Assembly (NCBI GenBank): GCA_964630755.1
Contig: CAZVYS010000003.1
Coordinates: forward strand, 1 to 63,136
DNA length: 63,136 bases
Source of the DNA: an uncultured Pseudomonadales bacterium
GTDB lineage: Bacteria > Patescibacteriota > Microgenomatia > UBA1400 > CG1-02-47-37
Direction of reading: 5' to 3'
Part shown: one piece after another, positions 1-63,136 of the stretch
How the letters are laid out: the number at the start of each line of letters is the position of its first letter
Position numbering within the stretch: the first letter of the stretch is position 1
The notes under the pieces: generated by a model
Told to the model about the DNA's origin: nothing
Database searches by the model: none
Seen by the model: only the letters and a program-made list of their open reading frames with translations
Position numbers and translations under genes: made by a program

Positions 1-121
1 GGTTAAGTGAGATTATGAGCCTCACGAGATACTTACCTCCCACCCGCTATGTTAATGAACAATTGCTATTTTACCAGACTTCCAACAATCCTCAAACTAT
101 ATCTAACTATCTTAAGTAAAT

Positions 122-823
122 TTACGGCCTATATTTTCGCCACTCTGGATACTTATTTTTAAAAGCTGCCACTATAATATTAGCAGCTTGTTCAGTCGAC
201 AGATAAGTAGTATTAACTATCAAATCATAATAATTAGCCTTGCTTGGATGAATACCAAAATACTGCTTAATATATGTTTTTCTCTCTTTATCAAACTTCT
301 TAATCCTCTCCTTGGCTTCATACAAAGTAAAGCCTTCATATTGTGAAGTGTAGCCCGCTCTAACTAAAAACGGAGCCACAATCCGAACATGTAGCCCCCC
401 ATACTGATTAGTTACAAACGCTCCTCCTCTTCCTAAAATTACACAGTTGCCTTTTCTAGCCACAGACAAAATCACTTCACACAAACTCTTAATAAAAGTT
501 TGCTCAGATACATATTCTGGATTAAGTAGAGAATGAACCAAGTCATCCATAAATCCTCTATCTTTTTCATCCAATGACTTAATTAACGCTTTTCTCTTCT
601 TAGCCTTCTTTGCAGTCATGTCAATCAAACTTCTGTTATACAATCGAAAGCCAAGTTTTTTTGCTACTAGTTCTGCTATTGGCTTACCACCACTACCAGA
701 CTCACGAGACACCGTTATAAACGGCCTCATCTGCATTTTTCTAGCTGGCATCTTTGACTTATCCCGAAGCACCATTTCTCGTCTTTTTACGTGTTTAGAA
801 ACTAAGTTATCCAGTAATCCCAT
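122..823 (-). CDS. cytidylate kinase-like family P-loop protein
   Basis: 233-aa ORF with N-terminal P-loop region ITVSRESGSGGKPIAELVAKKLG, typical of the cytidylate-kinase-like family. Confidence 0.7.
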   Translation of the reverse strand: MGLLDNLVSKHVKRREMVLRDKSKMPARKMQMRPFITVSRESGSGGKPIAELVAKKLGFRLYNRSLIDMTAKKAKKRKALIKSLDEKDRGFMDDLVHSLLNPEYVSEQTFIKSLCEVILSVARKGNCVILGRGGAFVTNQYGGLHVRIVAPFLVRAGYTSQYEGFTLYEAKERIKKFDKERKTYIKQYFGIHPSKANYYDLIVNTTYLSTEQAANIIVAAFKNKYPEWRKYRP

Positions 824-881
824 ATTATTCCTCCACTATTTACGCAAGCCCAACTAATTATACCACCAAAAACAAGCCTGA

Positions 882-1250
882 TTAATAAAAAAACAGCTCT
901 TGCCACTTCCTAATACTGCTCAACTCTCTTTCATCATCTAATAAATCCATCACTTCCAAATCAGCTGTTTTTATCACCTCTTCTGGTATTATCACAATTT
1001 CTTCATTAGGCTTCGCCATCTTCAGCTTATTTCTCACTTGAGTTTCCCACCACTCGCCTGTTTCTATTTCCTTTAAATTCTGTTCTAATAAAAACTGCTC
1101 TTGCTTTGCATTTAATAAATCTTGTTCTGCCTCGCTAATTCGATCATCAGTGCGACTTAGTTTAATAATATCTTTAACTAGCCTAATCGACATCATCACA
1201 CTAATTACCATAATAATATACGCTAGAAGCCTCTTCTTCCCAGTTGACAT
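882..1250 (-). CDS. FtsB/DivIC-like septum formation initiator
   Basis: 122 aa with an N-terminal TM helix followed by a coiled-coil (EAEQDLLNAKQEQFLLEQNLKEIE); the architecture matches FtsB/DivIC. Confidence 0.55.
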   Translation of the reverse strand: MSTGKKRLLAYIIMVISVMMSIRLVKDIIKLSRTDDRISEAEQDLLNAKQEQFLLEQNLKEIETGEWWETQVRNKLKMAKPNEEIVIIPEEVIKTADLEVMDLLDDERELSSIRKWQELFFY

Positions 1251-1282
1251 CTATCCTCCTTGCTGGTATTATAAGATACTTT

Positions 1283-2152
1283 ATGACTAAAAAAACTCAA
1301 ACAGATCTTCAATCTGCACGTCTTAATTTTGTCAACGACCTAAAGAAACTAGGTCGTTCAAGTGCTACCATCCTAGCATACAACAAAGATGTCGACCAAC
1401 TAATCGAATTTGCTTTAAAAAACAAAGCTTCTGAACCCAGTCAATTAACCACTGACCATATCGAAGGTTTTAAAGCCTATTTAAGTGACGAAAAATACAC
1501 TGCTAAATCTATTTCCCGAAAACTTAATTCTATCAAGACTTTTTGTCGTTTCTTAATCAATCAAAACTTAATTAAAGATAATCCAGCCGCAGTTGTTTCT
1601 CATCCCAAATACGAAATTAAACCTCCTCGTATCTTAACTAAAATGGAATATCGCAGCTTAAGAGATGTTTGCCGAGATGATATTCGTGTCTATGCCATCG
1701 TTGAAATCCTTCTTCAAACCGGTATTCGCATCGGTGAACTAGCTAATCTAGAATTAACTGATGTCGACTCAAACAAGCTAGCTATCAGAGCTTACGAGTC
1801 CCACGCCGCTCGCAGTGTTCCTTTAAACAAAGCTGGTCAAGTTGCTTTAACCGAATACTTAAAAGTCAGGCCAAAAACCAAAACCAAAAACATCTTTGTT
1901 ACCAAAACTGGTAAACCTTTTTTAATCCGAAACATCAGAACTGCCATTGACAGATACTTTAAGTTAGCTGATATCAAAAACGCCAAAGTCAATGACCTAA
2001 GACACACCTTTATCGCCCACCAACTCCAAGCTGGCACTCCTTTAACTTTAATCAGTCAATTAGTTGGCCACAAAAGACTATCTACCACTGAAAAATATCT
2101 CGAAGTTGTCAAGAAAAAAGCCGACTCCCCCGCTCACTTAGAAGAGCTTTAA
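1283..2152 (+). CDS. tyrosine recombinase, XerC/XerD-like
   Basis: C-terminal catalytic region LRHTFIAHQLQAGTPLTLISQLVGHKRLSTTEKYLEV (R..HxxR..Y). N-terminal SAM-like domain present. ATG at 1283 preferred over the TTG at 1244, which overlaps the divergent gene. Confidence 0.85.
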   Translation: MTKKTQTDLQSARLNFVNDLKKLGRSSATILAYNKDVDQLIEFALKNKASEPSQLTTDHIEGFKAYLSDEKYTAKSISRKLNSIKTFCRFLINQNLIKDNPAAVVSHPKYEIKPPRILTKMEYRSLRDVCRDDIRVYAIVEILLQTGIRIGELANLELTDVDSNKLAIRAYESHAARSVPLNKAGQVALTEYLKVRPKTKTKNIFVTKTGKPFLIRNIRTAIDRYFKLADIKNAKVNDLRHTFIAHQLQAGTPLTLISQLVGHKRLSTTEKYLEVVKKKADSPAHLEEL

Positions 2153-2156
2153 ATTG

Positions 2157-2230
2157 TAGGCGCGGCTGGACTCGAACCAGCGACCGCCAAGGTATAAGCT
2201 TGGTGCTACTACCAACTGAGCTACGCGCCT
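2157..2230 (-). tRNA. tRNA-Ile with anticodon UAU
   Basis: Hand-folded cloverleaf: acceptor AGGCGCG/CGCGCCT, anticodon stem CCAAG/CTTGG with loop CTTATAC, T arm GCTGG-TTCGAGT-CCAGC, discriminator A. No encoded CCA. Confidence 0.85.
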
Positions 2231-2257
2231 TTATAACTGCTGTATTTTACCATAAGT

Positions 2258-2557
2258 TTACTTATCAACTTTTACTATCATCGGCTGTCCGCCTTTTCCA
2301 TCACACGCCCGCGTCGCACCATCTATCTCAGTCACAAACTGCCTACCACATCCATCTTCTCCTCCACATTTTGGCACCACACCGCTCCGCCAAAATCCTG
2401 GCTGATCAATTACTGCCCTAACTTCTTGCTTCGATCTGGCAGCTACCGGAAAATAAACAGCCTGGTCAAACCGACCACCACATCCCTCATCCCTTGGATG
2501 AATAAATGACACTAACCAAGTTTCAGATTCGGTTTTCATTCGCCTATTATACCCCAA
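2258..2557 (-). CDS. hypothetical small Cys/Gly-containing protein
   Basis: 99-aa ORF in a locally GC-richer patch; no recognisable motif. Confidence 0.35.
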   Translation of the reverse strand: MGYNRRMKTESETWLVSFIHPRDEGCGGRFDQAVYFPVAARSKQEVRAVIDQPGFWRSGVVPKCGGEDGCGRQFVTEIDGATRACDGKGGQPMIVKVDK

Positions 2558-2571
2558 CCTTACAACTCAAC

Positions 2572-4902
2572 CTACAACTTCGACCGCTGAACAATCTCTG
2601 CCTCAATCACATTCTTATCTCTTGCATACTTCAATCTTGATAACTGCTTAACCATCTCAGCCATCTTGGTACTTCTCAGTGACTTTATTCTAGCCATATC
2701 TTTAGTCAAATCCATGCTAAACGGCGGCACTGGCTCATTGTCTACAATTGTTTTTATATAAGCATTAAACCGCTCAATGTTAATTAAATCAGTTTCTGTA
2801 AAATTAGGTTGAAACTCATGCTGAAGATAATTAGCATCTGTCACCCCTACCCTAAAAGTGAGTAAAGTGCCTACATTTCCAAAAATAGCATTTTTAACCT
2901 CTTCATCCATCTGACCAATAAACTGATTAGCCACCGTCAACGACAATCCAAACTTCCTAGCCTCTGACAGAATTTGAGCAAAATCTGGAGTAGCAAAGTT
3001 CTGAAACTCGTCCACATATACATAAAAAGGCTTTCTTTCTTCTTCAGGAATATCCTGTCTACTCATCGAGGCAATTAAAAGCTTTGGCACTAAGATCAAA
3101 CCTAAAAAGTTACTATTCTCTTCTCCAATTCTACCTTTAGCTAAATTAATCAACAATATTTTCCCTTCATCCATTACTTGCCTAAAATTAAAAGCCGACT
3201 CAGATTGCCCAATAATATTTCTCATCATCTTGTTAGTCACAAATCTACCAAACTTACTCACAATGTAATCTAAAACTTCTGACTTATGAAAATCACTTGT
3301 TTGTGAAATTTGATCTGTCCAGTATCTTCTTACAATCGGATCCTGCACTTTCGGCAACAATTCCTGCACATACTTACTATCTGTCAACACCCTCACTACC
3401 TCAATAAAAGTACTTCCTTCTTCACACATCACCGTCAACATAGCATTTCTAATAGCGTGCTCAAATCTTGGACCAATAATTCCTGTTTTATGCGGATCAT
3501 AAAGCTTATACATCAACCCAACAATCGAAGTCACCACAAAATGCTTTTCCTCTTCAGTCCGAGCTTCAAGCATGTTCAATCCCATTGGCCTGTCAGTATC
3601 CGATGGATTAAAATATATTACATCCTCGGCCCGTTCTGGTGGAATCATCTCCAAAATCTTCTCAACCGTGTCATGTGGATCAATAAAACAAACCCCTTTT
3701 CCCTCTTTAATGTCTTGCATAATCAAATCTGTTAAAAGCTCTGACTTTCCCACACCTGTCTTGCCAATAATATAAGTATGCCTTAATCTATCTGAATCAC
3801 TTAAATGAACATTTCTAGTTACTCCCCGATAAATACTTTTCCCTATAAACAAACCAGATTTCGGAATCAAAGCTGGCGCAGGCGCTCGTTTAGCTCTTAC
3901 CCAAAAAATATGTGGCGTTTCTATACTCTTATTTGGTAAATGAAAAATAGTCGCTAACTCTTCAACGCTCAAAACACTCTTGTTTCCAAGAACCGGCTGA
4001 TACCGATAAATAAAATCAATCATAAACATCTTCTTTAGTCTAATCTTCTGATTAGTAAAGCCGTTATGATCAGAAGAATACTGCGAAAAAGCAGAAGTCA
4101 TATTAGACAAATGAGCTTCTGCTGCCTCTTTTGTTGTCGAGCTCACCACCATCCTGACTAAAGTATTAAATCCAGGTTTTGAGCATTTATTTTCTATCTC
4201 TTCATAAGTCTTAGGGTCAATATTATACTGAGCTGTCTCAGGATCAGACTCTTCTTTTTTAGTTTTAGAAATAAACGATCTACCAGCCGATTGCCAATCA
4301 TTATCAGCTGGAGAAATCACTACTTGCATTACTGCTCCTTCATTATCTCCCATCTTAGCCATTGCCGCCGTAATGCTAGAAAGCGGATCAACCGGCAAAT
4401 CTTTATATACCTGTATCGGATAAAAAGAAGCACTGCTAAGCTTCATCGATGCAAACGCCACCTTGCCATGATCAGAAAAAATACTATACTCATCTACTTC
4501 TTTAACATCAGCTCCTGGATAAGCTCCGTGAATTTGCTTTTCAACTAAATCCCGCAACTTCTCTGGCACAGACACATAAAACCTTATATCTTCTTTTCTA
4601 GCTACAATCTCAAATGACAAATGCTCTTGAGCTTTAAGAAACGAAAAAATCCCTCCACTTTTTTTAAGACTAATTAACGATGCAAACATCTGCTCCGCCG
4701 CGTCAATCTTAATCTCATTATCTCTAGGTACAGCAATCTGTAGCAACACAAACTCTAGCGATTTCTTTTCCCTATCTCTAAACTTCCACCAACGAACAAA
4801 TAAATAAAATAAACCTGCAAATACTAAAAGACCCAATCCCAATCCAAAAGCTACCAGAACTAAATACCTAGCTTGATCAAGTATGGTTGAAAATTGATCC
4901 AT
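2572..4902 (-). CDS. VirD4/TraG/TraD-like membrane-anchored P-loop ATPase (type IV coupling protein-like)
   Basis: 776 aa with an N-terminal TM segment, Walker A IIGKTGVGKSE and Walker B FYVYVDEFQNF. The overall layout resembles T4SS coupling proteins. Confidence 0.75.
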   Translation of the reverse strand: MDQFSTILDQARYLVLVAFGLGLGLLVFAGLFYLFVRWWKFRDREKKSLEFVLLQIAVPRDNEIKIDAAEQMFASLISLKKSGGIFSFLKAQEHLSFEIVARKEDIRFYVSVPEKLRDLVEKQIHGAYPGADVKEVDEYSIFSDHGKVAFASMKLSSASFYPIQVYKDLPVDPLSSITAAMAKMGDNEGAVMQVVISPADNDWQSAGRSFISKTKKEESDPETAQYNIDPKTYEEIENKCSKPGFNTLVRMVVSSTTKEAAEAHLSNMTSAFSQYSSDHNGFTNQKIRLKKMFMIDFIYRYQPVLGNKSVLSVEELATIFHLPNKSIETPHIFWVRAKRAPAPALIPKSGLFIGKSIYRGVTRNVHLSDSDRLRHTYIIGKTGVGKSELLTDLIMQDIKEGKGVCFIDPHDTVEKILEMIPPERAEDVIYFNPSDTDRPMGLNMLEARTEEEKHFVVTSIVGLMYKLYDPHKTGIIGPRFEHAIRNAMLTVMCEEGSTFIEVVRVLTDSKYVQELLPKVQDPIVRRYWTDQISQTSDFHKSEVLDYIVSKFGRFVTNKMMRNIIGQSESAFNFRQVMDEGKILLINLAKGRIGEENSNFLGLILVPKLLIASMSRQDIPEEERKPFYVYVDEFQNFATPDFAQILSEARKFGLSLTVANQFIGQMDEEVKNAIFGNVGTLLTFRVGVTDANYLQHEFQPNFTETDLINIERFNAYIKTIVDNEPVPPFSMDLTKDMARIKSLRSTKMAEMVKQLSRLKYARDKNVIEAEIVQRSKL

Positions 4903-5333
4903 TACTTTCTCCTATAAGCTACTTTACCAGAAAACATCTTCATCATTCGCACGCACCACTCAGCTAACCATCTAACGCTATCAAGAACCTTGCGATGCAG
5001 CCCCTTATCTACTTCTTCTTTTGTTAATGGCAATACCACCTTAAACTTATTTTTCTTTTTATCATCAACGTCATCAAGCACCACTTGTCCTTTATCATCA
5101 GTTACTGGTTGTTGCAAGGCTGCATCTTCTTTCTCTAGCTTCTCAAGCCAACTTTCTACCTCAGGCTCCAAATCCACCTTTCTAGTATACTCGGTCATTG
5201 GAGTCACTTCTTGCTTGCCCACTCCAGCATCTACTCTCTCTTTTCCAGCCGACAAACCACCACCTGCTAATGTCTGTCCCGTAACCGCGGGATCTTGCTT
5301 CTTTTTCTTGTCATCCTTGGGCAGATTAGTCAT
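4902..5333 (-). CDS. hypothetical charged protein
   Basis: 143-aa ORF whose stop abuts the start codon of the downstream ATPase gene; no known motif. Confidence 0.5.
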   Translation of the reverse strand: MTNLPKDDKKKKQDPAVTGQTLAGGGLSAGKERVDAGVGKQEVTPMTEYTRKVDLEPEVESWLEKLEKEDAALQQPVTDDKGQVVLDDVDDKKKNKFKVVLPLTKEEVDKGLHRKVLDSVRWLAEWCVRMMKMFSGKVAYRRK

Positions 5334-5361
5334 ATACTCATGATATCACAAATCCTAATCC

Positions 5362-6444
5362 CTATAATCTATCTTTGTAGCTATCCACCAAGGCTTCAAA
5401 CTGCTCCCAACCCCTTAAAGCTAAATTATCTCCTTCACCATAAAACGCCTCCCAATACCTCCAGGCATTTTTACTTCCACTAAATACTATGTTTTTAGCA
5501 AACTTATAAAAAGGCTCTGAAGCCTCAACTTCATTAACTAAACCTCCTGCTTTCTTATTAAAAAACCATGGTTGACTTAAAGCAAAGTCTGTTGCCAAAG
5601 AAAATCGATTAGCATCATAATTCACATCCCCTGCCTGCAATAAATCTGCTCTTGCAACTATTTCTCTAACTATCTCAACCGTCTTTTCTCCCCAACCGCT
5701 ATTTGCTAAATTCCCACTATATCTAGTCTTAAAATCTTGACTAGTTTCATCACTCTCATAATCCACCATCAACATTACTGCCATCACTTCTTTAGAGCTT
5801 ACCTTACCCATGCTTAACTCACGCATTCTTGCCATCACATAAACTTTACTATCCACTAAATCCCAATCAACATCATGAATCATCATAGCCTTCAAGACAA
5901 CTTCGACCTTTCTTAGATCCAACATCTCTGTAGTTAACTCTTTTATTTTTAAGGCTCCGATTAACTCTCTAGCTGTATTAATTACAACCTGAGCTACATG
6001 ACCATTAGCCTCTTTCCAGCTACCTAAATTATGATAATAAGCCTTTTCATCTACTGGTAATCCTTCAGCTAAATCCTGATATGCTTCATGCACTACCCTC
6101 AATCCTTCAATCATCTGACCCACTTTTTTAAGATTAAAAAAACCACCAAATCCTTCCTCAATCTCCAACCAAGCTAACTCTCCATAGCCTTTCCCGTTCT
6201 CACCATTATCCTGATATTTCTCTCTTAATCGCTCCTCGTCCTCTCCAAACCCTTTCCATCTAGCTGGTGTGGTTACTAACCACACTCCATTTTCTTTGCC
6301 CAGTAACTCCCAAATCTCTTCTGGCAACAATTCTTTTGGGAAAAAACTCTCTTCTAAACCTGTCATTTCTTTAAAAGGCCGAGTCTCAATATTTGCTCGC
6401 AGTGGTTCTTTATTTACTTTTTCAGCTTGCTCTAAGTTATTCAT
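5362..6444 (-). CDS. hypothetical protein
   Basis: 360-aa uninterrupted ORF in the same operon-like run; no recognisable domain. Confidence 0.6.
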   Translation of the reverse strand: MNNLEQAEKVNKEPLRANIETRPFKEMTGLEESFFPKELLPEEIWELLGKENGVWLVTTPARWKGFGEDEERLREKYQDNGENGKGYGELAWLEIEEGFGGFFNLKKVGQMIEGLRVVHEAYQDLAEGLPVDEKAYYHNLGSWKEANGHVAQVVINTARELIGALKIKELTTEMLDLRKVEVVLKAMMIHDVDWDLVDSKVYVMARMRELSMGKVSSKEVMAVMLMVDYESDETSQDFKTRYSGNLANSGWGEKTVEIVREIVARADLLQAGDVNYDANRFSLATDFALSQPWFFNKKAGGLVNEVEASEPFYKFAKNIVFSGSKNAWRYWEAFYGEGDNLALRGWEQFEALVDSYKDRL

Positions 6445-6455
6445 TGTTATTCACC

Positions 6456-7010
6456 CTAATAATCAAGGCCCTTAACAGCCTTAATTCCTTTATCAAACGG
6501 GTGTTTAATTTTCTTACACTCTGTCACCAAATCCGCCACCTCTAATAATCTTGCTGAGACTTCAAGGCCAGGCCTTGAAGTTCTCCCTGTTAAAACAACA
6601 TGAGTCTTCCCCCTCTTCCCTACTACTCTCATAACTTCTTTTTCCTTTATCAGTTTATCAGCAATCGCCTTAACCACCTCATCCATTACTAACACATCCA
6701 CTTTTTTTAACAAACTCTCAGCTTTTTTTAAGGCCGCGGCCGCGGCCTTCTTATGCTCTTCAGGAAACGCTTTGTCTGTTGGCAATTTATAAAATCCCTT
6801 TCCCATAAAATACATCTCTATTTTACCTTCAGGGATCATCCCTGAAGGTAACTTCTTCTCAGATATTGGCCAACTTTCTTCTTTATACCAACTCACCCAA
6901 CCCACCTTCATCTTATTGCATGCCGCTCTTGCTACCATTCCCAAAGCCGCCGAGGTCTTACCCTTCCCGTTTCCTGTAAAAACATAAACTAAGCCATCTT
7001 TAACGCTCAT
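6456..7010 (-). CDS. cobO: cob(I)alamin / cob(I)yrinic acid a,c-diamide adenosyltransferase (CobA/CobO/BtuR type)
   Basis: VFTGNGKGKTSAALG P-loop, DE motif, LTGR, and C-terminal KHPFDKGIKAVKGLDY, all closely matching BtuR/CobA family landmarks. Confidence 0.9.
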   Translation of the reverse strand: MSVKDGLVYVFTGNGKGKTSAALGMVARAACNKMKVGWVSWYKEESWPISEKKLPSGMIPEGKIEMYFMGKGFYKLPTDKAFPEEHKKAAAAALKKAESLLKKVDVLVMDEVVKAIADKLIKEKEVMRVVGKRGKTHVVLTGRTSRPGLEVSARLLEVADLVTECKKIKHPFDKGIKAVKGLDY

Positions 7011-7698
7011 AGCCTGTCTCTAGTTTACACTTTTTTCGCCAGTCTTTTACTGGCTTTACTCCAAACTCTTTCAATAAATTCTCAAGATACTCAAGCGGAA
7101 AACCCAATACATTAGTAAAAGAGCCTTTAATTTCTTTTACCAAACTCCCATATCCCGGTAACTGATACCTAATACTATACCCTCCCCCCTTGTCTAACAC
7201 TTCAAACTTTTTTAAATAATCTTCAATAATCTTTTCCTTATAAGCCTTCATCTTCACCTTAGTTTCACACACGCTTAATCTTCCCTCTTCAGATTTAGAA
7301 TCAACCAAAGCTACTCCACACCAAACCGAGTGAGTCTTGCCACCTAAACTCATCAACATCTTCTTGGCTTCTTTTTTATCTCTAGGCTTTCCTATCTGTC
7401 TTCCCTCAAGCTCCACAATCAAATCCGATCCAATAATTAAACTTCTCTCTTCACTTTCCCCTCGGCTTTTACCAATGGTCGAATGGTGAATACCATTCGT
7501 CGAGGATTTTTTGCTAAGTTCACCCGGCGAATGCCGGGGATTGCTAGCCTTTAACATACTAAGTTCCGCCACCAAGTCCTCACCACTATCTGCCTTTATT
7601 TTCGCCTCGTCAACCTTATGCCCAACTACCTTAAAAGGTAAGCCCATCCACTTAAGTAGCTCCTTTCTTCTTGGTGACTCTGAAGCTAAATAGAGCAT
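7000..7698 (-). CDS. maf: Maf-like nucleoside triphosphate pyrophosphatase, carrying an internal repeat-derived insertion
   Basis: MLYLASESPRRKELL N-terminus and IIGSDLIVELEGRQIGKPRDKKEAKKML core. An extra segment SNPRHSPGELSKKSSTNGIHHSTIGKS is encoded by repeat copy A. Confidence 0.85.
   Translation of the reverse strand: MLYLASESPRRKELLKWMGLPFKVVGHKVDEAKIKADSGEDLVAELSMLKASNPRHSPGELSKKSSTNGIHHSTIGKSRGESEERSLIIGSDLIVELEGRQIGKPRDKKEAKKMLMSLGGKTHSVWCGVALVDSKSEEGRLSVCETKVKMKAYKEKIIEDYLKKFEVLDKGGGYSIRYQLPGYGSLVKEIKGSFTNVLGFPLEYLENLLKEFGVKPVKDWRKKCKLETGYER
7471..7539 (+). repeat. GAAT-loop double-hairpin repeat, copy A (inside maf)
   Basis: accaatggt-CGAATGGT gaat ACCATTCG-spacer-CCCGGC gaat GCCGGG. 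Confidence 0.85.
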
Positions 7699-9911
7699 TT
7701 GGAAAACCCGCAAGCCCTACAAGTCATGCATCCTTCACCCATCTCCATCTCTTCACCACACTCAGGGCAAGTATTCTTCAGCGGTTTAACTTTCACCTTG
7801 CTTTGAATAACTTGTTTTGATTTATTTTTCTTTTTAGTTGTTTCTAAAACCTGCCCTTCCCTTGACCCAGATCGATAAATCGTCACCCCCTTACACTTAC
7901 TTTCCCAAGCTAACATATAAGTTTTTTCCACCTCCACCATTGACGCATCATTAGCAAAATTAATCGTTTTACTCACTGCATTCTCAGTGTGCCTTTGAAT
8001 AGCCGCCTGCATCTTAATATGCCCTTCTGGACTAACATCAAAAGCGGTTTTAAAAACTTTTTTAATTGAACTAGGCAAATACTCAATTTCTTGACAACTA
8101 CCTGATTTAGCCACCCGTAAAAATACCTCACTTTTCTGCTCTTCGCTTATTTTTAAACCCTCTATTGCCTTTTTAAAATACGGATTAACATAACTAAGCC
8201 CACCCTCTTCAACCACGTTTTTTACATATGATAAAGCAAAATTTGGTTCAATCCCACTTGAACAATCTGCCACCATACTAATGGTGCCGGTTGGAGCTAT
8301 TGTCGTTACTGCTAAATTTCTTCTAGTCTCGCCAGACTTCTCAAATAAACTCCCTTTTATATTCTTAAAAACTCCTTTTTCCTTGCCCAATCTCTCTGAT
8401 TCATTTATAGCTACCTTGTTCACAAACTTCATAGTTTTTTTAGCAACTTTAAGTCCTTCATCTGTGTCATACCCCACTCCCAATTGATACAGCATATCAG
8501 CCAAGCCCATTACCCCTAAACCAATCCTTCTATTAGCCTTAGCCATTTTCTTAATCTCTTTGATTGGATACAAACTCACATCTACTCCATTGTCCAAGAA
8601 CCTCACCGCTACACGAGTAACTACTTCCAATCTTTTCCAGTTTACGGTTCCCACCGAATCTTTACGCGCAAAGCGAACCATTCGAGCCAAATTTATTGAT
8701 CCTAAATTACAAACATCAAATGGGTGAAGTGGCTGTTCTCCGCAAGGATTAGTAGCCTCAAGCCTGCCCAAAGTCTCAATTACTGGGTTATTTTTATTAA
8801 TCGTATCCAAAAACACCATTCCCGGATCCCCTGTTCTCCAAGCCAAACTAACTATTTGATTAAATAAATTCCTAGCCTTTATCGTTTGAACCACTTCTCT
8901 CGTTCTAGGATTCCTGAGTTTAAAATTCTTGTTTCCTTTCACTGCTCTCATAAACTCATCTGTTACTCCCACCGAAATATTAAAATTGGCTATCTCCCCT
9001 TCTTCAGTCTTGCAAGTAATAAACTCCAAAATATCCGGATGATCAATATTTAATATCCCCATGTTTGCTCCCATTCTATAGCCCCCTTGCATCACCTGAG
9101 CTGTAGCTGCATCAAACACCTTCATAAAACTAACCGGTCCGGTGGCAAATCCTCCACTAGACTTAACATAGTCTCCTTTTGGCCGAAGCTTTGAAAAATT
9201 AAAGCCCGTTCCTCCTCCGGCCTGCTGAACCAAAGCCAGCCACTTTACCGCGTTAAAAATCTCCTCCATGCCGTCCTCAACCGGCAACACAAAGCAATTA
9301 GCCAATGTCGGTCTATTTGTTCCTGCTGATCTTAAATATCCTCCTGCTGGCACAAATTCTAATTTAGAAATCACCTCATAAAACTTTTCTTCCCATTTTG
9401 CTTGATTCTTTTTCCCCTTCTCTTTTAAAGCTATGTACTTTGACACTCTTCTAAATAGATCATTTGGCGTCTCTGTTGCTTTGCCATACTCGTCGTGTCT
9501 TAAATATCGATTCTCAAGCACCTTCAGTTGATTAATCGACAAGCCTAAATCATCTTCTACCCCCAAAGCTTGCTTGGCCTCTCTCACCTTCTGATGCTTT
9601 TCTCGGTAAATTATATACGCCTTGGCTGGATTAAAATGACCAGCAGCCATCAATACTTGCTCTACTACGTCTTGAACCTGCTCAACACTCGGAAACTCAC
9701 CATTCACGCCTTTCTTTAAAATATTAACCACTATCTTAGTTAATCTTTCAGCTTCCTTTTTCCTTCTACTCTCCTCTACTATCTCTCCTGTGGCTTCAAA
9801 AGCCTTCACAATCGCCCCAATCACCTTAGCTTCCTCAAAAGCCACTACTTGGCCATTTCGTTTTCTTATTTTACTTAAATCTGTCATAAATAACTTATCA
9901 ATTACGCCCAA
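7686..9911 (-). CDS. nrdJ: class II (adenosylcobalamin-dependent) ribonucleotide reductase with N-terminal ATP-cone
   Basis: 741 aa with an ATP-cone-like N-terminus (RKRNGQVVAFEEAKV), NCFVLPV, thiyl-radical motif [17 protein letters not shown], and a C-terminal CxxC...CxxC zinc ribbon. Confidence 0.92.
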   Translation of the reverse strand: MGVIDKLFMTDLSKIRKRNGQVVAFEEAKVIGAIVKAFEATGEIVEESRRKKEAERLTKIVVNILKKGVNGEFPSVEQVQDVVEQVLMAAGHFNPAKAYIIYREKHQKVREAKQALGVEDDLGLSINQLKVLENRYLRHDEYGKATETPNDLFRRVSKYIALKEKGKKNQAKWEEKFYEVISKLEFVPAGGYLRSAGTNRPTLANCFVLPVEDGMEEIFNAVKWLALVQQAGGGTGFNFSKLRPKGDYVKSSGGFATGPVSFMKVFDAATAQVMQGGYRMGANMGILNIDHPDILEFITCKTEEGEIANFNISVGVTDEFMRAVKGNKNFKLRNPRTREVVQTIKARNLFNQIVSLAWRTGDPGMVFLDTINKNNPVIETLGRLEATNPCGEQPLHPFDVCNLGSINLARMVRFARKDSVGTVNWKRLEVVTRVAVRFLDNGVDVSLYPIKEIKKMAKANRRIGLGVMGLADMLYQLGVGYDTDEGLKVAKKTMKFVNKVAINESERLGKEKGVFKNIKGSLFEKSGETRRNLAVTTIAPTGTISMVADCSSGIEPNFALSYVKNVVEEGGLSYVNPYFKKAIEGLKISEEQKSEVFLRVAKSGSCQEIEYLPSSIKKVFKTAFDVSPEGHIKMQAAIQRHTENAVSKTINFANDASMVEVEKTYMLAWESKCKGVTIYRSGSREGQVLETTKKKNKSKQVIQSKVKVKPLKNTCPECGEEMEMGEGCMTCRACGFSKCSI

Positions 9912-9935
9912 TGCAGACAGAAGTGCAGCGTTTTG

Positions 9936-11852
9936 TCATACACTACACTTGCTCCACCCGCATTCCATGCAAATAGCGCAACCCTCCTTTATTTCTAAAC
10001 TGCCCCCGCAATCCATACACATATCCTTATTTACTCTCAACACTTGATCTTCTTTAGATCCATCTCTGTAAATCGTTATCCCTTTACAACCTTGTTTCCA
10101 GGCTTGCAGATAAGCTTTTTTCACCTCATCAACACTCGCTTTCTTAGCAAAATTAATTGTTTTACTCACACTATTATCAAAGTTCTTCTGCCAAGCAGCT
10201 TGAATCTTTACATGATATTCCCAATCCACTTCATGAGTGGTAACAAATACTCGCCTAAATTTTACTGATATTTCTTTAATTTTCCCCATAGATCCCGTAC
10301 TAGCCAACTGACCCAATATTTCCTGTCTTCTTTTTTTATCCTTAACCTGACTCCTTAAAAACTCTTCAAACACTGGGTCAACTATTACCAACTCTCTGGT
10401 CGGCCGATTATCTTTATCATCCTCAAAAAATGTTCTTCTCAAAGTCACCAACGAAAACACCGGCTCTATTCCACTACTGCAATCTGCAAACAAACTAATT
10501 GTTCCTGTTGGCGCTATCATCGTGGTTGCACAATTCCTTCGTCTCTTTCCTCCAGCATAAATACTCACATCATAATTTGGAAAACTACCTCTTTCTTCTC
10601 CTAATTTCTCGGTTTCTCTATCAGCTTCTTTTCTAATAAAATGACTCAATTTCTCGGCTAACTTAACCGCTGCCTGACTGTTATATGCTATTTCTAGTTT
10701 ATAAAGCAAATGGGCAAACCCCATCACTCCTAGCCCAATTCTTCTATTACCCTCCTTAACCATCTTTTCATTTTTCTCCAAAGGATAACTATTCGCCTCA
10801 ATCATATTATCCAAAAACCTTACCCCCAAAGAAATTGACTTCTTAAGTTCCTTATAGTCCACTTCATACCGACCATTGGCCAATTTCTTTACATGATTAG
10901 AAAGCACTATGCTAGTCAAGTTGCAGTTCTCATACGGCAACATGGCTATTTCCCCGCAGGGATTAGTTGTCTCAATCCTTCCTAAGCTTGGCGTTGGGTT
11001 ATCCTTATCCATTGCATCAATAAAAGCCATCCCCGGATCTCCGCTTAAATGGGCTTGCTTGCAAATCTTAAAAAACAACTTATCCGCCCTTATTTTCTTC
11101 ACTACCTCATTAGTTCTAGGATTAACTAAAGCCCACATCTTTTTAGCCTCTACCGCCTTCATAAACTTATCAGTCACCCCCACCGACACATTAAAGTTTT
11201 TTAAATTTCCATCTTCAGCCTTCATCTCAATAAACTCTTCAATATCAGGATGTGTAACATTCAAAATCGCAATATTAGCTCCCTGTCTTTTTGCTCCTTG
11301 TAAAATTTTAGATAAAGCAGCACTAAACGCTTTAATAAAATCAACCGGGCCCGAAGCCGCTCCAATCACATTCTTAACCTTATCCCCATGAGGCCTAATC
11401 TTGGAAAAATTAAAACCAGTTCCTCCATTGTTTTTATGAACCACCGCAGCCTCACCTAATGTTTTAAAAATCGACTGAATACTATCTTCAATCGGCAACA
11501 CAAAACACGCCGCCATCTGTCCTGTTCCCCCTGGATTTCCAGCTTCAAACATAGCCTTTCCACTACAAACAAACTTTTTACTCACCATTCGCTCATAGAA
11601 CAACTCCGCAGTCTCTCTAACTTTACTATCTATAGCCGCAAGGGATGAATACCCCTTGCCCTTTAAACTCTTTGCAAACTTTACCCGGCGAATGCCGGGC
11701 CACAACACTTCAGGTTTAGCCATGTGTTGAGCCACTCGCCACAACATCTCCCCCACGCTCTCTACTAACCGACCCTTTTGATTAGCCATCAAGTATCTCT
11801 TTTGAGTTATCTCTAAGGCAGTTTTGGATTGCTTTGGTTCTATTATCTTCAT
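9936..11852 (-). CDS. nrdJ: class II ribonucleotide reductase paralogue (no ATP-cone), with internal repeat insertion
   Basis: 638 aa with ACFVLPI, TNPCGEIAM, CNLTSIVL and C-terminal CMDCGG...CAICMECG. Repeat copy B encodes the segment WPGIRRVKFAKSLKGKGYSS. Confidence 0.92.
   Translation of the reverse strand: MKIIEPKQSKTALEITQKRYLMANQKGRLVESVGEMLWRVAQHMAKPEVLWPGIRRVKFAKSLKGKGYSSLAAIDSKVRETAELFYERMVSKKFVCSGKAMFEAGNPGGTGQMAACFVLPIEDSIQSIFKTLGEAAVVHKNNGGTGFNFSKIRPHGDKVKNVIGAASGPVDFIKAFSAALSKILQGAKRQGANIAILNVTHPDIEEFIEMKAEDGNLKNFNVSVGVTDKFMKAVEAKKMWALVNPRTNEVVKKIRADKLFFKICKQAHLSGDPGMAFIDAMDKDNPTPSLGRIETTNPCGEIAMLPYENCNLTSIVLSNHVKKLANGRYEVDYKELKKSISLGVRFLDNMIEANSYPLEKNEKMVKEGNRRIGLGVMGFAHLLYKLEIAYNSQAAVKLAEKLSHFIRKEADRETEKLGEERGSFPNYDVSIYAGGKRRRNCATTMIAPTGTISLFADCSSGIEPVFSLVTLRRTFFEDDKDNRPTRELVIVDPVFEEFLRSQVKDKKRRQEILGQLASTGSMGKIKEISVKFRRVFVTTHEVDWEYHVKIQAAWQKNFDNSVSKTINFAKKASVDEVKKAYLQAWKQGCKGITIYRDGSKEDQVLRVNKDMCMDCGGSLEIKEGCAICMECGWSKCSV
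11627..11700 (+). repeat. GAAT-loop double-hairpin repeat, copy B (inside nrdJ paralogue)
   Basis: tatctatagccg-CAAGGGat gaat acCCCTTG-ccctttaaactctttgcaaacttta-CCCGGC gaat GCCGGG. Confidence 0.85.
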
Positions 11853-13750
11853 GACACACTACACCTTGAATAGCCACACGACAAACAAGTCGCACAGCCT
11901 TCTTTAAAACTTAATTCTCCCCCACACTCTGGACATAGCTCTTCTTGACTATGACCATTCCCAACCCATTTTCTTTGATTATCAACAATCGGATCACTCC
12001 CACTTTGACCTACTCCTGCATTCAAGACCTGCCTCGCCTTACTACCATCCCGATAAACCGTAATCCCTTTACACCCTGTTTGATAAGCCAACTCATAAGC
12101 TTCCTTAACATCGTCAGGCGACGCTGATCTAGACATATTAATCGTTTTTGAAACCGCTGCATCAATGTGCTTTTGCCAAGCTGCCTGCATCTTAATATGT
12201 GTTCTAAAATCTATCTCATGACTCACTTTAAACAACTCCTTAACATCTTTTGGCACGTTTACTATCTCGCTCACTCCTCCAGTCTCACTTACCTCCTTCA
12301 TTAACTCTTTTGAATAAAACTTTCTCTCTTTGGCCACTTTCAAAAACAAATCATTTGCTTCAAGCAACTCAGTATTATCCACATCCAAAATATTCTTTCT
12401 TATATACGACAAGGCAAACAAAGGCTCAATTCCACTACTACAATTGGCAATAATACTAATAGTTCCAGTTGGCGCCACTGTATTAACAGTACTATTCCGC
12501 ATCCCTTTAAAGCCTTGCTTCTCCCAATCACTACCTTTAAAGCCAGGAAACGAGCCTCTTTCTTTAGCTAGCTTTTGTGACTCACTAATAGCCGTGTCAT
12601 GAATAAACTTACTAATTCTCTCCCCCATTCTCAAACCTTGATTTGAATCATAAGCTATCTTTAGCTTTACCAGCATATCTGCAAACCCCATTACTCCTAA
12701 ACCAATCTTTCTAGTCTTTTTAGTCTGTTTATCTATCTCTGGCAATGGATACTTACAAATATCTATCACATTATCCAAAAACCGCACAGCTACTTGAACC
12801 AAATTCTCTATTTTCCTCCAGTTCACCTCCATCACCATTCCTCTACCTCTTTTTTTTCTCTTAACACACTTAGATAAATTAATGCTACCTAAATTACAAC
12901 TTTCATAAGGGAGTAACGGCTGCTCTCCGCAAGGATTAGTCGTTTCTATTCTTCCTAAATGCTTAATCGGACTAGCTTCATTCATCTTGTCAATAAAAAC
13001 CATCCCCGGATCTGCTGTCTTCCAAGCTTGAAAAGTAATCATATCAAGCACTCTAGAAGCCGAAATCTTTTTAACTACTTTAGTTCCAGTTTGCTCCGAC
13101 TCTCCATTGGGAATTCTCAACTCATACTCTTTCCCATTTAAAGCCGCCTTCATAAACTCATCTGTCACTCCCACTGAAATATTAAAATTTCTTACCTCTT
13201 CTTCAACCCCTTTTGCAAAAACAAAATCCATAATATCAGGGTGATGAACATCCATCACCGCCATTAAGGCTACTCTCCGACTAGAACCCTCGTTAATCAC
13301 TTCAGCTGCTTCGTTATAAAGCTTTAAAAAAGAAATTGGGCCAGAGGTAATTCCACCAGTTGATCGAATTCTTGATCCTCTAGGTCGCAAGTTAGACAAA
13401 GGAATGCCTACCCCACCGCCAGTCCTAGCAATCGTGGCCATCTCTTCCATCGAATTAAAAATACTCTCCAACGAATCAACTAAGGGCAGCACAAAACACG
13501 CCGATAATTGATTAAACTTAGTTCCTGCATGCATTAAAGTTGGCGAGTTTGGTAAAAACTCCAACTTACTCATCACCTTGTAAAACTTTTTCTCCCACTT
13601 GCTTCTATTCTCTTTCTTTTCAATCTTTGATATCGCTTTAGCCACCCTCCTAAACATCTGATCAGGCTTTTCAACCACTCTTCCTTCTTTATCTTTTTTT
13701 AGATAATCTCGCTTGGTCAAAACTGTTAAGGCATTATCTGACAACTTCAT
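11849..13750 (-). CDS. nrdJ: class II ribonucleotide reductase paralogue (no ATP-cone)
   Basis: 633 aa with [24 protein letters not shown] and C-terminal CPECGG...CATCLSCG. It overlaps both neighbouring genes by 4 nt. Confidence 0.92.
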
Positions 13751-14193
13751 TTAATCTCCTTAACTAACTTGGTAAAATCTTTAATTTTATCAAAATCCAA
13801 ATAAACACTGGCAAACCGAACATAAGCCACCTTATCAAGCTTCTTTAGCCGTTTTAAAATCGCATTCCCAACTAACTTACTACTAACTTCACCATTCTTT
13901 TTCCTCATCATCTCTTGCTCAACCTGATCTACTATTTTCTCTATTTTATTAATACTCACCGGCCTCTTCTCACAAGCCCTCACCACTCCTTTTCTCAATT
14001 TTTCTCGGTCAAAGCTCTCTCTCTTATCATCCTTTTTTACTACTTGAAGCTGAGGCCCCTCTATTCTTTCATAAGTCGTAAATCTTTTGGTGCATTTATT
14101 ACACTCCCTTCTTCTCCTGGTAACTGTCTCGTCCTCGCTATCACGAGACTCTAATACTGATGATTCGTTATTATCGCAAAATGGACATTTCAT
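13747..14193 (-). CDS. nrdR: transcriptional repressor NrdR
   Basis: MKCPFCDNNESSVLESR...CNKCTKRFTTYERIE zinc ribbon followed by an ATP-cone. Confidence 0.95.
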   Translation of the reverse strand: MKCPFCDNNESSVLESRDSEDETVTRRRRECNKCTKRFTTYERIEGPQLQVVKKDDKRESFDREKLRKGVVRACEKRPVSINKIEKIVDQVEQEMMRKKNGEVSSKLVGNAILKRLKKLDKVAYVRFASVYLDFDKIKDFTKLVKEIK

Positions 14194-14285
14194 AGCTTTT
14201 GCTCAAGGTCCGTTCTTGAAGCTTTAGCTTTAAGGCTGGACCTTTTTTAGAACTCAAGCGATAAAATCACCCGAGAAAATTATAG

Positions 14286-14332
14286 ACACTATCGGCAGTG
14301 TCCAACAAAACTTTATCCACCATCCGTAGTGT
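14286..14332 (-). promoter_or_regulatory. tandem NrdR boxes upstream of the nrdR-nrdJ operon
   Basis: ACACTATCGGCAGTGT (14286-14301) and CCACCATCCGTAGTGT (14317-14332). They match the 16-bp palindrome acaCwAtATaTwGtgt at 12/16 and 11/16 positions, and start 31 bp apart. Confidence 0.55.
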
Positions 14333-14394
14333 AGTCAACTACCAACTTGTAGCACAAACTATATCAACAACTTTTCTACCCCTGTTATTGCCCT

Positions 14395-16470
14395 TTAATT
14401 TATCATCGTTTCCGAAAACCGATCAAAATACCTCACCTTCTTATTCGACTCACCAACCTCCATCGCTGGAATTTTGTTCTTTAATACTACTGGTTGTATT
14501 ACAAATGTATCCGCAATCTCAGAAAGGATTGCCACAGCAGCAAAAGACCAGTCCCGAAACAAGCTAAAAAACTGATCACTTCCTTCCTCAATTGTTACCC
14601 CCATCGCCCACTCAGCCCCTCCAACCCATTCTTCCAATCCATCCAAAGCCGGTACAGCCATCGACCATCCCAACTCTTCATATTCAGGAATACTTACCTC
14701 ACTTTCCGGCAACCACTCAAAATCATCCATTTTTGGAATCTCAACCTCACTTACTTCAACCTCTTGCTCACCAACTCCAACACTAGGTCTACTATCTTCT
14801 TCAGTCGCTAATAAAACTCCCCTGTCGCCTTGCTCCTCATCACCCACAACCCAACTCCCACTCAACCCACTATAACTAACGTCTTGACTACTACTTTCAA
14901 CTATCTGTTCCTCGTGGCTGTCTCTCTCTGATAAGTTTTTGTTAACAGTTTCAGTCTCTTCAGTTATGCTTGACTCCATCTCCAAAACCGACTTCTCTCC
15001 TACCCATCCATCTTTTTGCCCTACCGCTACTTGTTCTGTTTCTTTTTGAAAAACCACCTCTCTTCCACTAGGACTTGGACCATCAACTGGCTCTTCAGGC
15101 TCTGGGTCATCAAAATCCTCTTCCTCGGCCACATCCAGCTCTTCATCAACTTCTAATGCTTTAGTCTCCAATGCTTTAGTCACTTGCTCAACTCTACTAA
15201 TCTCTTGAAACAAATCTATTTCTCGACTATCAACCGCCTCATCCACCTGCTTATCAGCTATTCCCTCAAAACTCGCCTGACTTGCTTCTACTGGCCAGTC
15301 AAAAACATCAACTGCTTCAGATAATTCAGGTGTTTCAGATATTCCAGGCAATGCAAATCTAGTTTGAGCCTCTAATGCCATTACGCTTAAAGCATTAATT
15401 CCACCAAACACAAACTCCCCACCATCTAATCTTTGTGTCTCAATCATAAAACCAGAAAACATCTCTGCTCTAAATTCCACTGGCATCATCATTGTTAACA
15501 TCGTCATCTCGCCCAAAAACTCTAATCTCATTTCTTCTAACAAGCCATCTATTAAACTATCAATTTCTTCTAATCCACCTTCTACTGCTCCTTGATAAAT
15601 CTCCCCATTCTCTCCCTTAATTTTCACATCACCTATTTCATTAGATTTTCCCTCCCATTCTCCCAATGTTCCCCCACTCAATCCTCCACCATCACTTCCA
15701 TGACTACTCCTAGTCACAATATGCTCACCCACTTTCAAACCATCTAATTCTGCTTGTTCAATCAAAAACTCGTCAATCCCATCCTTTCCACACAAAAATC
15801 CCGCCCACATAATTTTCTCTCCCATCTCGTCTATTAGCCATTCTTCTCCATCAATCATCTGATATCTAATCCTTTTACCTAAATCCCGGTTATTGCCCTC
15901 TAGCTCATCAACCACCCTTCTATCCCATTCTTCATCGATTTCTCTCATTCCCAACAACTGCCAAGCCTCTACAAACACATCCGGCATCCCATTTCCTACA
16001 TACTCATAAATCATCGGCTCTTTACTCCACTCCTCCACTTCTTCTGAGTATTCTTCAGGTAGTAAAACTCTCTTAATGTTTAAACTTCCTCCTTCATTAA
16101 AAACAATCTCTAAAGCCTTACTTAATCCAGTTAAATTCGCCAACTCATCATCTAGATCCAAAAATCTTATCATCGTCATTCCTGATTCTCTTAGTTCAGA
16201 AAAATCTTCCCAGTCAGCCCCCTCTAGATCCATCACCCAACTCTTGCTCTGCCACTCTTCATCAACTAAATCTAATCTGGTGCTCGTTATCGGTGAATTT
16301 ATTAAATCATCTCTGCTTACTTTTCCTATCTTGTCGATTATTAAGTCCTGCTTATCTGGCTTAATCTCGATTCTCTCCCCTTTTGCCGCAAACATCACCT
16401 GAGGCAAACTATAAAGTTCTTCCACCCCCACCTGGACTTCTATATTAATATTTTTTGCTTCTACTGGCAT
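14395..16470 (-). CDS. highly acidic orphan protein, apparently cobalamin-riboswitch controlled
   Basis: 2.1-kb uninterrupted ORF, very Asp/Glu rich, with no signal peptide or TM visible. ATG at 16470 preferred because the 9 extra codons from the TTG at 16497 are the terminator hairpin of the leader. Confidence 0.7.
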   Translation of the reverse strand: MPVEAKNINIEVQVGVEELYSLPQVMFAAKGERIEIKPDKQDLIIDKIGKVSRDDLINSPITSTRLDLVDEEWQSKSWVMDLEGADWEDFSELRESGMTMIRFLDLDDELANLTGLSKALEIVFNEGGSLNIKRVLLPEEYSEEVEEWSKEPMIYEYVGNGMPDVFVEAWQLLGMREIDEEWDRRVVDELEGNNRDLGKRIRYQMIDGEEWLIDEMGEKIMWAGFLCGKDGIDEFLIEQAELDGLKVGEHIVTRSSHGSDGGGLSGGTLGEWEGKSNEIGDVKIKGENGEIYQGAVEGGLEEIDSLIDGLLEEMRLEFLGEMTMLTMMMPVEFRAEMFSGFMIETQRLDGGEFVFGGINALSVMALEAQTRFALPGISETPELSEAVDVFDWPVEASQASFEGIADKQVDEAVDSREIDLFQEISRVEQVTKALETKALEVDEELDVAEEEDFDDPEPEEPVDGPSPSGREVVFQKETEQVAVGQKDGWVGEKSVLEMESSITEETETVNKNLSERDSHEEQIVESSSQDVSYSGLSGSWVVGDEEQGDRGVLLATEEDSRPSVGVGEQEVEVSEVEIPKMDDFEWLPESEVSIPEYEELGWSMAVPALDGLEEWVGGAEWAMGVTIEEGSDQFFSLFRDWSFAAVAILSEIADTFVIQPVVLKNKIPAMEVGESNKKVRYFDRFSETMIN

Positions 16471-16494
16471 AAAAAAACCTTCCTCGCAGGAAGG
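16471..16494 (-). terminator. intrinsic terminator / RBS-sequestering hairpin of the riboswitch expression platform
   Basis: Minus strand reads CCTTCC-tgcga-GGAAGG followed by TTTTTTT and then ATG. The GGAAGG arm doubles as the only SD-like sequence. Confidence 0.6.
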
Positions 16495-16665
16495 CAATAC
16501 CCTTTATCTCCTCCTGCTCGGGAGAGTCCGACGATATATCAGACTTATCATTTAAAGCTCAGTCTTCTGGCTTGTCCGAAGTTACATCAGACTTACAGTT
16601 GCGGCACAGCTTCGGCATTCCTGCTTCGACCTTAGGCGGGTCACCGAATTCCCTGAATCTTTAAT
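16471..16665 (-). promoter_or_regulatory. cobalamin (B12) riboswitch
   Basis: Minus strand: AGGGAATTCGGTGA...CCGAAGCTGTGCCGCAACTGTAAG...ACAAGCCAGAAGACTGAGC. This matches the conserved AGGGAA, GGTGA, GCxGxxCCGCAACTGTAA and B12-box AGCCAGgAGAC elements. Confidence 0.75.
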
Positions 16666-16676
16666 TTAATTGTCAA

Positions 16677-17294
16677 TTATAATTCTGTTTTACTTATCAC
16701 TAATATTTGCTCTAAAACTTGCCTTTGCTCTTCTCCTACTTTTTCATTAATAATCATTATCACTTCCTGATGTTTCCTTGCAGCCTTAGAAAGCTTTTCT
16801 CTAAATTCTGTTTTTGACTCATCAAGTTCAGAAGATAACATCATTGCTTGCTCTAAATATTTTTCCGCCTTTGTTAAGGTTGTTACTCCCAAACTTACCT
16901 TTCCACCTTCAACTAAAGCCCAACCTGCCCCCAAACGCTTATCAGCATATAAAAGCAGTTTTTCTGCCTTTGATTCTGTTTTAGTTGTTAACCACAACTG
17001 CACTTTATCTCTAACCATCTTTAACCAATACATCGGATGGTCTGGTAAAATCCCTGGATACGGTAAATAATAATCAACTGACTCTTGAGAAACTTCCATT
17101 AATGGAGCCTTAGTAATCACCATGCTATTACTTTCAGTTTCTTCTTCTATCACTACCTCTTCCTCCACTTCATGTACTTCATGTTCATGAGCTACTGCTA
17201 GGCTTGTTGCTGACACCCTTAACACTCCTACTCCAAACAGCAACCCCAACACTACTATATATACAGGCATCTTTATCTCATCATGCTTTCTCAT
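16677..17294 (-). CDS. membrane-anchored or secreted hypothetical protein (DUF5667-like)
   Basis: 205 aa with an N-terminal hydrophobic segment and the motif YYLPYPGILPDHPMYWLKMVRDKV followed by helical repeats. Confidence 0.55.
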   Translation of the reverse strand: MRKHDEIKMPVYIVVLGLLFGVGVLRVSATSLAVAHEHEVHEVEEEVVIEEETESNSMVITKAPLMEVSQESVDYYLPYPGILPDHPMYWLKMVRDKVQLWLTTKTESKAEKLLLYADKRLGAGWALVEGGKVSLGVTTLTKAEKYLEQAMMLSSELDESKTEFREKLSKAARKHQEVIMIINEKVGEEQRQVLEQILVISKTEL

Positions 17295-17911
17295 AACCCC
17301 AACTCCTTTAAAACTATTTTTAATGCTTCTTCTCTATCATGAGAATAAGTATCTATGCTCAAATCATACAAATCTTTATGATAAAAATCAAAACAATCTT
17401 TTACCTTTGCTATCTTTATTTTCCTTAACACCCATTTCTCCCACTCATCTTTATACATTCTAGTCCATTTCTTTAAATTCTCTTCCTCTCTTTCAAAAAT
17501 ATGGTTCTTAGCCTCTTCTACTGATACCTTATCTCGATTAACCACTCTATCAACTCTAATATCATCATTCTCGCAATAAACCAACACCTTTAAAGTTTTT
17601 TTCACTTCTTGCGCCATGAACCCAGACAACCATGAATCCAAAATTCTTCCTTCATCTTTTTCAAGTGACTCCCTCATACCATAATCCACTTTTTTATCAA
17701 ACTCATCTTCATAAACCGTCGCCTTATGATGAACCGGACTACTTTTATCAAACACTCCCTTTTCAATCGCATACTTACGCATAAAATCACCACCTGAAAA
17801 ATACTCCCACCCCAACTTTTCAGCTAATCCTTTTCCTAAAGTTGACGATCCAGCTCCTGGTAATCCAGAAATCGTAATATTCTTATACTTAAGGCTATTT
17901 GGCTCAACCAT
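17291..17911 (-). CDS. cytidylate kinase-like / nucleoside monophosphate kinase family protein
   Basis: P-loop ITISGLPGAGSSTLGKGLAEKLGWEYFSGGDFMR. Confidence 0.7.
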   Translation of the reverse strand: MVEPNSLKYKNITISGLPGAGSSTLGKGLAEKLGWEYFSGGDFMRKYAIEKGVFDKSSPVHHKATVYEDEFDKKVDYGMRESLEKDEGRILDSWLSGFMAQEVKKTLKVLVYCENDDIRVDRVVNRDKVSVEEAKNHIFEREEENLKKWTRMYKDEWEKWVLRKIKIAKVKDCFDFYHKDLYDLSIDTYSHDREEALKIVLKELGL

Positions 17912-17950
17912 AGTTAACCGCTATTGTGCCATATTTGCTACAATACGTCT

Positions 17951-20278
17951 ATGCCTGAATCCAAGCAAAGTCTTAAAACTTCTATCAATAACTTGAAGGC
18001 AACAACAAAGCTAAAAATCTTTAAACTAACAAAAATTCTTAAGACTTCTATCCATAGCTTAAGGGTGAATACCCTTAAAACAATTAAAAACCTTGCAAAC
18101 TTTAGGGGACGAATATCCCCTCGTCAATTTGCTTTTATCATTATTCTTCTAGTTGGTTTAATCATCTTCATGTTCACCATTTTAAAAGACCTCCCTTCTC
18201 CATCCAGGCTTTCATCTGATGAATTTCCCGTCTCTACTAAAATTCTTGATCGTAATGGTCAAATTCTTTACGAAATTTATGCTGATCAAAACAGAACTCC
18301 AATTAAAATCAAAGATCTGCCAGACTATGTATTAAAAGCCACCATTTCTATTGAAGACAAAAACTTTTACAAACATCATGGCTTTGATCTGCAAGGAATC
18401 TCTCGGGCTTTTTTAAATACTCTATTTAAACAAAATCTCCAAGGCGGCTCCACCATCACCCAACAACTAGTCAAAACCACTCTTTTATCACCGGAAAGAA
18501 CCATCAAGAGAAAGCTCAGAGAAGCTATTTTGGCCTTAGCTACCGAGCTTCGTTACTCTAAAGACGAAATTATTCAGATGTATCTTAACCACGTTCCTTA
18601 TGGTGGCACTGCCTATGGCATCGAGCAAGCCAGCTTAACCTATTTTAATAAATCAGCTAAGGACTTAAAACTAGAAGAAGCCGCTCTTTTAGCTGGCCTT
18701 CCCCAGGCGCCTACCCGGTACTCCCCTTTTGGTTCTAATCCCGACGCTGCTAAAAATCGTCAAGCCAATGTTTTAAAACGCATGTTCGAAGATGACTACA
18801 TTGACTCTGATCAACTCCAATCCGCCTTAGACACCAAACTTGAATACGCTCCTCAATCTCAAAACATCCTCGCTCCCCACTTCTCTCTTTTTATCAAAGA
18901 TCTTTTAGTTGAAAAATATTCTCAGCCCGTCGTAGAAAAAGGTGGTTTAATCGTCACTACCTCTCTTGATCTAGACATTCAAAAGCAAGCCGAAATCATT
19001 ATCGCCACCGAAAGCGCCAAACTAGAATCAGCTAACGTCAGTAACGCAGCCGCCCTAGTTACCAAACCAAGAACTGGAGAAATCCTCGCCATGGTTGGCT
19101 CCCGTGACTACTTTAACGCTGAAATCGATGGTAATGTTAATATTACTACTCGACTTCGTCAACCCGGTTCTTCTATCAAGCCCATCAACTACGCTGTTGG
19201 TTTAATCAAAGGCCATACTCCAGCCACTATGTTTCTTGACGTTCCCTCTTGCTTTAATGCTCCAGGTCAACCCTCTTCATATTGCCCCAAAAACTACGAC
19301 AATACCTTTCACGGCCCAACCCATATGCGTTTTGCTCTTGGCAACTCCTACAACATCCCCGCCGTCAAAATGCTTGCCAGTAATTCAGTTGAGGCCATGG
19401 TCGCCACTGCCTCAGCCATGGGAATTACATCTTATCAAGATCCAAAAAACTATGGCCTATCCCTTACCCTTGGTGGTGGTGAAGTTCGCATGATCGACAT
19501 GGCAGTTGCTTTTGGAGTTTTCAGCAATCAAGGCTTAAAAGTCGACCTTACTCCTATTCTTAGCGTTAAAGACTATCATGGCAACGTCTTAGAAAGCATT
19601 AATCTTGAAACCGAAATACCAGCCGGCGAAAAAGCCATTTCCCCAGAAGTAGCCTACCTTATCTCCCACATGTTGCTCGATAACAATGCCCGAGTCGGCG
19701 CTTTTGGTTCAAGCTCTGAGCTAGTCATCCGTGACCACACTGTTTCCGCTAAAACCGGCACCACCGATGACCTTCGAGATAACTGGACGATTGGCTTTAC
19801 CCCTTCGTACTTAGTCTCAACTTGGGTCGGCAACAACGACAACACCCCCATGCACCCCTACTTAGTCTCTGGTGTTTCTGGCGCCGCTCCCATCTGGCAC
19901 GACATCATGGAATATGTTCTTAAAGATGAACCTGACGAATGGCCCAAAAAACCAGACACTATTATTGGCCTTCAAGTCTGTAACCTAACTGGCCTTAGAC
20001 CCAATCCCGAATCCCCTTGCGAAACTAGATACGAATACTTTATCAAAGGCCAAGAACCAAACATGGAACCAATTCTTAAACGTGACATCTGGATCGACAA
20101 ATCCACCAAACGCCCACCCGTTCAAGGCAAAACCGACGACCTTGAGTTACAAGAACATATTGTTGTCTCAGACCCCGTCCAAAAAGACTATTGTGTTGAT
20201 TGTGAAAAAGAAATTGATGAGGAAGGTAAAATCAAAGAAGCTCCTTACACCATTAACATCTACCCGCCGGAAGAATAA
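17951..20278 (+). CDS. class A penicillin-binding protein (transglycosylase/transpeptidase), PBP1A-like
   Basis: GT51 motifs EDKNFYKHHG and GGSTITQQLVK, plus transpeptidase motifs SSIK, SYN and KTGTT. TGcTACAAT-N6-ATG precedes 17951. Confidence 0.9.
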   Translation: MPESKQSLKTSINNLKATTKLKIFKLTKILKTSIHSLRVNTLKTIKNLANFRGRISPRQFAFIIILLVGLIIFMFTILKDLPSPSRLSSDEFPVSTKILDRNGQILYEIYADQNRTPIKIKDLPDYVLKATISIEDKNFYKHHGFDLQGISRAFLNTLFKQNLQGGSTITQQLVKTTLLSPERTIKRKLREAILALATELRYSKDEIIQMYLNHVPYGGTAYGIEQASLTYFNKSAKDLKLEEAALLAGLPQAPTRYSPFGSNPDAAKNRQANVLKRMFEDDYIDSDQLQSALDTKLEYAPQSQNILAPHFSLFIKDLLVEKYSQPVVEKGGLIVTTSLDLDIQKQAEIIIATESAKLESANVSNAAALVTKPRTGEILAMVGSRDYFNAEIDGNVNITTRLRQPGSSIKPINYAVGLIKGHTPATMFLDVPSCFNAPGQPSSYCPKNYDNTFHGPTHMRFALGNSYNIPAVKMLASNSVEAMVATASAMGITSYQDPKNYGLSLTLGGGEVRMIDMAVAFGVFSNQGLKVDLTPILSVKDYHGNVLESINLETEIPAGEKAISPEVAYLISHMLLDNNARVGAFGSSSELVIRDHTVSAKTGTTDDLRDNWTIGFTPSYLVSTWVGNNDNTPMHPYLVSGVSGAAPIWHDIMEYVLKDEPDEWPKKPDTIIGLQVCNLTGLRPNPESPCETRYEYFIKGQEPNMEPILKRDIWIDKSTKRPPVQGKTDDLELQEHIVVSDPVQKDYCVDCEKEIDEEGKIKEAPYTINIYPPEE
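18049..18122 (+). repeat. GAAT-loop double-hairpin repeat, copy C (PBP N-terminal tail)
   Basis: tatccatagc-TTAAGGGT gaat ACCCTTAA-aacaattaaaaaccttgcaaacttt-AGGGGA cgaata TCCCCT. Confidence 0.85.
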
Positions 20279-20283
20279 AACTC

Positions 20284-20356
20284 TAATAATTTCTGAATGG
20301 CGAATGCCATTCAAACTTCTGAAACCTTTGCAAGCTTTAGGGAGCGAATGCTCCCC
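20284..20356 (+). repeat. GAAT-loop double-hairpin repeat, copy D (intergenic)
   Basis: TGAATGGC gaat GCCATTCA-aacttctgaaacctttgcaagcttta-GGGAGC gaat GCTCCC. Confidence 0.9.
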
Positions 20357-20376
20357 CTTTTTCTATTCTTATAGGG

Positions 20377-20382
20377 TATAAT
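20377..20382 (+). promoter_or_regulatory. -10 box (TATAAT) 7 nt upstream of the PBP start codon; probable leaderless promoter
   Basis: TATAAT-actctcc-ATG with no Shine-Dalgarno sequence. Confidence 0.4.
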
Positions 20383-20389
20383 ACTCTCC

Positions 20390-22942
20390 ATGGTTAAAAG
20401 TAGACAAAATAGTCTATTATCCAACCCTTTAGCTTGGGTTGGTTTTGTATTGGAAACAATTGGTCGATCTACCTATAAATCACTCTTCTTCTTAATTAAA
20501 TTAACTTTCAAAGTTATCTTATCTACTATTAATTTCTTGAGGATGAATATCCTCAAATCTCTTAAGTCCTTTAACCGAATTTATCAAGGTTTACCCGGAG
20601 AATTTCGGGCGAATGCCGGAGTTCAATTAATTAAACTCTTGTCAGAAGTTAAAAACATCTTTAACAACGCTTTTAAACAAGCCTCTGATCAATTATCTGT
20701 TAAGCAACTCAAACTCAAATACCCTAAAGTCCGAAAACTTTTACCAGAAGTTAAATGGCGAATGCCATTTATCCATAAATTCTTTAACCGAATTCACCCT
20801 GCGACTGCAGGGCAAAAATTAGCTCTCAGTTTTTTCTTTATTTCTATCAGTCTCTTTTACTGGTTTATCATAAAAGATCTCCCTAAACCGACTGATCTTA
20901 CCAATCGCTTACCCACTCTTTCAACTAAAATCTACGACCGAAACCAAAAACTTCTCTTTACCTTTTACAAAGATCAAAACCGCACTCTTATTTCCCTAGA
21001 CGACATTCCCGAGCATTTTAAACAAGCCACTCTAGCTATCGAAGACCAAGACTTTTACCGCCACAATGGTTTCTCATGGCCAGGTATTTTTAGATCCTTA
21101 GAACAAATCGTTTTTAACCAACAACTTCAGGGCGGTTCTACCATCACTCAACAGCTAATTAAAAACGCACTTCTGACTCCCGAACGAACCATGAAACGAA
21201 AGCTCAAGGAGCTTATCTTAAGCATTGAAGTCGAACTTTTATATTCTAAAGATGAAATTCTGGAAATGTACTTTAACGAAGTAGCATACGGCGGTACCGC
21301 TTATGGAGCTGAACAAGCTAGTCAAACCTATTTTGGTAAATCCATCAAAGATGTCACTTTAGCCGAAGCTGCTCTTTTAGCTGGCCTGCCTGCCTCGCCT
21401 ACCACCTACTCCCCTTTTGGCTCTAATCCTCATTTGTCAGCTTATCGTCAACATCAAGTCTTAAACCGAATGGTCAAAGAACAATACATTGCCCCCTTAG
21501 AAGCCGAGTTAGCCAAAGATCAAAAAATTAAACTAGCTCCACAATATACCAATATCAAGGCTCCCCACTTTGTTATGTATGTAAAACAACTACTCGTTGA
21601 CCAATTTGGAGAGGCTTTAGTCGAACAAGGCGGCTTAACTGTCACCACCTCTCTCGATCTTAATCTGCATAATCAAGTTCAACAAATAGTCACTGATGAA
21701 ATTCAAAAAGTAGCCATGTTAAACATTTCTAACGGAGCTGCTTTAGTAACCAATCCTCAAACCGGTGAAATTTTAAGCATGGTTGGCTCTCGAAACTATT
21801 TTGACACTGATAAAGACGGCCAAGTTAATCTCACCACTGCCCTCAGGCAACCTGGCTCTGCTATCAAACCAGTCAACTATTCAGTTGCCCTTGAAAATGG
21901 CTACACAGCCGCCACCGTTATTAATGACTCTCCTATCACTTATGATATCGCCGGTTCAAAACCTTACTCTCCCCGTAACTACGATGGCCGCTTTCATGGC
22001 AACGTCACTCTTCGTTCTGCTTTAGCTAACTCCTACAATATCCCGGCTGTTAAAGTTTTAGCTAGCTACGGCGTTGACAAAATGATCGAACAAGGCCAAA
22101 AACTAGGCATCACCACCTGGAATCAACCCGAACGATATGGTTTATCTCTTACCCTAGGTGGCGCCGAAGTCAAAATGACTGACCTGGCAGTTGTTTTCAG
22201 CACCTTAGCCAATCAAGGCAATAAAATTGATCTTCATCCTATCCTAAAAGTTACTGACGCCAAAGGAAAAACTCTTTTAAACTTTGACTGCAACAAAACC
22301 ATCGCCGAATCCATTCCTCGTTCTATCAATAGCTTAGGGGTGAATACCCCTAAAACTACTAAATCTTTGCAGAATTTACCCGGCGAATGCCGGGCGAGCC
22401 AACCAAATCAAATCCTTAATCCACACACAGCTGCCATCTTAACCAACATTCTTTCCGACCCTCTCGCTCGAACTCCCGCCTTTGGCACTCGATCTTACCT
22501 AAACATTCCAGGGCATGTTGTGGCTGTTAAAACCGGCACCACCAATGACAAACGAGACAACTGGACTATCGGTTACACCACTGATTATCTTGCTGCTGTC
22601 TGGGTTGGCAATAACGACAACACCCCTATGTCTCAAGTTGCTTCTGGCATCACTGGTGCTTCTCCCATCTGGCATAACATCATGAACAAAGTCTTAGAAA
22701 ATCAACAATCACACCAATTCTCTTATCCTACTGACTTACTAAAAGCCGACATCTGCCCCATCACCGGCCAACTATCTTGTGAAGGCTGCGGTGGAAAAAT
22801 TGAATACTTTGTCAAAGGCACCGAGCCCAAACTCCGCTGCAAACCTGAATACATTCAACAACTAAAAGACGACCAAGCTAAAAAAGATCAGGAAGAGGCA
22901 GAAAAAAGAAACCAACTTCTCGAGGGAATTTCTACCAACTAA
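20390..22942 (+). CDS. class A penicillin-binding protein, second tandem paralogue, carrying repeat insertions
   Basis: EDQDFYRHNG, GGSTITQQLIK, SAIK, SYN and KTGTT. A long N-terminal tail holds repeat copies E and F, and copy G lies inside the transpeptidase region. An alternative start at the ATG inside copy F cannot be excluded. Confidence 0.9.
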   Translation: MVKSRQNSLLSNPLAWVGFVLETIGRSTYKSLFFLIKLTFKVILSTINFLRMNILKSLKSFNRIYQGLPGEFRANAGVQLIKLLSEVKNIFNNAFKQASDQLSVKQLKLKYPKVRKLLPEVKWRMPFIHKFFNRIHPATAGQKLALSFFFISISLFYWFIIKDLPKPTDLTNRLPTLSTKIYDRNQKLLFTFYKDQNRTLISLDDIPEHFKQATLAIEDQDFYRHNGFSWPGIFRSLEQIVFNQQLQGGSTITQQLIKNALLTPERTMKRKLKELILSIEVELLYSKDEILEMYFNEVAYGGTAYGAEQASQTYFGKSIKDVTLAEAALLAGLPASPTTYSPFGSNPHLSAYRQHQVLNRMVKEQYIAPLEAELAKDQKIKLAPQYTNIKAPHFVMYVKQLLVDQFGEALVEQGGLTVTTSLDLNLHNQVQQIVTDEIQKVAMLNISNGAALVTNPQTGEILSMVGSRNYFDTDKDGQVNLTTALRQPGSAIKPVNYSVALENGYTAATVINDSPITYDIAGSKPYSPRNYDGRFHGNVTLRSALANSYNIPAVKVLASYGVDKMIEQGQKLGITTWNQPERYGLSLTLGGAEVKMTDLAVVFSTLANQGNKIDLHPILKVTDAKGKTLLNFDCNKTIAESIPRSINSLGVNTPKTTKSLQNLPGECRASQPNQILNPHTAAILTNILSDPLARTPAFGTRSYLNIPGHVVAVKTGTTNDKRDNWTIGYTTDYLAAVWVGNNDNTPMSQVASGITGASPIWHNIMNKVLENQQSHQFSYPTDLLKADICPITGQLSCEGCGGKIEYFVKGTEPKLRCKPEYIQQLKDDQAKKDQEEAEKRNQLLEGISTN
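20524..20621 (+). repeat. GAAT-loop double-hairpin repeat, copy E (expanded second hairpin)
   Basis: tactattaatttc-TTGAGGAT gaat ATCCTCAA-spacer-CCCGGA gaat TTCGGG overlapping TCGGGC gaat GCCGGA. Confidence 0.8.
20750..20813 (+). repeat. GAAT-loop double-hairpin repeat, copy F (degenerate second loop)
   Basis: AAATGGC gaat GCCATTT-atccataaattctttaaccgaattca-CCCTGC gact GCAGGG. Confidence 0.75.
22324..22395 (+). repeat. GAAT-loop double-hairpin repeat, copy G (inside PBP transpeptidase region)
   Basis: tatcaatagc-TTAGGGGT gaat ACCCCTAA-aactactaaatctttgcagaattta-CCCGGC gaat GCCGGG. Confidence 0.9.
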
Positions 22943-23016
22943 CTATTAATTTCTTGAGGGTGAATACTCTCAAATCAACTAAATCCTTTGCAGTCTTTAG
23001 GGGGCGGATGCCCCCC
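22942..23016 (+). repeat. GAAT-loop double-hairpin repeat, copy H
   Basis: actattaatttc-TTGAGGGT gaat ACTCTCAA-atcaactaaatcctttgcagtcttta-GGGGGC ggat GCCCCC. Confidence 0.85.
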
Positions 23017-23992
23017 ACCACTCCCAGACAACTCGACTAATTTTTGGCAACACCTCCTGCGCCTCACCATCGTTAACCCCTGAACTCATCATGCAGATTA
23101 CATAAGGCTCATCTGCATAAACTATCCCACAATCATTCACAATCCCTGATTCTGATCCAAACTTGTGAACTACTTTTACTCCACTTGGCACCCCCGCTGT
23201 AATCCGATCTTCATTAACTGTCATAGTTAAGCTTTCAAATAACTTTTCCTTGCTTTTTTTACTAATAAACTCATTATTATATAAATCTTTAAACATCTCT
23301 CCTGCCTCTTTAGTTGTCATTTCTTCTGGTAATTTTTCATTAACCCACTTACTCATTAACTGCGCAGCCATATTATCACTTTGATTAGCCATCAGCTCTG
23401 CTATTTCTTGATAAGTATACTCCGTACCTATTGGTTGATTTTGCATGCTTCCAGTTCCATACTCCCATCGGTCAACTTCTTTTAAAACATATAGCTCCTC
23501 CGAATTAATCTTCCCGCTATCAACTTGCCTATAATACTCCACCAAAACTGGCATCTTAGAAACTGATGCTGCAGAAATTGTTTTATTAGCATTAATCACA
23601 AACCCTTCTTCTGTTACTAAATTCTCCACCCATACTCCATAATCACCACTCAAATCTTTTAACAATTCTTCCACTGCCTCTTCCACGTCTTGTTTTTCTT
23701 TAATCGTTACCTTAAAACCAATCACCTCAGACACATCTTTAGCATCTCCAACTGGCTTTAAAATAGTAATTGTTTCAGGATTATTCCAGTCTTTCCACCA
23801 ATCCCTAACTTCTCTTGGTAAATAAAACATTAGCCCCAAAACTAAGGTAATTAACAATCCTACTCCTGTCTGTTTTCTTGATCCTTCTTCCCCGATCGTT
23901 TTTCTTCTCCTTTTTCTTCTCCGCTTTATTCCCTCTTCCCCCTCCACAAAATCCTTCTCCTGTAACTTCTCTTTATTTTCTTTATTCATCAC
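22997..23992 (-). CDS. class A beta-lactamase-like serine hydrolase, membrane anchored
   Basis: 331 aa with a basic N-terminus plus TM helix and SxxK motif ASVSK in a beta-lactamase-like fold region. The last residues (WWGASAP) are encoded by repeat copy H. Confidence 0.7.
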   Translation of the reverse strand: MMNKENKEKLQEKDFVEGEEGIKRRRKRRRKTIGEEGSRKQTGVGLLITLVLGLMFYLPREVRDWWKDWNNPETITILKPVGDAKDVSEVIGFKVTIKEKQDVEEAVEELLKDLSGDYGVWVENLVTEEGFVINANKTISAASVSKMPVLVEYYRQVDSGKINSEELYVLKEVDRWEYGTGSMQNQPIGTEYTYQEIAELMANQSDNMAAQLMSKWVNEKLPEEMTTKEAGEMFKDLYNNEFISKKSKEKLFESLTMTVNEDRITAGVPSGVKVVHKFGSESGIVNDCGIVYADEPYVICMMSSGVNDGEAQEVLPKISRVVWEWWGASAP

Positions 23993-24005
23993 CTAAATTT
24001 TAACA

Positions 24006-24072
24006 CATTAATCTAGGGGGCGAATGCCCCCTACACCTTTAAAATTACTTATTTACCCGGCGAATGCCGGGC
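24006..24072 (+). repeat. GAAT-loop double-hairpin repeat, copy I
   Basis: cattaatc-TAGGGGGC gaat GCCCCCTA-cacctttaaaattacttattta-CCCGGC gaat GCCGGG. Confidence 0.85.
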
Positions 24073-24339
24073 TAACAACTTATCAATTGTCTGCTTGTAT
24101 CTTAACTTCATCTTTTTTCTCCCATCACTACTCTTCAAATATTTTTCTCTAGCTCCAGCCTCTTTTTTATACCAATAAAACTCATATCCAACTAACTTCA
24201 ATGGCCTCCTACTTCTCGTTGATATCACTTTCCCTTCAATGTGATTTTTAAACCTCATCTTCACATCTTCAGTTATTCCCACATAAAACTGCTTATCTCT
24301 TAACGAGATTAACACATACACAAAATACATTCTATTCAT
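24049..24339 (-). CDS. small GIY-YIG nuclease family protein (UPF0213/SLX1-like URI domain)
   Basis: MYFVYVLISLRDKQFYVGITEDVKMRFKNHIEGK is a classic GIY-(X)-YVG...R..H motif. 96 aa. Confidence 0.85.
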   Translation of the reverse strand: MNRMYFVYVLISLRDKQFYVGITEDVKMRFKNHIEGKVISTRSRRPLKLVGYEFYWYKKEAGAREKYLKSSDGRKKMKLRYKQTIDKLLARHSPGK

Positions 24340-25307
24340 TTACCTGGCGAATGCCGGGCTAACCATTTATTAGCTTCTGGTTCAAACAACAAGCCTTTTT
24401 TAGGCCCAAAATGTTTTACTACCGATGCCCCATTAACCATTCCTAACTTCAAGGCCTTATCAATAGAATAGCCTTTAATCAATCCAGCCACCAATCCACA
24501 ACCAAAAGCGTCTCCGGCCCCAGTCTCCTCTACTGTTTTAACCTTCATTCCTGGTAACTCAACCACTTTATTGTCTTTTATCACCGTTGCTCCCTTTCTC
24601 CCTTCAGTCATTGCCACAGTCTTTACTCCTAACTTTTTTAAATCCAAAACTATCGCTTCCTTATTTTTAAACTCATGTCTAGTTAATCTTCCAGCCTCTT
24701 GTCGATTTAAAAGCAGCGCCTCTACTTGAGGCAAATAAGCTCTCAACTTATCTTCCGCTTGAATTTCTTTACTGCCTGGATTCAAGGCCACTCTAATGCC
24801 TTTTTTTTGAGCCTCCCTCACAATCTTTGAAAGCAAGTTAAAATCTCCCCCCAAACTAGAAACATAAAACCAATCTGGCTCTAGCTTATCCCAAGCCACC
24901 TTAGATAAAGATAGCTTGCTACTAGCTCTTCGATAAACCAAGGCTGATCTTCCTCCTTCTTTACTTACTAACATAGTTGAATAACTAGTCGGTTCATCTA
25001 CTTGCTGAATATACAAAGGACTCACTCCTTCTTTTTTCAGTTCTTTTCTCACAAACAAACCCCAATCGTCTTTACCTACACAGCAAACCGCCGCAGTCTG
25101 AACCAGAAGTCTCTCAAAGCCCACCGCCGTATTAGTTCCTCCCCCTCCAGTAGTAATCACCTGCTTTTCTATATTAATCTTGCCTCCATACACCTCGCAC
25201 AAAGCCACTCCTGTTGGGCTCGAAGAAGTATTTATCATCTTAAAATCCGAAGATTGTAAATACACATCTACAAAAGCACTACCAAAAGTCACTACATCAA
25301 ACTTCAT
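24336..25307 (-). CDS. PfkB-family carbohydrate/nucleoside kinase
   Basis: N-terminal GG motif (TTGGGGTNTAVGF) and C-terminal TGAGDAFGCGLVAG anion-hole motif. Confidence 0.85.
   Translation of the reverse strand: MKFDVVTFGSAFVDVYLQSSDFKMINTSSSPTGVALCEVYGGKINIEKQVITTGGGGTNTAVGFERLLVQTAAVCCVGKDDWGLFVRKELKKEGVSPLYIQQVDEPTSYSTMLVSKEGGRSALVYRRASSKLSLSKVAWDKLEPDWFYVSSLGGDFNLLSKIVREAQKKGIRVALNPGSKEIQAEDKLRAYLPQVEALLLNRQEAGRLTRHEFKNKEAIVLDLKKLGVKTVAMTEGRKGATVIKDNKVVELPGMKVKTVEETGAGDAFGCGLVAGLIKGYSIDKALKLGMVNGASVVKHFGPKKGLLFEPEANKWLARHSPGK
24338..24363 (+). repeat. solo second-hairpin copy J
   Basis: atttaCCTGGC gaat GCCGGGctaac, 25/26 identical to 24051-24076. Confidence 0.85.
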
Positions 25308-25941
25308 TAACTAACTCCTTAAACTTCTCATGCTGACCCTCAACATCTTTAGCTTTCCACATAGCACTACCAATCGCTAGCACATCAGCGCCATACTTAA
25401 CACACTTCTTGATCGTTTTCTCATTCACTCCCCCATCTACACATATTTCTTTTTCAAAACCCTTTGTTCTTAAATCTTTTACTTTTGCTAAACCTTTCTC
25501 ACTTAAGCTTTGCTTTTCTTTCCCTGCCCTAACAGTCATTATCAATAACTGATCACATTCTTTAACCACCATCCAGTCAAGCTCTCTCAATTCCGTTTCT
25601 AAATCAACTGCTAAGCCAGTCTTAATCCCTAGCCTTTTTCCCTCTTCCACAAACTCTCTCTGATTGCTCATATTTTCAATATGTCCTACCACCAACTCAA
25701 CTGCTTCATCAGCACATAACTTAAGCCATTCAATTGGCTCTAGTACCATTAAATGCACCTCTCGCTTTAAAGTTGTAGCCTGGCCAACCATTCTCTCAAC
25801 TCCTAAACTTGGTTGTTGACTAAACTCCTCATCAGCTATATCAAGCTGCACACTCTCCACTAACCCTTCATATAACTCTAGCCTGTCTATTAAAGCCACC
25901 TCATCTAACACAAATATAGTCGGCACTATTCTTATATTCAT
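25297..25941 (-). CDS. rpe: ribulose-phosphate 3-epimerase-like
   Basis: 214 aa with TIM-barrel-like pattern PTIFV...LDIADEEF...HLMV...VDGGVN...GADVLAIGSA. Confidence 0.75.
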   Translation of the reverse strand: MNIRIVPTIFVLDEVALIDRLELYEGLVESVQLDIADEEFSQQPSLGVERMVGQATTLKREVHLMVLEPIEWLKLCADEAVELVVGHIENMSNQREFVEEGKRLGIKTGLAVDLETELRELDWMVVKECDQLLIMTVRAGKEKQSLSEKGLAKVKDLRTKGFEKEICVDGGVNEKTIKKCVKYGADVLAIGSAMWKAKDVEGQHEKFKELVNEV

Positions 25942-25970
25942 AATCCCATTATATAAAGTCTTAAGCCTTC

Positions 25971-26040
25971 TACCAATAGCCGAATGATGAATATCATTCG
26001 CCTAAATCACTTAACTAAGTTTACCCTGCGAATGCAGGGC
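25971..26040 (+). repeat. GAAT-loop double-hairpin repeat, copy K
   Basis: taccaatagc-CGAATGAT gaat ATCATTCG-cctaaatcacttaactaagttta-CCCTGC gaat GCAGGG. Confidence 0.9.
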
Positions 26041-27024
26041 TAACTCCATCATTCTAATTACATAGCCCCATTCATTATCATACCAGCTCAAGATCTTCAC
26101 CAAGTCTCCGTCAATAACTCTAGTCATATCCATATCTACCAACGATGAAAACTCACTCCCAACTATGTCCGATGACACAATTGGCTTATCAGTTACTCCC
26201 AAAACTCCTTTTAAATCCCCATCAGCCGCTAATGCCAATGCCTTATTTACCTCTTCTTTTGTCGTTTTTTTCTCAGTTAAAAAAGTAAAATCTGTTAAAG
26301 AACCTGTTAAAATCGGCACTCTCACCGAAATGCCATCAAACAAACCTTTCACTTCTTTTATTACTTTGCCTGTCGTTTCAGCTGCTCCAGTTGTTGTTGG
26401 CACAATATTAAAACAGCCTGCCCTACCTCTTCGTAAATCTTTGTGAGAGTTATCTACCATTCTTTGACCAGAAGTTACTGCGTGAATGGTTGTCATGCCA
26501 GCTTTTTTTATCCCAAACTCTTTTAATATCACTTTCACTACTGGACCAACGCAATTTGTCGTACAACTTGCATTAGAAAACACCTTTTTGTCCTTTGCTT
26601 CATTCTCATTAATCCCCATCATAAAAATACCTTCATCTGTTCCTTTAGGCGGGGCTGACAAAAGCACCCTCTTAGCTCCAGCCTCAAGATGATCATCAGC
26701 TTCTTCAATAGTTCTAAACTTGCCAGTGCATTCCAAAACCAAATCCACTCCCATTTTCTTCCACGGTAAATCTTTAGGCTCGCTGATCGCCATTACCGGA
26801 ATCTCTACAGAATCTACTACTAAATTATCTCCTTTGGCTTTTACTTTTCCTTGATACTTGCCGTAAACCGTATCGTACTCAAACAAATGAGCCCAACCAG
26901 CTACATCTACTCGACCAGATGTATTTATAGCCACAAATTCCATCTTATCTCGATGATGTTTTAACCCCGCTCTCAAAGCTAATCTCCCAATTCTACCAAA
27001 TCCATTAATAGCTACTTTTAACAT
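26011..27024 (-). CDS. gap: glyceraldehyde-3-phosphate dehydrogenase
   Basis: INGFGRIGR NAD-binding motif, active-site SNASCTTNC, WYDNEWGY. The C-terminal residues are repeat-encoded. Confidence 0.93.
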   Translation of the reverse strand: MLKVAINGFGRIGRLALRAGLKHHRDKMEFVAINTSGRVDVAGWAHLFEYDTVYGKYQGKVKAKGDNLVVDSVEIPVMAISEPKDLPWKKMGVDLVLECTGKFRTIEEADDHLEAGAKRVLLSAPPKGTDEGIFMMGINENEAKDKKVFSNASCTTNCVGPVVKVILKEFGIKKAGMTTIHAVTSGQRMVDNSHKDLRRGRAGCFNIVPTTTGAAETTGKVIKEVKGLFDGISVRVPILTGSLTDFTFLTEKKTTKEEVNKALALAADGDLKGVLGVTDKPIVSSDIVGSEFSSLVDMDMTRVIDGDLVKILSWYDNEWGYVIRMMELALHSQGKLS

Positions 27025-27026
27025 AC

Positions 27027-27503
27027 TTAATCCTTCTGCCCACTCAAACCGCTAAGCTTTTGATGAGCCTCTATTTTTTTTATTTTTTCAACTCTACGAA
27101 TATTTCGCTCTTGTTTACCATACTCTGTTTTCAAGAACACGTCTATCATCATTTTTGCCTTTTTTTCATTAAAATAATCAGCCGCTAAACTCAATACATT
27201 AGCTTGATCATACTCTACTCCATGCTTTACCTGCTCAACATCAAAACCCAATACGCTTCTTGCTCCATTTACTTTATTAACTGCTATATTTACCCCCACT
27301 CCAGAACCACAAATCACAATTCCTTTACTATTGCTCTTGCCCACCGCCTTGCCTACTTTTAGCGCATAATCAGGATAATCATCTTTTATGTCTAGCTGCT
27401 TATTCCCCATGTCCTCATACCCTACTCCCCAGCCAACCAGCCACTCTTTTATCTTCTCCTTTAACTCAAAACCCCGATGATCTGCGCCTAAATAAACTTT
27501 CAT
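27027..27503 (-). CDS. rpiB: ribose-5-phosphate isomerase B
   Basis: GADHRGFELKE...GIVICGSGVGVNIAVNK, typical RpiB/LacAB. Confidence 0.9.
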   Translation of the reverse strand: MKVYLGADHRGFELKEKIKEWLVGWGVGYEDMGNKQLDIKDDYPDYALKVGKAVGKSNSKGIVICGSGVGVNIAVNKVNGARSVLGFDVEQVKHGVEYDQANVLSLAADYFNEKKAKMMIDVFLKTEYGKQERNIRRVEKIKKIEAHQKLSGLSGQKD

Positions 27504-28120
27504 GTCATGAACGCCTTTTCACTACATACTTTACAATGCGAGTGGTCAGCTTTATTCATTTCGTCTTCAAACTGGCTAATTGCCTCTATCATTTCTTTGT
27601 CATTTTCAACAATCTTAAACACTTTAGACGCATCTGGTCTAATCTTCATATTATCTCGCATCACCTTAACTACCTTTTCCCAAAACCTACCATATAAAAT
27701 AAATGGTTTATGATGTGGATAATAAAGCCTGGCTAAAACCCAACTAGTTCCAAACTCGCTAACCGTTCCAGTTCCTCCATTAAAAATTACATAACAATCA
27801 GCATGCTCCATTAACTTAAACATCCGTTCAATATAATTCTCTGTCTTAATCTCTTTATCTACTCGATTAGCTACGTATCGTCCTTCAAACCCTGGTGCGT
27901 CTTTAGGGTTAAAAGTTATCGCCACCGTCTCTCCGCTCACTGACTCCGCTCCTTGAGTCGATGCATCCATAATTCCCGGACCGCCGCCATTAACTATTGT
28001 GTAACCCTTCTTGGCTAATGTTTGAGCTGCCTTAAATGCTTGCTTGTATTCCTTTGTCTTTTTCCCATAGTCAGAATACCCAAAAAAAGCAATATTTTTT
28101 ATAAATCTACCCGGTGTCAT
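27500..28120 (-). CDS. LOG-family (TIGR00730) cytokinin riboside 5'-monophosphate phosphoribohydrolase-like protein
   Basis: GGGPGIMDA and PGGTGT-like NGGTGTVSEF motifs. Confidence 0.8.
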   Translation of the reverse strand: MTPGRFIKNIAFFGYSDYGKKTKEYKQAFKAAQTLAKKGYTIVNGGGPGIMDASTQGAESVSGETVAITFNPKDAPGFEGRYVANRVDKEIKTENYIERMFKLMEHADCYVIFNGGTGTVSEFGTSWVLARLYYPHHKPFILYGRFWEKVVKVMRDNMKIRPDASKVFKIVENDKEMIEAISQFEDEMNKADHSHCKVCSEKAFMT

Positions 28121-28153
28121 CTTGACACTAATATAGCACAAAACGAAGTTTTC

Positions 28154-28687
28154 TTAAAAACTCCCCTCAAGCACATGCTTGTCTGGTGCTTCGTCACCAT
28201 CTTCTGCCTCCAAAGTCACTACCACTCCCTCAAAATCACTCTTGTCTCCTTCTGCAGAATAATAAAGGCTTCCTTTACCTTCAGCTTCTGGTAATCTGCC
28301 TGTTGAAAAAAATCCGTCTTTGCCTACCAACCAACCTTCATAAAAATAGCCCTTTTCTAAAGGCTTTAAACCACTAGCATCAACCTTATGAACAAACTCA
28401 CCTTCAGCAAAATGCCTCCAGGCTGTACCCACTGCTTGACCTTGAGCTACATCTTTCAAAACCGTCATCTCAACTCCCTGTTTGGCAAACTTATCCTCAA
28501 TCTCTTGTTTTTCAACCTCACTCATTGGTTCTGGCAACTCTTCCACCATTTGATTAGAAGGTTCTAAATTTATCTCTGGCATTACCTCTTCCTCTTGACC
28601 GCTTCTTCTTGCTATCCAAAATCCTCCCACTACCAAAACTACTACAACCATCGCTCCGAATAACTGCTTCATTCTCTGATTTTCCAT
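28154..28687 (-). CDS. membrane-anchored protein with anti-sigma-K (RskA) C-terminal-like domain
   Basis: N-terminal TM helix. The C-terminal region YEGWLVGKDGFFSTG...VVVTLEAEDG resembles the RskA-type extracytoplasmic domain. Confidence 0.5.
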   Translation of the reverse strand: MENQRMKQLFGAMVVVVLVVGGFWIARRSGQEEEVMPEINLEPSNQMVEELPEPMSEVEKQEIEDKFAKQGVEMTVLKDVAQGQAVGTAWRHFAEGEFVHKVDASGLKPLEKGYFYEGWLVGKDGFFSTGRLPEAEGKGSLYYSAEGDKSDFEGVVVTLEAEDGDEAPDKHVLEGSF

Positions 28688-28797
28688 ATTTTTCTCCCCT
28701 TATCCCTTAACTTGGGATTTAATTAATTAAACTTATCTTATAATTTATCCTATATCCATAATCTTTTCAAGCCTTATTTTAGTTAGTTCAAATTTAG

Positions 28798-28803
28798 TAT
28801 AAT
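28798..28803 (+). promoter_or_regulatory. -10 box TATAAT 7 nt upstream of ATG (leaderless-type)
   Basis: tagTATAAT-aagcttt-ATG with no SD. Confidence 0.4.
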
Positions 28804-28810
28804 AAGCTTT

Positions 28811-29926
28811 ATGCCTAAAAGAATCCTGATTCTTACCACCGACGCTGGGGGTGGCCACATTGCTATTACTAACGCTGTCTGTCAATACCTCAAGCTCATA
28901 CCCAATAAAACTCTTGTAAAAACTCTTAACACCACCCTGGCTATCACCTCACCCGCTTATCGATTGGTCGGTGAATACTTTTCTTCTTTTCACCAAACCA
29001 ACTGGCAAGCCAGTAACTCGCCTAAAGCCGCTAAACTACTTAATCAACTCAACACTCCCTTGCTTTTACCCAAACTCATTAAATCAGTTAATACTTTTAA
29101 GCCAAACCTTATCATCGCAACAGATCCTTTTTCTCCTTATACTCTCAAGGTTGCCCTACATAACCTCAAGCTCAAAATCCCCTACCTTATAGTTGTCGCT
29201 GATCCTTTTACTATCCATCATGCCTGGACAGCTAATAAAAATGCCAACCACTATCTTGCTCCTACCAAAGAAGTAAAGCAAATTCTTGTCAAAAGAAACA
29301 TCAAGGCTTCAAACATAACTGTCACTGGTCTACCTTTGCGCCAAACTGTTTTTACTCCCCAAATCAACCAGTCACAAGCCCGTTACCATCTCAACTTAGA
29401 TCCAGAAAAAATCACTCTATTTATCGGTGGCAGCGGTGAAGGCCATGGCCAAATCCACAAACTCACCAAAAACATCCTTACACACCCTCAAGCTAAATCT
29501 CGTTGCCAACTAATCGTTGTCGCTGGCAAAAACAAGCTCTTAAAATCTCGCCTAAATACCCTTAAAAAGAAACACCCTCAACTCAAATTCTTTGGCTATA
29601 CTGACCTAATTGACCAACTAATCATCGCTTCTGACTTTGTAGTTGGCAAACCAGGACCCAACATATTATTCGAAAGCCTCATGTTAAATAAACCTTTTCT
29701 GGCTACCAGCCAACCCTTAAGTCAAGAGCTCGGCAACTATCACTACATCACCCAGCAAAAGCTTGGTCTAGTCACCCATAAACCCGCCCGCACTCTAGAA
29801 GCCATCATCAAACTTGTCAATCATCCTCGCCTTTTGAAAACCTTTCAACCAGGCATTAAAAAACATCAACGCCTCTACCAAAACACTCCTCAAGCTACTC
29901 TAAAAGTAATCCAAAAATACCTCTAA
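28811..29926 (+). CDS. GT28-family glycosyltransferase (MGDG synthase / MurG-like)
   Basis: ILILTTDAGGGHIAITNAV N-terminus plus a C-terminal GKPGPN nucleotide-sugar binding region, as in monogalactosyldiacylglycerol synthase-like enzymes. Confidence 0.75.
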   Translation: MPKRILILTTDAGGGHIAITNAVCQYLKLIPNKTLVKTLNTTLAITSPAYRLVGEYFSSFHQTNWQASNSPKAAKLLNQLNTPLLLPKLIKSVNTFKPNLIIATDPFSPYTLKVALHNLKLKIPYLIVVADPFTIHHAWTANKNANHYLAPTKEVKQILVKRNIKASNITVTGLPLRQTVFTPQINQSQARYHLNLDPEKITLFIGGSGEGHGQIHKLTKNILTHPQAKSRCQLIVVAGKNKLLKSRLNTLKKKHPQLKFFGYTDLIDQLIIASDFVVGKPGPNILFESLMLNKPFLATSQPLSQELGNYHYITQQKLGLVTHKPARTLEAIIKLVNHPRLLKTFQPGIKKHQRLYQNTPQATLKVIQKYL

Positions 29927-29930
29927 ACAA

Positions 29931-29989
29931 CAAAAACCCCCCAGATGATTGTCAACCATTAGTTGATCCATCAGAGGGGCTCTTTTTTA
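29931..29989. terminator. bidirectional intrinsic terminator between convergent genes
   Basis: A-run, then CCCC..GATG...CATC..GGGG imperfect stem, then T-run (ctctttttt). Confidence 0.5.
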
Positions 29990-30001
29990 TTTAAAATCCG
30001 C

Positions 30002-30199
30002 TTATTTTTTCTTAAGAACTGGCATGCCTGTTCTCTTTGTCTCCATAACTTCCATTCCAGCTGGAACTTCGTCTAAGGAACCATCGCGGACATCTCGGGC
30101 GAAGAAATAAATTCTTTGTTTCTTACCACCACGTAGAGTTACGTCTTTGAAGTGAAGATAATAAGTCACTCCTTTTGAGTTTGTGTATGAAAAAGCCAT
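30002..30199 (-). CDS. small basic hypothetical protein
   Basis: 65-aa ORF with a strong SD (GGAGGTGAG) 7 nt upstream of the ATG, preceded by the conserved leader hairpin. Confidence 0.6.
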   Translation of the reverse strand: MAFSYTNSKGVTYYLHFKDVTLRGGKKQRIYFFARDVRDGSLDEVPAGMEVMETKRTGMPVLKKK

Positions 30200-30265
30200 T
30201 TGTACTCACCTCCTCTGAATATTGCTGCAGTTGTTACGAACCTTTGTAGCGTTCGTAACCTGCTC
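30200..30265 (-). promoter_or_regulatory. conserved 5' leader hairpin motif, copy 1
   Basis: Minus strand: GAGCAG-GTTACGAAC-gctacaaag-GTTCGTAAC-aa-CTGCAGC-aatattcagaGGAGGTGAGtacaaATG. Near-identical flanks and spacing at 50541-50607. Confidence 0.6.
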
Positions 30266-30351
30266 ATAATCGGGCAGTTTTAATATTACAGAGGTAGCCT
30301 ATCCTAGTTTTCTGTACTTTGTCAAGAGGAACACCTCAAGAAGATTATAGG

Positions 30352-30579
30352 CTATTCCTTAGGCCAAACCTTTTCATTAGTTTCCGTATCATAAAGCTCG
30401 ATCGCATTAGTCGGGCAACTTTGAGCTCCTAAAAGCACATTTTCCGGCGTATCTCCATCCTCAGATATTAAAACTGCAATATTATCATCGTCTAGTTTGT
30501 AAGTTCCTGGTGCAATCCCCACACAACTAGCCGCACTTATACACTTATCTCTTATTATTTTTATCTTGTATTTTGCCAT
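30352..30579 (-). CDS. small single-cluster 4Fe-4S ferredoxin
   Basis: 75 aa with Cys ligands in DKCISAASCVGIAP...QSCPTNAI. Confidence 0.8.
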   Translation of the reverse strand: MAKYKIKIIRDKCISAASCVGIAPGTYKLDDDNIAVLISEDGDTPENVLLGAQSCPTNAIELYDTETNEKVWPKE

Positions 30580-30612
30580 AAAGCCTCCTTTTTATTTACT
30601 CTAACAACTCAC

Positions 30613-31197
30613 TTAGCTCAGGTCAACTATAAACAGCCTGTGTTTTGTTGGTTTAAGCCAAAATGGTTTAATTTTTCTAACCATAATCCTTCTACCTCCT
30701 AGTCTTTTTAACACTTCGATCCAATCCTTTTCCGATCTAAAATTTAAAGCCATTTCCATATCCTTATCTATTAGTTTATTTCCAAAATCAAACATCTTAA
30801 CTAACTGTAGCTCCAACCAATTAGAATACACATCTTCAAAAATTATCAATCTTTTCTTTGCTACCCTGATACTCTCTCTCAACAACTGCTCCTGCTCTTT
30901 TATATGATGAAAAACATAAACTGCATAAACCACCTCAAAACTCTTATTATTAAACGGAATCTTATTGCCATCATACTGTCTAAACTTTATATTTGTTTTA
31001 ATATTATCCAACACATCAACTCCCATTAATCTAATTTTCTTCTTTTCCTCCAACCTACTCCCCACCCAACCACCTCCGCAACCAAAATCAAGCACCCTAC
31101 TATTTACTTTTATATACGAACTTAAATCATCAGCAACTTTCTCAGCCCGACGCTTATAAATCCTTGTCTTTAGTCTTGTCCGCCAATCCATCTTCAA
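30613..31197 (-). CDS. class I SAM-dependent methyltransferase
   Basis: VLDFGCGGG motif I. Confidence 0.8.
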   Translation of the reverse strand: MKMDWRTRLKTRIYKRRAEKVADDLSSYIKVNSRVLDFGCGGGWVGSRLEEKKKIRLMGVDVLDNIKTNIKFRQYDGNKIPFNNKSFEVVYAVYVFHHIKEQEQLLRESIRVAKKRLIIFEDVYSNWLELQLVKMFDFGNKLIDKDMEMALNFRSEKDWIEVLKRLGGRRIMVRKIKPFWLKPTKHRLFIVDLS

Positions 31198-31904
31198 AAA
31201 AACTTCTCAAAGTGAACCTGATCTTTAGGAACCCCCATCTCCATCAATAATTGACTAACCTCCTCAATCATTTCTTTATTGCCGCAAAGATAGGCTCCCC
31301 AATCTGGGCCTAATTGATCTTCATCCTTAATACACTCTGTCACATAACCAGAACACATTGGCCATAAATCTGGCGGTTTAGATAAAGTCAGATGAAAGTT
31401 AAAATTATCATAATACTGATGAAACCGCCTAAAATCTTCCTCCCAAAACATATCTTCAACAAACCGCAGCCCCCAATGAAGCAAAATCTCTCTTTTATCT
31501 CTCTTAAATTCTAATCTATCTAGAACCATTGACCTTAAAGGCGCAATCCCCGATCCAGTGGCAACAAACAATAGTTTTTTCTCTTTTTTGCTCTCTTCCA
31601 ACACAAACTGACCCAAAGGCCCCATAAAATTAACCTCATCTCCGGGTTTTCTAGTCTTTAAAAAGTTGGCTCCTTTTCCTCCGGGTGAAATATCCACACA
31701 AATCTCGACCGCGTGATTCATGGCTGGTGCCGAAGCCACTGAATAGCTTCGCCTTTCTCCTCCACCAATATCTATTGACACATACTGCCCAGCTTGAAAA
31801 TCTATTCGATACGGCTCCAATAACTCTATATGTAAATACTGAAACTTCTCATTTATTAAAATGTGTTCTGAAACTTTAGCTTTATATTGATTTGGCTTTT
31901 GCAT
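31194..31904 (-). CDS. FAD/NAD(P)-binding oxidoreductase, ferredoxin-NADP reductase-like
   Basis: RSYSVAS (RxYS FAD motif), GPLG, LLFVATGSGIAP and LCGNKEM. Confidence 0.8.
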   Translation of the reverse strand: MQKPNQYKAKVSEHILINEKFQYLHIELLEPYRIDFQAGQYVSIDIGGGERRSYSVASAPAMNHAVEICVDISPGGKGANFLKTRKPGDEVNFMGPLGQFVLEESKKEKKLLFVATGSGIAPLRSMVLDRLEFKRDKREILLHWGLRFVEDMFWEEDFRRFHQYYDNFNFHLTLSKPPDLWPMCSGYVTECIKDEDQLGPDWGAYLCGNKEMIEEVSQLLMEMGVPKDQVHFEKFF

Positions 31905-31948
31905 AACTATCTATTCTAATATATATTATATCCGCCTGCACATTGATT

Positions 31949-33088
31949 ATGATTTCTTATTCACACCTACCTATTCATGCCATTCGTCTCGGTTTTTACT
32001 CAGACACCTACTTTACTCGGGCTAAACACATTTTAACCAAAGACAAGCACCATCCAACTATTACTCACCAAGTTTTTCAAAAAAAAGGTCGAGTCATTAT
32101 CTGTGGTCTTAACGAAACCAAGACCCTTCTTAAAATCTGTGTTGGCTACTACAAAGATTATTCTCTGGCCAAAAAGCTTTTTACACAATTCCAAAGCCTC
32201 AATCACCCATCTACAGCTATTTCTAAGCTTTCTAAAAAACTTGACCAACTTTGGGTTAATCAATATTCAAAAATCAAGGTTAAGTCTTTAAAAGATGGCC
32301 AAGCTGCTAAAGCCAAAGAGCCCGTCATGCACATAATCGGAGACTACTCTCTCTTTGCTCATCTTGAAAATCTCTATTTAGGCATCTTAGCTCGACGCAC
32401 CCAGCTAGCCACTAATACTCATGCTTTAGTCAAAGCCGCCAATGACAAACCAGTCCTATCTTTTGCCAACCGCTCAGATTATTTTCTCAATCAAGAGGGT
32501 GATGGTTATGCCATTAATATTGGTGGGGCCAAAGCTATTAGCACCAACGCCATGGGCTCCTGGATTAATAAATCAGGTATCGGCACCATTCCTCACGCCT
32601 TAATTGTTGCCTATAATGGAAATATAACCAAAGCAGCTGCTAAATTTCATCAATACTTTCCCAAACAAAACGTTATTAGTTTAGTTGATTTTCACAATGA
32701 CTGCCTTAAAGGAGCCCTCGACACAGCTAATCAATTAGGTAAAAAACTCTGGGGAGTCAGATTAGACACCGCTGCTAACCAGGCCGATATTTCCACTCCC
32801 AACCACAAAGGCGTCAATCCTCTTTTAGTAAAAAAGCTCAGACTGGCTTTAGACCAAAACAGCTTCAATCACGTCAAAATCATTGTCTCTGGAGGCTTTA
32901 ACCCAGAAAAAATCGCCTTGTTTGAAAAACAAAATACTCCGGTTGATTTCTACGCCATTGGCTCATGGATCATGTCCCATGACAAAGGTAAATTTGACTT
33001 TACTGCCGACGCCGTCCAGCTTAATAGCAAAAATCTGGCCAAAGTCGGTAGAAAATACTCTCTCAATAAACGACTTAGATCATGGTAA
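31949..33088 (+). CDS. nicotinate phosphoribosyltransferase (short archaeal-like type)
   Basis: About 380 aa with DTYFTRAK at the N-terminus, IGTIPHALI and RLDT, consistent with the NAPRTase family. Confidence 0.7.
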   Translation: MISYSHLPIHAIRLGFYSDTYFTRAKHILTKDKHHPTITHQVFQKKGRVIICGLNETKTLLKICVGYYKDYSLAKKLFTQFQSLNHPSTAISKLSKKLDQLWVNQYSKIKVKSLKDGQAAKAKEPVMHIIGDYSLFAHLENLYLGILARRTQLATNTHALVKAANDKPVLSFANRSDYFLNQEGDGYAINIGGAKAISTNAMGSWINKSGIGTIPHALIVAYNGNITKAAAKFHQYFPKQNVISLVDFHNDCLKGALDTANQLGKKLWGVRLDTAANQADISTPNHKGVNPLLVKKLRLALDQNSFNHVKIIVSGGFNPEKIALFEKQNTPVDFYAIGSWIMSHDKGKFDFTADAVQLNSKNLAKVGRKYSLNKRLRSW

Positions 33089-33648
33089 AACTAAACCCTT
33101 CAACCGACGCTTTAATAATTGTCGATCTTCAAAACGACTTCTGTCCCAATGGAGCTTTAGCTGTTCCAAAAGGAAATACTATTATCAAACCCGTCAATCA
33201 ACTTGTTAAAAAATTTACACATGTCTTTGCCACTCTAGACTGGCATCCAAGCAACCACTGCACCTTTAACACTCAAGGCGGAGACTGGCCTATACATTGC
33301 TTGGCATTCTCAACTGGAGCCAAGCTTCACTCCAAGCTTAGAATTCCCCAAGCTAAACTAGTCTATAAAGGTACCAATCCTCAAGACCTAGCCTTTTCAG
33401 GCTTTGATCATACCAACTTAAAAAAACTCCTTAATCAAAATAAAATCACTCGTTTATTTATCTGCGGCTTAGCCACTGATTACTGCGTCAAAGAAACTGT
33501 CCTAGATGCCTTAAAACATCAATTTACAGTTTATCTTCTCAAAGACTGCATCAAAGGAGTTAACCTTAAACCAAATGACTCTCAAAAAGCCATTAAGAAA
33601 ATGGGCAATAAAGGCGCCAAAATAATTACTTCTTCTTTCCTTGAATAA
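33082..33648 (+). CDS. pncA: nicotinamidase / isochorismatase-family hydrolase
   Basis: ALIIVDLQNDFCPNGALAV, DWHP and GLATDYCV catalytic Cys context. Confidence 0.88.
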   Translation: MVKLNPSTDALIIVDLQNDFCPNGALAVPKGNTIIKPVNQLVKKFTHVFATLDWHPSNHCTFNTQGGDWPIHCLAFSTGAKLHSKLRIPQAKLVYKGTNPQDLAFSGFDHTNLKKLLNQNKITRLFICGLATDYCVKETVLDALKHQFTVYLLKDCIKGVNLKPNDSQKAIKKMGNKGAKIITSSFLE

Positions 33649-33862
33649 CTTGATTTAACCGCTTCACTGCTTTATCTACATCTTTATCACTATATCCATG
33701 CACTTTCATTCCCTGTTCAAGAGTGTCAAAGCTAGAGGCAAAGCAACCAACACAATGCAAGCCATAATCCTCGGCCAAAATCCGACCTACTTTACGACTA
33801 GCTTGGACCAATTCACCCAAGTTCATCTTTCTATCAATGACTATTTTCTTAGTTTTTGCCAT
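33626..33862 (-). CDS. DUF1858-type hybrid-cluster-associated redox disulfide protein
   Basis: LHCVGCFASSFDTLEQG motif. Start taken at MAKTKK. Confidence 0.6.
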   Translation of the reverse strand: MAKTKKIVIDRKMNLGELVQASRKVGRILAEDYGLHCVGCFASSFDTLEQGMKVHGYSDKDVDKAVKRLNQVIQGKKK

Positions 33863-34197
33863 GCTTGAAGCCCTAGTGTAGCACATTTCTTTCGAGCGCT
33901 ACTAATTGGTATCCCTAATTTATCTAACATCTTTTTCTCATCTAAGCTCGTTAACTCTTTCAAGTTCTTGCCTTTAATCATCTCCGTTAACATGCTAGTA
34001 GAGGCCAAGCTAATCGCACACCCCTCCCCTTCAAACTTAATCTCTTCTACTTTGCCCTTATTTATCTTTACTCCCATCTTAACCACATCCCCGCAATGAC
34101 TATTTCTCTGTTTCACCACTTGATCCATTTTTTTTAATCCTCCAAAATTCCGAGGGTTCTTAAAATGATCTAATATCTCTTCTTTATATACCTTCAT
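33841..34197 (-). CDS. sufU: SUF-type Fe-S scaffold/sulfur acceptor (SufU/NifU-like)
   Basis: NPRNFG...HCGD...GEGCAIS...ARKKCATL conserved Cys pattern. Confidence 0.85.
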   Translation of the reverse strand: MKVYKEEILDHFKNPRNFGGLKKMDQVVKQRNSHCGDVVKMGVKINKGKVEEIKFEGEGCAISLASTSMLTEMIKGKNLKELTSLDEKKMLDKLGIPISSARKKCATLGLQAWQKLRK

Positions 34198-34204
34198 AAA
34201 TCAA

Positions 34205-34227
34205 ATAAACAAGGTTACGAACCTTGT
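34205..34227. repeat. GGTTACGAACC-type palindrome between sufS and sufU
   Basis: AAACAAGGTT-acg-AACCTTGTTT perfect 10-bp arms. Confidence 0.7.
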
Positions 34228-35448
34228 TTATTTAAACACCTCCCCAACCTTCTTAATCCCCTCCACTAACCCATCTACATCATTCTCATTGTTATACACA
34301 TAAAAACTAGCTCTAGTTGTTGCCGTCAATCCCAGTCGCTCATGCAAAGGCATAGTGCAATGATGCCCCGATCTTACCGCCACTCCCCCACTATTTAACA
34401 CTTCAGCCACATCATGCGCATGCACTCCATCAACCGCGAATGTTACCACTCCCCCTCTAATCTCTATATCTTTAGGGCCAATCAACTTCACTCCCTTAAT
34501 CTTTTCTATCTTAAGTAGTGCATATTCTGTCAGTTTTTTCTCATGTTCTCGAATATTTTTCAATCCAAGTTTATTATGATACTCAACCGCCTCAGCCAAC
34601 CCAATAGCTCCACCCACATTTGGCGTACCTGCTTCCCATTTTTCTTGATCCTTAGCCCATTTAGAACTATCTTTATTAACCTCACTAATCATTCCCCCAC
34701 GAGTCATAAACACCCCCCCTTCATCCTGAACTAATTTTCTTATATATATTCCAGAAAAACCCAGTGGCGCCATCATCTTATGTCCAGCAATCACCAAAAA
34801 GTCACACTTGAGCTTTTTTACATCTACTCCTATATGTTGAACGCTCTGAGCCGCATCAATTAACACTCTTGCCCCCATTTTTTTCGCCATCTTGATAATC
34901 TTTTCCACCGGATTAATCACTCCAGTTGTATTAGATACATGAACTAAAGCCACCAACTTAGTTTTCTTGCTTAACTTCTTCTTAAGATCTTTCATATCCA
35001 ATAACCCCTTATCTGTCACCTCAACTACTTGTAGCTTCACTCCTTTTCTTTTAGCCACCTGCTGCCAAGGCACTAGATTAGCATGATGTTCCATCTCGGT
35101 GGTTAAGATCTCATCCCCTGGCTTTAGATTTCTAAAAGCCCAGGCCCAAGCTATTAGATTAATTCCCTCAGTCGCGTTACTTACAAACACCAGCTCATCA
35201 CTTCTTGCTCCAATAAATTCAGCCACAATCTTTCTTGATTCTTCATACATCAAACTAGCTTCTTCGCTTAAAGCATGAATCCCCCGATGAACATTAGCAT
35301 TATGCTTTTTATAATACTCACTCACCGCTTCAATTACTTGAGCCGGCTTTTGGCTACTAGCCGCATTATCTAAATAAACCAACCGTTTACCATTCACTTT
35401 TCTTATCAGTATTGGAAAGTCTTTTTTAATCTGATTAACATTAAGCAT
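34228..35448 (-). CDS. sufS: cysteine desulfurase SufS
   Basis: YLDNAASSQKP, PLP-Lys context AGHKMMAP, and catalytic RSGHHCTMPL. Confidence 0.93.
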   Translation of the reverse strand: MLNVNQIKKDFPILIRKVNGKRLVYLDNAASSQKPAQVIEAVSEYYKKHNANVHRGIHALSEEASLMYEESRKIVAEFIGARSDELVFVSNATEGINLIAWAWAFRNLKPGDEILTTEMEHHANLVPWQQVAKRKGVKLQVVEVTDKGLLDMKDLKKKLSKKTKLVALVHVSNTTGVINPVEKIIKMAKKMGARVLIDAAQSVQHIGVDVKKLKCDFLVIAGHKMMAPLGFSGIYIRKLVQDEGGVFMTRGGMISEVNKDSSKWAKDQEKWEAGTPNVGGAIGLAEAVEYHNKLGLKNIREHEKKLTEYALLKIEKIKGVKLIGPKDIEIRGGVVTFAVDGVHAHDVAEVLNSGGVAVRSGHHCTMPLHERLGLTATTRASFYVYNNENDVDGLVEGIKKVGEVFK

Positions 35449-36025
35449 ATATCTGCTCCCTTACTTGTTTTTTAATTTTACCATTCCCTATCTTATTTAA
35501 AACTTCATCCAAGAAACCTTTCTCAATCACTGATTCCGCTTCACTTTTAGATATCCCCCGACTCATTAAATAAAACAACTGCTCTTCATCAATCTTTGAC
35601 ACCGTCGCCGCATGTGAAGCTCTCACATCATCAGCCTCAATTTCTAAGCTCGGTTCCGCCACTGCCTGGACCCTATCACCCATTAGCAACACCTTCTCAG
35701 TTAAAAAGTCAGTTACTTGATGACAATCTTTATCAATCCTAATCATTCCTTTTACCTCAGCCTTAGCTTCACCATTTAACACTCCATGAAGCTCTGTTTC
35801 TGCGTGTGTATTGCGCGCCCTATGATTGGTCTTGGTCGAAATCACATAATCTCCTTTTACTGCTCTCATTGCTACCAAAAGGCAGGCCTTCGCCCCTTCA
35901 ACCATCAAGTCAATCCTTACCTTATACTCTCCAGGTCTTAAAACCACCATTACCACCACTACCTTATTATTTTTGTTAACTTTAATTGTTTCTCTTACTG
36001 GTTTATTAATCAGGATATATTTCAT
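35441..36025 (-). CDS. sufD: short SufD-like Fe-S assembly protein
   Basis: 194 aa. The C-terminal [28 protein letters not shown] mirrors the SufB/SufD signature. Confidence 0.75.
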
Positions 36026-37443
36026 CCCACACTCCCCTCCATCTCCATCTCAATCAACCGATTCATCTCGACCGCATACTCCAACGGCAATTTTTTAACC
36101 ACCGGCTCCACAAACCCATTTACAATCATCCCCATTGCTTCCTGCTCAGTTAAGCCCCGACTCATTAAATAAAACAACTGCTCTTCCCCTACCCTACTCA
36201 CCGTCGCTTCATGCTCCAAACTTGAATCTTGCTCTAAAATCTTATTAGTCGGATAAGTATCACTCCGGGAGTGTGAGTCTAATATTAAGGCATCACAAAT
36301 CACTTTAGACTTAGCCCTCCTAGCTCCCTTATTCATCTGCACTAAACCCCTGTAGCTATTTCTGCCCCCACCCAAACTAATCGATTTACTCACAATCACG
36401 CTCTTAGTATCTCTAGCTAAATGAACTGCTTTACTACCCACATCCTGATGCTGTCCTTCACCAGCCACCGCAATCGACAAAGTTTCACCTCTGGCTCCCT
36501 TTTCAGCTAAAATAAAGCCCGGATATTTCATGGTAAGCTTACTGCCAATATTGGCATCCGTCCAGATCATCTCTGCTTTCTCTCCCACCCAAGCTCTCTT
36601 GGTTACTAGATTATATATATTCTTATACCAATTCTGAACCGTCGTATACTGACATCTTGCTTTCTTTTCCACCACTATCTCTACCACTGCCGCATGAAGG
36701 CTCTGCTTACTGTAAGCTGGAGCCGTACAACCCTCACTATAGTGCACTTCAGCCCCTTCATCCACAATTATCAAAGTCCGTTCAAACTGGCCAAATTGAG
36801 GTGCATTAATTCGAAAATAAGCCTGCAAAGGCTTTTCTGCTTTTACTCCTTTAGGCACATACACAAAACTACCTCCAGACCAAACCGCGCTATTCAAAGC
36901 CGCAAACTTATTATCCCCCATCGATATCACCTTACCCCAATGCTTTCTAACTAATTCTGGATACTGCTTAACCGCCTCATCCATCGACAAAAAAATCACT
37001 CCTTTTTTCTCTAACTCCTTCAACAAAGATCCATAAACCACTGTGCTATCATATTGACTCTTCACTCCTGCCAACCATTTTTTCTCAGCCTCAGGTATTT
37101 TTAACTTATCAAAAGTCTGCTTAACTTCTTCTGGCACGTCTTCCCATTTTTTCTCTGTATTTTTCGAAGGTTCTATATAATAAGTTAGCTTATTAAAATC
37201 TATCTTAGATAAATCTCCACCCCATCTAGGCATCTTCTTTTTATTAAAAATCTTTAAAGCTTCAAGCCTTAGCTTAAGCATCCAGTTAGGCTCTTTTTTC
37301 TTTTTAGAAATCTCTCGAACCACTGCCTCACTCAGCCCTTTTTTGGTCTTAAACACTGGCTTTACTTTATCTTTAAAACCATATTTATAATCAGCAGAAA
37401 ACTTAGAGTTCATATCATCTGTCAGTTTTTGATACGCAGCCAT
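36022..37443 (-). CDS. sufB: Fe-S cluster assembly protein SufB
   Basis: YKYGF N-terminal motif and [26 protein letters not shown]. Start uncertain (37470, 37443 or 37413). Confidence 0.9.
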
Positions 37444-37547
37444 ACAAATTTTCAGCGCACAACGCCTCATCTGATTCAGTCAGATAGCTGTGAACACTAC
37501 TAAAATTTCTGTATGGCGAGTCAAGCAAAAGCTGACACCATTTATAT

Positions 37548-38276
37548 TCAAATCCCTTCATAGCCTTTTTTCTCAAGCTCCTTAACCAACTTAAGACCAC
37601 CTTCTTTAACCACTTTCCCTTTTTTAATCACCACTACTCGATCAGGCTTAACATACTCCAAAATCCGCTGATAGTGAGTAATTAGTAGCACCCCAATCCT
37701 TGGATTATCCTTCTTCACTTGATTTATCCCTTCAGCCACAATCTTTAAAGCATCAATGTCCAAACCCGAATCTGTCTCGTCTAATATGGCTAACTTAGGC
37801 CTCAAAACCGCCATCTGCAAAACCTCCATCTTCTTCTTCTCTCCACCCGAAAACCCTTCGTTAACCGATCTTTCCAACAATTCTTTATTGACCTTTAATT
37901 TCTTAGCTTGTTTATTAAGTAACTCCCTAAACTCAAGCGGGGAAATCTTTTTATTCTGAATCTTTTGAAAAGCCAGTCTCAAAAACTGACTTACTCCCAC
38001 CCCCGTCACACCCACTGGGTATTGAAATCCTAAAAAAATCCCTTTTTTAGCTCTCTCATCTGGAGAAAACTTGTTAAGCTCTATCTTACCTAGCTTCATC
38101 AATCCAGAAGCTGCTTTATACTGTGGATGTCCAGCCAAAGTATAAGCCAACGTACTCTTTCCAGACCCATTCGGCCCCATCACTGCCACCACTTCACCCC
38201 TGTTAACCTTCAAGGAGAGTCCTTGCAGGATCAACTTTTTATTAACTTTCACTTTAAGGTTTTTTACATCCAACAT
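37548..38276 (-). CDS. sufC: Fe-S cluster assembly ATPase SufC
   Basis: GPNGSGKSTL, FSGGEKKK and ILDETDSGLDIDAL. Confidence 0.93.
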   Translation of the reverse strand: MLDVKNLKVKVNKKLILQGLSLKVNRGEVVAVMGPNGSGKSTLAYTLAGHPQYKAASGLMKLGKIELNKFSPDERAKKGIFLGFQYPVGVTGVGVSQFLRLAFQKIQNKKISPLEFRELLNKQAKKLKVNKELLERSVNEGFSGGEKKKMEVLQMAVLRPKLAILDETDSGLDIDALKIVAEGINQVKKDNPRIGVLLITHYQRILEYVKPDRVVVIKKGKVVKEGGLKLVKELEKKGYEGI

Positions 38277-38277
38277 A

Positions 38278-38673
38278 CTACCGGGCTAAATCTTTAATAG
38301 TCACTTTAGCTAGCTGCTTTTCCACTGCTTTACTTAAGCCACTCATCAAATCTTTATGACCACACCAGGATTCACATCCACAAACTTCCCCGCTCATGCA
38401 CTTCACTGGCTTCACTGGACCTTCAAGTGCCTTAATCACTTCACCTACTTTTATTTTACTAGCTAATTTAGCCAGTAAATATCCCCCTTCTCTACCCTCT
38501 TTACTTTTGAGTAGCTTAGCCTTTTTAAGCTTAACCGCTACTTTGCTTAAAAACCGATACGGCAAACCTCGTTTTTCTGCCCAATCTTTTAACCCCACCA
38601 TTTCTTTAGGCTTTCGGGCTAGTTCCACCACTAAAAGCAAGCCAAGCTCCACCTCTCGAGATATCTTTAACAT
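38278..38673 (-). CDS. Rrf2-family transcriptional regulator (IscR/SufR-like)
   Basis: wHTH N-terminus and a Cys cluster CMSGEVCGCESWC. Confidence 0.8.
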   Translation of the reverse strand: MLKISREVELGLLLVVELARKPKEMVGLKDWAEKRGLPYRFLSKVAVKLKKAKLLKSKEGREGGYLLAKLASKIKVGEVIKALEGPVKPVKCMSGEVCGCESWCGHKDLMSGLSKAVEKQLAKVTIKDLAR

Positions 38674-38736
38674 ATGTCTTGTCCCGCTTGAAACATCGGG
38701 AAACTCCTCCTTTATTAGGGGGAGTTTACCACAATC

Positions 38737-39966
38737 CTACTTATCTAGTAAAGCTTCTATTCCCGGCATCGGCCGATCAGCAATATACTGCAAGGTGGCT
38801 CCACCAGCTACCGATACATGCGAATATCTAAAAATCAAGCCAAAATTTTCAGCTAATCCCGCCGTATCTCCACCAGCTAAAATACTTATCTCAGGATATT
38901 CTGCTACAGCCTCAGCTGCCCGCAAAGTTCCACTTCTAAATCTAGAATCCTCATATTTCCCCATCGGCCCATCCCAAAAGACTGTTTTAGAATCTTTAAT
39001 TATCTTTAAAAACTTCTCAGTTGTCTTTGGCCCAATATCCAAAAACACCCACGACTTATCTAGCTTGTCGCCTTTAGTTAAATCAACCAACTTATGTTCT
39101 TTTGGATCTTCTATTTCATCAGCTGCCACCAAATCTTCAGGCACTACTATTTTATCTCCATACTCCTCCATTAATTTCTTGCTCTCCTCCACTGGATCTA
39201 TCTTAGTTTTCTTAGCTTTATCCACAAATGGCTCCTCCAAAAACGACTCGCCCACCTCAACTCCTTTCGCCTTTAAAAAGTTATTAGCCACTGCTCCACC
39301 AATCAACACCTTGTCAGCTTTATCAATTAAATGCCTAATTGCCTTAATCTTGTCATAAACCTTGGTTCCTCCAACCATTAAAGTCAATGGTTTCTGAGGG
39401 TTTTTCTTTAGCCGATCAAACACCTCCATCTCTCCTTCCATATATAATCCTGCCACTGTTGGAATATGCCTTGGCACTCCAGTCACCGAAGCGTGTACCC
39501 GATGAGCATGCCCAAAAGCATCCATCACCATCAAATCACCATTAGAGGCTATCTGTTTTGCAAACTTATCATCATCTGCTTCTTCACCTGGATAAAACCG
39601 CGTATTCTCAAGCATCACCATCTCGCCTGGTTTCATCTTAGAAATAAAATCTTGCACCTTTGGACCAACCAACTCAGGCAAATGCTTTACCTCTCTATTA
39701 ATCAAGCTCGACATTCTTTTAGCCACTGGCGCCAAACTCAATTCTGGAACCACCTTGCCACCCGGCCTCTCAAGCCAAGAAATAAAAATAATCTTGCATT
39801 TCTTCTCAAGTAAATGAAAAATCGATGGAAAATATGCTTTAATTCGAACATCTGATACTGGCACTGTCTCGCCAATTCCATTCTCTTTAAGCTTGATATT
39901 AAAATCACAATGATGAATCACTCTTTTTCCTGCTAAATCAATCTCTCTTAATGTTTTTTTATTCAT
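38737..39966 (-). CDS. pgk: phosphoglycerate kinase
   Basis: 409 aa with RVDFN-like CDFNIKL, FENTRF-like LENTRFYPGEE, GGTKVYDKI and ISILAGGDT. Confidence 0.9.
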   Translation of the reverse strand: MNKKTLREIDLAGKRVIHHCDFNIKLKENGIGETVPVSDVRIKAYFPSIFHLLEKKCKIIFISWLERPGGKVVPELSLAPVAKRMSSLINREVKHLPELVGPKVQDFISKMKPGEMVMLENTRFYPGEEADDDKFAKQIASNGDLMVMDAFGHAHRVHASVTGVPRHIPTVAGLYMEGEMEVFDRLKKNPQKPLTLMVGGTKVYDKIKAIRHLIDKADKVLIGGAVANNFLKAKGVEVGESFLEEPFVDKAKKTKIDPVEESKKLMEEYGDKIVVPEDLVAADEIEDPKEHKLVDLTKGDKLDKSWVFLDIGPKTTEKFLKIIKDSKTVFWDGPMGKYEDSRFRSGTLRAAEAVAEYPEISILAGGDTAGLAENFGLIFRYSHVSVAGGATLQYIADRPMPGIEALLDK

Positions 39967-39988
39967 AACTTGCCTCGACTTTGGCGGG

Positions 39989-41398
39989 TTAGTCCGACAA
40001 CCCTCTCACTTCTTCAACTTTTTCTTTTCCTGTCATAAAATCTCTAAATGTTTTGTGCATCTCTACTCCCTTAATCCACTTTTTAGCTAATTTCTCTGTA
40101 TTTGCCACCTTAAGTTCTTTATATAAAAACTTTAACCTTTCTATCAAAGCTTCTCGAATTTCTGTTTTTACTTCTTTGTCCATTAAATAACATTCTTTTT
40201 TAAATCGACCCCAGGCCTTCTTTCGCAGTTTATAATGAAACTGCTCATCTGTCTGATCCTTGCCTCTTTCATCTTTCTTTTCTTCATCAAGCCATTTATA
40301 CATCTTATCTAATAATTCTTTAGGAAAACTCTTGTGATCCATCATAATGTTTTGAAACCCAGTCGCTAAATGCACTTCAACTGCCTCTGCCTTAACAAAC
40401 TCCTTAAAATACTTATCAGGCAAGGTCGAAGCTCCATGTTGAACCGAACCACCAATCTTTAACTTTCTACAAGCCTTAGAAATCTCTCCTAAAACCTTAA
40501 AATCAACACTAATATCCGCCAAGCTTCCATCTTGAAGCACCACTCCACCATGACTCGTTCCTGTCGCCACACTAATCTTGCTCATTCCCTCCACACCTTC
40601 TTTCAACCCACTATTAAAACCATTTATATATGCTTCAAAATCTTTGACAGTCGAATTTTTGCCTCCAATATGCCCAATCTCACCTCCTATGCTAACACTC
40701 ACTCCTTCAGGCTCAATCTCCCGAATAAACTCAAACATTTCTAAAGAATACTTTATGTTCCCTTCTTGCTGTTCTATCTCAGTTTCTTTATCAAGATCCA
40801 CCAATGTCGACATATCAATATCTATATTCAAAAATCCATTCTCTATCGCCTCAGCCGTCAATTCTTTAATCGACTCCATCTCTCCAGTCTTTGGCACACC
40901 TGGCTTGTCCGCTTTAGCTTGAAAATGGTCTGCTTGTATTGGCACTCCACCTCTAAAGCCTTCTCGAATTGCTCCAGCCAGCATCATGCAAGCATACTCA
41001 GCCGGAGGTTGATCAGTATATCCCATCTCTGATCTTGCTAGCTCGCAAATCAACACACCTGTTTTAGTTTCTTTAGCTGCCTTAAACACCGACCTTGCCA
41101 TATCATAGCCCATTCCCCTTAAATTCATGGCTGGCACTGTAAAATCTAAGGGCGCTTCTTCCCTGCCACGAGCCATGTACAAATCATTAATTGAAGCTGG
41201 CTTTACTCCAACATACTGGCCCACTTCCCAAATAAGCCATTTACAAGCTGCTTTTTCATTCTCACTTCCCAGCACCACCATTTCTGCCACTTTATCCCAT
41301 TGTTCACCCTCTAGCTTATTCTCCACCACTGCCATTATTTTATTATCTTCAACTTCCACCATTCCAGAAATTAACTTTAAGACTGTGCTAGGTAGCAT
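39989..41398 (-). CDS. fba: class II fructose-bisphosphate aldolase (long form)
   Basis: 469 aa with ADHFQ, GGEIGHIGG and SVQHGAST metal/phosphate-binding motifs. Confidence 0.8.
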   Translation of the reverse strand: MLPSTVLKLISGMVEVEDNKIMAVVENKLEGEQWDKVAEMVVLGSENEKAACKWLIWEVGQYVGVKPASINDLYMARGREEAPLDFTVPAMNLRGMGYDMARSVFKAAKETKTGVLICELARSEMGYTDQPPAEYACMMLAGAIREGFRGGVPIQADHFQAKADKPGVPKTGEMESIKELTAEAIENGFLNIDIDMSTLVDLDKETEIEQQEGNIKYSLEMFEFIREIEPEGVSVSIGGEIGHIGGKNSTVKDFEAYINGFNSGLKEGVEGMSKISVATGTSHGGVVLQDGSLADISVDFKVLGEISKACRKLKIGGSVQHGASTLPDKYFKEFVKAEAVEVHLATGFQNIMMDHKSFPKELLDKMYKWLDEEKKDERGKDQTDEQFHYKLRKKAWGRFKKECYLMDKEVKTEIREALIERLKFLYKELKVANTEKLAKKWIKGVEMHKTFRDFMTGKEKVEEVRGLSD

Positions 41399-41409
41399 AT
41401 TTCTCCTTT

Positions 41410-42396
41410 TTACAACCGATAATCTATCTTCTTTTTATCAAACACATGCGTGGTATCAATTAACCTCACCTTTTCAGTTTGGGTGCTCATCACTAACGTA
41501 TGAGTCCTCGCTCCTCCACCAAAAAATCTTACTCCTTTCAAAATATCACCCTTAGTTACTCCAGTAGCACAAAATATTATCTCTTTACCGCTAGCTAGCT
41601 CTTCATGCGAATAAATCTTTTTTAACACTCCTCCCATCTTCTTTAATCTTTGCTCATCTTCTTTGCTGCGAGGTCTAAACCTAGCCTGCATCTCACCTTT
41701 TAAACATCGAATCGCTGCTGCTGTCATCACTCCCTCAGGCGCCGCCCCCACTCCCATAACCGCATGTACTCCAGTTCCCCTCATGCAAGCCGCCACTCCT
41801 GGCAACAAATCTCCGTCTGGAATCAACTTCACCCTGGCTCCTGCTTCTCTAATATTTGCAATTAACTCATCATGCCTATCTCTTTTAAGAACCACTACCA
41901 CCAAATCTCTTATCTCTCTATTAAGTCCTTTAGCAATCTCCATTAAGTTTTTTTTAACTGGGGCATCCAAATCTACTCTCCCTGTAGCCGCCGGACCGAC
42001 TATCAACTTCTCCATGTACGTATCTGGAGCATGAAACAATCCACCTTTTTCACTAGCTGCTAAAACCGCGATCGCTCTTGGTCCTAAGCTAGCCGTTGCA
42101 TTAGTATTCTCAAGAGGATCAACCGCAATATCTACCGCTTTTCCCTCTCCAGTGCCTAGTTTTTCACCAATATATAACATAGGCGCTTCATCTCTCTCTC
42201 CTTCGCCTATTACCACTCGACCATTAAACTCAACTTTGTTTAAATGCTCTCGAATTGCCTTAACCGCCTCTTCATCTGCCCCTTCTTTATCCCCAAATCC
42301 AGCTGCCCTAGCTGCCCCAATTGCTCCGACTTCAGTCGCGTGTGATAGCTGTAAACCTAAACTATGTTCCATTGATCCCACCACTATATCTTCCAC
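41410..42396 (-). CDS. glpX: class II fructose-1,6-bisphosphatase GlpX
   Basis: GEGERDEAPMLYIGEKLG, DPLENT and the GlpX-length C-terminal domain. Confidence 0.9.
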   Translation of the reverse strand: MEDIVVGSMEHSLGLQLSHATEVGAIGAARAAGFGDKEGADEEAVKAIREHLNKVEFNGRVVIGEGERDEAPMLYIGEKLGTGEGKAVDIAVDPLENTNATASLGPRAIAVLAASEKGGLFHAPDTYMEKLIVGPAATGRVDLDAPVKKNLMEIAKGLNREIRDLVVVVLKRDRHDELIANIREAGARVKLIPDGDLLPGVAACMRGTGVHAVMGVGAAPEGVMTAAAIRCLKGEMQARFRPRSKEDEQRLKKMGGVLKKIYSHEELASGKEIIFCATGVTKGDILKGVRFFGGGARTHTLVMSTQTEKVRLIDTTHVFDKKKIDYRL

Positions 42397-42431
42397 TCCC
42401 TACTCTGTCAAGCTTGTGCTACACTAACTTT

Positions 42432-42908
42432 ATGAACAAACTAATTGTCGGCTGGTTTACCTTCACTTGCTGCGAAGATTCCACTATTTTAATGACCGAG
42501 CTTTTAAATGATCATTGGCAAGAATGGACCAAGCATCTAGATTTCCGGTATGCAAAAACTTTAAGAAAACACAAACCCTTAGGACCAATGGACATTGCCT
42601 TTGTCGAAGGAGCTATCTCAAGTGACGAACAAACAGCTAAGCTCAAAAACATAAGAAAGTTGTCAAAAAAACTAGTCGCCATCGGAGCCTGCGCCGTCAT
42701 CGGACAACCAGCTGCCCAACGAAACGACTTTGATCCAGCTAAACTTGAAGAAATTAAACCCATCATGGAACGTTTTTCCTACAACGATAAAGTTCAAAAA
42801 CTAAGTGACTTGGTCACTGTCAACCACTCTGTCCCCGGCTGCCCCATGGATGAACAAAAATTTCTAGACCTTATTAATCAAGTTATCAAAAACCATGCAT
42901 CAAGTTAA
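42432..42908 (+). CDS. [NiFe] hydrogenase small subunit, minimal single-cluster type
   Basis: 158 aa with Cys motifs FTCCEDS, IGACAVIG and VPGCPMD (proximal 4Fe-4S ligands only). TGcTACACT-N6-ATG lies upstream. Confidence 0.8.
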   Translation: MNKLIVGWFTFTCCEDSTILMTELLNDHWQEWTKHLDFRYAKTLRKHKPLGPMDIAFVEGAISSDEQTAKLKNIRKLSKKLVAIGACAVIGQPAAQRNDFDPAKLEEIKPIMERFSYNDKVQKLSDLVTVNHSVPGCPMDEQKFLDLINQVIKNHASS

Positions 42909-44223
42909 TCTAGATCTATCACTCGAAGACATCTCAAAAATCGAGGGTTCAGCCGGCCTTAATCTGTCCATCAAAGACGGAAAAGTTGAAAAATGTCAAC
43001 TCAAGATCACTGAATACAAACGCTTCTACACCCAAGCCATCCGCGGCAAAGCCGCCATCGCCGCCCCCACTTTACTAGCCCGCATCTGCGGCACTTGCTC
43101 TAACGCCCACATCATGGCTGCCTTAGAGGCTGTTGAAAATGCTCTTAAAATCACTCCTTCTCCCCAAACCATGCTACTTAGAAGACTAATTAACAACGGC
43201 CTTATCATCAGAGATCATGCTCTTCATTTATACATCTTTGTCTTACCAGACCTTTTTAATAAAGATTCTTTGCTAGAATTTGACGACCAAAATAAAGAAC
43301 AGCATCAGCTTCTCCACGACACTTTTGACGTTAAAGACGCCGGCAACCAACTTAGCATTCTCACTGGCGGCCGCTCAGTCCATGCCCCTTTTCCCATGGT
43401 CGGCGGTTTTGTTAAATATCCTGACCAAAACAAACTACCTGAGGTAATTAAAAAACTCAAAGCCATCCGCCCGGCTGTCTTAAGATTAATCAAGATCTTT
43501 CAAAACTCAAACTTCACTCTTAACCGCGACATGCCCTACCTTGCTATCAAAAACCAGGATTACTCTTATCTGACCGGCAATATTATTTCTTCAGACAAAG
43601 TTAACCTTAAGCCAGAAGACTATCGAAAACAGCTTAAAAAAGTCGAACTTCCCTACTCTCATGCCTCTGCTTATACCTACAATAATACTTCTTACTATGT
43701 TGGCGCTTTAGCTCGCCTTAATCTTAATAAAACCTCTCTTCATCAACAAACCACTAAAGATACTCAACCTGCCTTAAAGCTTTTCCCTTCTAAAAACGCC
43801 TTTCATAATAATCTTGCTCAGGCTATTGAGATCCTCAATGCCATCGATGACTCCCTAGACATTCTTCAAACCACTCAATTTAAACCCGAACCATTAGTTA
43901 AAGCTCAAACAAACTCAGGAGCTGGTTTTGGCATCATCGAAGCCCCCCGGGGAATCTTATATCATCGCCTTACTATTGAAAATAATGTTGTCAAAGACGC
44001 CGAGATATTAGTTCCCACTGGCCAGAACCAGTTAAACATTGAGCAGGATATTAAACTTTTGGTAAACCAAAAGTTAGGTTCCGTAACTCCCCGTGCAAGT
44101 TCGGAACCTGTAATATCAGACAAACTTAAAGCAAAACTCGAGAAGGACATTGAAGTCTTAATCCGATCCTATGACCCTTGCATGTCTTGCGCGTCACACT
44201 TTCTTAAAGTTAACTGGCAATAA
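42895..44223 (+). CDS. [NiFe] hydrogenase large subunit
   Basis: L1 motif RICGTCSNAH and C-terminal L2 motif DPCMSCASH followed by a 7-aa extension for proteolytic maturation. Confidence 0.9.
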   Translation: MHQVNLDLSLEDISKIEGSAGLNLSIKDGKVEKCQLKITEYKRFYTQAIRGKAAIAAPTLLARICGTCSNAHIMAALEAVENALKITPSPQTMLLRRLINNGLIIRDHALHLYIFVLPDLFNKDSLLEFDDQNKEQHQLLHDTFDVKDAGNQLSILTGGRSVHAPFPMVGGFVKYPDQNKLPEVIKKLKAIRPAVLRLIKIFQNSNFTLNRDMPYLAIKNQDYSYLTGNIISSDKVNLKPEDYRKQLKKVELPYSHASAYTYNNTSYYVGALARLNLNKTSLHQQTTKDTQPALKLFPSKNAFHNNLAQAIEILNAIDDSLDILQTTQFKPEPLVKAQTNSGAGFGIIEAPRGILYHRLTIENNVVKDAEILVPTGQNQLNIEQDIKLLVNQKLGSVTPRASSEPVISDKLKAKLEKDIEVLIRSYDPCMSCASHFLKVNWQ

Positions 44224-44246
44224 ATTCCAGGTTACGAACCTGGAAT
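44224..44246. terminator. hairpin between convergent hydrogenase and protease genes (GGTTACGAACC family)
   Basis: ATTCCAGGT-tacg-AACCTGGAAT followed by ATTT. Confidence 0.45.
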
Positions 44247-44263
44247 ATTTAAAGTTCCGAACC

Positions 44264-44662
44264 TTAAATATCCTCAAGAATACTGCAAATTTTCTCCAAT
44301 GCTTTTTTTCTATCCATCCCCATCGGCACCGCTACTATCTTAAGTTTCTCCACCCTTCCTAGTCGTTTTAAAAGCTTGAGCTCCATCGACACATCATAAT
44401 CATGTAAACTAACTCGTTTCTCTGTCACCAACTTATCTAAATCCTCAAACACTCTTATCTTGTCTATCCCCTTGGCTACATCCAAAATCACCCACAATCT
44501 TTCGGGCCTACCTCGACCTGCAGAGACGGGCGGCTTTAACCCCTCGCTTGGATCCTCTACTCTAAAATCAATTTTAGGAAAAATTTTCTTCAATTTTGGC
44601 ACCAACTTAACCACCAAATTATCTTTTTTCACGTCTGGATTTCCAAACACTGATACTTTCAT
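44264..44662 (-). CDS. hydrogenase maturation endopeptidase (HycI/HyaD-like)
   Basis: 132 aa. VFGNPDVKKDNLV N-terminus with conserved acidic residue context, and position next to the large subunit. Confidence 0.65.
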   Translation of the reverse strand: MKVSVFGNPDVKKDNLVVKLVPKLKKIFPKIDFRVEDPSEGLKPPVSAGRGRPERLWVILDVAKGIDKIRVFEDLDKLVTEKRVSLHDYDVSMELKLLKRLGRVEKLKIVAVPMGMDRKKALEKICSILEDI

Positions 44663-45393
44663 ATAGTTAGATTAGCTAATTTCAAATGATGTTTTGTATA
44701 CTTATTAAGGTTCCGTACCTGGAATTTATTCACCTTCTCACACACCCAACCCCAATGAAACGTAATTAAATCCCCTTTCTTAATTCCTTTAATTAAACTT
44801 TTATCCCCAATCCTCCAGCTAATTTCTTTAACCACTCCAACTTTTAACTTTAATTGATTATCCTTGTGCACCAATTCCTGCGTCTTAACTTTAATCTTGT
44901 CTTTAGTTTTACTAATCACCTCGCCCCAAGAAATCCGACAATTATCCATTGTTTCTACAGTATGTGGTTTAGCCTCATGGGAAGAATGATTCCAAATATT
45001 AAACACATGAAACGAATGATGTACCTTAGCCCCAACCGGAACTTTTCCCACCATCCATTTCAGATCTTTAGCTTTAAATCTCTTTTTTAACCCTTGGCCT
45101 TCCATCAAATGATCCCAAAACCCTTTTAACTTCACTCCCTCAAGCAACTTGTTTCCAATCCAGTAAGCCTCCACCACCTTTTCATCAAACGGATCTTTTA
45201 TATTATTCTCATCAGCAATCAACTTTAAATAAGGATACATCACTTGAAAATCATCAAGCATCTCTACCAAGCCTTGATCCTCCACCCCTTCCACAATATG
45301 TGAAAATATCTGAAAATTCTTATCTACTGGCCCACAATATTTAAGCTTATTCGGGCTAAACGCGTACCTGGCACACTTTAGCATTCCCTGCAT
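44659..45393 (-). CDS. hypothetical protein co-located with hydrogenase maturation genes
   Basis: 244-aa ORF overlapping the protease gene by 4 nt; no motif recognised. Confidence 0.55.
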   Translation of the reverse strand: MQGMLKCARYAFSPNKLKYCGPVDKNFQIFSHIVEGVEDQGLVEMLDDFQVMYPYLKLIADENNIKDPFDEKVVEAYWIGNKLLEGVKLKGFWDHLMEGQGLKKRFKAKDLKWMVGKVPVGAKVHHSFHVFNIWNHSSHEAKPHTVETMDNCRISWGEVISKTKDKIKVKTQELVHKDNQLKLKVGVVKEISWRIGDKSLIKGIKKGDLITFHWGWVCEKVNKFQVRNLNKYTKHHLKLANLTI

Positions 45394-46258
45394 TTCTCCT
45401 TACCTCCAAACTAAAAAACCACGTTCCTGCTATTAACAAAATAGTCTGACCCAAAAGCTCAAATGACAAGTTTTGAGTAATAAATATACTAGATAATATG
45501 TTAGTTACCACTGCCCCCAAACTCAACACTGTCGCCACCATTGTCACTGGTGCTAATTCTAAAGCTCGATACCAGCTCATTACATACAAAAATAGTAAGC
45601 CTACTGTTCCTAATATCATCCCCCATTTCATCAAAGATAGTTTAAAAATTAAGTTTATTTTACCTGTGGTCATCGTCGCTAAAAGTAGCAGCACCGAGCC
45701 TAAAATCATTCTCGCTCCCACCACCACGTCAGCTTGAACTTTCTTTAAAGTAATTTTTGCTATCACGTTCTCAATCGCCCACAAAATAGTGGCACCAAGG
45801 ATCATCCACTCACCCACTCCCCATTGCCATTGCCCCAACCCACCGATTACAAAATTACTTCCAAAGATTAAACCCAACGCTCCTAACTGCTTTAAGCTTA
45901 TCTTTTCCTTCAAAGCTGGCACTGCCCATAAAGCTACCCAAAATATCAAAGTTTTATGAAGTAAGGCTGCTTTAGCAGACTCTGCTAAAAACAGGCCTTT
46001 GAAAAACAAATAAAACGGCAATGAACCTCCAATAACTCCAATCATAAGTAGCTTCACCCAGTCTTTCTTGCTAATCTTATTCCACTTAATCTTCTTGCCC
46101 GCTAGCCACCAAACCATCAACATTCCCACTCCTAGATTTTTAACCGTCGTAAACACCAACGGATCTCCCACCGCCTTAACCGCAAACCGGTTAAAAAAGA
46201 CTGCCACTCCAGATATCAAAGCAGTTACTAAAGCTAACCTAACTCCTGATTTCATCAT
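45356..46258 (-). CDS. EamA/DMT-family transporter
   Basis: 300 aa with about 10 hydrophobic helices in two EamA-like halves. Confidence 0.75.
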   Translation of the reverse strand: MMKSGVRLALVTALISGVAVFFNRFAVKAVGDPLVFTTVKNLGVGMLMVWWLAGKKIKWNKISKKDWVKLLMIGVIGGSLPFYLFFKGLFLAESAKAALLHKTLIFWVALWAVPALKEKISLKQLGALGLIFGSNFVIGGLGQWQWGVGEWMILGATILWAIENVIAKITLKKVQADVVVGARMILGSVLLLLATMTTGKINLIFKLSLMKWGMILGTVGLLFLYVMSWYRALELAPVTMVATVLSLGAVVTNILSSIFITQNLSFELLGQTILLIAGTWFFSLEVRRNAGNAKVCQVRV

Positions 46259-46454
46259 TAACTCCTTTTATGGCTTTTCTCATAATCAAAGCCTCTTTTT
46301 TAGATATTTTCTCTACCGCCAAATCATGTTGGCATACTAGATAATCCCCTATCTTTACCTCATCTGTCAAGACTTTTTTCACCACTCTGCCACCCTCCAT
46401 TGTTAATTTGTCTTTATTTATCTTTTCTATCTTAAGTGGCACCGCAAAACACAT
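46239..46454 (-). CDS. hypC: hydrogenase assembly chaperone HypC/HupF
   Basis: The MCFAVPLKI N-terminus (essential Cys2) and the 71-aa size. Confidence 0.85.
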   Translation of the reverse strand: MCFAVPLKIEKINKDKLTMEGGRVVKKVLTDEVKIGDYLVCQHDLAVEKISKKEALIMRKAIKGVNDEIRS

Positions 46455-46470
46455 TAACTCATTTTATCAA

Positions 46471-47130
46471 TTACCCTAAGGCTTGCCTATACTTTTCCTC
46501 AACCTTCATCCAATCTACCACTTTCCAAAAATTCTTAACATACTCATCTCGCTTATTCTGATATTTCAAGTAATACGCATGCTCCCAAACATCCAAACCC
46601 AGAATCGGCTTAAACTCTACTCCTTTTCCACACTGACAATCTCCACATCCACAACCCCCTGAAAACATCAGCGGATTATCTTGATTTTGAGTCTTACAGA
46701 TCTTAATTTTCCCATCCTCAACCCCCATCCAAACCCAACCTGACCCAAACACACTCATCGCCGCCTTGCTAAACTCTTCAATCACTTGCTTTCCTCCTCC
46801 AAAATCTCTTTTGACTGCTTCTTTTAATAAACTCTTGTGATCACCTTTAGGCAATCCTTTAGGCGGACCAATCACTTCCCAAAAAAGTGAATGATTATAA
46901 TGTCCTCCGCCATTATTTCGAACCGCCGGCACCATCTCTTCTGGTAACTTGTCTAAGTTTTTCAGTAACCACTCCAACTCTTTTTTTTCATATTTTGTAC
47001 CCTTAAGAGCTACATTCAATTTATTTACATAGCCCTGATGATGCTTAGTGTGATGAATTTTCATCGTCTTAGCATCTATATACGGCTCCAAAGCCGAGTA
47101 TTCATAATCTAATTTAGGTAGTTTGTGCAT
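46471..47130 (-). CDS. Fe/Mn superoxide dismutase with Cys-rich insertion
   Basis: LPKLDYEYSALEPYID, HHTKHH and DVWEHAYY. Start taken at MHKLPKL. Confidence 0.9.
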   Translation of the reverse strand: MHKLPKLDYEYSALEPYIDAKTMKIHHTKHHQGYVNKLNVALKGTKYEKKELEWLLKNLDKLPEEMVPAVRNNGGGHYNHSLFWEVIGPPKGLPKGDHKSLLKEAVKRDFGGGKQVIEEFSKAAMSVFGSGWVWMGVEDGKIKICKTQNQDNPLMFSGGCGCGDCQCGKGVEFKPILGLDVWEHAYYLKYQNKRDEYVKNFWKVVDWMKVEEKYRQALG

Positions 47131-47172
47131 ATTTTCCTCCTGGAAAATCAAGATCTGCTCTTGTAGCTGTAG

Positions 47173-48144
47173 CTACGAGGCCGGACCTTCAATAATTTTA
47201 TAAACTTCAGTTTCTGGATGAAAAGCTGCCCAGGCAAACCAAAATAGCCTAATTGGAACAATCTCTTCACTAGTATCTAACCTGGTCACTCTTACTTTCC
47301 CCGACTCCATTCTTTCTAAATTAATCTCCGCCCCACTAACTTCGTCTTCAATCTTTATTAAGTTTTCTATATCCTCTTCTTTATATGCCTTTGCAACCCC
47401 GTTAATTTCCACTCCATATACTACCGTCTTAATCTGCATACTCTTATCTAAGTTTTCTACCCCAAAATATAGTTCACCGTTTTCTTCATAAGCTCCATAA
47501 GGATATTGATCATAATCTCTTTTAAATCCAGTTTCTCTAGACAACACCTCTGTTTCTGGGCGTGCCTTTTTCCACTCCCCCCATGTTGTTGTAATAATCG
47601 GTATCTGCTCCAACACCTGGCCTTTAGCTTTTCCAATAATCGCTTCTCCAGTAATCTGCTGCCAATAGCTATCCGTCAATCTATCATACATCACCAAATC
47701 ACTATTATGCAGTTTCCCAGACACTCCAAACTCACTTTCCTGACCATTCACCATCCGCTTAAATCCCACTGCCGATCCACAAAGCGGACAAAAAGTTATC
47801 GCCACCGGCTCACCAGATATTTCATCATTCACAATCTCATGCCAATTCATCACTCTTTGCGCATAAGCTCTTTGAACCCCCATATAATCCACTCCAAACA
47901 CCCTATCTCCATCTTTCAACCATTTACTTGATTCTTCAACTGACTCAAACACCGGCGAATCAATCGACGGAATACAATCTTTTCCTCCCAAACAACCTTG
48001 ATCTAGATCATCAACTGTCAACTCATCTCCTGTTGATAAAACCGCAATCTTCCCCTGTTCAACATTACCTTTAATTCTATTACTAAAACTCCACCAACCA
48101 CCCCAAACTACTAATCCTAATATTAAAAACCAACTCCATCTCAT
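47173..48144 (-). CDS. DUF3179 domain protein, membrane anchored
   Basis: ITFCPLCGSAVGF motif characteristic of DUF3179. Confidence 0.7.
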   Translation of the reverse strand: MRWSWFLILGLVVWGGWWSFSNRIKGNVEQGKIAVLSTGDELTVDDLDQGCLGGKDCIPSIDSPVFESVEESSKWLKDGDRVFGVDYMGVQRAYAQRVMNWHEIVNDEISGEPVAITFCPLCGSAVGFKRMVNGQESEFGVSGKLHNSDLVMYDRLTDSYWQQITGEAIIGKAKGQVLEQIPIITTTWGEWKKARPETEVLSRETGFKRDYDQYPYGAYEENGELYFGVENLDKSMQIKTVVYGVEINGVAKAYKEEDIENLIKIEDEVSGAEINLERMESGKVRVTRLDTSEEIVPIRLFWFAWAAFHPETEVYKIIEGPAS

Positions 48145-48145
48145 C

Positions 48146-48580
48146 TTAAATCAACTGCTGTTTAATTGTCTCAACTCCCCCGCCTACCCACTTCTTAAGC
48201 TCCTCACCATTCTCATCCACCTGCACTAAAGTATGTTGAATAATTACCTTGTATTTTTTCTTTAGCTCTTTTTCTTTATCATAATTAAGCTTCAATACTG
48301 TCACATCTTCAGGCAACTCGCCTGTCTCGTTAATTAGCTCTTTATCAAGTGCCGAGCAAGTCGAGCACCAGTTAGCCTTAAAAAACAACACCGCTCTGCC
48401 ATTCTCACTGGCATTTGCTAAAGCCAGCTCTGAATAATCAACATAACTTTCTTGCCCGATTTCTTCTACTAACTCAGGAGTCGACGGCTTAACTAGAGAG
48501 ATTTTATTCGGCCGAGTTAAACCAACCGCCAACCCAACCACTATCACTAATATTGCAGCTAAGATAAAAATATTCTTCAT
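48146..48580 (-). CDS. membrane-anchored thioredoxin-like protein
   Basis: N-terminal TM helix and WCSTC (CxxC) active site. Confidence 0.8.
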   Translation of the reverse strand: MKNIFILAAILVIVVGLAVGLTRPNKISLVKPSTPELVEEIGQESYVDYSELALANASENGRAVLFFKANWCSTCSALDKELINETGELPEDVTVLKLNYDKEKELKKKYKVIIQHTLVQVDENGEELKKWVGGGVETIKQQLI

Positions 48581-48645
48581 ACTCCCCCCTAGTATTTAAC
48601 AATAACCTAAACTATCACTCTAACTCCCACCTGTCAAGTAGGAGT

Positions 48646-49512
48646 TTACAACTCAATCTCGATTTTATACAACTGTAAATCTTTACCCCCAAGCTCATAC
48701 TTATATCGCTCCCCTCCTCTTAAGAAATCATACTTTTTCTTTCCTTCTTTAATCGCCTTTTTTATCTTGTAAGACTTCAGTAAAAGACCCACGCTATAAT
48801 AGCTATACTCAGGGTTATAGCCTGAGTTATATAGCCACACCTCTTCCTCGCTCTCAAAACACATCACGCTAGCCACCACCTTTTTCTCTAGCTTTAAAAA
48901 GCAAAGATTTGACCACCAACCATCAATCTGCATGGTTTTAACATCCCAAAAAAAAGCTTTCATTTTATCTGACATAAACTTATTTTTACCAGGATCAGAA
49001 AGTTTATGTAGTCTCACAAACTCTTCAAAATCCCTTTCTACTGTTTCTTTTGTACATTGATAAAATTTATTTTGGTCTTCAAGCCTTTTTATTTTCCTTT
49101 TTAGCTCTTTTCTGTGTTTTCTCTCCAAACTATCAAGATACTCATTCCAAGTTTTAGGTAAATCAATATACAGCGCCACCTCTTGTTCCTGAACCTTCAA
49201 GGTCTGTCCTTGAAGGTCTTTTAAGGCCTTAATCGTCTCTGAATCTTCCCGAACATAGTCAAGTTGCAGTCTTTTCAACCCTTTTCCCTTCATCTCTTTA
49301 ACTACTTCTTCCCAGGCTTGCCTTTTATCTTTAGCCACAATGTCTCCATAATCTGTCACCTCTTCTTTGCCCAGAACCGGCTTCATCCCCAAAAATACTA
49401 CCTTATCACCCACTATCTCAAAACTACCATAGTTTGTTTTAATAACATCTTTGCTATCACAAAAATGTTTGGCAAACACTTCCTGATACTCTCTGGTTTG
49501 AAACAAACTCAT
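48646..49512 (-). CDS. GNAT-like acetyltransferase (CelD/BioF2-like family)
   Basis: 288 aa. The C-terminal half ...YNSGYNPEY..YSVGLLL...YDFLRGGERYKYELG is typical of that family. Confidence 0.6.
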   Translation of the reverse strand: MSLFQTREYQEVFAKHFCDSKDVIKTNYGSFEIVGDKVVFLGMKPVLGKEEVTDYGDIVAKDKRQAWEEVVKEMKGKGLKRLQLDYVREDSETIKALKDLQGQTLKVQEQEVALYIDLPKTWNEYLDSLERKHRKELKRKIKRLEDQNKFYQCTKETVERDFEEFVRLHKLSDPGKNKFMSDKMKAFFWDVKTMQIDGWWSNLCFLKLEKKVVASVMCFESEEEVWLYNSGYNPEYSYYSVGLLLKSYKIKKAIKEGKKKYDFLRGGERYKYELGGKDLQLYKIEIEL

Positions 49513-49513
49513 C

Positions 49514-49948
49514 TTAGTATATTATCTTGTCGCCTATTTTAACTTTATTTCTTTTCACCCACCCTCTATTCACTTCTAAAACCTTATCAACCGATACTTT
49601 CGGCTTCACTGTCACTGGTGACTCATCTTCTTTTGGAGCCATTATCTCCTCTATTATTTCAACCACTTTTCCGTCTTTGATAAACACAAAATCTAGATCA
49701 ATTTTCATCTCTTTCATCCAAAATGAATATCTGTTAGCCACCGGAAACACAAACAGCATCCCTTCGTCATTCTCAAGTTTATTAAAACCAGACAACCCTT
49801 GTCTTCGCCCCTCCACCGTATCTCGAACCATCACCTTAACTTCAATATCTCCAACCTTAATCTTAGTTAGTCCACTCTTTACTTGACTCTGTTTAAATAA
49901 ATAAAACCCGAATAATAATATTCCCAAAACTACTAATACTTTATTCAT
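49514..49948 (-). CDS. DUF192 domain protein
   Basis: GLSGF..L...GMLFVF....FWMK.M...LD..F pattern. Confidence 0.7.
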   Translation of the reverse strand: MNKVLVVLGILLFGFYLFKQSQVKSGLTKIKVGDIEVKVMVRDTVEGRRQGLSGFNKLENDEGMLFVFPVANRYSFWMKEMKIDLDFVFIKDGKVVEIIEEIMAPKEDESPVTVKPKVSVDKVLEVNRGWVKRNKVKIGDKIIY

Positions 49949-49958
49949 CCTCTTATTC

Positions 49959-50032
49959 TATCAATTGCTTTGAGGGGTGAATACCCCTCAATCAATAAAT
50001 TCTTTGCAAGATTTACCCGGCGAATGACGGGA
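49959..50032 (+). repeat. GAAT-loop double-hairpin repeat, copy L
   Basis: tatcaattgc-TTTGAGGGGT gaat ACCCCTCAA-tcaataaattctttgcaagattta-CCCGGC gaat GACGGG (one stem mismatch). Confidence 0.85.
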
Positions 50033-50075
50033 CACAGCGAACTAGGCGGCTAGCCACGCCTAGACTCGCTTGTGT

Positions 50076-50540
50076 TTATCGACTCCTGCCTGGTCTTCTT
50101 CTGCCTGGGCCTTTTTTCGGCCCCATAAACTGATGCAAGGCTTCAAGGTCAATCCCTTGCTCATCAAACCAAGATTGCATTTCTTCCCTATGAGCTTCTC
50201 TTTGAACTTCTCGCTCTTCTTTACTTAAATCTCTAAACTCACCTTTATCAGGCTTCATTTCTTCTCTCTTAGCCTCTAAGGCTTGTTTCTGCTCTTCAGT
50301 GATTACTCCATCACTAACTGCTTGATCAAGCTTCTCATCATGCTTTGCTTGCCTCTCTTCTTTACGCTCAGTTCGATTTTCATCAAACACAGCCTTGACT
50401 TCATCTTCGTTTAAACCAAACCGTTCTACCAACTTTTGTACAATTGGCGGATAATCTCTAGTTTCATCTGCTTTTACAGCAGTTGTCCCCAAAACTAATA
50501 CCCCCGCTGCCAAAAATGTAATTAAAATTAATTTTTTCAT
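50076..50540 (-). CDS. secreted Glu/Lys-rich hypothetical protein
   Basis: Signal-peptide-like N-terminus, highly charged helical body and an Arg/Pro-rich C-terminus. SD GGAGGTGAG. Confidence 0.6.
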   Translation of the reverse strand: MKKLILITFLAAGVLVLGTTAVKADETRDYPPIVQKLVERFGLNEDEVKAVFDENRTERKEERQAKHDEKLDQAVSDGVITEEQKQALEAKREEMKPDKGEFRDLSKEEREVQREAHREEMQSWFDEQGIDLEALHQFMGPKKGPGRRRPGRSR

Positions 50541-50607
50541 TTACTCTCACCTCCCTTAAATATGGCTGCAGTTGTTCCGTAACTTCGTCGTAGTTCGGAA
50601 CCTGCTC
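50541..50607 (-). promoter_or_regulatory. conserved 5' leader hairpin motif, copy 2
   Basis: Minus strand: GAGCAG-GTTCCGAACT-acgacga-AGTTaCGGAAC-aa-CTGCAGC-catatttaagGGAGGTGAGagtaaATG. Confidence 0.6.
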
Positions 50608-50647
50608 TTTATTACTATCTACCCTTAATACAACTCACCTAAATCTT

Positions 50648-51268
50648 TTATTTCACTCTTCTCAAACCAGGTTTTCTTGCTCCTGGTCTTGGCGGCGGAC
50701 TCATTTTTCGTAAATTATTTAACATCTCTTCTCTACCCTCAAACCTAGTTTCGTAAATTGGTTTTAACTGCCTAGTTTTTTCTAACCTTTCGTTTACCCC
50801 AACTTTGTCAACAAAGTATCCTAATCCCATCACTGTTATCACCGCTCCTAGAATCAACCATCCCATCCCCACTTTATAAGCTTTATCATATTTTTTAAGC
50901 ATCCATGAACCGCTCCAAAAAGAAAGAAGTGCCAACCCAACCACTTTCCATGGAAAAGATCTCACAAAAAACCTTAAACCAAGTTTACCCAATCCTAAAT
51001 ACGCTACTGCCCCTCCCATTCTTAACTTAAAAAAGACAGCTCCCGTCAAAAAGACTGTCAACACTAACACTCCCACTACCCCTGCTCCTAATAACATTGA
51101 ACCCAACACAAAATATGCCCGAGGTCGCATCTTTACCTCACGGCTTTTAATTTGCTTCATTACTACTCTGGTGGTTTTACTTATTTTTTTATTCATATTA
51201 ATATAGTCTTTAAAATTTATAAATGCAGTCAACCTTTTTTCTGGAACGTTCGCAGTTTCAATTTGCAT
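50648..51268 (-). CDS. multi-pass membrane protein, possible anti-sigma partner
   Basis: 4 predicted TM helices, located downstream of the ECF sigma gene. Start uncertain (51268 or 51196). Confidence 0.5.
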   Translation of the reverse strand: MQIETANVPEKRLTAFINFKDYINMNKKISKTTRVVMKQIKSREVKMRPRAYFVLGSMLLGAGVVGVLVLTVFLTGAVFFKLRMGGAVAYLGLGKLGLRFFVRSFPWKVVGLALLSFWSGSWMLKKYDKAYKVGMGWLILGAVITVMGLGYFVDKVGVNERLEKTRQLKPIYETRFEGREEMLNNLRKMSPPPRPGARKPGLRRVK

Positions 51269-51380
51269 GGTTCCGATAAAATCGGAAAATTGAAACGAGA
51301 TAGAACGACTCTGATCGCTGGATCAAAGAACGTGATTCCTGAAAAAACTGGTTGAGGAAATTTAATTTCAAAGACTCCTC

Positions 51381-51926
51381 TCATATATTACAAATCTCCT
51401 TTAACTTTTCTTTCCCGCGCTTCAAGCGAATTCCCACCGTTCCCATTGGAATCTTTAAAATCTCACTCATTTCTTCATAACTCTTATCCTCAAGATAATA
51501 CAAAGATAGCACCGACCTATACTTAATAGAAAGCTTCTTTAAGCTTTTTCTAACCATCTCTTTTTCCTCTTTTTGCACATATTCTGCCTCAATATTCACC
51601 TTGCCCGGCAAAACTTCTTTTAACCAATTATTAACATCTAAACTTATTGGCCTCTTTTTCTTTACCTTATTCATTGCCTCGTTGTGCGCAATCCGATAAA
51701 CCCAACTTGACCATTTCCCTTTCTTTTCATTAAAACTCTTAAGATTCACAAACGCCTTAATAAAAGCTTCCTGCACCACCTCATCCGCCTCCTTGTCCCC
51801 AATCAAATACCTCACATATCTTTTTAACTTCTCTTCATATCTTCTCACTAACTCCGAATAAATCTCTTGATCTTCAATCACTTTATGCACGATTACTTCA
51901 TCGCTTAAACCACTCAAGCTTTCCAT
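51381..51926 (-). CDS. ECF-type sigma-70 family RNA polymerase sigma factor
   Basis: Region 2 (DEVVQEAFIKAF...WVYRIAHNEA) and region 4 HTH (SYEEMSEILKIPMGTVGIRLKRGKEKL). Confidence 0.88.
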   Translation of the reverse strand: MESLSGLSDEVIVHKVIEDQEIYSELVRRYEEKLKRYVRYLIGDKEADEVVQEAFIKAFVNLKSFNEKKGKWSSWVYRIAHNEAMNKVKKKRPISLDVNNWLKEVLPGKVNIEAEYVQKEEKEMVRKSLKKLSIKYRSVLSLYYLEDKSYEEMSEILKIPMGTVGIRLKRGKEKLKEICNI

Positions 51927-51935
51927 ATACTATTA

Positions 51936-52790
51936 TTACTTAACTAACTGCCTAATTATTTCAACATAATCATTCTTATTAATCCTAGCTGGCTCAAAAG
52001 GAGTTTCAGCATCTTTGGCATTATCTACTAACATTGCTTTTCCTTTTCCATCCCAGTTTCCTTTTTTTATCATCTCAACATATGGTTTTACAAACTCCTC
52101 ATATCCCTTCTTCACGGTATTCTTAATTTGCTCTCTACACTGCTCTTCTGTTCTGCCTCTTTCTCTTACATCTCGCTTTATTCGTCTTCTCACACACACC
52201 TTAAACTCAGCCTCAATTCCAATCGCTAAATCAGCTACCTGGCGTAATTCATGAGCCACCATAATTCCCGACACCATAATTATCGGCTTAGGCCTTAATC
52301 GCTGACACTCCCCCTTCATCCGACTATGTGTTGAAAAATCATAAACCGGTACATTAACTTCATAACCTTCTTTCAAGCTTTCTAAATGCCATTTTAATAA
52401 ATCCCAGTCTACCGAATTAACATGATCATAATTATTAATAAAAATAGTTCTCCCTTCGTCAACTCCCAAGGGGCCATAATACCAATCAGATGCTATATGA
52501 ACCACTTCATCTTTTAATTCTGCTTCAATTGTCTCGGTCACTACATCTTTGCCTGATCCACTCGGCCCAAACACCATTACTGCTTTTGACTTAATATCAA
52601 GGCTAGATTTCTCTTTTCTTTCTCTTAAATACTCCCACTCCTTCTTCTTTCTATTCCAATCTAAGTATTTCTTAGCTTCCTTACTTTCTACCTCAATCAC
52701 CACTGGCTCTTTCACTTCTCCTAAAACCATCCAGTCATCCATCTTAACAGTCTTTGGAAACTTGGGTTTCATACACCATTTATACCACAC
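51936..52790 (-). CDS. udk: uridine kinase-like protein with N-terminal extension
   Basis: P-loop FGPSGSGKD, NYDHVNSVDW, VPVYDFSTHSR and RDVRERGR, matching Udk landmarks. Confidence 0.75.
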   Translation of the reverse strand: MWYKWCMKPKFPKTVKMDDWMVLGEVKEPVVIEVESKEAKKYLDWNRKKKEWEYLRERKEKSSLDIKSKAVMVFGPSGSGKDVVTETIEAELKDEVVHIASDWYYGPLGVDEGRTIFINNYDHVNSVDWDLLKWHLESLKEGYEVNVPVYDFSTHSRMKGECQRLRPKPIIMVSGIMVAHELRQVADLAIGIEAEFKVCVRRRIKRDVRERGRTEEQCREQIKNTVKKGYEEFVKPYVEMIKKGNWDGKGKAMLVDNAKDAETPFEPARINKNDYVEIIRQLVK

Positions 52791-52831
52791 CTTATAGAAA
52801 AATCTTCTTTATTCTGATAACATACTCATCC

Positions 52832-53344
52832 ATGTCAGTCTTAACTCAATCAGCCCTCTTAAAAGAAATCAAAGCTAAACGTATTAAAATTAATCCATTT
52901 AACCCTAATCAGGTCGGTCCAGGCTCCATCGATTTTCATCTAGACAAAGCTTTTAGGATTTTTAAACAAGCCAAAGAACTCTTTCATGTCAAAGACAAAA
53001 TTGACTATCAATCTGTTTCTGAAACTATTGATGTTGACGACTACCTTACTCTTCTTCCTGGCCAATCTGCTCACGGCATTACTATCGAATCGCTCTCTTT
53101 ACCAAATAACATCTGTGGCTGGATTCAAGGCCGTAGTACCTTGGCTCGTGTTGGCTTAATGGTCCATATTACCGCTAACTTTATTCATCCCGGAACCACT
53201 GGTAAGCAAGTATTAGAAATGACTAACTCCGGCCCCATGCCCCTAGCTATACATCCTGGGATTTCTATCTGTCAAATCATTCTCGAAGACACCCGAGGCA
53301 AAGCTCAATATAAAGGCACTTTTCACAACCAACAAAGTCCCTGA
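52832..53344 (+). CDS. dcd: dCTP deaminase
   Basis: QVGPGSIDFHL, GWIQGRSTLARVGL and GQVLEMTN motifs. Start at MSVLTQ. Confidence 0.85.
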   Translation: MSVLTQSALLKEIKAKRIKINPFNPNQVGPGSIDFHLDKAFRIFKQAKELFHVKDKIDYQSVSETIDVDDYLTLLPGQSAHGITIESLSLPNNICGWIQGRSTLARVGLMVHITANFIHPGTTGKQVLEMTNSGPMPLAIHPGISICQIILEDTRGKAQYKGTFHNQQSP

Positions 53345-53353
53345 AAATTCCTA

Positions 53354-53390
53354 AGGTTACGTAACTTCAGTAATGTTCGTAACCTTTTCA
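53354..53390 (+). terminator. hairpin plus T-run after dcd (GGTTACG family)
   Basis: AAGGTTACG-n15-CGTAACCTT followed by TTTC. It overlaps the 3' end of the convergent rmlC-like ORF. Confidence 0.45.
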
Positions 53391-53986
53391 AAACTCCCCG
53401 GAAACTTCTCCCTTAGCGCTACTGCTTGCCTATCTCTGTCTGAAATAATCATCTCTTTTTTATCCAAAGGCCACTCTATTTTTAAATCCTTGTCAAACAC
53501 ACTAATGGCGACATCACCGGCTGGATCTCTATCTTTATAAAGACGATCTACTAAATAAACATAATCAACTTTCTTGCTTATTGCACAAATCGAATTAGCC
53601 ACTCCTGGCATAATAAACAAACCCCCCTCTAAACACTCTGACTCAAAACCCAAACGAAAACTAACCACTTTTTTAAATGTTTTAGACTCAGGCCTTACAT
53701 CAGCCAATGCACAAAAGCTAACTCCACTTGTCACCATCACAAACTTCTTCCAATCTTCAGCATGCAAACCACGCACTACTTTTCTCTCAGATCGAGAATG
53801 ATTTACCTGCTTAACCACAAATGGTTCTTTAACTAACTCTTCTAGCTTGTGTATATGAGCTACTTCTGAAAAAAATCCTCGATTGTCTGAAAACTGTCGT
53901 CTTTCTATATACCACAATCCTTTAATTGGAGTCTTAAACACCCCTTCTACCACTTCAAGTTTTTTATCTGGTTGATACAATTTCAT
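53357..53986 (-). CDS. rfbC: dTDP-4-dehydrorhamnose 3,5-epimerase-like cupin
   Basis: DNRGFFSEV and VVRGLHAE motifs. Start moved to MKLYQP because the 21 upstream codons are repeat copy M. Confidence 0.75.
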   Translation of the reverse strand: MKLYQPDKKLEVVEGVFKTPIKGLWYIERRQFSDNRGFFSEVAHIHKLEELVKEPFVVKQVNHSRSERKVVRGLHAEDWKKFVMVTSGVSFCALADVRPESKTFKKVVSFRLGFESECLEGGLFIMPGVANSICAISKKVDYVYLVDRLYKDRDPAGDVAISVFDKDLKIEWPLDKKEMIISDRDRQAVALREKFPGSFEKVTNITEVT

Positions 53987-54018
53987 AATCTGTATATTAT
54001 ACAAAGTCTTTAATCCCA

Positions 54019-54087
54019 CACCAATAGCTGAATGATGAATATCATTCATCGAGTTTTTTAACCGAGTTTATCCCGCGAATGCGGGAC
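54019..54087 (+). repeat. GAAT-loop double-hairpin repeat, copy M
   Basis: caccaatagc-TGAATGAT gaat ATCATTCA-tcgagttttttaaccgagtttat-CCCGC gaat GCGGG. Confidence 0.9.
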
Positions 54088-54239
54088 CAAATCAATACCC
54101 CAAACACCACCACACTTACTACCAAAATACTCCACTCGCCCACATAATTAGGCTCATTTCCAGTCGTAATATCATCCAAAGCCAAAAAATCTAAAACCAG
54201 TAGCCCCACTACCAGTAACTTAACTAACCACTTTTTCAT
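54042..54239 (-). CDS. small two-TM membrane protein
   Basis: 65 aa with a good SD (GAAGGAG). The C-terminus is encoded by repeat copy M. Confidence 0.5.
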   Translation of the reverse strand: MKKWLVKLLVVGLLVLDFLALDDITTGNEPNYVGEWSILVVSVVVFGVLIWSRIRGINSVKKLDE

Positions 54240-54257
54240 AAAACTCCTTCTAAATAA

Positions 54258-54377
54258 TTAATATTCCCAAAAATACCCCTGATTTACTTTAGATTTTTTC
54301 CACTTAACCAGCTCAAACGCCTGTAAAAAATTCACCCCCATCCCCAGAATAATCAAACTCTGAATCAAGATCAACAT
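54258..54377 (-). CDS. possible 39-aa membrane peptide
   Basis: Hand-translated MLILIQSLIILGMGVNFLQAFELVKWKKSKVNQGYFWEY; no clear SD. Confidence 0.25.
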   Translation of the reverse strand: MLILIQSLIILGMGVNFLQAFELVKWKKSKVNQGYFWEY

Positions 54378-54396
54378 ACTTAATTCTAACCCTTAA

Positions 54397-54729
54397 TTAT
54401 TTTTTCGGCTGCTTTCGCCGTCTTTCTATCTTTTTAAGCGAATACTTCACTCGCGTATCTAAATTAATGTCCTTGATCCTCGCAAACCTAAAAATAGCCA
54501 CTAATATATCCCCCAACTCCTGCTCATAAGTCTCGTCCTTTTGAGCCGCTATATTAGTTTTCTTTCGTCCATGCCTAGCTAGATAGGCTCGAGCCATCTC
54601 ACCCAATTCCTCCACCAAGCTCAAGATCAACATCGACCCATACTCTTCTGTATACCGAACTCCCTTATCTATCTGGTCAAGTTTCTTAATATACTCCCCA
54701 AATGGAGTAGAATAAATCTTTTTTTTCAT
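54397..54729 (-). CDS. MazG-like nucleotide pyrophosphohydrolase
   Basis: EELGEMARA...ELGDILV EExxE/D motifs in a 110-aa all-helical protein. Confidence 0.75.
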   Translation of the reverse strand: MKKKIYSTPFGEYIKKLDQIDKGVRYTEEYGSMLILSLVEELGEMARAYLARHGRKKTNIAAQKDETYEQELGDILVAIFRFARIKDINLDTRVKYSLKKIERRRKQPKK

Positions 54730-54734
54730 GAGGC

Positions 54735-54989
54735 TTACTTCCTCTCCACCTTAATTGTACACTCTGTCAACAAAGCCGCCACCGCTCCAACTGCCGCAAG
54801 AGACGGAGCCAATAATGCTCCCACCACTCCAAAAGTCAAAGGCAACACTAACACTTCTTTGCCTTTTTTGTTAAGAATAGTTAACTTTCTTACATTTCCC
54901 TCTTTAACCAACTCCTTAACTCTCTTCAATAACTCTTCTCCTTTAACTTTCAATACTTCTTCAGTTCTTGGCTTTTTCTTTTTTGCCAT
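54735..54989 (-). CDS. DUF4342 domain protein
   Basis: LPLTFGVVGALLAPSLAAVGAVAALLTECTIKVER, characteristic of DUF4342. Confidence 0.7.
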   Translation of the reverse strand: MAKKKKPRTEEVLKVKGEELLKRVKELVKEGNVRKLTILNKKGKEVLVLPLTFGVVGALLAPSLAAVGAVAALLTECTIKVERK

Positions 54990-55002
54990 AAATAATTCCT
55001 TT

Positions 55003-55263
55003 CTAGTTTAATAATCTTTTTAAAACTTGATAAACATCTTTTCGATGACCAATCATAATTATATATAACTCTTTTTTGCTTTTCTTAAATACAATTCGAC
55101 AGTCTCCCACTCTAACTCTATACACGTCTCTATATCCACTTAGTTTTTCTTGACTCGCCCCATTATTAACTAGGCTTCTTATCTTATTTGCTACCGCAAT
55201 TTGATCAACTTTACTTAACCTCTTCAACCTTTTTTTTGCTCTTGGCAAAATCTTCAATTTCAT
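55003..55263 (-). CDS. type II toxin, RelE/ParE family
   Basis: 86 aa, YRVRVGDCRIVFKK...IIMIGHRKDVY. Overlaps the antitoxin gene by 4 nt. Confidence 0.8.
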   Translation of the reverse strand: MKLKILPRAKKRLKRLSKVDQIAVANKIRSLVNNGASQEKLSGYRDVYRVRVGDCRIVFKKSKKELYIIMIGHRKDVYQVLKRLLN

Positions 55264-55499
55264 ATCCCCAGTTCTTTAGCCACTTCAGAAAAATCTTGAG
55301 CTCTTGAAAAATCAGCTTGCTTTACTGCCCGCTTATCAATTAAATCTTCCATAAAACTAATCATCTTCTCATATAATTTACTTCCCACGAGATAAGCTTC
55401 AACTTTATTTCTTTTATTTACCGCCACCGGATAATCAGCCGCCTGACTTAATATCTTAGCTGGACTCGCCTTTAATTGTGAAATAGATACCACATTCAT
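55260..55499 (-). CDS. type II antitoxin, Phd/YefM-like
   Basis: 79 aa, N-terminal ISQLKASPAKIL...PVAVNKRNKVEAYLV. Confidence 0.75.
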   Translation of the reverse strand: MNVVSISQLKASPAKILSQAADYPVAVNKRNKVEAYLVGSKLYEKMISFMEDLIDKRAVKQADFSRAQDFSEVAKELGI

Positions 55500-55548
55500 A
55501 GCTAAATATTACCCTATAATAGGTCTTTTGTCAAGACCTATTTACAGG

Positions 55549-56706
55549 TCATCTCTTTTTTATCACTAACAAACCAAATCCAACAAACATTATCAACATC
55601 GACACCACCACCAAACTTTCTGGTATAAACTTAGTCAATAAATAACCTCCTAACACCGGCCCCGCTATCTGAGTCAAACTAGTAATTCCTGACGCTACTC
55701 CCAAAACCGCCCCTTGTTCATCTTCTTCAACACTTCTAGATATAGCTCCCATTAAAAGCGGCCTCACTAGTCCAGTGCCAAAAGCAAAAAAGCTCATTGC
55801 TACTCCTACCAGCCAGTTTGTTTTCACTACTCCCAATCCTACAATTCCTACCATAATCAATACCAGTCCTACTCTCTTGAGCACCCTTTCTCCCCATTTA
55901 TCTATCATTTTTGAAATCAAAACTCCTCTTAAAATTACATTTACCAGGCCAATATAGGCCAACACCCAACCAACATTTTCAGCTGTAAACCTCCACTTTC
56001 TATCAGCATAGATAGCAAAATTCCCTTGCCAAACCATTGAAGTCATCACATAGGTTAAAAAAATTAACAAACTTCTCCTAGTTGCTTTTATATCAAAATA
56101 TCTCTTAAATACCTGAAAATCCAAAATCTTAATCTTTCCTAATTTTTCTCTCTGGTTCTTAACCGTCTCCGGCAAAAACATCACTGTTAATATAATCGTC
56201 AACAAACTAAGTCCTGCCGCTAAATATGCCGGCACACTAAACCCAAATCGAGATAAATATCCCCCAATCGCCGGCCCAATCAAAAACCCAATTCCAAAAG
56301 CCGCTCCGCTAACCCCAAAGGCTTTGCTTCGATCCTTTTTACTTGATACATCACTAATATATGCCTGAGCAATCGTAAAATTACTTCCTAAAGCTCCATC
56401 AACTGCCCGTGAAATAAACAACATCCCCACTGATCTGGCTCGCGCTAAAAGCACAAAACTCACAAAAGTTGATATCTGAGAAGCTATTAACAAAGGCCTT
56501 CTTCCCCATTTGTCTGACAACCGCCCCATAATTGGAGCCGAAATAAACTGCAGCAAAGAAAACAAACCAATGATCAACGAAATCGTCAACGGCGACGCCC
56601 CCATTCCTTGAGCATAAAAAGGCAAAAAAGGCAGAATCAACGAAAATCCCAACACCTCTGTAATCTGGATCAAAAGAATTATCAGCAGCTTCTTGTCAAA
56701 CTTCAT
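55549..56706 (-). CDS. MFS transporter (drug:H+ antiporter-like)
   Basis: 12 TM helices and GRLSDKWGRRP motif A. Confidence 0.88.
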   Translation of the reverse strand: MKFDKKLLIILLIQITEVLGFSLILPFLPFYAQGMGASPLTISLIIGLFSLLQFISAPIMGRLSDKWGRRPLLIASQISTFVSFVLLARARSVGMLFISRAVDGALGSNFTIAQAYISDVSSKKDRSKAFGVSGAAFGIGFLIGPAIGGYLSRFGFSVPAYLAAGLSLLTIILTVMFLPETVKNQREKLGKIKILDFQVFKRYFDIKATRRSLLIFLTYVMTSMVWQGNFAIYADRKWRFTAENVGWVLAYIGLVNVILRGVLISKMIDKWGERVLKRVGLVLIMVGIVGLGVVKTNWLVGVAMSFFAFGTGLVRPLLMGAISRSVEEDEQGAVLGVASGITSLTQIAGPVLGGYLLTKFIPESLVVVSMLIMFVGFGLLVIKKR

Positions 56707-56754
56707 AAACTATAATTATACGCTATAATATTTTTTACCATTCAATCGCTAAGC

Positions 56755-58188
56755 ATGATTCCCACCTACCTAAAATCTCGTTCTTACCAACCTGCTAATC
56801 CAGATACTCTCTATCACCCCAGCGACCAAAAAACCTTTACTAAAACCATTCCCTTACCCAAAGACTTTTTTATTGCCGGTGCCGACGCTGCTTATCAAGT
56901 TGAAGGCACTCCTCCAGACTCCCTTCCCACCATTTGGGACACCTTCACTACTCAAAAAAAACTTACCCCCGCAGACCTTGGCATTGGTCGCTACCAACAC
57001 TACCAAAAACACGCCCAACTCATCATCAATCTTGGCTCCAAACACTACCGCACCTCTATCTCTATCTCTCGCATTCTAAATAAAAACGGCCAACCAAACC
57101 AAAAAGCTATCACTTGGTACCAAAACTACTTCAAACTGCTTCAAAAAGCTAACATCAAAATCTATCCCACTCTCTACCACTGGGAATTGCCTGCTTACCT
57201 TAAAAACGGCTGGAAAAATCCCCAATCAGTTGACCTGCTTGTCAAACACGCCCAGGTTGTTACCAAGCACCTTGATCAATACATCGAGGAATACTTTGTC
57301 TTAAACGAACCTTGGTGCAGTTCTTTGCTTAGCTATCACTTAGGCATTCACGCACCCGGCGAAACAAATCTCCAAGGCGCCCTTCTAGCCGCTCATCATC
57401 TCTTGCTTGGTAATGCCAAAGCTTTAAAAGCTAACAAAACAAAAAAACCACAGCCCAAGGTCAGTACCGTTCTCAACTTTGAACCAGCCTATCCGGCCAC
57501 CAACTCCAAATCCAACTTAACAGCCGCCAATCTAGCTGATGGTTACTACAATCGTTGGTTTATTGATCCAATTTACAAAGGCTCATACCCCAAACACATG
57601 ATCAAACACTACACCAAGAATAACGTCATGCCTCAACTTGAAAAAAAAGACCTCTCCACTATTCACCTTGGCTCTAAGCTTCACTCTTTAGGCGTAAACT
57701 ACTATCGCCCTTCTCTGGTTAAATCACTCGATAATCCCAAACCCAACCAGCCTCCATATCAATCAATCGTTCTCAAAGATGAACCCACCAACGACCTCGG
57801 TTGGCCAATTAACCCTATTGGCTTATTTGACTTACTTAACCAACTATACTCAGAATACAAATCTCACGGCCTCAATCAAATCTACATCACCGAAAATGGT
57901 CTCGCCCTCAACACCCCTCTTAACCCCCAAACAAAAACTATCAATGACTCCAAGCGCATCCAGTTCTTTAAGCAACATTTTTACCAAGTCGTAAAGGCCA
58001 TTAAGGCAGACATACCAATAAAGGGTTTTTTTATCTGGACCTTGTTTGATAACTTTGAATGGAGCGAAGGCTACAAACCAGAATCCTGCTTTGGCTTTAT
58101 CCACGTTGACAAAAATCAACAATGCTTTCCTAAAAAAAGCTACTTCTGGCTTCAGAAGCTCATCAAGTCTCGCCTCTTAGCCCCCTAG
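56755..58188 (+). CDS. GH1 beta-glucosidase
   Basis: LNEP acid/base motif and ITENG nucleophile motif, FEWSEGY. Confidence 0.9.
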   Translation: MIPTYLKSRSYQPANPDTLYHPSDQKTFTKTIPLPKDFFIAGADAAYQVEGTPPDSLPTIWDTFTTQKKLTPADLGIGRYQHYQKHAQLIINLGSKHYRTSISISRILNKNGQPNQKAITWYQNYFKLLQKANIKIYPTLYHWELPAYLKNGWKNPQSVDLLVKHAQVVTKHLDQYIEEYFVLNEPWCSSLLSYHLGIHAPGETNLQGALLAAHHLLLGNAKALKANKTKKPQPKVSTVLNFEPAYPATNSKSNLTAANLADGYYNRWFIDPIYKGSYPKHMIKHYTKNNVMPQLEKKDLSTIHLGSKLHSLGVNYYRPSLVKSLDNPKPNQPPYQSIVLKDEPTNDLGWPINPIGLFDLLNQLYSEYKSHGLNQIYITENGLALNTPLNPQTKTINDSKRIQFFKQHFYQVVKAIKADIPIKGFFIWTLFDNFEWSEGYKPESCFGFIHVDKNQQCFPKKSYFWLQKLIKSRLLAP

Positions 58189-58848
58189 CTCACTGACAGG
58201 ATCACTGACAGGGTCTGACCCTGTCACAATCGGCATAATATAAGTTATCGTTTTTCTAGGAATATCATAAATCTCAATTCCAATCTCAGATTCCGCATAT
58301 CCTTTGTCTTGCCAGTGTTCTTGAATCACCGGATAAACCCTCATCGGTCCGATCATATAAGAAAGCATGGTTTTAATCGGAAACTCCACTACCATTGCTT
58401 GCATTGCCTCATATTCCTTTACCTCAAATTTCTCTCTCACTTCCACCAGTTTTTCCGCACTCAAGCCTTCAATCAAGCTGCCTACCTCACTTCTCAAATC
58501 CTCCTCTGCTGTTATTTTTGGATCACCATAATACACCCCCACCCCTCGAATCGGTTCTATCCCCATACCCACCAATCCTTCATACACTTCATCCATTGGT
58601 TTCTTGGTTTTTGTATAAGCACCTTTATGCTCCTTAACCGCCATCACCATCGCCGGCACTTGTTTTTCCACTACCACTGGCTTACTAAATCCCCCGCTAT
58701 ACCCCCATACTCCTCCTCCGACTAATACTGACCAAAAAATTGTTGCAAATATTTTTCTTGCCCAAAAACAACCCTTAGGGCACTCACTCTTACATCCACA
58801 AACACACTTGCACTCTTTCTTTTCTTTTTTCTTTTTGGTTTTTTTCAT
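58177..58848 (-). CDS. membrane-anchored GyrI-like small-molecule-binding domain protein
   Basis: Lys/Cys-rich N-terminus (CKCVCGCKSECPKGC), a TM helix, then a GyrI-like domain (HKGAYTKT...GVYYGDP). Confidence 0.6.
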   Translation of the reverse strand: MKKTKKKKEKKECKCVCGCKSECPKGCFWARKIFATIFWSVLVGGGVWGYSGGFSKPVVVEKQVPAMVMAVKEHKGAYTKTKKPMDEVYEGLVGMGIEPIRGVGVYYGDPKITAEEDLRSEVGSLIEGLSAEKLVEVREKFEVKEYEAMQAMVVEFPIKTMLSYMIGPMRVYPVIQEHWQDKGYAESEIGIEIYDIPRKTITYIMPIVTGSDPVSDPVSELGG

Positions 58849-58918
58849 AAAACCTCCTGCAAGTTTTTAATTACTTATATTTTAACCAACGTGTTAAACT
58901 AAATCAAAGGAGGCTTAT

Positions 58919-59347
58919 ATGTCAAAATCAAAATTCGTTCTTAAAAAAAATCCAGGCCTAACTTTACTCACCACCCTCTATCTATTCTTCTTTGTTAACT
59001 CAGTCGTAATCCTACTAACAAACTACTTTTTCCCCAGTCATATTGTTCTTGGCACCAGTCATATCTCAAAAACATGGGCCGTCATTCACTCTATGAGCAC
59101 TTTAGCTTTTATCAACGCCTTTGCTATTCCTTTTGCAAGAGAACTAGAAAGAATCAAAGGTCGCCCACTTGCTCATAAAGAATGGGTGATTAAATACTTT
59201 GCCCTAAACTTTATTTCTCTTTGGGTTATCGCCCGTTTAGCTGAACAACTTGGCCTTGGTCTATCATCTTGGCTCGTTGTTTTTGCTCTAGCTGTAGTTT
59301 TCGACATCACTCAAGGCATTGCCATAATGTGGTTTAAAAAACAATAA
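58919..59347 (+). CDS. hypothetical 4-TM membrane protein
   Basis: 142 aa with a strong SD AAAGGAGG upstream. Confidence 0.6.
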   Translation: MSKSKFVLKKNPGLTLLTTLYLFFFVNSVVILLTNYFFPSHIVLGTSHISKTWAVIHSMSTLAFINAFAIPFARELERIKGRPLAHKEWVIKYFALNFISLWVIARLAEQLGLGLSSWLVVFALAVVFDITQGIAIMWFKKQ

Positions 59348-59353
59348 AGATAC

Positions 59354-60046
59354 TTACACCAAGGCCTGATACTCAAAAAAACTAAAAGCTGCTTTTTTAT
59401 CAAGCTTTCTACACTCTTGCTTAATTGTCTCTAAACTTTCCATAACTTTTGGTTTTGCTAAAAACAGCATTACCTGTTTTTCTTCATCACTCGCCCGCCT
59501 CAACTTAACCTCTAAGCAATTCTCCTCAAAAATCCTTATCACTCGAGAAAGTTTTTGATGTTTTTCAAAAACAACTTCAACATGAAGCGCTTTTCTTTCT
59601 AAAAACTTGTCCTTCATTTTGCCAGATAAAAACGCCTGTCCAAACACTACTAGTAATATCAGTCCAAAAAACACACTTGTTAAACCTATTTGGCCAGCTC
59701 CAAACCCTAGTCCTAAAGTAATAGCTAAAAAGATATACACCAACTCCTCTGGATCTTTAATTGCCGACCTAAATCTAACAATCGATAAAGCACCCACTAA
59801 CCCTAAAGATAAAGTCAGAGACACTTTAATAATCGAAATAATCAACATAGTTGTCATAGCCATCACTGGGAAAATTGCCGCCAGCCGCCACCTATTAGAT
59901 AAACTCCTTCCCACCCAAACATAAACCAGTGACAACAAACTAGAAAGTAAAATCAATAACCCCACCCTGAGTAAAATCTTTATCACTTCAAATCCTAAAT
60001 TACTTTCTAACCAAAAATTAATTGAATCTAATACCATAAATATCAA
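59354..60046 (-). CDS. DUF4956 membrane protein
   Basis: LGLVGALSIVRFRSAIKDPEELVYIF signature. Confidence 0.75.
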   Translation of the reverse strand: MIFMVLDSINFWLESNLGFEVIKILLRVGLLILLSSLLSLVYVWVGRSLSNRWRLAAIFPVMAMTTMLIISIIKVSLTLSLGLVGALSIVRFRSAIKDPEELVYIFLAITLGLGFGAGQIGLTSVFFGLILLVVFGQAFLSGKMKDKFLERKALHVEVVFEKHQKLSRVIRIFEENCLEVKLRRASDEEKQVMLFLAKPKVMESLETIKQECRKLDKKAAFSFFEYQALV

Positions 60047-60061
60047 TCAGTATATCATTTT

Positions 60062-61468
60062 TTACATCCACTGCTCACTTTTTTCTAAATACTCAATCGT
60101 TCTATTGTAAAAAGCGCCCGGCCTGTTTATTACAAATTCTTTTAATAACTCTACCCGTCTCTCCCATTCTTCAATACTGCCTACCACTTGATAATCACTT
60201 TCAGATGACTCACTCCCCCACCTCTTAATCTGTTTCTGCATTTCCGGCCTTATTTCCTCAGCTAATTCATCTATTATCTTAACTGCTTTTTCCCCACTTA
60301 ACCCATCTTCAACTAATTCCTCTACTCTATGTAAATATCTTCTCCGAAAACCTTGATCAAAAAACAAATTTCGAAACAAAAAAGCATCATCTAATAACAA
60401 ATTATAACTATCTGTCTTAGCTGAAATTCTCATCTTTTCCTTTGTTTCTGTACTTGAGCCAAAACCTACGTCCAAATCAAACAATAACCATCTAAATCGA
60501 CCATCTAGCACTTCGAGTTCGTCAAGATTTATTCCTTTCATTGGCTCCACCTTAAACCGCCATGCCTTTATATTGTTATTTGGCCAATCTTGATTCATAA
60601 AAAATAATTCAAGCAGCAAATAATCAAGTAAATTACTAGCATCAACTCTATCTTGAATTGAAGTATATCCTTCACACCCTCCGCACGCACGAACAGCACT
60701 TAAAATCAAATTATACCTTTTCGCTTCAGGCATATCTCCTTTATCTACTGCAACTGCCTGTCCTCGATCCTCTCCACTCCTCAACGGTACTTCTATCATT
60801 CCTAGCATGCCTGGCCTAATTCGATACTTTTCCTTAAAATACTCATCATCATATCTTTCTTGCAAAAGATATAAACCCCAATACTCGTTATTCAAATAAA
60901 CCACTACTGGTCGTCCTAACTGCACTTCTAAATCCGAAACACTCTTAGCTAATCGACTTGCCAGCTGATCTCTCATCATTGTTAAATTACTGTCACTCAC
61001 TCGTAAAACCAAGCTCCCGTATCGACTATTTCCCTCTTCTCCAAAAAATGGATACTCAAACATTGAATTTTCCCCCTCATTATCTTTTGCTAATAATCGA
61101 AACGCTTTTTGAGGCATTGATCTCATATTCCACCCATGAAGCCTCAGCCCTATATTTTGACTTAGCTCAAGCTTGCCTTCTTTGTCGTAATAATTCAAAA
61201 CAGCTTCCCGTTCCCAAGCATCTCCTGTTTGATATATATTCTCATTCTCACCCTTAACATAAATGCCTATTTCTTCATCCCACAAATTATCTGGATTAGT
61301 AGTAATCGCCAAAACTGGCAAATCATGCTCCTGTCCTTGCCATATTTCCTCAACTCTTGAAAAGCTCTTGCTAAGCCAAAAAGCCAACCAACCCACCACA
61401 ATCAAAGCTATTAAAAACGTCATCATCCACCACTTTCCCAACATTCTTTTTCGTTTCTTTAGCCACAT
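60062..61468 (-). CDS. CotH kinase family protein, membrane anchored
   Basis: 468 aa with an N-terminal TM helix. Also LRLHGWNMRSMPQKAFRL and a CotH-like core. Confidence 0.7.
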   Translation of the reverse strand: MWLKKRKRMLGKWWMMTFLIALIVVGWLAFWLSKSFSRVEEIWQGQEHDLPVLAITTNPDNLWDEEIGIYVKGENENIYQTGDAWEREAVLNYYDKEGKLELSQNIGLRLHGWNMRSMPQKAFRLLAKDNEGENSMFEYPFFGEEGNSRYGSLVLRVSDSNLTMMRDQLASRLAKSVSDLEVQLGRPVVVYLNNEYWGLYLLQERYDDEYFKEKYRIRPGMLGMIEVPLRSGEDRGQAVAVDKGDMPEAKRYNLILSAVRACGGCEGYTSIQDRVDASNLLDYLLLELFFMNQDWPNNNIKAWRFKVEPMKGINLDELEVLDGRFRWLLFDLDVGFGSSTETKEKMRISAKTDSYNLLLDDAFLFRNLFFDQGFRRRYLHRVEELVEDGLSGEKAVKIIDELAEEIRPEMQKQIKRWGSESSESDYQVVGSIEEWERRVELLKEFVINRPGAFYNRTIEYLEKSEQWM

Positions 61469-62109
61469 AGCTGCACTCCCATCATGTACTTAGAAGACTT
61501 AGATATCCTTAACGGCCAATCCTGAACAATTCTATCAAGCCACTTGTCATTCTTAACCTTATACTTTGCTTCTAAAATAGTCCCTTGTAGTCGATTAACC
61601 ATTCTTTTCTTATTAAAATCTCTGATATGTTGAAATCTTAAATCACTATCAATCGTCACTCTTATCTGATGAGCCTCAGTTCTAAAATACTTCCTTTCAT
61701 AAGAATTAACCATGACTGGACACAGATCATAAGCTTCGCTTGCCGACAACTTCAACCACTCACGCACATGTTTTTTTAACTTATTTAAACCTATCTTATT
61801 AATATCCTGCTTTAATTTATATACTTCTTTTCTTAATACTTCTCCATCTCTCATTTTTACTTCAAGTTGTACCGGACTTAACTTTTCATCATGCTCATAC
61901 CACCTTACTCTTACTTTTTTTCTTCTTTGCCCCCCCATTAAATTTTGTTGATAATACAACTTGTCAGGAGTGTCAAAATACATTGACCACACTCGTCTTT
62001 GATAATACAACTGTTTAAAATAAGAAGCCCCTGTTTTCAAAAAACCTTCCAGTTGATCTGGTAAATAATCCTCTGTTAAATACTTCCTTTCATATCGAAA
62101 CTGGGTCAT
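61459..62109 (-). CDS. VTC (polyphosphate polymerase / triphosphate tunnel) domain protein
   Basis: FRYERKY and LEVKMR tunnel motifs; 216 aa. Overlaps the cotH-like start by 10 nt. Confidence 0.7.
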   Translation of the reverse strand: MTQFRYERKYLTEDYLPDQLEGFLKTGASYFKQLYYQRRVWSMYFDTPDKLYYQQNLMGGQRRKKVRVRWYEHDEKLSPVQLEVKMRDGEVLRKEVYKLKQDINKIGLNKLKKHVREWLKLSASEAYDLCPVMVNSYERKYFRTEAHQIRVTIDSDLRFQHIRDFNKKRMVNRLQGTILEAKYKVKNDKWLDRIVQDWPLRISKSSKYMMGVQLCG

Positions 62110-62137
62110 AGCCTATTCTATCAAACGAAATTACCCA

Positions 62138-62881
62138 TTAATGTTCGTGTGGCACTACCAACAAAACCAAATACATCAAAATCACTCCCAAAAGCATTAC
62201 CCCCACTGCCTTGCTTTTTTCAAGCTCTTCGTCTGCGTGTGGCAAAAAATCACTCGCCCCAAGATAAAGAAACATCCCAGCCACCATTGCTAACAAATAC
62301 CCCACTACCACCCCACTAACATTCAAGTAATAAGTTAAAACCGCTCCCACCACCGTCATCAAAGCTGACACTAAGTTAACACCAAAAATCTTGCCTCTTT
62401 TCCAGCCGATTTTCAGCAAAATTCCAAAATCTCCAATCTCATGCGGCACTTCATGAAGTAAATTCGACACTGCTGTCACCAATCCCAAACCCGGATTAAC
62501 AAGATAACTAGCCGTTATCGCCACCCCATCCACCAAATGATGAATCATATCTCCCACCATCACCATCCAGGCTGATCCTTGATGGTCTTTACAACCACTG
62601 CCATGGTCATGATGGTGTAAATCACAACATAAATTCTCAAACAAATATGCTCCTAAAAAACTAAGTAAAGCCACCAAAAATCCTTTGTGGTCAATCAAAT
62701 GAATTGACTCAGGCAATAATCCTAACATTGCTACTGTCAAAAGCACACCTGCTGCAAACGGCACTGAATAGCTAGATAGTACCTTTGTCCATTTTTTCAC
62801 CGATAAAAACACCACTCCTACTATCAAAGCCACCACACTTCCCAGTAATGCCAGCAACACTATATTAACTATATCGTTCAT
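62138..62881 (-). CDS. ZIP-family divalent metal (zinc) transporter
   Basis: HEVPHEIGDF motif and a His-rich loop HHHDHGSGCKDHQGS. Confidence 0.88.
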   Translation of the reverse strand: MNDIVNIVLLALLGSVVALIVGVVFLSVKKWTKVLSSYSVPFAAGVLLTVAMLGLLPESIHLIDHKGFLVALLSFLGAYLFENLCCDLHHHDHGSGCKDHQGSAWMVMVGDMIHHLVDGVAITASYLVNPGLGLVTAVSNLLHEVPHEIGDFGILLKIGWKRGKIFGVNLVSALMTVVGAVLTYYLNVSGVVVGYLLAMVAGMFLYLGASDFLPHADEELEKSKAVGVMLLGVILMYLVLLVVPHEH

Positions 62882-62901
62882 TTTGTTATTTTATAACAAA
62901 A
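62881..62901. promoter_or_regulatory. Zur-box-like palindrome abutting the ZIP start codon
   Basis: TTTTGTTAT-TTT-ATAACAAAA has perfect 9-bp arms and the TGTTAT-n3-ATAACA core of Zur operators. Confidence 0.5.
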
Positions 62902-62968
62902 GGTTCCGAACTTCAGCAATTTGCTAAAAAGCAAATTTGCGACTTCGTTAGAAGCTAGTTCGGAACCT
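62901..62968 (-). terminator. long compound hairpin (GGTTCCGAACT arms) after the zinc-ribbon gene
   Basis: AGGTTCCGAACT...AGTTCGGAACCT with an inner GCAAATTTGC/GCAAATTGC hairpin, followed on the minus strand by TTTTGTT. Confidence 0.45.
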
Positions 62969-62982
62969 CCGTAAATTAAAAC

Positions 62983-63136
62983 TTAAAACCTTTTTGGGCC
63001 ACGGTTGTATCCCCCGCCACCTCGATTGTCATTTCGTTGCTTCATATAGCAATCACGACAATAAACCGGTCTGTCTCCAGATGGTTTAAAAGGCACTTGA
63101 GCTTTGTTGCCACAGCTTGAGCAAGTAACTTCAAAC
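62983..63136 (-). CDS. zinc-ribbon protein, 5'-truncated by the window edge
   Basis: Hand-translated ...CSSCGNKAQVPFKPSGDRPVYCRDCYMKQRNDNRGGGGYNRGPKRF*, a CxxC...CxxC motif with an RGG tail. Confidence 0.55.
   Translation of the reverse strand, partial: FEVTCSSCGNKAQVPFKPSGDRPVYCRDCYMKQRNDNRGGGGYNRGPKRF

Follow-up and report, generated by a model that had tools for sequence, protein, structure and literature searches.

The DNA analysed here, a stretch of 63,136 nucleotides (hereafter the window), carries a family of ~75-bp double-hairpin DNA repeats, 12 full copies and one partial copy by covariance model, which have a covarying structure and a single orientation, are in some cases inserted in frame in genes, and are physically coupled to GIY-YIG nuclease genes. 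We believe, with slightly more confidence than doubt, that these repeats are DNA-level hairpin elements belonging with a minimal GIY-YIG nuclease of ~95 aa. The 13 copies listed in an earlier note on this DNA all exist, at 0-10 nt from the starts given there, and their coordinates are summarized in Table 1.

The covariance model (R1) was trained on the 12 full window copies and comprised 75 positions and 14 base pairs. When both strands of the window were scanned with filters off, it recovered all full copies, with E-values of 2e-12 to 7e-19, and also the solo half-copy, with an E-value of 0.0014. All 13 were on the + strand, and the best minus-strand match in the window (10.8 bits, E = 2.1) was noise, so that the single orientation described previously, with no reversed copy, is confirmed. 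The two-hairpin architecture was likewise borne out, since compensatory changes were found in 13 of the 14 stem pairs of the 12 window copies. In a set of 48 distinct copies drawn from several genomes, pairing was retained in 99% of the stem cells and the covariation score was 0.762, as compared with 0.255 in shuffles, none of 500 shuffles reaching the observed value. The loops had been called invariably GAAT; as read from the sequences, this held for about 23 of 25 hairpins, the exceptions being GACT in copy 20741 and GGAT in copy 22943, both in hairpin 2. Of perfect hairpins with stems of 5 bp or more, the + strand of the window contained 18 with the loop GAAT, against one with ATTC and at most three with any other tetraloop, a pattern far above chance. 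The repeat family is thereby confirmed as real. Folded as ssDNA, both strands of the repeats performed equally (z-scores -3.6 to -4.4).

Read on the G-rich strand, the unit consists of hairpin 2 (GCCCGGC-ATTC-GCCGGG-TAAA), a spacer, hairpin 1 and a terminal box (ATTGATAG), the two hairpins being in direct and not inverted order. About one third of the copies carry a conserved extension that on this strand reads TTGGTA (inside the box), 17 nt and TATAAT, and whose end lies shortly upstream of gene starts. In copy 25970 it occupies 25948-25969 and lies, on the minus strand, upstream of the epimerase gene; copy 54018 has the same 5' extension at 53996-54017.

Table 1. Repeat copies and the GIY-YIG gene in the window (R1, covariance model score).
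Feature	Position	Strand	R1 (bits)	Location and remarks
Full copy	7469-7541	+	74.6	In frame inside Maf gene (7000-7713, -), encodes NPRHSPGELSKKSSTNGIHHSTIGK
Full copy	11626-11702	+	82.4	In frame in class II ribonucleotide reductase paralogue (9936-11852, -)
Probable decayed extra copy	17982-18047	+	11.3	Immediately precedes copy 18048
Full copy	18048-18123	+		Within N-terminal tail ORF of PBP1A-1 (17924-20278, +)
Full copy	20283-20358	+	81.3	Intergenic, between two PBP1A genes
Full copy	20526-20612	+	69.9	5' region/N-terminal tail of PBP1A-2; 11-nt spacer insertion
Full copy	20741-20815	+	74.6	5' region/N-terminal tail of PBP1A-2
Full copy	22323-22397	+	90.8	In frame in PBP1A-2 transpeptidase domain (SINSLGVNTPKTTKSLQNLPGECRAS)
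Full copy	22943-23018	+	77.6	Begins directly after PBP1A-2 stop
Full copy	24000-24074	+		Hairpin 2 (minus strand) forms last codons ARHSPGK of GIY-YIG gene, stop codon next
GIY-YIG nuclease gene	24049-24339	-		Single domain, 96 aa; Pfam PF01541, E = 4.7e-14
Solo copy	24332-24360	+		Terminal box CTATTCAT and hairpin 2, with nothing between
Full copy	25970-26042	+		Between GAPDH and epimerase genes; hairpin 2 end overlaps GAPDH ORF start
Full copy	49958-50034	+	85	Intergenic
Full copy	54018-54089	+		Overlaps start of dTDP-sugar epimerase ORF

At least three copies are intragenic and in frame (in Maf, a ribonucleotide reductase and a PBP1A), and others overlap ORF ends, such as copy 22943, which runs over the 3' end of a beta-lactamase-like ORF. 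The Maf protein matched its Pfam model with 211 residues for 187 model positions, copy 11626 corresponds to an insert of ~23 aa (VLWPGIRRVKFAKSLKGKGYSSLAAIDS) with respect to the two ribonucleotide reductase paralogues of the window, and copy 22323 to one of ~25 aa relative to the PBP1A paralogue. Outside the window, a copy was also found in frame inside Pth in a related locus (L017). Comparison with sister species disclosed that syntenic sites may have or lack a copy: none was detected in the matching stretch of the L079 orthologue of PBP1A-1, or in the L080 stretch homologous to the region of copy 20283, which is ~214 bp shorter, and L080 and L010 both carry a copy at the relative position of 20741 with another stem subtype. 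In the orthologue of copy 22323 in L080/L010, the box and both hairpins were identical, with flanking coding sequences only 74% identical. Together with the pairing, covariation and folding, these identical hairpins are evidence that the stems are probably constrained at the DNA level.

The orientation is independent of gene strand, as the earlier note had observed: the two PBP1A genes of the + strand contain or adjoin six of the copies, and all others are within or next to genes of the - strand. It does follow base composition. The window, which comes from a Candidatus Beckwithbacteria-like genome (order UBA1400, Microgenomates), contains 11.8% G and 27.7% C on one strand throughout, and its 13 copies are all oriented in accordance with this skew. 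In the related contigs, where orientation was checked against local skew, the GAAT loops were on the C-rich strand in 57 of 57 copies at 25 loci. For the order UBA1400, Kadnikov et al. (2020, PMC7143001) described one C-rich strand along the entire chromosome and reported no skew switch, so that no replichore flip is expected and the usual replichore test is inapplicable. The window shows the same phenomenon as their Ch65 genome, with a stronger skew than the 15.0% G and 29.8% C of the latter, for which no mobile elements were reported and the present repeats were unmentioned (PMC7143001).

The earlier statement that no transposase is present in the window overlooked a relevant gene, the repeat-bracketed GIY-YIG gene of Table 1, which we regard as the candidate partner enzyme of the repeats. 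Its ORF is flanked at 0-nt distance by the hairpin 2 copies of 24000 and of the solo copy 24332, and the chance that either gene end lies so near a copy is, by a rough estimate, below 1e-2. The solo copy abuts the start codon, and the PfkB gene also takes its final codons (ARHSPGK) from it. The nuclease appears to be active, with catalytic residues (Y8, Y19, G21, R29, H33 and E65) that are invariant in 25 homologues. Its top solved relative was the UPF0213 protein 1zg2 (31.7 bits); the score was 23.7 bits against a Smithella-type protein flanked by GTCATTCC repeats, which we assume can represent the Ssn clade (CDD cd10448). By these scores the window protein looks less close to the Smithella-type one than to small GIY-YIG proteins of the UPF0213 or SLX1-like kind.

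Related loci, retrieved with a 20-nt hairpin 2 pattern alone, contained six further distinct GIY-YIG genes joined to hairpins (L017/L066, L058, L031/L071, L042, L068 and L036). In the window, L058, L031, L042 and L068, hairpin 2 itself forms the 3' codons of the nuclease ORF (ARHSPGK/ARYSPGK), a tail also found in the database homologues P0006 and P0007. In several loci the ORF begins right after a repeat unit and usually ends inside the next one; the L017 gene has full copies alongside but lacks the 3' element. Throughout these skewed loci the gene lies on the ATTC-loop strand. The window gene and that of L017 are 82% identical in DNA and have different neighbours, the gene is absent from the syntenic site of L080, and more distant homologues adjoin a tRNA-Ser(GGA), together with a truncated second copy of the tRNA and CCCGGC/GCCGGG hairpins; this is evidence that the gene probably moves. 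A filled/empty site pair was sought among close relatives and not found.

Of the ideas put forward in the earlier note, that of an element acting strand-specifically as ssDNA is the best reading of these results. The dispersed 75-bp copies would be gene-less, MITE-like derivatives of the hairpin 2-spacer-hairpin 1-box unit, and the nuclease, by analogy with Ssn enzymes, would recognise the hairpin only in ssDNA and on one strand only, and nick nearby. Judging from the surplus of C over G all along the UBA1400 chromosome, for which one-directional replication has been proposed as the cause, it seems to be always the same strand that is exposed as ssDNA; all copies would then be locked one way, either because they insert strand-specifically or because the cleavable orientation is selected against. 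The same analogy suggests that the nuclease binds or cuts the repeat hairpins, and we infer both that the nuclease, and not host recombination, spreads the repeats and which strand is active.

The association could also run in the reverse direction, the repeats having been there first and the nuclease gene homing into them. The repeats would then be selfish or structural elements like those of Rickettsia, spread by host recombination or replication slippage, and the GIY-YIG gene a homing-type parasite on them. This would fit with the nuclease gene occupying different repeat-containing sites in different genomes, with its relatives that target the T-arm of tRNA-Ser and split an integrase gene in a homing-like manner, and with the excess of repeats over nuclease genes (13 to one in the 63-kb window). 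The nuclease genes of L031 and L068, identical in the 3' part and different in the 5' part, also suggest recombination between alleles. Homing alone, however, leaves unexplained both the spread of a 75-bp unit to many unrelated sites and the single orientation of all copies, and a nuclease C-terminus built from hairpin 2 in divergent homologues points to long co-evolution, so we judge this reading unlikely. Decidedly unlikely, in our opinion, is a nuclease-independent host function tied to the replication strand, such as hairpins for lagging-strand-template priming or fork processing, or polar signals of the KOPS or Chi kind. It would account for the perfect co-orientation with the chromosome-wide skew, for hairpins more strongly conserved than the surrounding essential coding sequence, and for the G retained in the loops of the G-poor strand against the compositional bias. 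Nevertheless, the copies are clustered and not evenly spaced (8 of 13 within 18-26 kb of the window), come and go at syntenic sites of sister species, vary in stem subtype and are tightly linked to a nuclease gene of varying location; these are typical features of selfish elements.

A cis-regulatory cassette acting in transcription or RNA, with terminator or insulator hairpins and an outward promoter for genes of the G-rich strand, is very improbable. Although the promoter-like extension upstream of gene starts and the location of most genes on that strand speak for it, a terminator would be harmful in the frame of Maf, ribonucleotide reductase, PBP1A or the Pth of L017, no T-run follows the hairpins, promoter- or terminator-like sites are not enriched, and six copies are antisense to + strand genes yet keep the same absolute orientation. 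As for the REP/RAYT and IS200/IS605 systems named as candidates in the earlier note, they resemble the window repeats in having hairpin-bearing elements, PATEs and REPINs included, that are processed as ssDNA with an orientation biased relative to replication. IS200/IS605 ends carry hairpins in direct order, so that two similar hairpins with a short spacer could recall the left and right ends of such an element, and strand-locked orientation has been reported for IS608 and ISDra2. A non-autonomous PATE- or REP-type derivative served by a Y1 HUH transposase elsewhere in the genome is nonetheless the least probable of the readings weighed here. A Pfam search of practically all ORFs in the window disclosed no Y1/HUH transposase or RAYT, and an HMM built from verified IS200/IS605 TnpA sequences gave no hit below E = 0.17 in the 613 kb formed by the window and related loci, although it is small and very divergent RAYTs could escape it; in those same 613 kb, genes of another enzyme class, GIY-YIG, are repeatedly joined to the hairpins. 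REPs, moreover, are extragenic and form inverted pairs; the copies are often intragenic with their hairpins in direct order, and a REP identity was rejected.

Among known repeats, Rickettsia palindromic elements (RPEs), reportedly described by Ogata et al. in 2000, are short palindromic selfish sequences that sit in frame in protein-coding genes, essential ones included, and are retained as extra peptide segments. Compared by description, the window repeats share this insertion in frame in genes, including essential ones, and differ in sequence, size, architecture and host phylum; to our knowledge, RPEs have not been described as locked to one strand in their orientation. Of the known systems, the closest is that of the Ssn nucleases and their NTS/SRM hairpin repeats (Chenal et al. 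2025, Nat Commun, PMC11893778), enzymes of ~94 aa that cut ssDNA strand-specifically at flanking hairpin repeats, a mode of action that would explain the orientation rule found here. Rickettsia is among the SRM-rich genera, and the role proposed for Ssn in Neisseria is the restriction of incoming DNA and not the transposition of its repeats (PMC11893778). As to whether the copies are an already catalogued family with a known mobilising enzyme, which the earlier note would have taken against its view, this applies in part: the kind is known, and the motif lies outside the published SRM consensus (HGTCWY...RNCYNB, with 0 matches in the repeats). The window unit is ~75 nt long with two different hairpins and a box, whereas an SRM is a single hairpin of 20-50 nt; many window copies are in frame inside genes, as compared with 2% intragenic NTS copies in N. 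meningitidis; and the strict single orientation has no reported counterpart among SRMs. Both systems combine a GIY-YIG protein that has a single domain and a length of about 94-96 aa, a gene flanked by GC-rich hairpin repeats in an IS-like repeat-gene-repeat layout, dispersal of the identical hairpin type in many copies, and non-palindromic flanks that give the repeat its polarity.

All 13 sites of the double-hairpin repeat listed in the earlier note were found in the window sequence, and the repeat family is real and strongly non-random. A covariance model made from the 12 full copies (R1; 75 positions, 14 base pairs), run on both strands of the window with filters off, recovered these copies on the + strand only (E = 2e-12 to 7e-19), with no credible match on the minus strand, and the solo half-copy was recovered at E = 0.0014. 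Direct order is kept both by the two hairpins of a unit and from one unit to the next, and eight of the 13 copies are clustered in the 18-26 kb region. On the + strand, the window has 18 perfect GAAT-loop hairpins with stems of 5 bp or more, as compared with a single one with an ATTC loop and at most three with any other tetraloop. The loops had been described as invariant, which holds for about 23 of 25 and is slightly too strong. Compensatory changes were present in 13 of the 14 stem pairs among the window copies and, when 48 distinct copies taken from several genomes were compared, 99% of the cells were paired (only 38-52% in shifted-register controls), a covariation that no shuffle reached. 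Both strands of the repeats fold equally well, and the stem mismatches (eight G-T vs four A-C) are too few to tell the folding strand. At the gathering threshold, Rfam returned only the tRNA and the cobalamin riboswitch in the window, with no model for the copies, and an E-value scan over copies 24000 and 24332 gave traJ_5 alone (E = 0.75). An assembly artefact was ruled out by the presence of the same copies in independent JGI, ENA and NCBI assemblies, and the idea of a peptide module was discarded since the reading frame, as well as the strand read, varies among the copies.

The window, with a G+C content of 39.6%, is markedly asymmetric (7,474 G, 11.8%, vs 17,501 C, 27.7%), its GC skew being about -0.4 in every 2-kb bin and -0.25 even where the genes are on the + strand. 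The gene content is that of ordinary CPR-bacterium housekeeping genes, and the proteins encoded by the two strands are visibly unlike in amino-acid make-up. In Ch65, Collierbacteria and Beckwithbacteria, of the order UBA1400, C exceeds G on one strand along the whole closed chromosome without any skew switch (PMC7143001), and one-directional replication has been proposed for genomes of this order by Kadnikov et al. 2020 (PMC7143001). The skew of the window is stronger than that published for Ch65 (15.0% and 29.8%), and its extreme value is already a known phenomenon because a whole-chromosome C excess has been published for UBA1400; because that skew has no switch, a test of orientation against replichore has no flip to use (PMC7143001). 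No change of skew sign was found in the loci examined from the repeat-bearing lineage, which included a 4.9-kb piece of the 442-kb contig Ga0233431_1000023.

With one genome taken per species, the exact 20-nt pattern of hairpin 2 was matched in Candidatus Beckwithbacteria MAGs JBDRQW01 and PCSQ01 and in MAG CAXBYZ01, the other matches being chance ones in GC-rich genomes, and the JGI metagenomes added about 35 further real loci. Among the related loci, L001-L003 and L085-L089 belong to the population of the window itself (99.9-100% identity), and L079 and L080 are syntenic with it at 70-76% DNA identity. The hairpin 2 element was also present in L004 (CAZDQA01) and L021 (CAYICL01), binned as uncultured Pseudomonadales, with GC skews of -0.29 and +0.14 and 43-45% G+C, which are probably mis-binned Microgenomates DNA.

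The orientation of the copies follows the strand composition. In all 57 R1 hits with E < 1e-8, from 25 loci whose local skew magnitude was never below 0.2, the GAAT loops were on the C-rich strand. The claim that orientation is independent of the gene strand is borne out by six window copies in or beside the two + strand PBP1A genes and by the others in or beside minus-strand genes. The G of the GAAT loop lies on the strand poor in G, contrary to the compositional bias, and the loops are therefore either constrained or recent. Such a strict single orientation would be consistent, by analogy, with a strand-specific cleavage of single-stranded DNA.

At least three copies lie in-frame in coding sequence with an annotated domain, and several others overlap with ORFs; the affected proteins exceed their window paralogues by about 23 (RNR) and 25 (PBP1A) amino acids. 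The PBP copy is common to the sister species, where its box and both of its hairpins are unchanged, against 74% identity in the coding sequence around them; by our estimate, the chance of 55 identical positions at this copy is about 0.74^55, or 6e-8. Other sites differ between sister species in presence or in stem subtype. Alignments of filled and empty sites between the window and L079/L080 were too diverged (70-76% identity) to place the ends of the element or a target duplication, and in L085-L089 (same population, 99.9% identical) every copy was present and none was polymorphic. An apparent difference in the GIY-YIG gene of L086 proved to be a run of N. In the same-population loci L086/L087 (4692-5679), a 5-nt deletion (window 23395-23399) breaks up the beta-lactamase-like gene (22997-23992), giving two ORFs, and is a frameshift polymorphism within the population. 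Related genomes also carry a second palindromic family, GGTTxCGAACTT-TAAG-AAGTTCGAGTTCGxAACC, with no member in the window, and its sites in L079 and L080 are sites of the GAAT element in the window (the Maf insert and the PfkB/beta-lactamase junction). At the riboswitch/RNR region (window 7686-16677), the sister-species locus L079 has only about 4.9 kb as compared with about 9.3 kb in the window. The TAT anticodon of the tRNA-Ile is unusual in bacteria, most of which use a lysidine-modified CAT.

Features of the window and of related loci with their coordinates
Feature	Position	Strand	Remarks
tRNA-Ile, anticodon TAT	2156-2230	-	
In-frame copy	7469		inside Maf
Three tandem class II RNR paralogues	11849-13750, 9936-11852, 7686-9911	-	together with NrdR, follow the 700-aa ORF
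In-frame copy	11626		inside class II ribonucleotide reductase
Cobalamin riboswitch	16540-16677	-	precedes 700-aa very acidic ORF 14395-16497, no Pfam match
Copy	18048		inside PBP1A-1 N-terminal tail
Copies	20526, 20741		inside PBP1A-2 N-terminal tail
In-frame copy	22323		inside transpeptidase domain of PBP1A-2
GIY-YIG gene, 96 aa	24049-24339	-	between copy 24000 and solo copy
Copy	24332		forms PfkB C-terminus
Promoter-like extension	25948-25976, 53996-54025	-	also L036, L058, L017, L018, L041, L064, L076
Copy	54018		overlaps RmlC-like start
Second palindromic family	L079 8100-8117, L080 7889-7906, L058 5465-5482, L009 3937-3954, L025 6446-6463		

A candidate enzyme that the earlier note overlooked is encoded in the window by the GIY-YIG gene lying between copies. 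Its product has a single GIY-YIG domain (PF01541, E = 4.7e-14, Pfam match over residues 4-76), and Y8, Y19, G21, R29, H33 and E65 are invariant across 25 homologues. Hairpin 2 is found at both ends of the gene: that of copy 24000 provides, on the minus strand, the last codons (ARHSPGK) with the stop codon directly after, and the terminal box of the solo copy contains the start codon. Upstream, the PfkB gene also ends in a hairpin-encoded ARHSPGK, and the same tail as in the GIY-YIG gene occurs in the database homologues P0006 and P0007. Among loci retrieved solely by the 20-nt hairpin pattern, GIY-YIG homologues joined to hairpins were found in L017/L066, L058, L031/L071, L042, L068 and L036, always on the ATTC-loop strand, and in four of these hairpin 2 is again the end of the ORF. 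The GIY-YIG genes of the window and L017 share 82% DNA identity, yet have different neighbours, and at the syntenic PfkB/beta-lactamase-like junction of L080 the gene is absent and only a decayed element is left. The genes of L031 (1772-2092) and L068 (6629-6943), which appear to occupy one and the same host site, are identical in their 3' thirds and in the sequence beyond and clearly different in their 5' two-thirds, a pattern that suggests recombination between nuclease alleles.

The nearest solved relatives of the protein were UPF0213 proteins (1zg2, E = 1.4e-6, 31.7 bits). A Smithella-type GIY-YIG protein flanked by GTCATTCC-type repeats, used as an assumed stand-in for the clade of the Ssn nucleases and with assumed cd10448 membership, gave 23.7 bits and 29% identity; its own homology search produced 7,528 relatives with no Neisseria entry among the matches listed, and a plasmid tblastn toward SsnA of N. 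meningitidis gave three weak matches. [quoted passage not shown] The identical hairpin 2 20-mer was also present in skew-free Smithella-like (Syntrophales) contigs (L008, L020, L022, L045, L029/L040 and L030/L039), nested in NTS-like or GTCAC-type palindromes (e.g. GGATTCCCGCC...GGCGGGAAT), and its distance to a GIY-YIG gene in L029/L040 is about 130 nt, this gene being one of the large different subfamily with 7,528 relatives. In these contigs the ATTC strand of the 20-mer has the same direction as the canonical NTS top strand, which by analogy gives a weak hint as to the strand that may be active.

More distant homologues were seen in other settings. In two other organisms (L081 6001-6491 and L084 2876-3293) they are directly upstream of tRNA-Ser(GGA), with a partial tRNA copy cut off inside the T-loop lying upstream and CCCGGC-N4-GCCGGG hairpins between; the tRNA T-arm (GGGTTCGAATCCC) and the repeat loops have CGAAT in common. 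In L082 (1789-3228), the homologue P0017 apparently splits a phage-type integrase gene, being located between the N-terminal SAM-like and the catalytic parts, and no hairpins with a stem of at least 6 bp were found within 400 nt of the P0017 gene.

A single-stranded, strand-specific hairpin element, the class of mechanism put forward in the earlier note, is still the best reading, but the enzyme would not be of the Y1/RAYT type proposed there, the GIY-YIG protein being the candidate instead. This protein may act as the Ssn nucleases do, strand-specifically and on the single-stranded DNA of hairpin repeats, and, if the mode of action were the same, the orientation rule would follow on a chromosome with permanently different strands. 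Copies might be inserted in the strand exposed as single-stranded DNA or, alternatively, those whose cleavable strand would be exposed might be eliminated; the choice between insertion and elimination, the active strand and any movement of the repeats by the nuclease at all are points that we infer by analogy. In its most extended form, the proposal is that a second clade of minimal GIY-YIG nucleases, UPF0213/SLX1-like and not the Ssn cd10448 clade, provides the transposase-like enzyme of a so far unrecognised class of single-stranded DNA hairpin elements, with strand-specific insertion of two-hairpin cassettes at the replication fork, often in-frame in essential genes, and an ancestral target that may be the T-arm hairpin of tRNA-Ser; taken jointly, we regard this as conceivable and rather doubtful. 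If true, the uniform orientation of the copies along the whole chromosome, in Microgenomates with one-directional replication, would be the natural trace left by GIY-YIG-driven insertion.

A replication-strand signal independent of the nuclease could be imagined for repeats fixed to one strand, but it seems improbable to us in view of the clustering of the copies and their variation between sister species. Alternatively, the repeats may have been there first, with the nuclease gene just homing into them. Terminators or promoters are ruled out as the explanation of the whole family, as they fail for the in-frame copies and for those antisense to PBP genes; terminator-like sites in the window (nine vs 5.5 +/- 2.0 expected) are not clearly enriched, and only about three of the nine overlap a copy. 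Intrinsic terminators are characterized by a GC-rich hairpin with a T-run behind it, and the hairpins of the copies have no such run. A 5' extension (ATTATATAAAGTCTTAAGCCTT preceding the box) is common to about one third of the copies; on the G-rich strand it reads TTGGTA, 17 nt, TATAAT, and would represent a near-consensus sigma-70-type promoter. Its end is situated shortly upstream of gene starts, that of a GIY-YIG gene in L036 among them, and to judge from its sequence some copies may act as promoters.

These observations bear on the spread and role of short palindromic repeats (RPEs, dRS3/NTS and other SRMs) and extend the partnership of hairpins and small GIY-YIG proteins to CPR bacteria, with a motif invisible to the published SRM search. 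An absolute orientation on apparently permanently asymmetric strands is the kind of signature to be expected of elements that are produced or selected in single-stranded form at the fork, and the orientation rule makes the strand seen by the nuclease directly testable. The system also supplies candidates for new sequence specificities of single-stranded DNA nucleases employed as tools.

With respect to known systems, REP/REPIN sequences are characterized by a RAYT (Y1 HUH) gene, extragenic sites and hairpins commonly in inverted pairs. In contrast, the copies described here are often in or overlapping ORFs, and their hairpins are direct and not in inverted pairs. The non-autonomous IS200/IS605 derivatives (PATEs) have subterminal hairpins with the same orientation at both ends and strand-biased insertion, and IS200/IS605 elements use TnpA (Y1), their insertion taking place 3' of a fixed tetra- or pentanucleotide and leaving the target unduplicated. 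The likeness to PATEs is one of architecture only (a pair of direct hairpins in each unit and co-orientation with the skew in all 57 copies). The earlier suggestion of RAYT/TnpA as the enzyme found no backing, as a Pfam pass detected a Y1 domain in no window ORF and a TnpA HMM (with IS608, ISDra2 and two Sulfolobus TnpA sequences as the seed, which was checked against PDB) gave a best E of 0.17 in the 613 kb of the window plus related loci. The hallmark of the Rickettsia palindromic elements (RPEs) is the insertion of a palindromic repeat in-frame in protein-coding genes, and the window copies are likewise in-frame in RNR, PBP1A and Maf; with Pth in a relative, these conserved insertions are an RPE-like phenomenon outside Rickettsia.

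The Ssn nucleases are single-domain GIY-YIG proteins of about 94 aa that bind the NTS/SRM hairpin as single-stranded DNA only and on one strand only, and cut a few nucleotides upstream (Chenal et al. 2025, PMC11893778). This cleavage is site- and strand-specific, with no action on double-stranded DNA or RNA. In Neisseria, Wolbachia and Rickettsia, the copies of their repeats run into the hundreds; the nuclease activity was demonstrated in that study, and mobility was speculated upon (PMC11893778). The system in the window differs in its new two-hairpin motif: the SRM motif HGTCWYN(0-2)YYVSBRHN(0-5)WNVSBRGN(0-2)RNCYNB had no match in the window (shuffled mean 0.15) or in L017, L058, L042, L031 and L068, and its small GIY-YIG clade, on sequence grounds, is probably not that of Ssn. 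By analogy it would work like Ssn/SRM, of which it is at most a putative member. The window protein, of 96 aa, has the single domain and the catalytic Tyr, Tyr and Glu of the Ssn nucleases, and hairpin repeats on both sides of its gene reproduce the repeat-gene-repeat layout typical of Ssn genes, Ssn being the closest described system (PMC11893778).

Follow-up and report, generated by a model that had tools for sequence, protein, structure and literature searches.

Genes repressed by B12 are overwhelmingly those for B12 uptake, salvage or synthesis or for B12-independent isozymes, and B12 riboswitches also control alternative ribonucleotide reductases (RNRs), for example nrdABS in Streptomyces and nrdDG elsewhere. 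To our knowledge, Patescibacteria cannot make B12, yet invest heavily in B12-dependent DNA-precursor synthesis, and we know of no account of how these reduced, host-attached bacteria obtain and manage the cofactor. Our literature search for B12 riboswitches in Patescibacteria or the candidate phyla radiation found no paper. Among the described switches, the Priestia megaterium metE type is a repressing transcriptional corrinoid riboswitch that has been dissected experimentally (PMC10327014), and regulation by env8 proceeds through a kissing loop between L5 and L13 that contains a bulge (PMC10327014). The riboswitch described here, which lies in a stretch of DNA of 63,136 nucleotides (the window), can be compared with both.

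Scanning the whole window with cmscan returned a match to RF00174 (Rfam clan CL00101) at 16540..16677 on the minus strand, with an E-value of 5.4e-5 and a score of 34.2 bits, only 2.7 bits over the curated gathering score of 31.5 bits that served as our criterion. The alignment spans the full model (positions 1-189), and its conserved core, consisting of GGGAA, GGUG, GCCGCAACUGU and the B12 box, carries posterior probabilities of '*'. The motifs on which the initial annotation had based its proposal of a cobalamin riboswitch (AGGGAA, GGTGA, GCTGTGCCGCAACTGTAAG and the B12 box AAGCCAGAAGAC, the last at 16562-16573 on the minus strand) are all in the sequence, and the proposal passed the RF00174 check. 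The low score can be attributed to two departures from the model: the P6 extension is missing, being cut to 8 nt compared with 58 nt in the model, and a lineage-specific hairpin of 21 nt is inserted in the P4 loop (16620-16640, minus strand). The latter is the unusually long stem-loop insertion that had been suspected from the sequence, and it is real. Because of the reduced P6 extension, we regard the aptamer as class-II-like; the peripheral P6 extension that is the hallmark of class I (AdoCbl) aptamers was not found in it. A missing or minimal P6 extension is also seen in class-II aptamers (the env8 HyCbl type and RF01689 AdoCbl-II, clan CL00101), but unlike these the window copy is matched best by the general RF00174 model, and it keeps a short P6 hairpin in addition to the P4-loop hairpin.

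The aptamers at 11 related loci, which belong to the protein family described below, score 34.7-59.7 bits, apart from one with 26 bits; the gathering score of RF00174 is passed by 11 of the 12 leaders in the family, the remaining one being that with 26 bits. At L019 the best model is RF01689 AdoCbl-II (39 bits). The P6 hairpin is wholly missing at L010, L011, L017 and L019, while L014 has a comparable hairpin inserted at the same site in the P4 loop. When the 12 aptamers were aligned with MAFFT and RNAalifold, P4 alone aligned well and the 5' part poorly, owing to variable insertions, and covariation was counted for P4, where double changes that keep the pairing occur in four of five pairs among the relatives' aptamers. 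The closing helix is present at all 12 loci in differing sequences. A promoter scan found no convincing sigma-70 promoter for the riboswitch transcript; a conserved ATTGACAATTAA lies immediately 5' of P1 with no -10 box at the proper distance, and the riboswitch may be co-transcribed with upstream genes.

Like the P. megaterium metE type (PMC10327014), the leader has a P13 hairpin after the aptamer (UCUCC-CGAGCA-GGAGG, 16510..16525, minus strand), whose loop is a candidate L13 able to kiss L5, and P13 can provide an antiterminator by pairing its 3' side with the terminator's 5' side. The terminator scan placed an intrinsic terminator, CCUUCC-UGCGA-GGAAGG-U7, at 16471..16494 (minus strand). It is the CCTTCC/GGAAGG hairpin plus T7 that was first noticed from the sequence alone, and its U7 ends directly at the ATG (16468-16470). 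The 5' arm of this terminator can pair with the 3' arm of P13 (GCAGGAGG/CCUUCCUGC), so that the P13 3' arm is half of the antiterminator as well. The minimum free energy fold of the free leader is the antiterminator, and the energies predicted for the window are -13.8 kcal/mol for the antiterminator, -8.2 kcal/mol for the terminator and -6.4 kcal/mol for P13. The elements of the metE type (P13, an exclusive antiterminator, and a terminator with a U-run) are present in 11 of the 12 leaders, which share a common platform of P13, antiterminator, CCUUCC/GGAAGG terminator, U6-7 and AUG; in these, the antiterminator is predicted to be stabler than P13 (-7.5 to -16.4 versus -4.1 to -8.3 kcal/mol). 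The exception, L007, has only a translational form of P13 and the Shine-Dalgarno sequence (SD). The CGAGCA loop of P13 is invariant in all 12 leaders, and one pair of its stem covaries without ever being disrupted (C-G in 8 leaders, U-A in 3). L5 (UGCCG, within 16595-16610, minus strand) and L13 (CGAGCA) can make five pairs with one A bulged; as both loops are invariant across the 12 leaders, no covariation support is possible for this kissing loop.

There are also several differences from the metE type, in addition to the class-II-like aptamer without a P6 extension. The L5 of the window is UGCCG, in contrast to the consensus UCCCG, and the proposed kissing loop needs the bulged A; the 3' arm of the terminator is itself the SD and the U-run abuts the AUG; and the controlled gene is not a known B12 gene. 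As the terminator's 3' arm doubles as the SD and the U-run abuts the start codon, control is probably both transcriptional and translational. A hairpin that both terminates transcription and buries the SD had been proposed in the initial annotation; this is supported, and the hairpin is conserved in 11 of the 12 leaders. Because the platform matches the experimentally dissected repressing type, the gene is expected to be turned off by B12, and we consider the class-II-like cobalamin riboswitch to act, very probably, as an OFF switch for one gene. When B12 binds, the CGAGCA loop of P13 would dock on L5 and lock the purine tract GGAGG within P13, and the CCUUCC/GGAAGG-U7 hairpin would then form, so that transcription stops at the start codon and the SD is buried. 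With B12 absent, the 3' arm of P13 and the CCUUCC would instead form the antiterminator, and the gene would be transcribed and translated.

The gene under this control (14395..16470, minus strand, defined by its translation and homologues) encodes a protein of 691 aa with a pI of 4.05, 23.6% D+E and a net charge of -108, which bears out its initial description as extremely acidic. It had also been called an orphan, and this is correct in that it belongs to no known family, but 11 other clusters of related proteins exist. A word-indexed search with the single protein returned one relative, and with a 12-sequence profile only P0003; because a word index misses a family that evolves this fast, an exhaustive profile search was needed, and among 1.84 billion representatives it found 10 further clusters, all of 580-685 aa. 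The family thus comprises 12 clusters including the window protein, with net charges from -27 to -108. Two spurious hits from the tail of that search were set aside: P0014, a repeat-rich, unrelated protein, and P0013, a family fragment of only 55 aa. Those members with a named source belong to Patescibacteria and Candidatus Beckwithbacteria. The protein diverges much faster than its neighbours, with 43% identity compared with 64-76%. A cobalamin riboswitch lies ahead of the gene at the same position in all 12 members, which argues that the association is not due to chance; however, the loci share their synteny within a single related clade, so it does not amount to 12 independent events. An expectation set beforehand was that homologues would also be associated with B12 riboswitches or B12 genes, and every homologue found follows such a riboswitch and adjoins B12 or RNR genes.

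The best-conserved part of the protein is an N-terminal alpha/beta domain (aa 1-320, 15511..16470, minus strand), which is 30-43% identical to those of the other 11 members and has 21 invariant columns. Its AF2 model has a pLDDT of 79.7 and a pTM of 0.76, with low confidence in the loop at residues 258-275. An invariant histidine, aromatic residues and a Gly-rich loop are found family-wide; the loop, H-G-x-G-G-x-x-S-A-A-T (aa 257-268, 15667-15702, minus strand), starts with the invariant His257, and the polar invariant residues of the domain are E32, R134, N193, R195, H257, S265, T268 and E297. This domain is followed by an acidic linker of about 270 aa that is predicted to be disordered (aa 339-599, 14674..15456, minus strand; pLDDT below 50 across aa 339-610). 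The linker has two motifs of the [DE][IV]Px[WYF] type (aa 577-581 and 593-597), and a family motif of the type P-x-x-P-G-G-L is degenerate in the window protein (PSPSGR). The C-terminal half cannot be aligned between species, and the full-length AF2 model contributes nothing beyond disorder and, at the C-terminus, two helices of low confidence (aa 600-655, 14506..14673, minus strand). The second of these (aa 631-655) is hydrophobic and followed by basic residues, with a best 19-aa Kyte-Doolittle window of 1.71, which is borderline. Windows at the equivalent site score 1.07-2.13 in 10 of the 11 full-length members (all but P0004), some of them above transmembrane level; P0003 was excluded from this comparison, as it is truncated before the site, and in P0004 and P0005 the linker holds a higher-scoring window. 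With a tail anchor taken as a single transmembrane helix at most about 50 residues from the C-terminus in a protein that has no signal peptide, the modelled helix may be a tail anchor or an amphipathic membrane helix. The initial statement that the protein has no transmembrane segment, signal peptide or DxHxxG motif therefore needs qualifying for this helix; its other two parts stand, since no family member has an N-terminal signal peptide or hydrophobic segment, and DxHxxG is absent from the window protein and not conserved in the family.

Searches for relatives outside the family agree with the earlier statement that the protein has no recognisable similarity. Pfam gave no match for any of the 12 members at E<=5, PF02310 included, and NCBIfam, PHROGs, PADLOC and a PDB sequence-profile search gave none for the protein. 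Foldseek with the N-domain model against PDB and BFVD returned nothing with E<1e-3; the top matches were to LOV-PAS, PAS-GAF and MON1/CCZ1 longin folds (E 2e-3 to 0.1, probability at most 0.47, TM at most 0.22). The canonical B12-binding domain (PF02310, DxHxxG...SxL...GG, Rossmann-like) was not recognised by Pfam, motif or Foldseek searches, RNR membership was not indicated by any match to PF02867 or PF13597, and no Pfam, NCBIfam or PDB-sequence match placed the protein with BtuF, BtuG, BtuM or DUF4430. Resemblance of the loop to that of GHMP kinases (HGGGGAxSAAT against PxGSGLGSSAA) was considered and rejected, as the motif is wrongly placed and there is neither a Pfam nor a fold match. The family also has no conserved cysteine column, and four of its 12 members have no cysteine at all.

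Downstream of the gene lies an operon (6456..14193, minus strand) in which Pfam and NCBIfam identify nrdR (13747-14193), three copies of nrdJ (11849-13750, 9936-11852 and 7686-9911), maf (7000-7713) and cobO (6456-7010), all on the minus strand. Apart from maf, these had already been named from the sequence. The TNPCGE loop and the C-terminal CxxC tail are retained in each nrdJ copy, and with three intact nrdJ and cobO the window illustrates the investment in B12-dependent DNA-precursor synthesis referred to above. An RNR locus (nrdR, nrdJ or nrdD) is immediately downstream of the gene wherever downstream DNA exists. The next gene is nrdR in the window and at L001-L006, L008, L010, L013, L018 and L019, and at L009 and L017 it is directly the RNR large subunit. 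As the RNR that follows nrdR at L010 is the B12-independent nrdD, the association is with RNR loci generally and not strictly with nrdJ. Conservation and the promoter/terminator scan point to a separate nrdR promoter region (14286..14366, minus strand) with a TGATATAGTTTG motif (14355-14366), GTTGAC (14334-14342) and two NrdR boxes whose centres are 31 bp apart (14317-14332 and 14286-14301). Conservation of TGATATAGTTTG and GTTGAC extends over the window and every one of the eight relatives whose downstream DNA is available. Ahead of nrdR, the window and six of these eight also have NrdR-type boxes; L009 and L017 have a different palindrome instead, GCGCAC/GTGCGC. The terminator scan found no intrinsic terminator between the stop codon of the ORF and this promoter. 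The locus thus resembles riboswitch-controlled alternative RNRs in having a cobalamin OFF switch in an RNR neighbourhood of an NrdJ-bearing organism. It differs from them in that the first gene has neither an RNR fold nor a conserved cysteine, and in that the RNR genes, mostly of class II, are preceded by a promoter-like region of their own, which contains NrdR boxes where nrdR is the next gene.

Upstream of the riboswitch, some relatives encode DUF4430 (L007, L013 and L019), which is the C-terminal domain of transcobalamins (PMC4350170), and DUF6580 membrane proteins are also found upstream in relatives. Neither is encoded next to the gene in the 63-kb window, and no second riboswitch was found at the relatives' loci that have them. 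A relationship of DUF6580 to BtuM was rejected, as PDB sequence and NCBIfam searches were both empty, and our literature search found no paper mentioning DUF6580. Without a match in any of these, a role for DUF6580 as a B12 transporter is a contextual guess.

We tentatively favour the view that the protein is a cytoplasmic, starvation-induced factor, possibly tethered to the membrane, that captures corrinoid and hands it to the reductases. Made only under B12 scarcity, it would serve B12 supply to these enzymes by trapping corrinoid as it enters the cell, which in the relatives may involve the DUF4430 (transcobalamin-like) and DUF6580 membrane proteins encoded nearby, and the trapped corrinoid would go on to CobO and NrdJ, with His257 of the Gly-rich loop as the candidate cobalt ligand. 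Since no terminator follows the ORF, read-through from the derepressed leader may also lift the transcription of nrdR and the RNR genes. Dependence of Patescibacteria on scavenged B12 is plausible. Like B12 capture and trafficking proteins, this one is predicted to be expressed under B12 limitation and is encoded beside a corrinoid adenosyltransferase and B12 enzymes, and an invariant histidine in a flexible Gly-rich loop recalls His-on ligation. Support for capture and hand-off comes from cobO in the operon, from DUF4430 and DUF6580 upstream in relatives and from the lack of a signal peptide. Against it, the protein has no DxHxxG motif, B12-related Pfam match or structural relative, the model is least confident in the candidate ligand loop, DUF4430 and DUF6580 are missing near the window gene and in relatives sit ahead of the riboswitch, the RNR at L010 is the B12-independent nrdD, and fast evolution is unusual for a cofactor chaperone. 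Unlike BtuF, BtuG, BtuM, transcobalamin/DUF4430, PF02310 and MMACHC/CblC, to which it has no sequence or fold similarity, most of its mass is an acidic disordered region. BtuM uses a conserved Cys, which this acidic family does not have. The more specific proposal that the N-domain is a new, His-on class of corrinoid-binding domain (through His257), forming a trap, tethered at the inner face of the membrane through the C-terminal helix and the long acidic linker, that drives B12 acquisition and passes the cofactor to CobO and NrdJ, is possible but doubtful. The new cobalamin acquisition, binding or storage factor first suggested for this gene is a hypothesis; no B12-binding motif or fold was found. 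A storage role does not sit well with an OFF switch, which would allow synthesis of the protein under B12 shortage, nor does acquisition outside the cell with the lack of a signal peptide.

It is also conceivable, although rather unlikely, that the protein responds to B12 starvation without binding B12 and acts on the nucleic-acid or replication side. Its polyanionic disorder and its [DE][IV]Px[WYF] motifs, which may resemble SSB tips, could mimic DNA or SSB tails and titrate NrdR, replication or repair proteins, so that RNR expression is adjusted or replication slowed. The position directly ahead of nrdR and of RNR genes of both kinds (nrdJ and nrdD), the long disordered linker and the net negative charge throughout the family, the short linear motifs kept within otherwise unalignable sequence, a rate of evolution typical of interaction or mimic proteins, and the lack of a B12-binding signature in Pfam and motif searches would all fit such an effector. 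However, what is conserved best is the folded 320-aa domain, whose polar invariant residues suggest ligand binding or catalysis, and NrdR already senses dATP/ATP, so an additional derepressor seems redundant. Less probable still is that the switch mainly serves the reductase operon by read-through and that the ORF is a lineage-specific passenger unrelated to B12. B12 scarcity would then boost expression of the reductases, or of nrdD at L010, where the classical B12 repression of a B12-independent isozyme would be reproduced; the unterminated junction with the nrdR promoter, and a gap of just 70 nt at L001, would permit this. It leaves unexplained why an ORF of 2 kb, conserved and with a well-folded domain under constraint, is retained throughout and why the nrdR promoter region with its NrdR boxes is itself conserved, and raising B12-dependent NrdJ through a B12 OFF switch would be useful only indirectly.

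A location outside the cell, with the N-domain displayed on an acidic stalk and the C-terminal helix as an anchor to capture B12 from the host or environment, appears improbable. Anchored surface proteins do show a similar order of globular head, long flexible linker, hydrophobic helix and basic residues, and both fast evolution and repression by B12 would suit a surface uptake factor, but the missing signal peptide cannot be hidden further upstream, because the conserved order of SD, terminator and AUG sets the start codon. Export of some 600 residues with no signal would be unprecedented, and the hydrophobicity of the helix is borderline. We give very little weight to the ORF as a new B12-independent ribonucleotide reductase replacing NrdJ, comparable to riboswitch-controlled nrdAB, nrdDG or metE: B12 OFF logic and a position by nrdJ match the classical pattern, but the protein resembles none of the RNR families, its conserved domain spans just 320 aa and does not fold like the RNR barrel, and with four cysteine-free members and no conserved cysteine column thiyl-radical chemistry is impossible, which effectively refutes this reading. 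Practically no credence remains for an artefact, in which a chance Rfam match precedes a non-coding open frame. The narrow margin of the window score over the gathering score and the lack of database annotation for the ORF could be read in this way, but it is refuted by the riboswitches of the relatives, which match the same Rfam family at the same position with up to 59.7 bits and show compensatory changes in P4 and P13, and by the conservation of the domain across 12 clusters (30-43% identity) and its fold model (pLDDT 80).

Riboswitches are among the most reliable signposts to unknown metabolism, and consistent placement behind a B12 switch makes a gene likely to be part of the B12 economy, even where its sequence offers no clue. 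The leader itself offers a small, naturally occurring case in which a class-II-type aptamer is joined to a platform that combines a terminator with sequestration of the SD. The protein behind it represents a family for which neither sequence nor fold searches detect a relative, known so far only from one clade of Patescibacteria. If the N-domain does bind and pass on corrinoid, this would be the first described component of B12 acquisition or trafficking specific to ultra-small, host-dependent Patescibacteria; if the protein does not bind B12, an effector of B12 starvation that acts on ribonucleotide reduction or replication would also be new. The gene family marks an unknown part of how Patescibacteria cope with the scarcity of B12.

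With Rfam gathering thresholds applied to all 63 kb of the window, a scan returned two matches, one to a tRNA and one to the cobalamin riboswitch family RF00174 at 16540-16677 (-). The riboswitch match spans the model end to end and scores 34.2 bits against a gathering threshold of 31.5 (E 5.4e-5), at the locus where the initial annotation had proposed a B12 riboswitch from the sequence alone; every motif that it quoted was found. The score is modest because the aptamer has a reduced P6 extension (8 nt where the RF00174 model has 58) and carries a 21-nt hairpin (16620-16640) inserted in the loop of P4, which is the long insertion suspected earlier. The riboswitch belongs to a known class, combining a class-II-type aptamer with a metE-type repressing platform. 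Directly 5' of P1, and overlapping the stop codon of the upstream DUF5667 gene, lies ATTGACAATTAA (16666-16677 (-)), which is found again in the leaders of the homologue-bearing contigs L008 and L010, and in slightly altered form in those of L009, L014, L017 and L018. A -35-like TTGACA lies within it, but no -10 box was seen there at the right spacing.

The aptamer is directly followed by a first hairpin, P13 (UCUCC-CGAGCA-GGAGG, 16510-16525 (-)), and then by a terminator hairpin (CCUUCC-UGCGA-GGAAGG plus U7, 16471-16494 (-)), identified from the sequence and by a terminator scan, whose U tract runs directly into the ATG of the ORF (16468-16470 (-)). Across the family, leaders have the order first hairpin, 9-43-nt spacer, CCUUCC-loop-GGAAGG, U6-7 and (A/G)AUG. 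The CGAGCA loop of the first hairpin is invariant, its stem reads CUCC/GGAG or CUUCC/GGAAG, and one stem pair covaries, being C-G in eight sequences, U-A in three and broken in none. In 11 of the 12 leaders, the 3' arm of the first hairpin is predicted to pair instead with the terminator's 5' arm as an antiterminator, which is stabler (-7.5 to -16.4 kcal/mol) than the first hairpin alone (-4.1 to -8.3 kcal/mol), and the minimum-energy fold of the free window leader contains the antiterminator, not the terminator. The 3' arm of the terminator, GGAAGG, lies 6-8 nt 5' of the AUG and is likely the Shine-Dalgarno (SD) sequence, so the terminator hairpin would block translation too. The L007 leader is a simpler variant in which the SD, 2 nt 5' of the AUG, is the P13 3' arm itself (GGAGGAG). 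In L008 and L017 the called starts are too far upstream, and the apparent N-terminal extensions are translated leader RNA.

This layout of P13, antiterminator and terminator is that of the metE repressing corrinoid riboswitch of P. megaterium, whose platform architecture was established by mutagenesis (PMC10327014). In that riboswitch, a kissing loop between L5 and L13 stabilises P13, and the antiterminator must exceed P13 alone in strength (PMC10327014). In our leaders, L5 (UGCCG) and the candidate L13 (CGAGCA) could form five pairs with one bulged A, and their kissing would link the aptamer to the platform; because both loops are invariant, we infer this step rather than demonstrate it. The structure of the switch can be read from the leaders and its response to ligand is predicted; a B12-OFF switch acting on both transcription and translation is in our view highly probable.

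The contigs encoding every family member (12 clusters, including the window) were fetched and scanned against Rfam, and a cobalamin-clan match was found directly upstream of the gene in all of them. RF00174 was matched in nine clusters at 34.7-59.7 bits, the leader of L019 matched RF01689 (AdoCbl-II) at 39 bits, and those of L014 and L015 matched RF00174 at 26 bits (E 0.011), likewise with an inserted hairpin in the P4 loop. Among the 12 aptamers there are compensatory changes in P4, and the closing helix is present in each with differing sequences. The initial annotation had made its proposal depend on the RF00174 score and on whether homologues in other genomes also follow B12 riboswitches, and with a score above gathering and a riboswitch at every homologue it therefore stands on both counts. 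The 12 riboswitch-gene pairings are not 12 independent associations, as the loci, all from a single clade, are syntenic.

Read from the ATG that follows the terminator, the ORF encodes 691 aa with a pI of 4.05, 23.6% Asp+Glu and a net charge of -108. A word-indexed search of 5.8 billion proteins recovered only the protein itself and one homologue, P0002, which is 41% identical over the first 350 residues. A profile of both N-terminal regions, searched against 1.84 billion representatives, added ten further clusters of 582-683 aa (E 1e-157 to 3e-47) and nothing else credible. Members with a named source come from the 'Patescibacteria group' or 'Candidatus Beckwithbacteria bacterium CG2_30_44_31' and are always annotated as 'hypothetical protein'. 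L003 (CAZYUF010000009.1), a GTDB representative with a P0002-type locus, is titled 'uncultured Pseudomonadales bacterium'; because it agrees with the Beckwithbacteria loci in gene content and synteny, a wrong label on the MAG or wrong binning of the contig is probable.

The 12-member alignment defines an N-terminal domain of ~320 aa with 21 invariant columns (including E32, R134, W170, W182, N193, R195, H257, G262, S265, T268 and E297) and a signature loop, H-G-x-G-G-x-x-S-A-A-T. Next comes a variable acidic region that contains two [DE][IV]Px[WYF] motifs and a P-x-x-P-G-G-L motif, which in most members follows the acidic tract; the C-terminal segment is hydrophobic. Every member is acidic (pI 4.05-4.7), and four lack cysteine altogether. 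Between the window and the P0002 organism, neighbouring proteins are 64-76% identical, while the N-domain of the ORF is 43% identical and the C-terminal half cannot be aligned; the gene thus evolves fast, with an N-domain that is clearly constrained. The short motifs of the window protein (14680-14742 (-), aa 577-597) read EIPKM and SIPEY and are flanked by acidic residues; their P0002 counterparts are EIPIY and EIPEW in otherwise unalignable sequence, and 10 of the 12 members have at least one copy that fits the pattern. To us these motifs recall the acidic-hydrophobic tips of SSB proteins. Public data also hold four near-identical variants of the window protein, one of which has Cys for the invariant Ser265 (15676-15678 (-)); this conserved position may be truly polymorphic, or the change may be a sequencing error. 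The variants differ further by D164V, Q171E and K476T.

An AlphaFold2 model of the N-domain built from the 12-sequence alignment (pLDDT 79.7, pTM 0.76) comprises two alpha/beta sub-domains, and its sole long low-confidence stretch is the His-Gly-rich loop at 258-275. The full-length model adds disorder at 339-610 and two low-confidence C-terminal helices, the second of which (631-655) is hydrophobic and, with family Kyte-Doolittle values of 1.1-2.1, borderline for a membrane anchor. Foldseek searches of the N-domain model against PDB and BFVD gave no match below E 1e-3, the weak top matches being tandem PAS/GAF and longin-type domains (TM <=0.22). There was likewise no match in a profile search of PDB sequences, in Pfam for any member at E<=5, or in NCBIfam, PHROGs and PADLOC.

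On the same strand 3' of the ORF are nrdR, three nrdJ genes, maf and cobO; on its 5' side are genes for a DUF5667 protein and a CMP-kinase-like protein. An RNR locus follows the ORF wherever downstream DNA exists, with nrdR 3' of it in the window, L001-L006, L008, L010, L013, L018 and L019, and an RNR large subunit directly 3' of it in L009 and L017. Instead of nrdJ, L010 has a gene for a class III anaerobic reductase (NRDD with an ATP cone, 4325-5668 (+)) 3' of nrdR, which links the acidic-protein family to RNR loci generally. The three tandem nrdJ paralogues of the window (7686-13750 (-)) share 40-45% identity; the TNPCGE catalytic loop and a CxxC...CxxC tail at the C terminus occur in each, an ATP cone in the third alone. 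For a small Patescibacteria genome, three class II reductases, all apparently intact, are many. Beyond cobO, the region 1244-6444 holds orphan ORFs of 360 and 143 aa, a 776-aa ATPase with TrwB/TraG domains that resembles type IV secretion coupling proteins, a tyrosine integrase (1244-2152) and a tRNA (2157-2230), and may be a mobile element integrated at the tRNA.

Upstream, several relatives encode a secreted DUF5667 protein, which carries a signal peptide and ends in DUF4430, together with a DUF6580 membrane protein. These genes lie just 5' of the riboswitch in L019 (6553-7792), L013 (2-963), L007 (128-877) and L001 (13-534); in L001 the called DUF6580 ORF overlaps the aptamer by ~90 nt. Transcobalamins have DUF4430 as their C-terminal domain (PMC4350170). 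The two proteins of the relatives may be a B12 uptake pair; the window has no DUF6580 gene, and its DUF5667 protein is without DUF4430.

The spacer between the ORF and nrdR is conserved in relatives, with TGATATAGTTTG first, GTTGAC next and finally a pair of ACACT-N6-AGTGT palindromes at 31-bp spacing, which we take to be NrdR boxes. In L009 and L017, TGATATAGTTTG and GTTGAC are kept, and a GCGCAC/GTGCGC palindrome replaces the boxes. TGATATAGTTTG resembles an extended -10 element and may act as a promoter, an operator or an RNA signal. It occurs at 14355-14366 (-) in the window and, ahead of the RNR genes, in L001, L008, L009, L010, L013, L017, L018 and L019, where it overlaps the stop codon of the ORF or comes immediately 3' of it. 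In L009, L010 and L017 it is duplicated, ~20 nt 5' of GTTGAC and the NrdR boxes. From the conserved spacer elements, nrdR-nrdJ therefore has its own promoter-like region with NrdR boxes. The scan found no terminator 3' of the ORF, the only one called there being the second NrdR box, so read-through from the derepressed leader into the operon may occur; in L010, it would place a B12-independent RNR beneath a B12 OFF switch.

The genes known to be repressed by B12 riboswitches are of two groups, those for B12 uptake, salvage or synthesis and those for B12-independent isozymes. An isozyme would here be a reductase, which is excluded by the absence of cysteine and of any RNR fold, and we give almost no credence to a new RNR. 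As the other group then remains, we tentatively favour, at a little under even confidence, a role in B12 supply under scarcity, as a corrinoid capture and hand-off factor. Such a protein would be cytoplasmic, possibly membrane-tethered, and would feed corrinoid to CobO and NrdJ, with His257 as a candidate cobalt ligand. This and all the other functional readings are predictions from sequence.

In the main rival reading, which we consider unlikely, the protein is a starvation effector without B12 binding that would use the polyanionic linker and the conserved short motifs to act on replication or on the regulation of RNR. It is improbable that the main purpose of the switch is read-through control of the RNR operon. 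An exported scavenger is a poor candidate: an N-terminal hydrophobic segment is absent from all members, and the conserved RNA platform leaves no doubt about the start codon. That the observation is an artefact is barely conceivable.

To our knowledge, B12 handling in the Patescibacteria phylum is undescribed, and our literature search on B12 riboswitches and B12 handling in this phylum found no paper. The cargo of the switch described here is a protein family without a detectable relative in sequence or fold, and it is always paired with the switch and an RNR locus.

What the first reader, a model, noticed from the sequence alone, without database searches (positions are those of the whole stretch)
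22324..22395. Repeat copies are translated in frame inside conserved enzymes (PBP transpeptidase region, class II RNR, Maf)
Copy G lies inside the second PBP and encodes INSLGVNTPKTTKSLQNLPGECRAS. The tandem PBP paralogue lacks this ~25-aa segment at the equivalent point (...ESINLETEIPAGEKAISPEVAYL). Copy B adds WPGIRRVKFAKSLKGKGYSS to one nrdJ paralogue where the adjacent paralogue goes straight from the RRVAKAI helix to the FYxxMS helix. Copy A adds about 25 aa to Maf between the LSMLKA helix and the IIGSDLIV strand. The same DNA element is read in different frames in different hosts (GTG AAT versus cGA ATg; NPRHSPGE versus WPGIRRV). It is therefore a nucleotide-level element tolerated as a peptide insertion, analogous to the Rickettsia palindromic elements.
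Basis: partly seen in the sequence, partly recalled or inferred. Interest (0 to 1): 0.7.

Follow-up and report, generated by a model that had tools for sequence, protein, structure and literature searches.

The report
Hairpin repeats translated inside enzymes
A 75-100 base DNA repeat made of two hairpins, tied to a small GIY-YIG nuclease gene, occurs many times in this candidate-phylum bacterium, always on the same strand, and is read in frame inside essential enzymes as extra loops.

Summary
The window, most likely from Candidatus Beckwithbacteria, holds 12 full copies and one half copy of a two-hairpin repeat. Both hairpins have a GAAT loop, and all copies lie on the + strand. Six copies are inside ORFs with conserved protein on both sides: Maf, one of three NrdJ paralogues, PBP2 (three copies) and PBP1. 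Orthologues or paralogues lack the segments. AlphaFold models place the Maf and PBP2 inserts in low-confidence loops. Four of the six reading frames are used across hosts.

Across 44 distinct copies, 99.2% of stem positions pair and 13 of 14 pairs show changes on both sides, including in translated orthologous copies. All 43 distinct copies tested sit on the C-rich strand of a lineage known for genome-wide strand asymmetry.

New here: the window's only selfish-type nuclease gene, a 96-aa GIY-YIG ORF, is flanked by the repeat's hairpins. In several other genomic contexts the full repeat directly abuts the start codon of GIY-YIG relatives. More distant relatives carry similar CG-flanked hairpins and sit beside tRNA-Ser genes. 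The repeat is best read as the dispersed hairpin module of a GIY-YIG selfish cassette. Mobilisation by that nuclease is inferred, not shown.

The parts
7458..7538 (+). Copy A. It lies inside Maf (gene on the - strand) and is read antisense as ...NPRHSPGELSKKSSTNGIHHSTIGKS...
   Evidence: Covariance model hit 7466-7540 at 77 bits. The 81-nt excess over the empty orthologue in L015 is shown. Orthologue alignment is, and the AF2 loop with pLDDT 46-67 is.
7000..7713 (-). Maf nucleotide pyrophosphatase gene, host of copy A. The probable start is at 7698.
   Evidence: Pfam PF02545, E 2.8e-43. Alignments to solved structures skip residues 57-86.
11622..11699 (+). Copy B. It lies inside the middle NrdJ paralogue and is read antisense in another frame as PGIRRVKFAKSLKGKGYSSLAAIDSK.
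   Evidence: Covariance model hit 11623-11701 at 78 bits. Paralogue alignment is, and the empty site in the L001 orthologue is.
9936..11852 (-). Class II (B12-dependent) ribonucleotide reductase paralogue that hosts copy B.
   Evidence: TIGR02504 NrdJ_Z, 606 bits against a cut-off of 400.
18045..18120 (+). Copy C. It lies in the N-terminal tail of PBP1 and is read in sense as TSIHSLRVNTLKTIKNLANFRGRISPR. A degenerate second copy lies at about 17979-18031.
   Evidence: Covariance model hit at 77 bits, plus a weak hit with E 0.89.
20280..20355 (+). Copy D, intergenic, starting 2 nt after the PBP1 stop codon.
   Evidence: Covariance model hit at 80 bits. Sequence is shown.
20523..20609 (+). Copy E. 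It lies in the PBP2 N-terminal tail, has an 11-nt spacer insertion, and is followed by a nested partial hairpin.
   Evidence: Covariance model hit at 69 bits. It lies between the conserved N-terminal motif LExIGRxTY and the membrane helix in the orthologue alignment.
20738..20812 (+). Copy F, in the PBP2 N-terminal tail.
   Evidence: Covariance model hit at 77 bits. A copy at the equivalent position occurs in L013.
22320..22394 (+). Copy G, the subject of the finding. It lies in a hypervariable Cys...Cys loop of the PBP2 transpeptidase domain.
   Evidence: Covariance model hit at 88 bits. The same insert occurs in the L013 PBP. AF2 gives residues 636-670 pLDDT 31-41.
20390..22942 (+). PBP2, a class A penicillin-binding protein that carries copies E, F and G in frame.
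   Evidence: Pfam Transgly and Transpeptidase. TIGR02074, 517 bits against a cut-off of 509.
22940..23015 (+). Copy H. It starts at the PBP2 stop codon, and its reverse complement supplies the last residues and the stop codon of the convergent beta-lactamase-like ORF 22997-23992.
   Evidence: Covariance model hit at 75 bits.
24000..24071 (+). Copy I. The reverse complement of its second hairpin encodes the C-terminus ...LARHSPGK and the stop codon of the GIY-YIG ORF.
   Evidence: Covariance model hit at 63 bits.
24049..24339 (-). 96-aa GIY-YIG nuclease ORF (catalytic domain only), flanked by the repeat's hairpins.
   Evidence: Pfam PF01541, E 4.7e-14. A profile of the family is closest to UPF0213 and SLX1. 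It is the only such gene in the window.
24333..24370 (+). Copy J, an orphan second hairpin (24343-24358) within a 38-nt direct repeat of 24046-24083. It encodes the pfkB C-terminus ...LARHSPGK and its stop codon.
   Evidence: Direct-repeat family D10, 87% identity. Weak covariance model hit 24286-24360.
25948..26039 (+). Copy K, long form. Its second hairpin supplies the GAPDH C-terminus and stop codon. On the - strand its far end carries TTGGTA-17-TATAAT, 6 nt before the ATG of rpe at 25941.
   Evidence: Covariance model hit at 84 bits. The promoter scan is and the sequence.
49955..50031 (+). Copy L, intergenic.
   Evidence: Covariance model hit at 77 bits.
53996..54086 (+). Copy M, long form. 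A TATAAT on the - strand lies 9 nt before the probable ATG (53986) of the dTDP-sugar epimerase gene.
   Evidence: Covariance model hit at 75 bits. The Pfam match starts at residue 39 of the longer ORF.

Best explanation
The repeat is a selfish DNA element that acts at the nucleotide level. Its short form is about 75-81 nt and its long form about 100 nt. On the C-rich strand it reads: CTAYCAATAGC, then hairpin 1 (8 bp, GAAT loop), then a spacer of about 25 nt, then hairpin 2 (6 bp, GAAT loop).

It is the non-coding hairpin module of a small GIY-YIG (SLX1/UPF0213-type) nuclease gene cassette. In this Beckwithbacteria lineage the module has spread as solo copies.

Shown:
- Copies are kept as perfect hairpins through changes on both sides of a pair.
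- All copies lie in one orientation relative to the genome-wide strand asymmetry.
- About half sit in frame and free of stop codons inside genes, in variable loops or tails.
- The module directly precedes the start codon of GIY-YIG genes in several unrelated genomic contexts.

Inferred:
- The GIY-YIG nuclease recognises the DNA hairpins and nicks or cuts there. Repair or copying then spreads or homogenises the module in trans.
- Only insertions that keep the reading frame in tolerant loops survive, and these are translated as ordinary peptide.
- Long-form copies may also drive neighbouring genes from an outward promoter-like sequence.
For: Structure:
- 99.2% of 616 stem cells pair in 44 distinct copies.
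- 13 of 14 pairs change on both sides.
- 170 cells show a change on both sides, against about 50 in shuffles.
- Slid controls pair at only 37-51%.

Copies at the same site in different species, inside Maf, PBP2 and NrdJ, keep their stems through paired changes that alter the peptide.

Polarity: 43 of 43 distinct copies lie on the C-rich strand, including copies in + strand and - strand genes. The lineage is known for a one-strand C excess across the whole chromosome (PMC7143001).

Coding copies:
- 6 of 13 copies in the window, and about 21 of 36 overall, lie inside long ORFs.
- Four frames are used.
- No split gene flanks any intergenic copy in the window.
- Inserts are absent from orthologues or paralogues.
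- Inserts are modelled as low-confidence loops.

GIY-YIG link:
- The 96-aa GIY-YIG ORF at 24049-24339 is bracketed by a 38-nt repeat that contains hairpin 2.
- A full element abuts the ATG of GIY-YIG relatives that are only 55-84% identical, in about five different neighbourhoods.
- In 59 distinct GIY-YIG loci, GC-rich hairpins with 4-nt loops are about 25 times denser in the 170 nt upstream than elsewhere. 36 of 56 loci have at least one.
- In relatives that sit beside tRNA genes, the hairpins come with the cassette and interrupt a duplicated tRNA copy as ...TTCG | hairpin CG hairpin CG | AATCC.

No transposase family was found in any window ORF.
Against: Copies are diverged (mean column identity 59%), so there is no direct sign of recent transposition.

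No clean filled-versus-empty pair defined a target duplication for the two-hairpin module. The Maf, NrdJ and L013/L014 sites show replacement rather than simple insertion.

The paired changes draw on a few recurring stem variants. Gene conversion between copies or repeated insertion could mimic compensatory evolution in place.

The nuclease has no DNA-binding domain, and nothing here shows that it cuts hairpins.

Adjacency could equally mean that the GIY-YIG gene homes into pre-existing repeats.

A nuclease that cuts double-stranded DNA does not by itself explain the strict strand polarity.

Only 63 kb of this genome was seen, so a transposase could lie elsewhere. Translation was not observed.
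Confidence: 0.62

Rival explanations
1. The element is mobilised as single-stranded DNA by an IS200/IS605-type or REP-associated (RAYT) Y1 tyrosine transposase encoded elsewhere in the genome. The two same-sense hairpins would be the left and right ends of a mini element. The GIY-YIG gene would be a bystander.
For: There are two subterminal hairpins in direct orientation and no terminal inverted repeats. Strand polarity relative to the strand asymmetry is strict, 43 of 43. From own knowledge, this is typical of elements that insert into the lagging-strand template.
Against: No Y1_Tnp or other transposase family was found in any window ORF. In every context examined, the gene physically joined to the hairpins is a GIY-YIG nuclease. 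No conserved tetranucleotide target was seen next to the hairpins (and junction lists).
Confidence: 0.12
2. The hairpins are host-useful, strand-specific DNA signals, for example for replication, priming, or chromosome organisation in a chromosome replicated in one direction. They could also be promoter or insulator modules. In either case they are kept by selection on the host, and the GIY-YIG gene is a homing endonuclease that merely targets this abundant sequence.
For: Hairpins stay perfect in old copies at the same site in different species. Orientation is 100% uniform. Long-form copies place TTGGTA-17-TATAAT 5-9 nt before the ATG of rpe, of rmlC and of a GIY-YIG gene. Four genes take their C-terminus and stop codon from a copy.
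Against: A host signal has no need to sit inside enzyme coding regions. Copies cluster (9 within 8 kb) rather than being evenly spaced. Full copies were found only in a narrow clade. In tRNA-associated relatives the hairpins arrive with the cassette in genomes that show no dispersed copies. The promoter match is weak statistically, about 0.8 expected per region.
Confidence: 0.18
3. The intragenic copies are not translated. They are removed from the RNA, or skipped by the ribosome as in programmed translational bypassing.
For: None directly. GC-rich hairpin elements that are bypassed are known in yeast mitochondria (own knowledge).
Against: Every intragenic copy keeps the host frame and has no stop codon in the frame used. 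Intergenic copies K, M and I have stops in all six frames. No gene in the window is split by a copy. Removal or bypass would take away that constraint. The element is too short to be a self-splicing intron or an intein, and no Rfam family matches.
Confidence: 0.04
4. The segments are ancestral parts of the proteins, or chance similarities, and not insertions of a repeat.
For: The PBP2 loop and N-terminal tail are variable in all orthologues.
Against: The same 75-nt DNA with covarying hairpins occurs in unrelated proteins, in different frames, and in intergenic DNA. Close orthologues lack it. Covariance model E-values are 1e-12 to 1e-18.
Confidence: 0.01

Closest known systems
Rickettsia palindromic elements (RPEs)
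   Same: Both are short, repeated, hairpin-forming DNA in a small genome. In both, about half of the copies are inserted in frame into unrelated housekeeping genes and are tolerated as extra peptide. No transposase is known for either (PMC10969869).
   Different: There is no sequence relationship and the phylum is different (CPR). This element has two short hairpins in direct orientation rather than one long palindrome, and is about 75 nt rather than about 100-150 nt. All its copies lie on one strand. It is physically joined to a GIY-YIG nuclease gene.
REP/BIME elements with RAYT, and IS200/IS605-derived mini elements
   Same: Both have hairpins with conserved loop and stem-top, with covariation in the stems. 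Both have an associated gene flanked by the hairpins. IS200/IS605 also shows strand-biased placement.
   Different: The associated gene here is a GIY-YIG nuclease, not a Y1 HUH transposase. REPs are extragenic, whereas these copies are often inside genes.
Free-standing GIY-YIG homing endonuclease genes (e.g. T4 Seg proteins, I-TevI family)
   Same: Both have the GIY-YIG catalytic domain. The gene moves between genomic contexts. Relatives target a conserved site, tRNA genes (T4 SegB also acts in a tRNA gene cluster, PMC2330249). The CG duplication flanking each hairpin fits the 2-nt staggered cuts typical of the family (abstracts).
   Different: The protein is only about 85-100 aa and has no DNA-binding domain. 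It is closest to the UPF0213 and SLX1 structure-specific nucleases. It carries its own hairpin module, which also exists as many solo copies.
Mitochondrial GC clusters, double-hairpin elements and repetitive hairpin-forming elements (fungi, sponges)
   Same: Both are short GC-rich hairpin repeats in AT-rich compact genomes that invade intergenic and coding regions (PMC2800124; otherwise own knowledge).
   Different: Those are organellar and unrelated in sequence. No strand rule or GIY-YIG linkage has been established for them, as far as I know.

Membership tests
Rickettsia palindromic elements | Repeated palindromic DNA inserted in frame in protein-coding genes and compatible with the host fold | tested here: met
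   Six copies in the window and about 21 of 36 overall lie inside ORFs. They fall in loops or tails in the models and alignments.
Rickettsia palindromic elements | Sequence homology to the RPE families and occurrence in Rickettsiales | tested here: not met
   The host is CPR, by its Beckwithbacteria homologues. No curated RNA or repeat family matched.
MITE (miniature inverted-repeat transposable element) | Terminal inverted repeats | tested here: not met
   The two hairpins are in direct orientation, and the ends (CTAYCAATAGC... and ...GCCGGG) are not inverted copies of each other.
MITE (miniature inverted-repeat transposable element) | Target-site duplication and a parent IS with a transposase | tested here: inconclusive
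   No clean empty or filled pair was found for the two-hairpin module. A CG duplication is seen only around single hairpins in tRNA-associated relatives. No transposase is present in the window.
REP-RAYT / IS200-IS605 | Y1 (HUH) tyrosine transposase gene associated with the hairpins | tested here: not met
   Pfam scans of all substantial window ORFs found none. The gene flanked by hairpins is GIY-YIG. The rest of the genome was not seen.
REP-RAYT / IS200-IS605 | Hairpins conserved by covariation, and strand-biased placement | tested here: met
   Covariation is shown, and 43 of 43 copies are on one strand.
GIY-YIG nuclease superfamily (for ORF 24049-24339) | GIY-YIG catalytic domain above the curated threshold | tested here: met
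   PF01541, 52.9 bits against a cut-off of 22.6. A profile of the family matches UPF0213 structures 1zg2 and 1ywl, and SLX1.
Homing endonuclease gene | Site-specific cleavage of a cognate intact target and copying of the gene into it | not testable with these tools
   Only indirect evidence exists. The cassette is found in different neighbourhoods. Relatives sit beside tRNA genes with the 5' part of the tRNA duplicated.
Class II ribonucleotide reductase, Maf and class A PBP (host proteins) | Curated family models passed despite the insert | tested here: met
   TIGR02504 at 606 bits against 400, and TIGR02074 at 517 against 509. Maf PF02545 at 148 bits.

The most novel reading that the evidence does not exclude
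This may be an undescribed kind of prokaryotic mobile element. A minimal SLX1/UPF0213-type GIY-YIG nuclease, rather than a transposase, would propagate CG-flanked 16-nt hairpin units and two-hairpin modules.

In many CPR lineages the cassette sits at tRNA-Ser genes, interrupting the TTCGAA of the T-loop in a duplicated tRNA copy. In Beckwithbacteria its hairpin module has escaped, spreads on one strand only through a chromosome thought to replicate in one direction, and remodels enzymes, gene ends and possibly promoters.
Probability: 0.35. Interest if true: 0.85.

Novelty: new variant of a known kind. Interest (0 to 1): 0.72.

Why it matters
In-frame colonisation of essential enzymes by palindromic DNA has mostly been a Rickettsia curiosity with no known mobilising enzyme. 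Here the same phenomenon appears in an unrelated, uncultured phylum, and a concrete candidate enzyme is physically attached to the repeat. That makes the mechanism testable with one small protein and a few oligonucleotides.

The strict strand rule, in a lineage proposed to replicate in one direction, also gives a handle on how replication asymmetry shapes mobile DNA.

Practically, these repeats lengthen and alter annotated proteins. They add three inserts to one PBP and supply new C-termini and stop codons. They will mislead gene callers and domain boundaries in CPR genomes.

Tried and rejected
- **Rfam.** The gathering-threshold scan found only a tRNA and a cobalamin riboswitch, and nothing for the repeat.
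- **Terminator reading.** No T-run follows either hairpin on either strand, and the scan found no terminator-like sites.
- **RNA motif reading.** Orientation follows the DNA strand, not the direction of transcription. G-T pairs are rare.
- **Genome-collection scan with the hairpin 2 pattern.** It gave 23 loci, but only those from two Beckwithbacteria-type MAGs hold full copies. One further Beckwithbacteria MAG and two bins labelled Pseudomonadales gave weak partial matches. The rest fit the roughly 17 chance matches I estimated by hand.
- **Metagenome scan with the 24-sequence GIY-YIG alignment.** An 8-sequence alignment worked.
- **Common target motif at the junctions of the two-hairpin module.** Only a tendency for G, sometimes TCG, before hairpin 2 in the reverse complement. 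No rule emerged.
- **Solo hairpins elsewhere in the tRNA-associated lineages.** Background hairpins there are mostly unrelated.
- **Transposase search across the window.** Negative.
- **Literature searches.** Searches for GIY-YIG with tRNA-Ser, T-loop, Patescibacteria or UPF0213 found nothing describing this system.
- **PBP2 structure model.** It is only moderate (mean pLDDT 67), so the loop assignment there rests mainly on the alignment.
Full report
**1. What is there**

The 72 bases at 22324-22395 are one copy of a repeat family. A direct-repeat search and a scan for GAAT-loop hairpins found the copies. A covariance model built from 19 copies then defined 12 full copies and one half copy in the window, with E-values of 1e-12 to 1e-18.

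Read on the + strand, each copy is CTAYCAATAGC, then an 8-bp hairpin with loop GAAT, then a spacer of about 25 nt (two spacer types, TTTGCAAnnTTTA or TTTAACCGAnTTTA), then a 6-bp hairpin with loop GAAT. Some copies (K, M, and partly C and F) carry a further 5' extension of about 25 nt.

A 20-mer from hairpin 2 has 4 matches at up to 3 mismatches, against 0 expected. No Rfam family matches.

The organism is most likely a member of Candidatus Beckwithbacteria (CPR/Patescibacteria), judged from the names given to the closest homologues.

**2.

- **Copy G** lies in PBP2 (20390-22942) and encodes SINSLGVNTPKTTKSLQNLPGECRAS. The tandem paralogue PBP1 lacks it.
  - Among 21 PBP2 orthologues this point is a hypervariable loop that usually holds two cysteines.
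  - One orthologue (P0149, locus L013) has the same insert, and most others do not.
- **Copy B** adds 26 residues to one of three tandem NrdJ genes. Both paralogues lack it. The orthologue in a related species reads ...PEVIW-SDDVE-VKRM... at that point.
- **Copy A** adds about 27 residues to Maf. Solved Maf structures align on both sides and skip it. At least 8 close orthologues lack it, and two related species share it.
- **Copies E and F** in PBP2, and copy C in PBP1, lie in the N-terminal tail. In PBP2 they fall between an N-terminal motif conserved in all orthologues (LExIGRxTY) and the membrane helix, so they are within the coding region.

All three reductases pass the NrdJ model and PBP2 passes the PBP1A model.

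AlphaFold models give a confident Maf core (mean pLDDT 89.6). The Maf insert is a low-confidence loop (residues 58-90, pLDDT 46-67) between helix 44-57 and strand 91-102. The PBP2 model is weaker overall, but residues 636-670 are coil at pLDDT 31-41.

**3. It is a nucleotide-level element**

Across 44 distinct copies from the window and related contigs:
- 99.2% of 616 stem cells form standard pairs, against 71% in shuffles and 37-51% when partners are slid.
- 13 of 14 pairs change on both sides.
- 170 cells carry a change on both sides, against about 50 in shuffles.

Copies at the same site in different species keep their hairpins through paired changes. In Maf the stem top is ggt/acc in the window, gat/atc in L001 and ggc/gcc in L003. 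These changes turn G into D and H into R in the peptide. The NrdJ and PBP2 copies behave the same way.

The same DNA is read in two sense frames and two antisense frames in different hosts. The recurring stem variants are few. Conversion between copies or re-insertion could therefore account for part of this pattern, in place of compensatory mutation at the site.

**4. How often it is inside genes, and whether it is translated**

Six of 13 copies in the window are internal to ORFs. Four more (H, I, J, K) overlap gene 3' ends and supply the last residues and the stop codon of a beta-lactamase-like ORF, the GIY-YIG ORF, pfkB and GAPDH. Over all loci about 21 of 36 distinct copies lie inside long ORFs. 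Further hosts include peptidyl-tRNA hydrolase, thioredoxin reductase and a DUF5667 protein with two copies.

Every internal copy keeps the frame and has no stop codon in the frame used. Intergenic copies K, M and I have stops in all six frames. No intergenic copy in the window separates two halves of a gene. If the copies were excised from RNA or bypassed, this constraint would not be expected. The statistics therefore argue for ordinary translation, but translation was not observed.

**5. Strand rule**

All 13 copies in the window are on the + strand, although their host genes lie on both strands. In every related locus the GAAT strand is the C-rich strand, for 43 of 43 distinct copies.

The window has an extreme GC skew of -0.30 to -0.48 throughout. 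A published complete-genome study reports this one-strand C excess over the whole chromosome for Beckwithbacteria and its relatives, and proposes replication in one direction (PMC7143001). The orientation therefore follows a property of the DNA strand and not the direction of transcription. This argues against an RNA-level function.

**6. Link to a GIY-YIG nuclease**

Between copy I and the orphan hairpin J lies a 96-aa ORF (24049-24339, - strand) with a GIY-YIG catalytic domain. A 38-nt direct repeat containing hairpin 2 flanks it. Both this ORF and the upstream pfkB end in ...LARHSPGK-stop, encoded by the reverse complement of hairpin 2. It is the only such gene in the window. No window ORF matches a transposase family.

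Homologues elsewhere show the same link:
- In two Beckwithbacteria MAGs, two tandem elements end exactly at the ATG.
- In a metagenome scan that kept 80 loci (59 distinct), a full element abuts the ATG in about five different neighbourhoods. The proteins there are only 55-84% identical to the window's.
- Some relatives also carry hairpin 2 inside their 3' end.
- Over the 59 loci, GC-rich perfect hairpins with 4-nt loops number 68 in 10.9 kb of upstream windows and 40 in 157 kb elsewhere. 36 of 56 loci have at least one. Most of the hairpins elsewhere are unrelated in sequence.

A profile of the family is closest to the UPF0213 proteins and to SLX1, a structure-specific nuclease.

**7. More distant relatives**

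In 31 of the 59 loci a tRNA gene follows the GIY-YIG ORF directly: tRNA-Ser in 26, then Tyr, Arg, Gln and Trp. In at least 18 loci the 5' part of that tRNA is duplicated upstream.

The upstream copy is typically interrupted in its T-loop as ...GGTTCG | 16-nt hairpin CG | 16-nt hairpin CG | AATCC. The CG on each side of a hairpin looks like a 2-nt duplication. That fits the 2-nt staggered cuts reported for GIY-YIG enzymes (abstracts listed).

In these lineages the hairpins occur with the cassette and not dispersed. They therefore appear to belong to the cassette and not to its target. The hairpins in the window share the same core (GGC ATTC GCC on the gene-sense strand). The 8-bp hairpin 1 often reads as CG + 6 bp + CG.

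**8. Best explanation and its limits**

The repeat is best read as the hairpin module of a GIY-YIG selfish cassette. In this clade the module has multiplied as solo copies, and copies survive wherever a frame-preserving insertion is tolerated.

A solo copy inside an essential gene cannot be the remnant of a full cassette. This favours movement or copying of the short module in trans.

Several things remain unshown:
- that the nuclease acts on the hairpins;
- how the module moves;
- what the target rule is;
- why the orientation is absolute.

No clean pair of empty and filled sites was found. At the Maf site, two genomes that are 99.9% identical carry different sequences. At another site, one genome has the element and the other a free-standing LAGLIDADG-like ORF. 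The copies are diverged, which suggests old insertions kept intact by selection or conversion.

The main rivals are a Y1 transposase encoded elsewhere, and a host-useful strand-specific signal that the nuclease merely targets. The second rival gains some support from the promoter-like TTGGTA-17-TATAAT at the end of long-form copies. It lies 5-9 nt before the ATG of rpe, of rmlC and of a GIY-YIG gene. That match is statistically weak.

**9. Comparison and novelty**

Functionally this is the Rickettsia palindromic element phenomenon (PMC10969869) in an unrelated phylum. It is not a member of that family. It also fails the MITE definition (no terminal inverted repeats) and the REP/RAYT definition (no Y1 transposase).

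Full copies were found only in a narrow Beckwithbacteria clade. Literature searches found no description of the repeat, or of GIY-YIG cassettes with hairpins beside tRNA-Ser genes. The held library is incomplete, so prior description cannot be excluded.

I rate it a new variant of a known kind. There is a fair chance that the GIY-YIG-hairpin system as a whole is a new kind of mobile element.

Noticed in passing
window 1-63136: GC skew is extreme and uniform (-0.30 to -0.48 in 4-kb windows) whatever the gene strand. This matches the genome-wide one-strand C excess published for Beckwithbacteria and Collierbacteria, which was interpreted as replication in one direction (PMC7143001).
   Followed up: partly
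L012 9990-10491; L054-L057, L060-L063 and others: In other lineages, small GIY-YIG genes sit directly upstream of tRNA genes. 31 of 59 distinct loci show this, 26 of them with tRNA-Ser. The 5' part of the tRNA is duplicated upstream and interrupted in the T-loop by two CG-flanked 16-nt hairpins. This looks like a tRNA-targeting selfish cassette that I could not find described.
   Followed up: partly
L013 18118-18218 versus L014 15278-15970: Two MAGs that are 99.9% identical differ at one intergenic site between a terminator-like hairpin and a tRNA gene. One holds a copy of the repeat and the other a 214-aa free-standing LAGLIDADG-like ORF (LYWAEGFK motif).
   Followed up: partly
window 22997-23015, 24049-24075, 24336-24362, 26011-26040: Four genes (beta-lactamase-like, GIY-YIG, pfkB, GAPDH) take their last 5-9 residues and their stop codon from the reverse complement of hairpin 2. 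Examples are ...LARHSPGK-stop and ...ALHSQGKLS-stop.
   Followed up: partly
window 25948-25976 and 53996-54024 (- strand); L050 about 100-157: Long-form copies end in a sigma-70-like TTGGTA-17-TATAAT that faces outward, 5-9 nt before the ATG of the next gene (rpe, rmlC, a GIY-YIG gene). This would give leaderless transcripts. The consensus match is statistically weak.
   Followed up: partly
window 7686-13750 and 16540-16677; L001 5164-7839; L003 6345-10013: There are three tandem class II (NrdJ) reductase paralogues, with NrdR (13747-14193) and a B12 adenosyltransferase gene nearby. A cobalamin riboswitch (16540-16677) lies upstream of a 700-aa ORF with no Pfam match. In related species, different paralogues carry inteins with LAGLIDADG endonucleases.
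   Followed up: no
window 22379-22394 within PBP2: The TGC codon inside hairpin 2 of copy G (GECRA) aligns with the second cysteine of a Cys...Cys loop conserved in most PBP2 orthologues. The insert may therefore have replaced that cysteine.
   Followed up: no
window 2156-2230 (- strand): A tRNA-Ile with anticodon TAT (UAU). Most bacteria decode AUA through a modified CAU anticodon instead.
   Followed up: no
L058 about 510-575: Three tandem copies of the hairpin 2 unit (GCCCTGTATTCACAGGGTAAA) lie upstream of a full element and a GIY-YIG gene, suggesting that single hairpin units can be amplified.
   Followed up: no
window 17951-18031: The PBP1 N-terminal tail contains a second, degenerate copy of the repeat's peptide (SLKTSINNLKATTK), upstream of copy C. 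Covariance model hit has E 0.89.
   Followed up: no
window 35441-37470: A short SufBD-core ORF (194 aa) lies directly downstream of a full SufB/D gene and shares a 77-nt repeat with it (family D16). It is a paralogue or a partial duplication.
   Followed up: no
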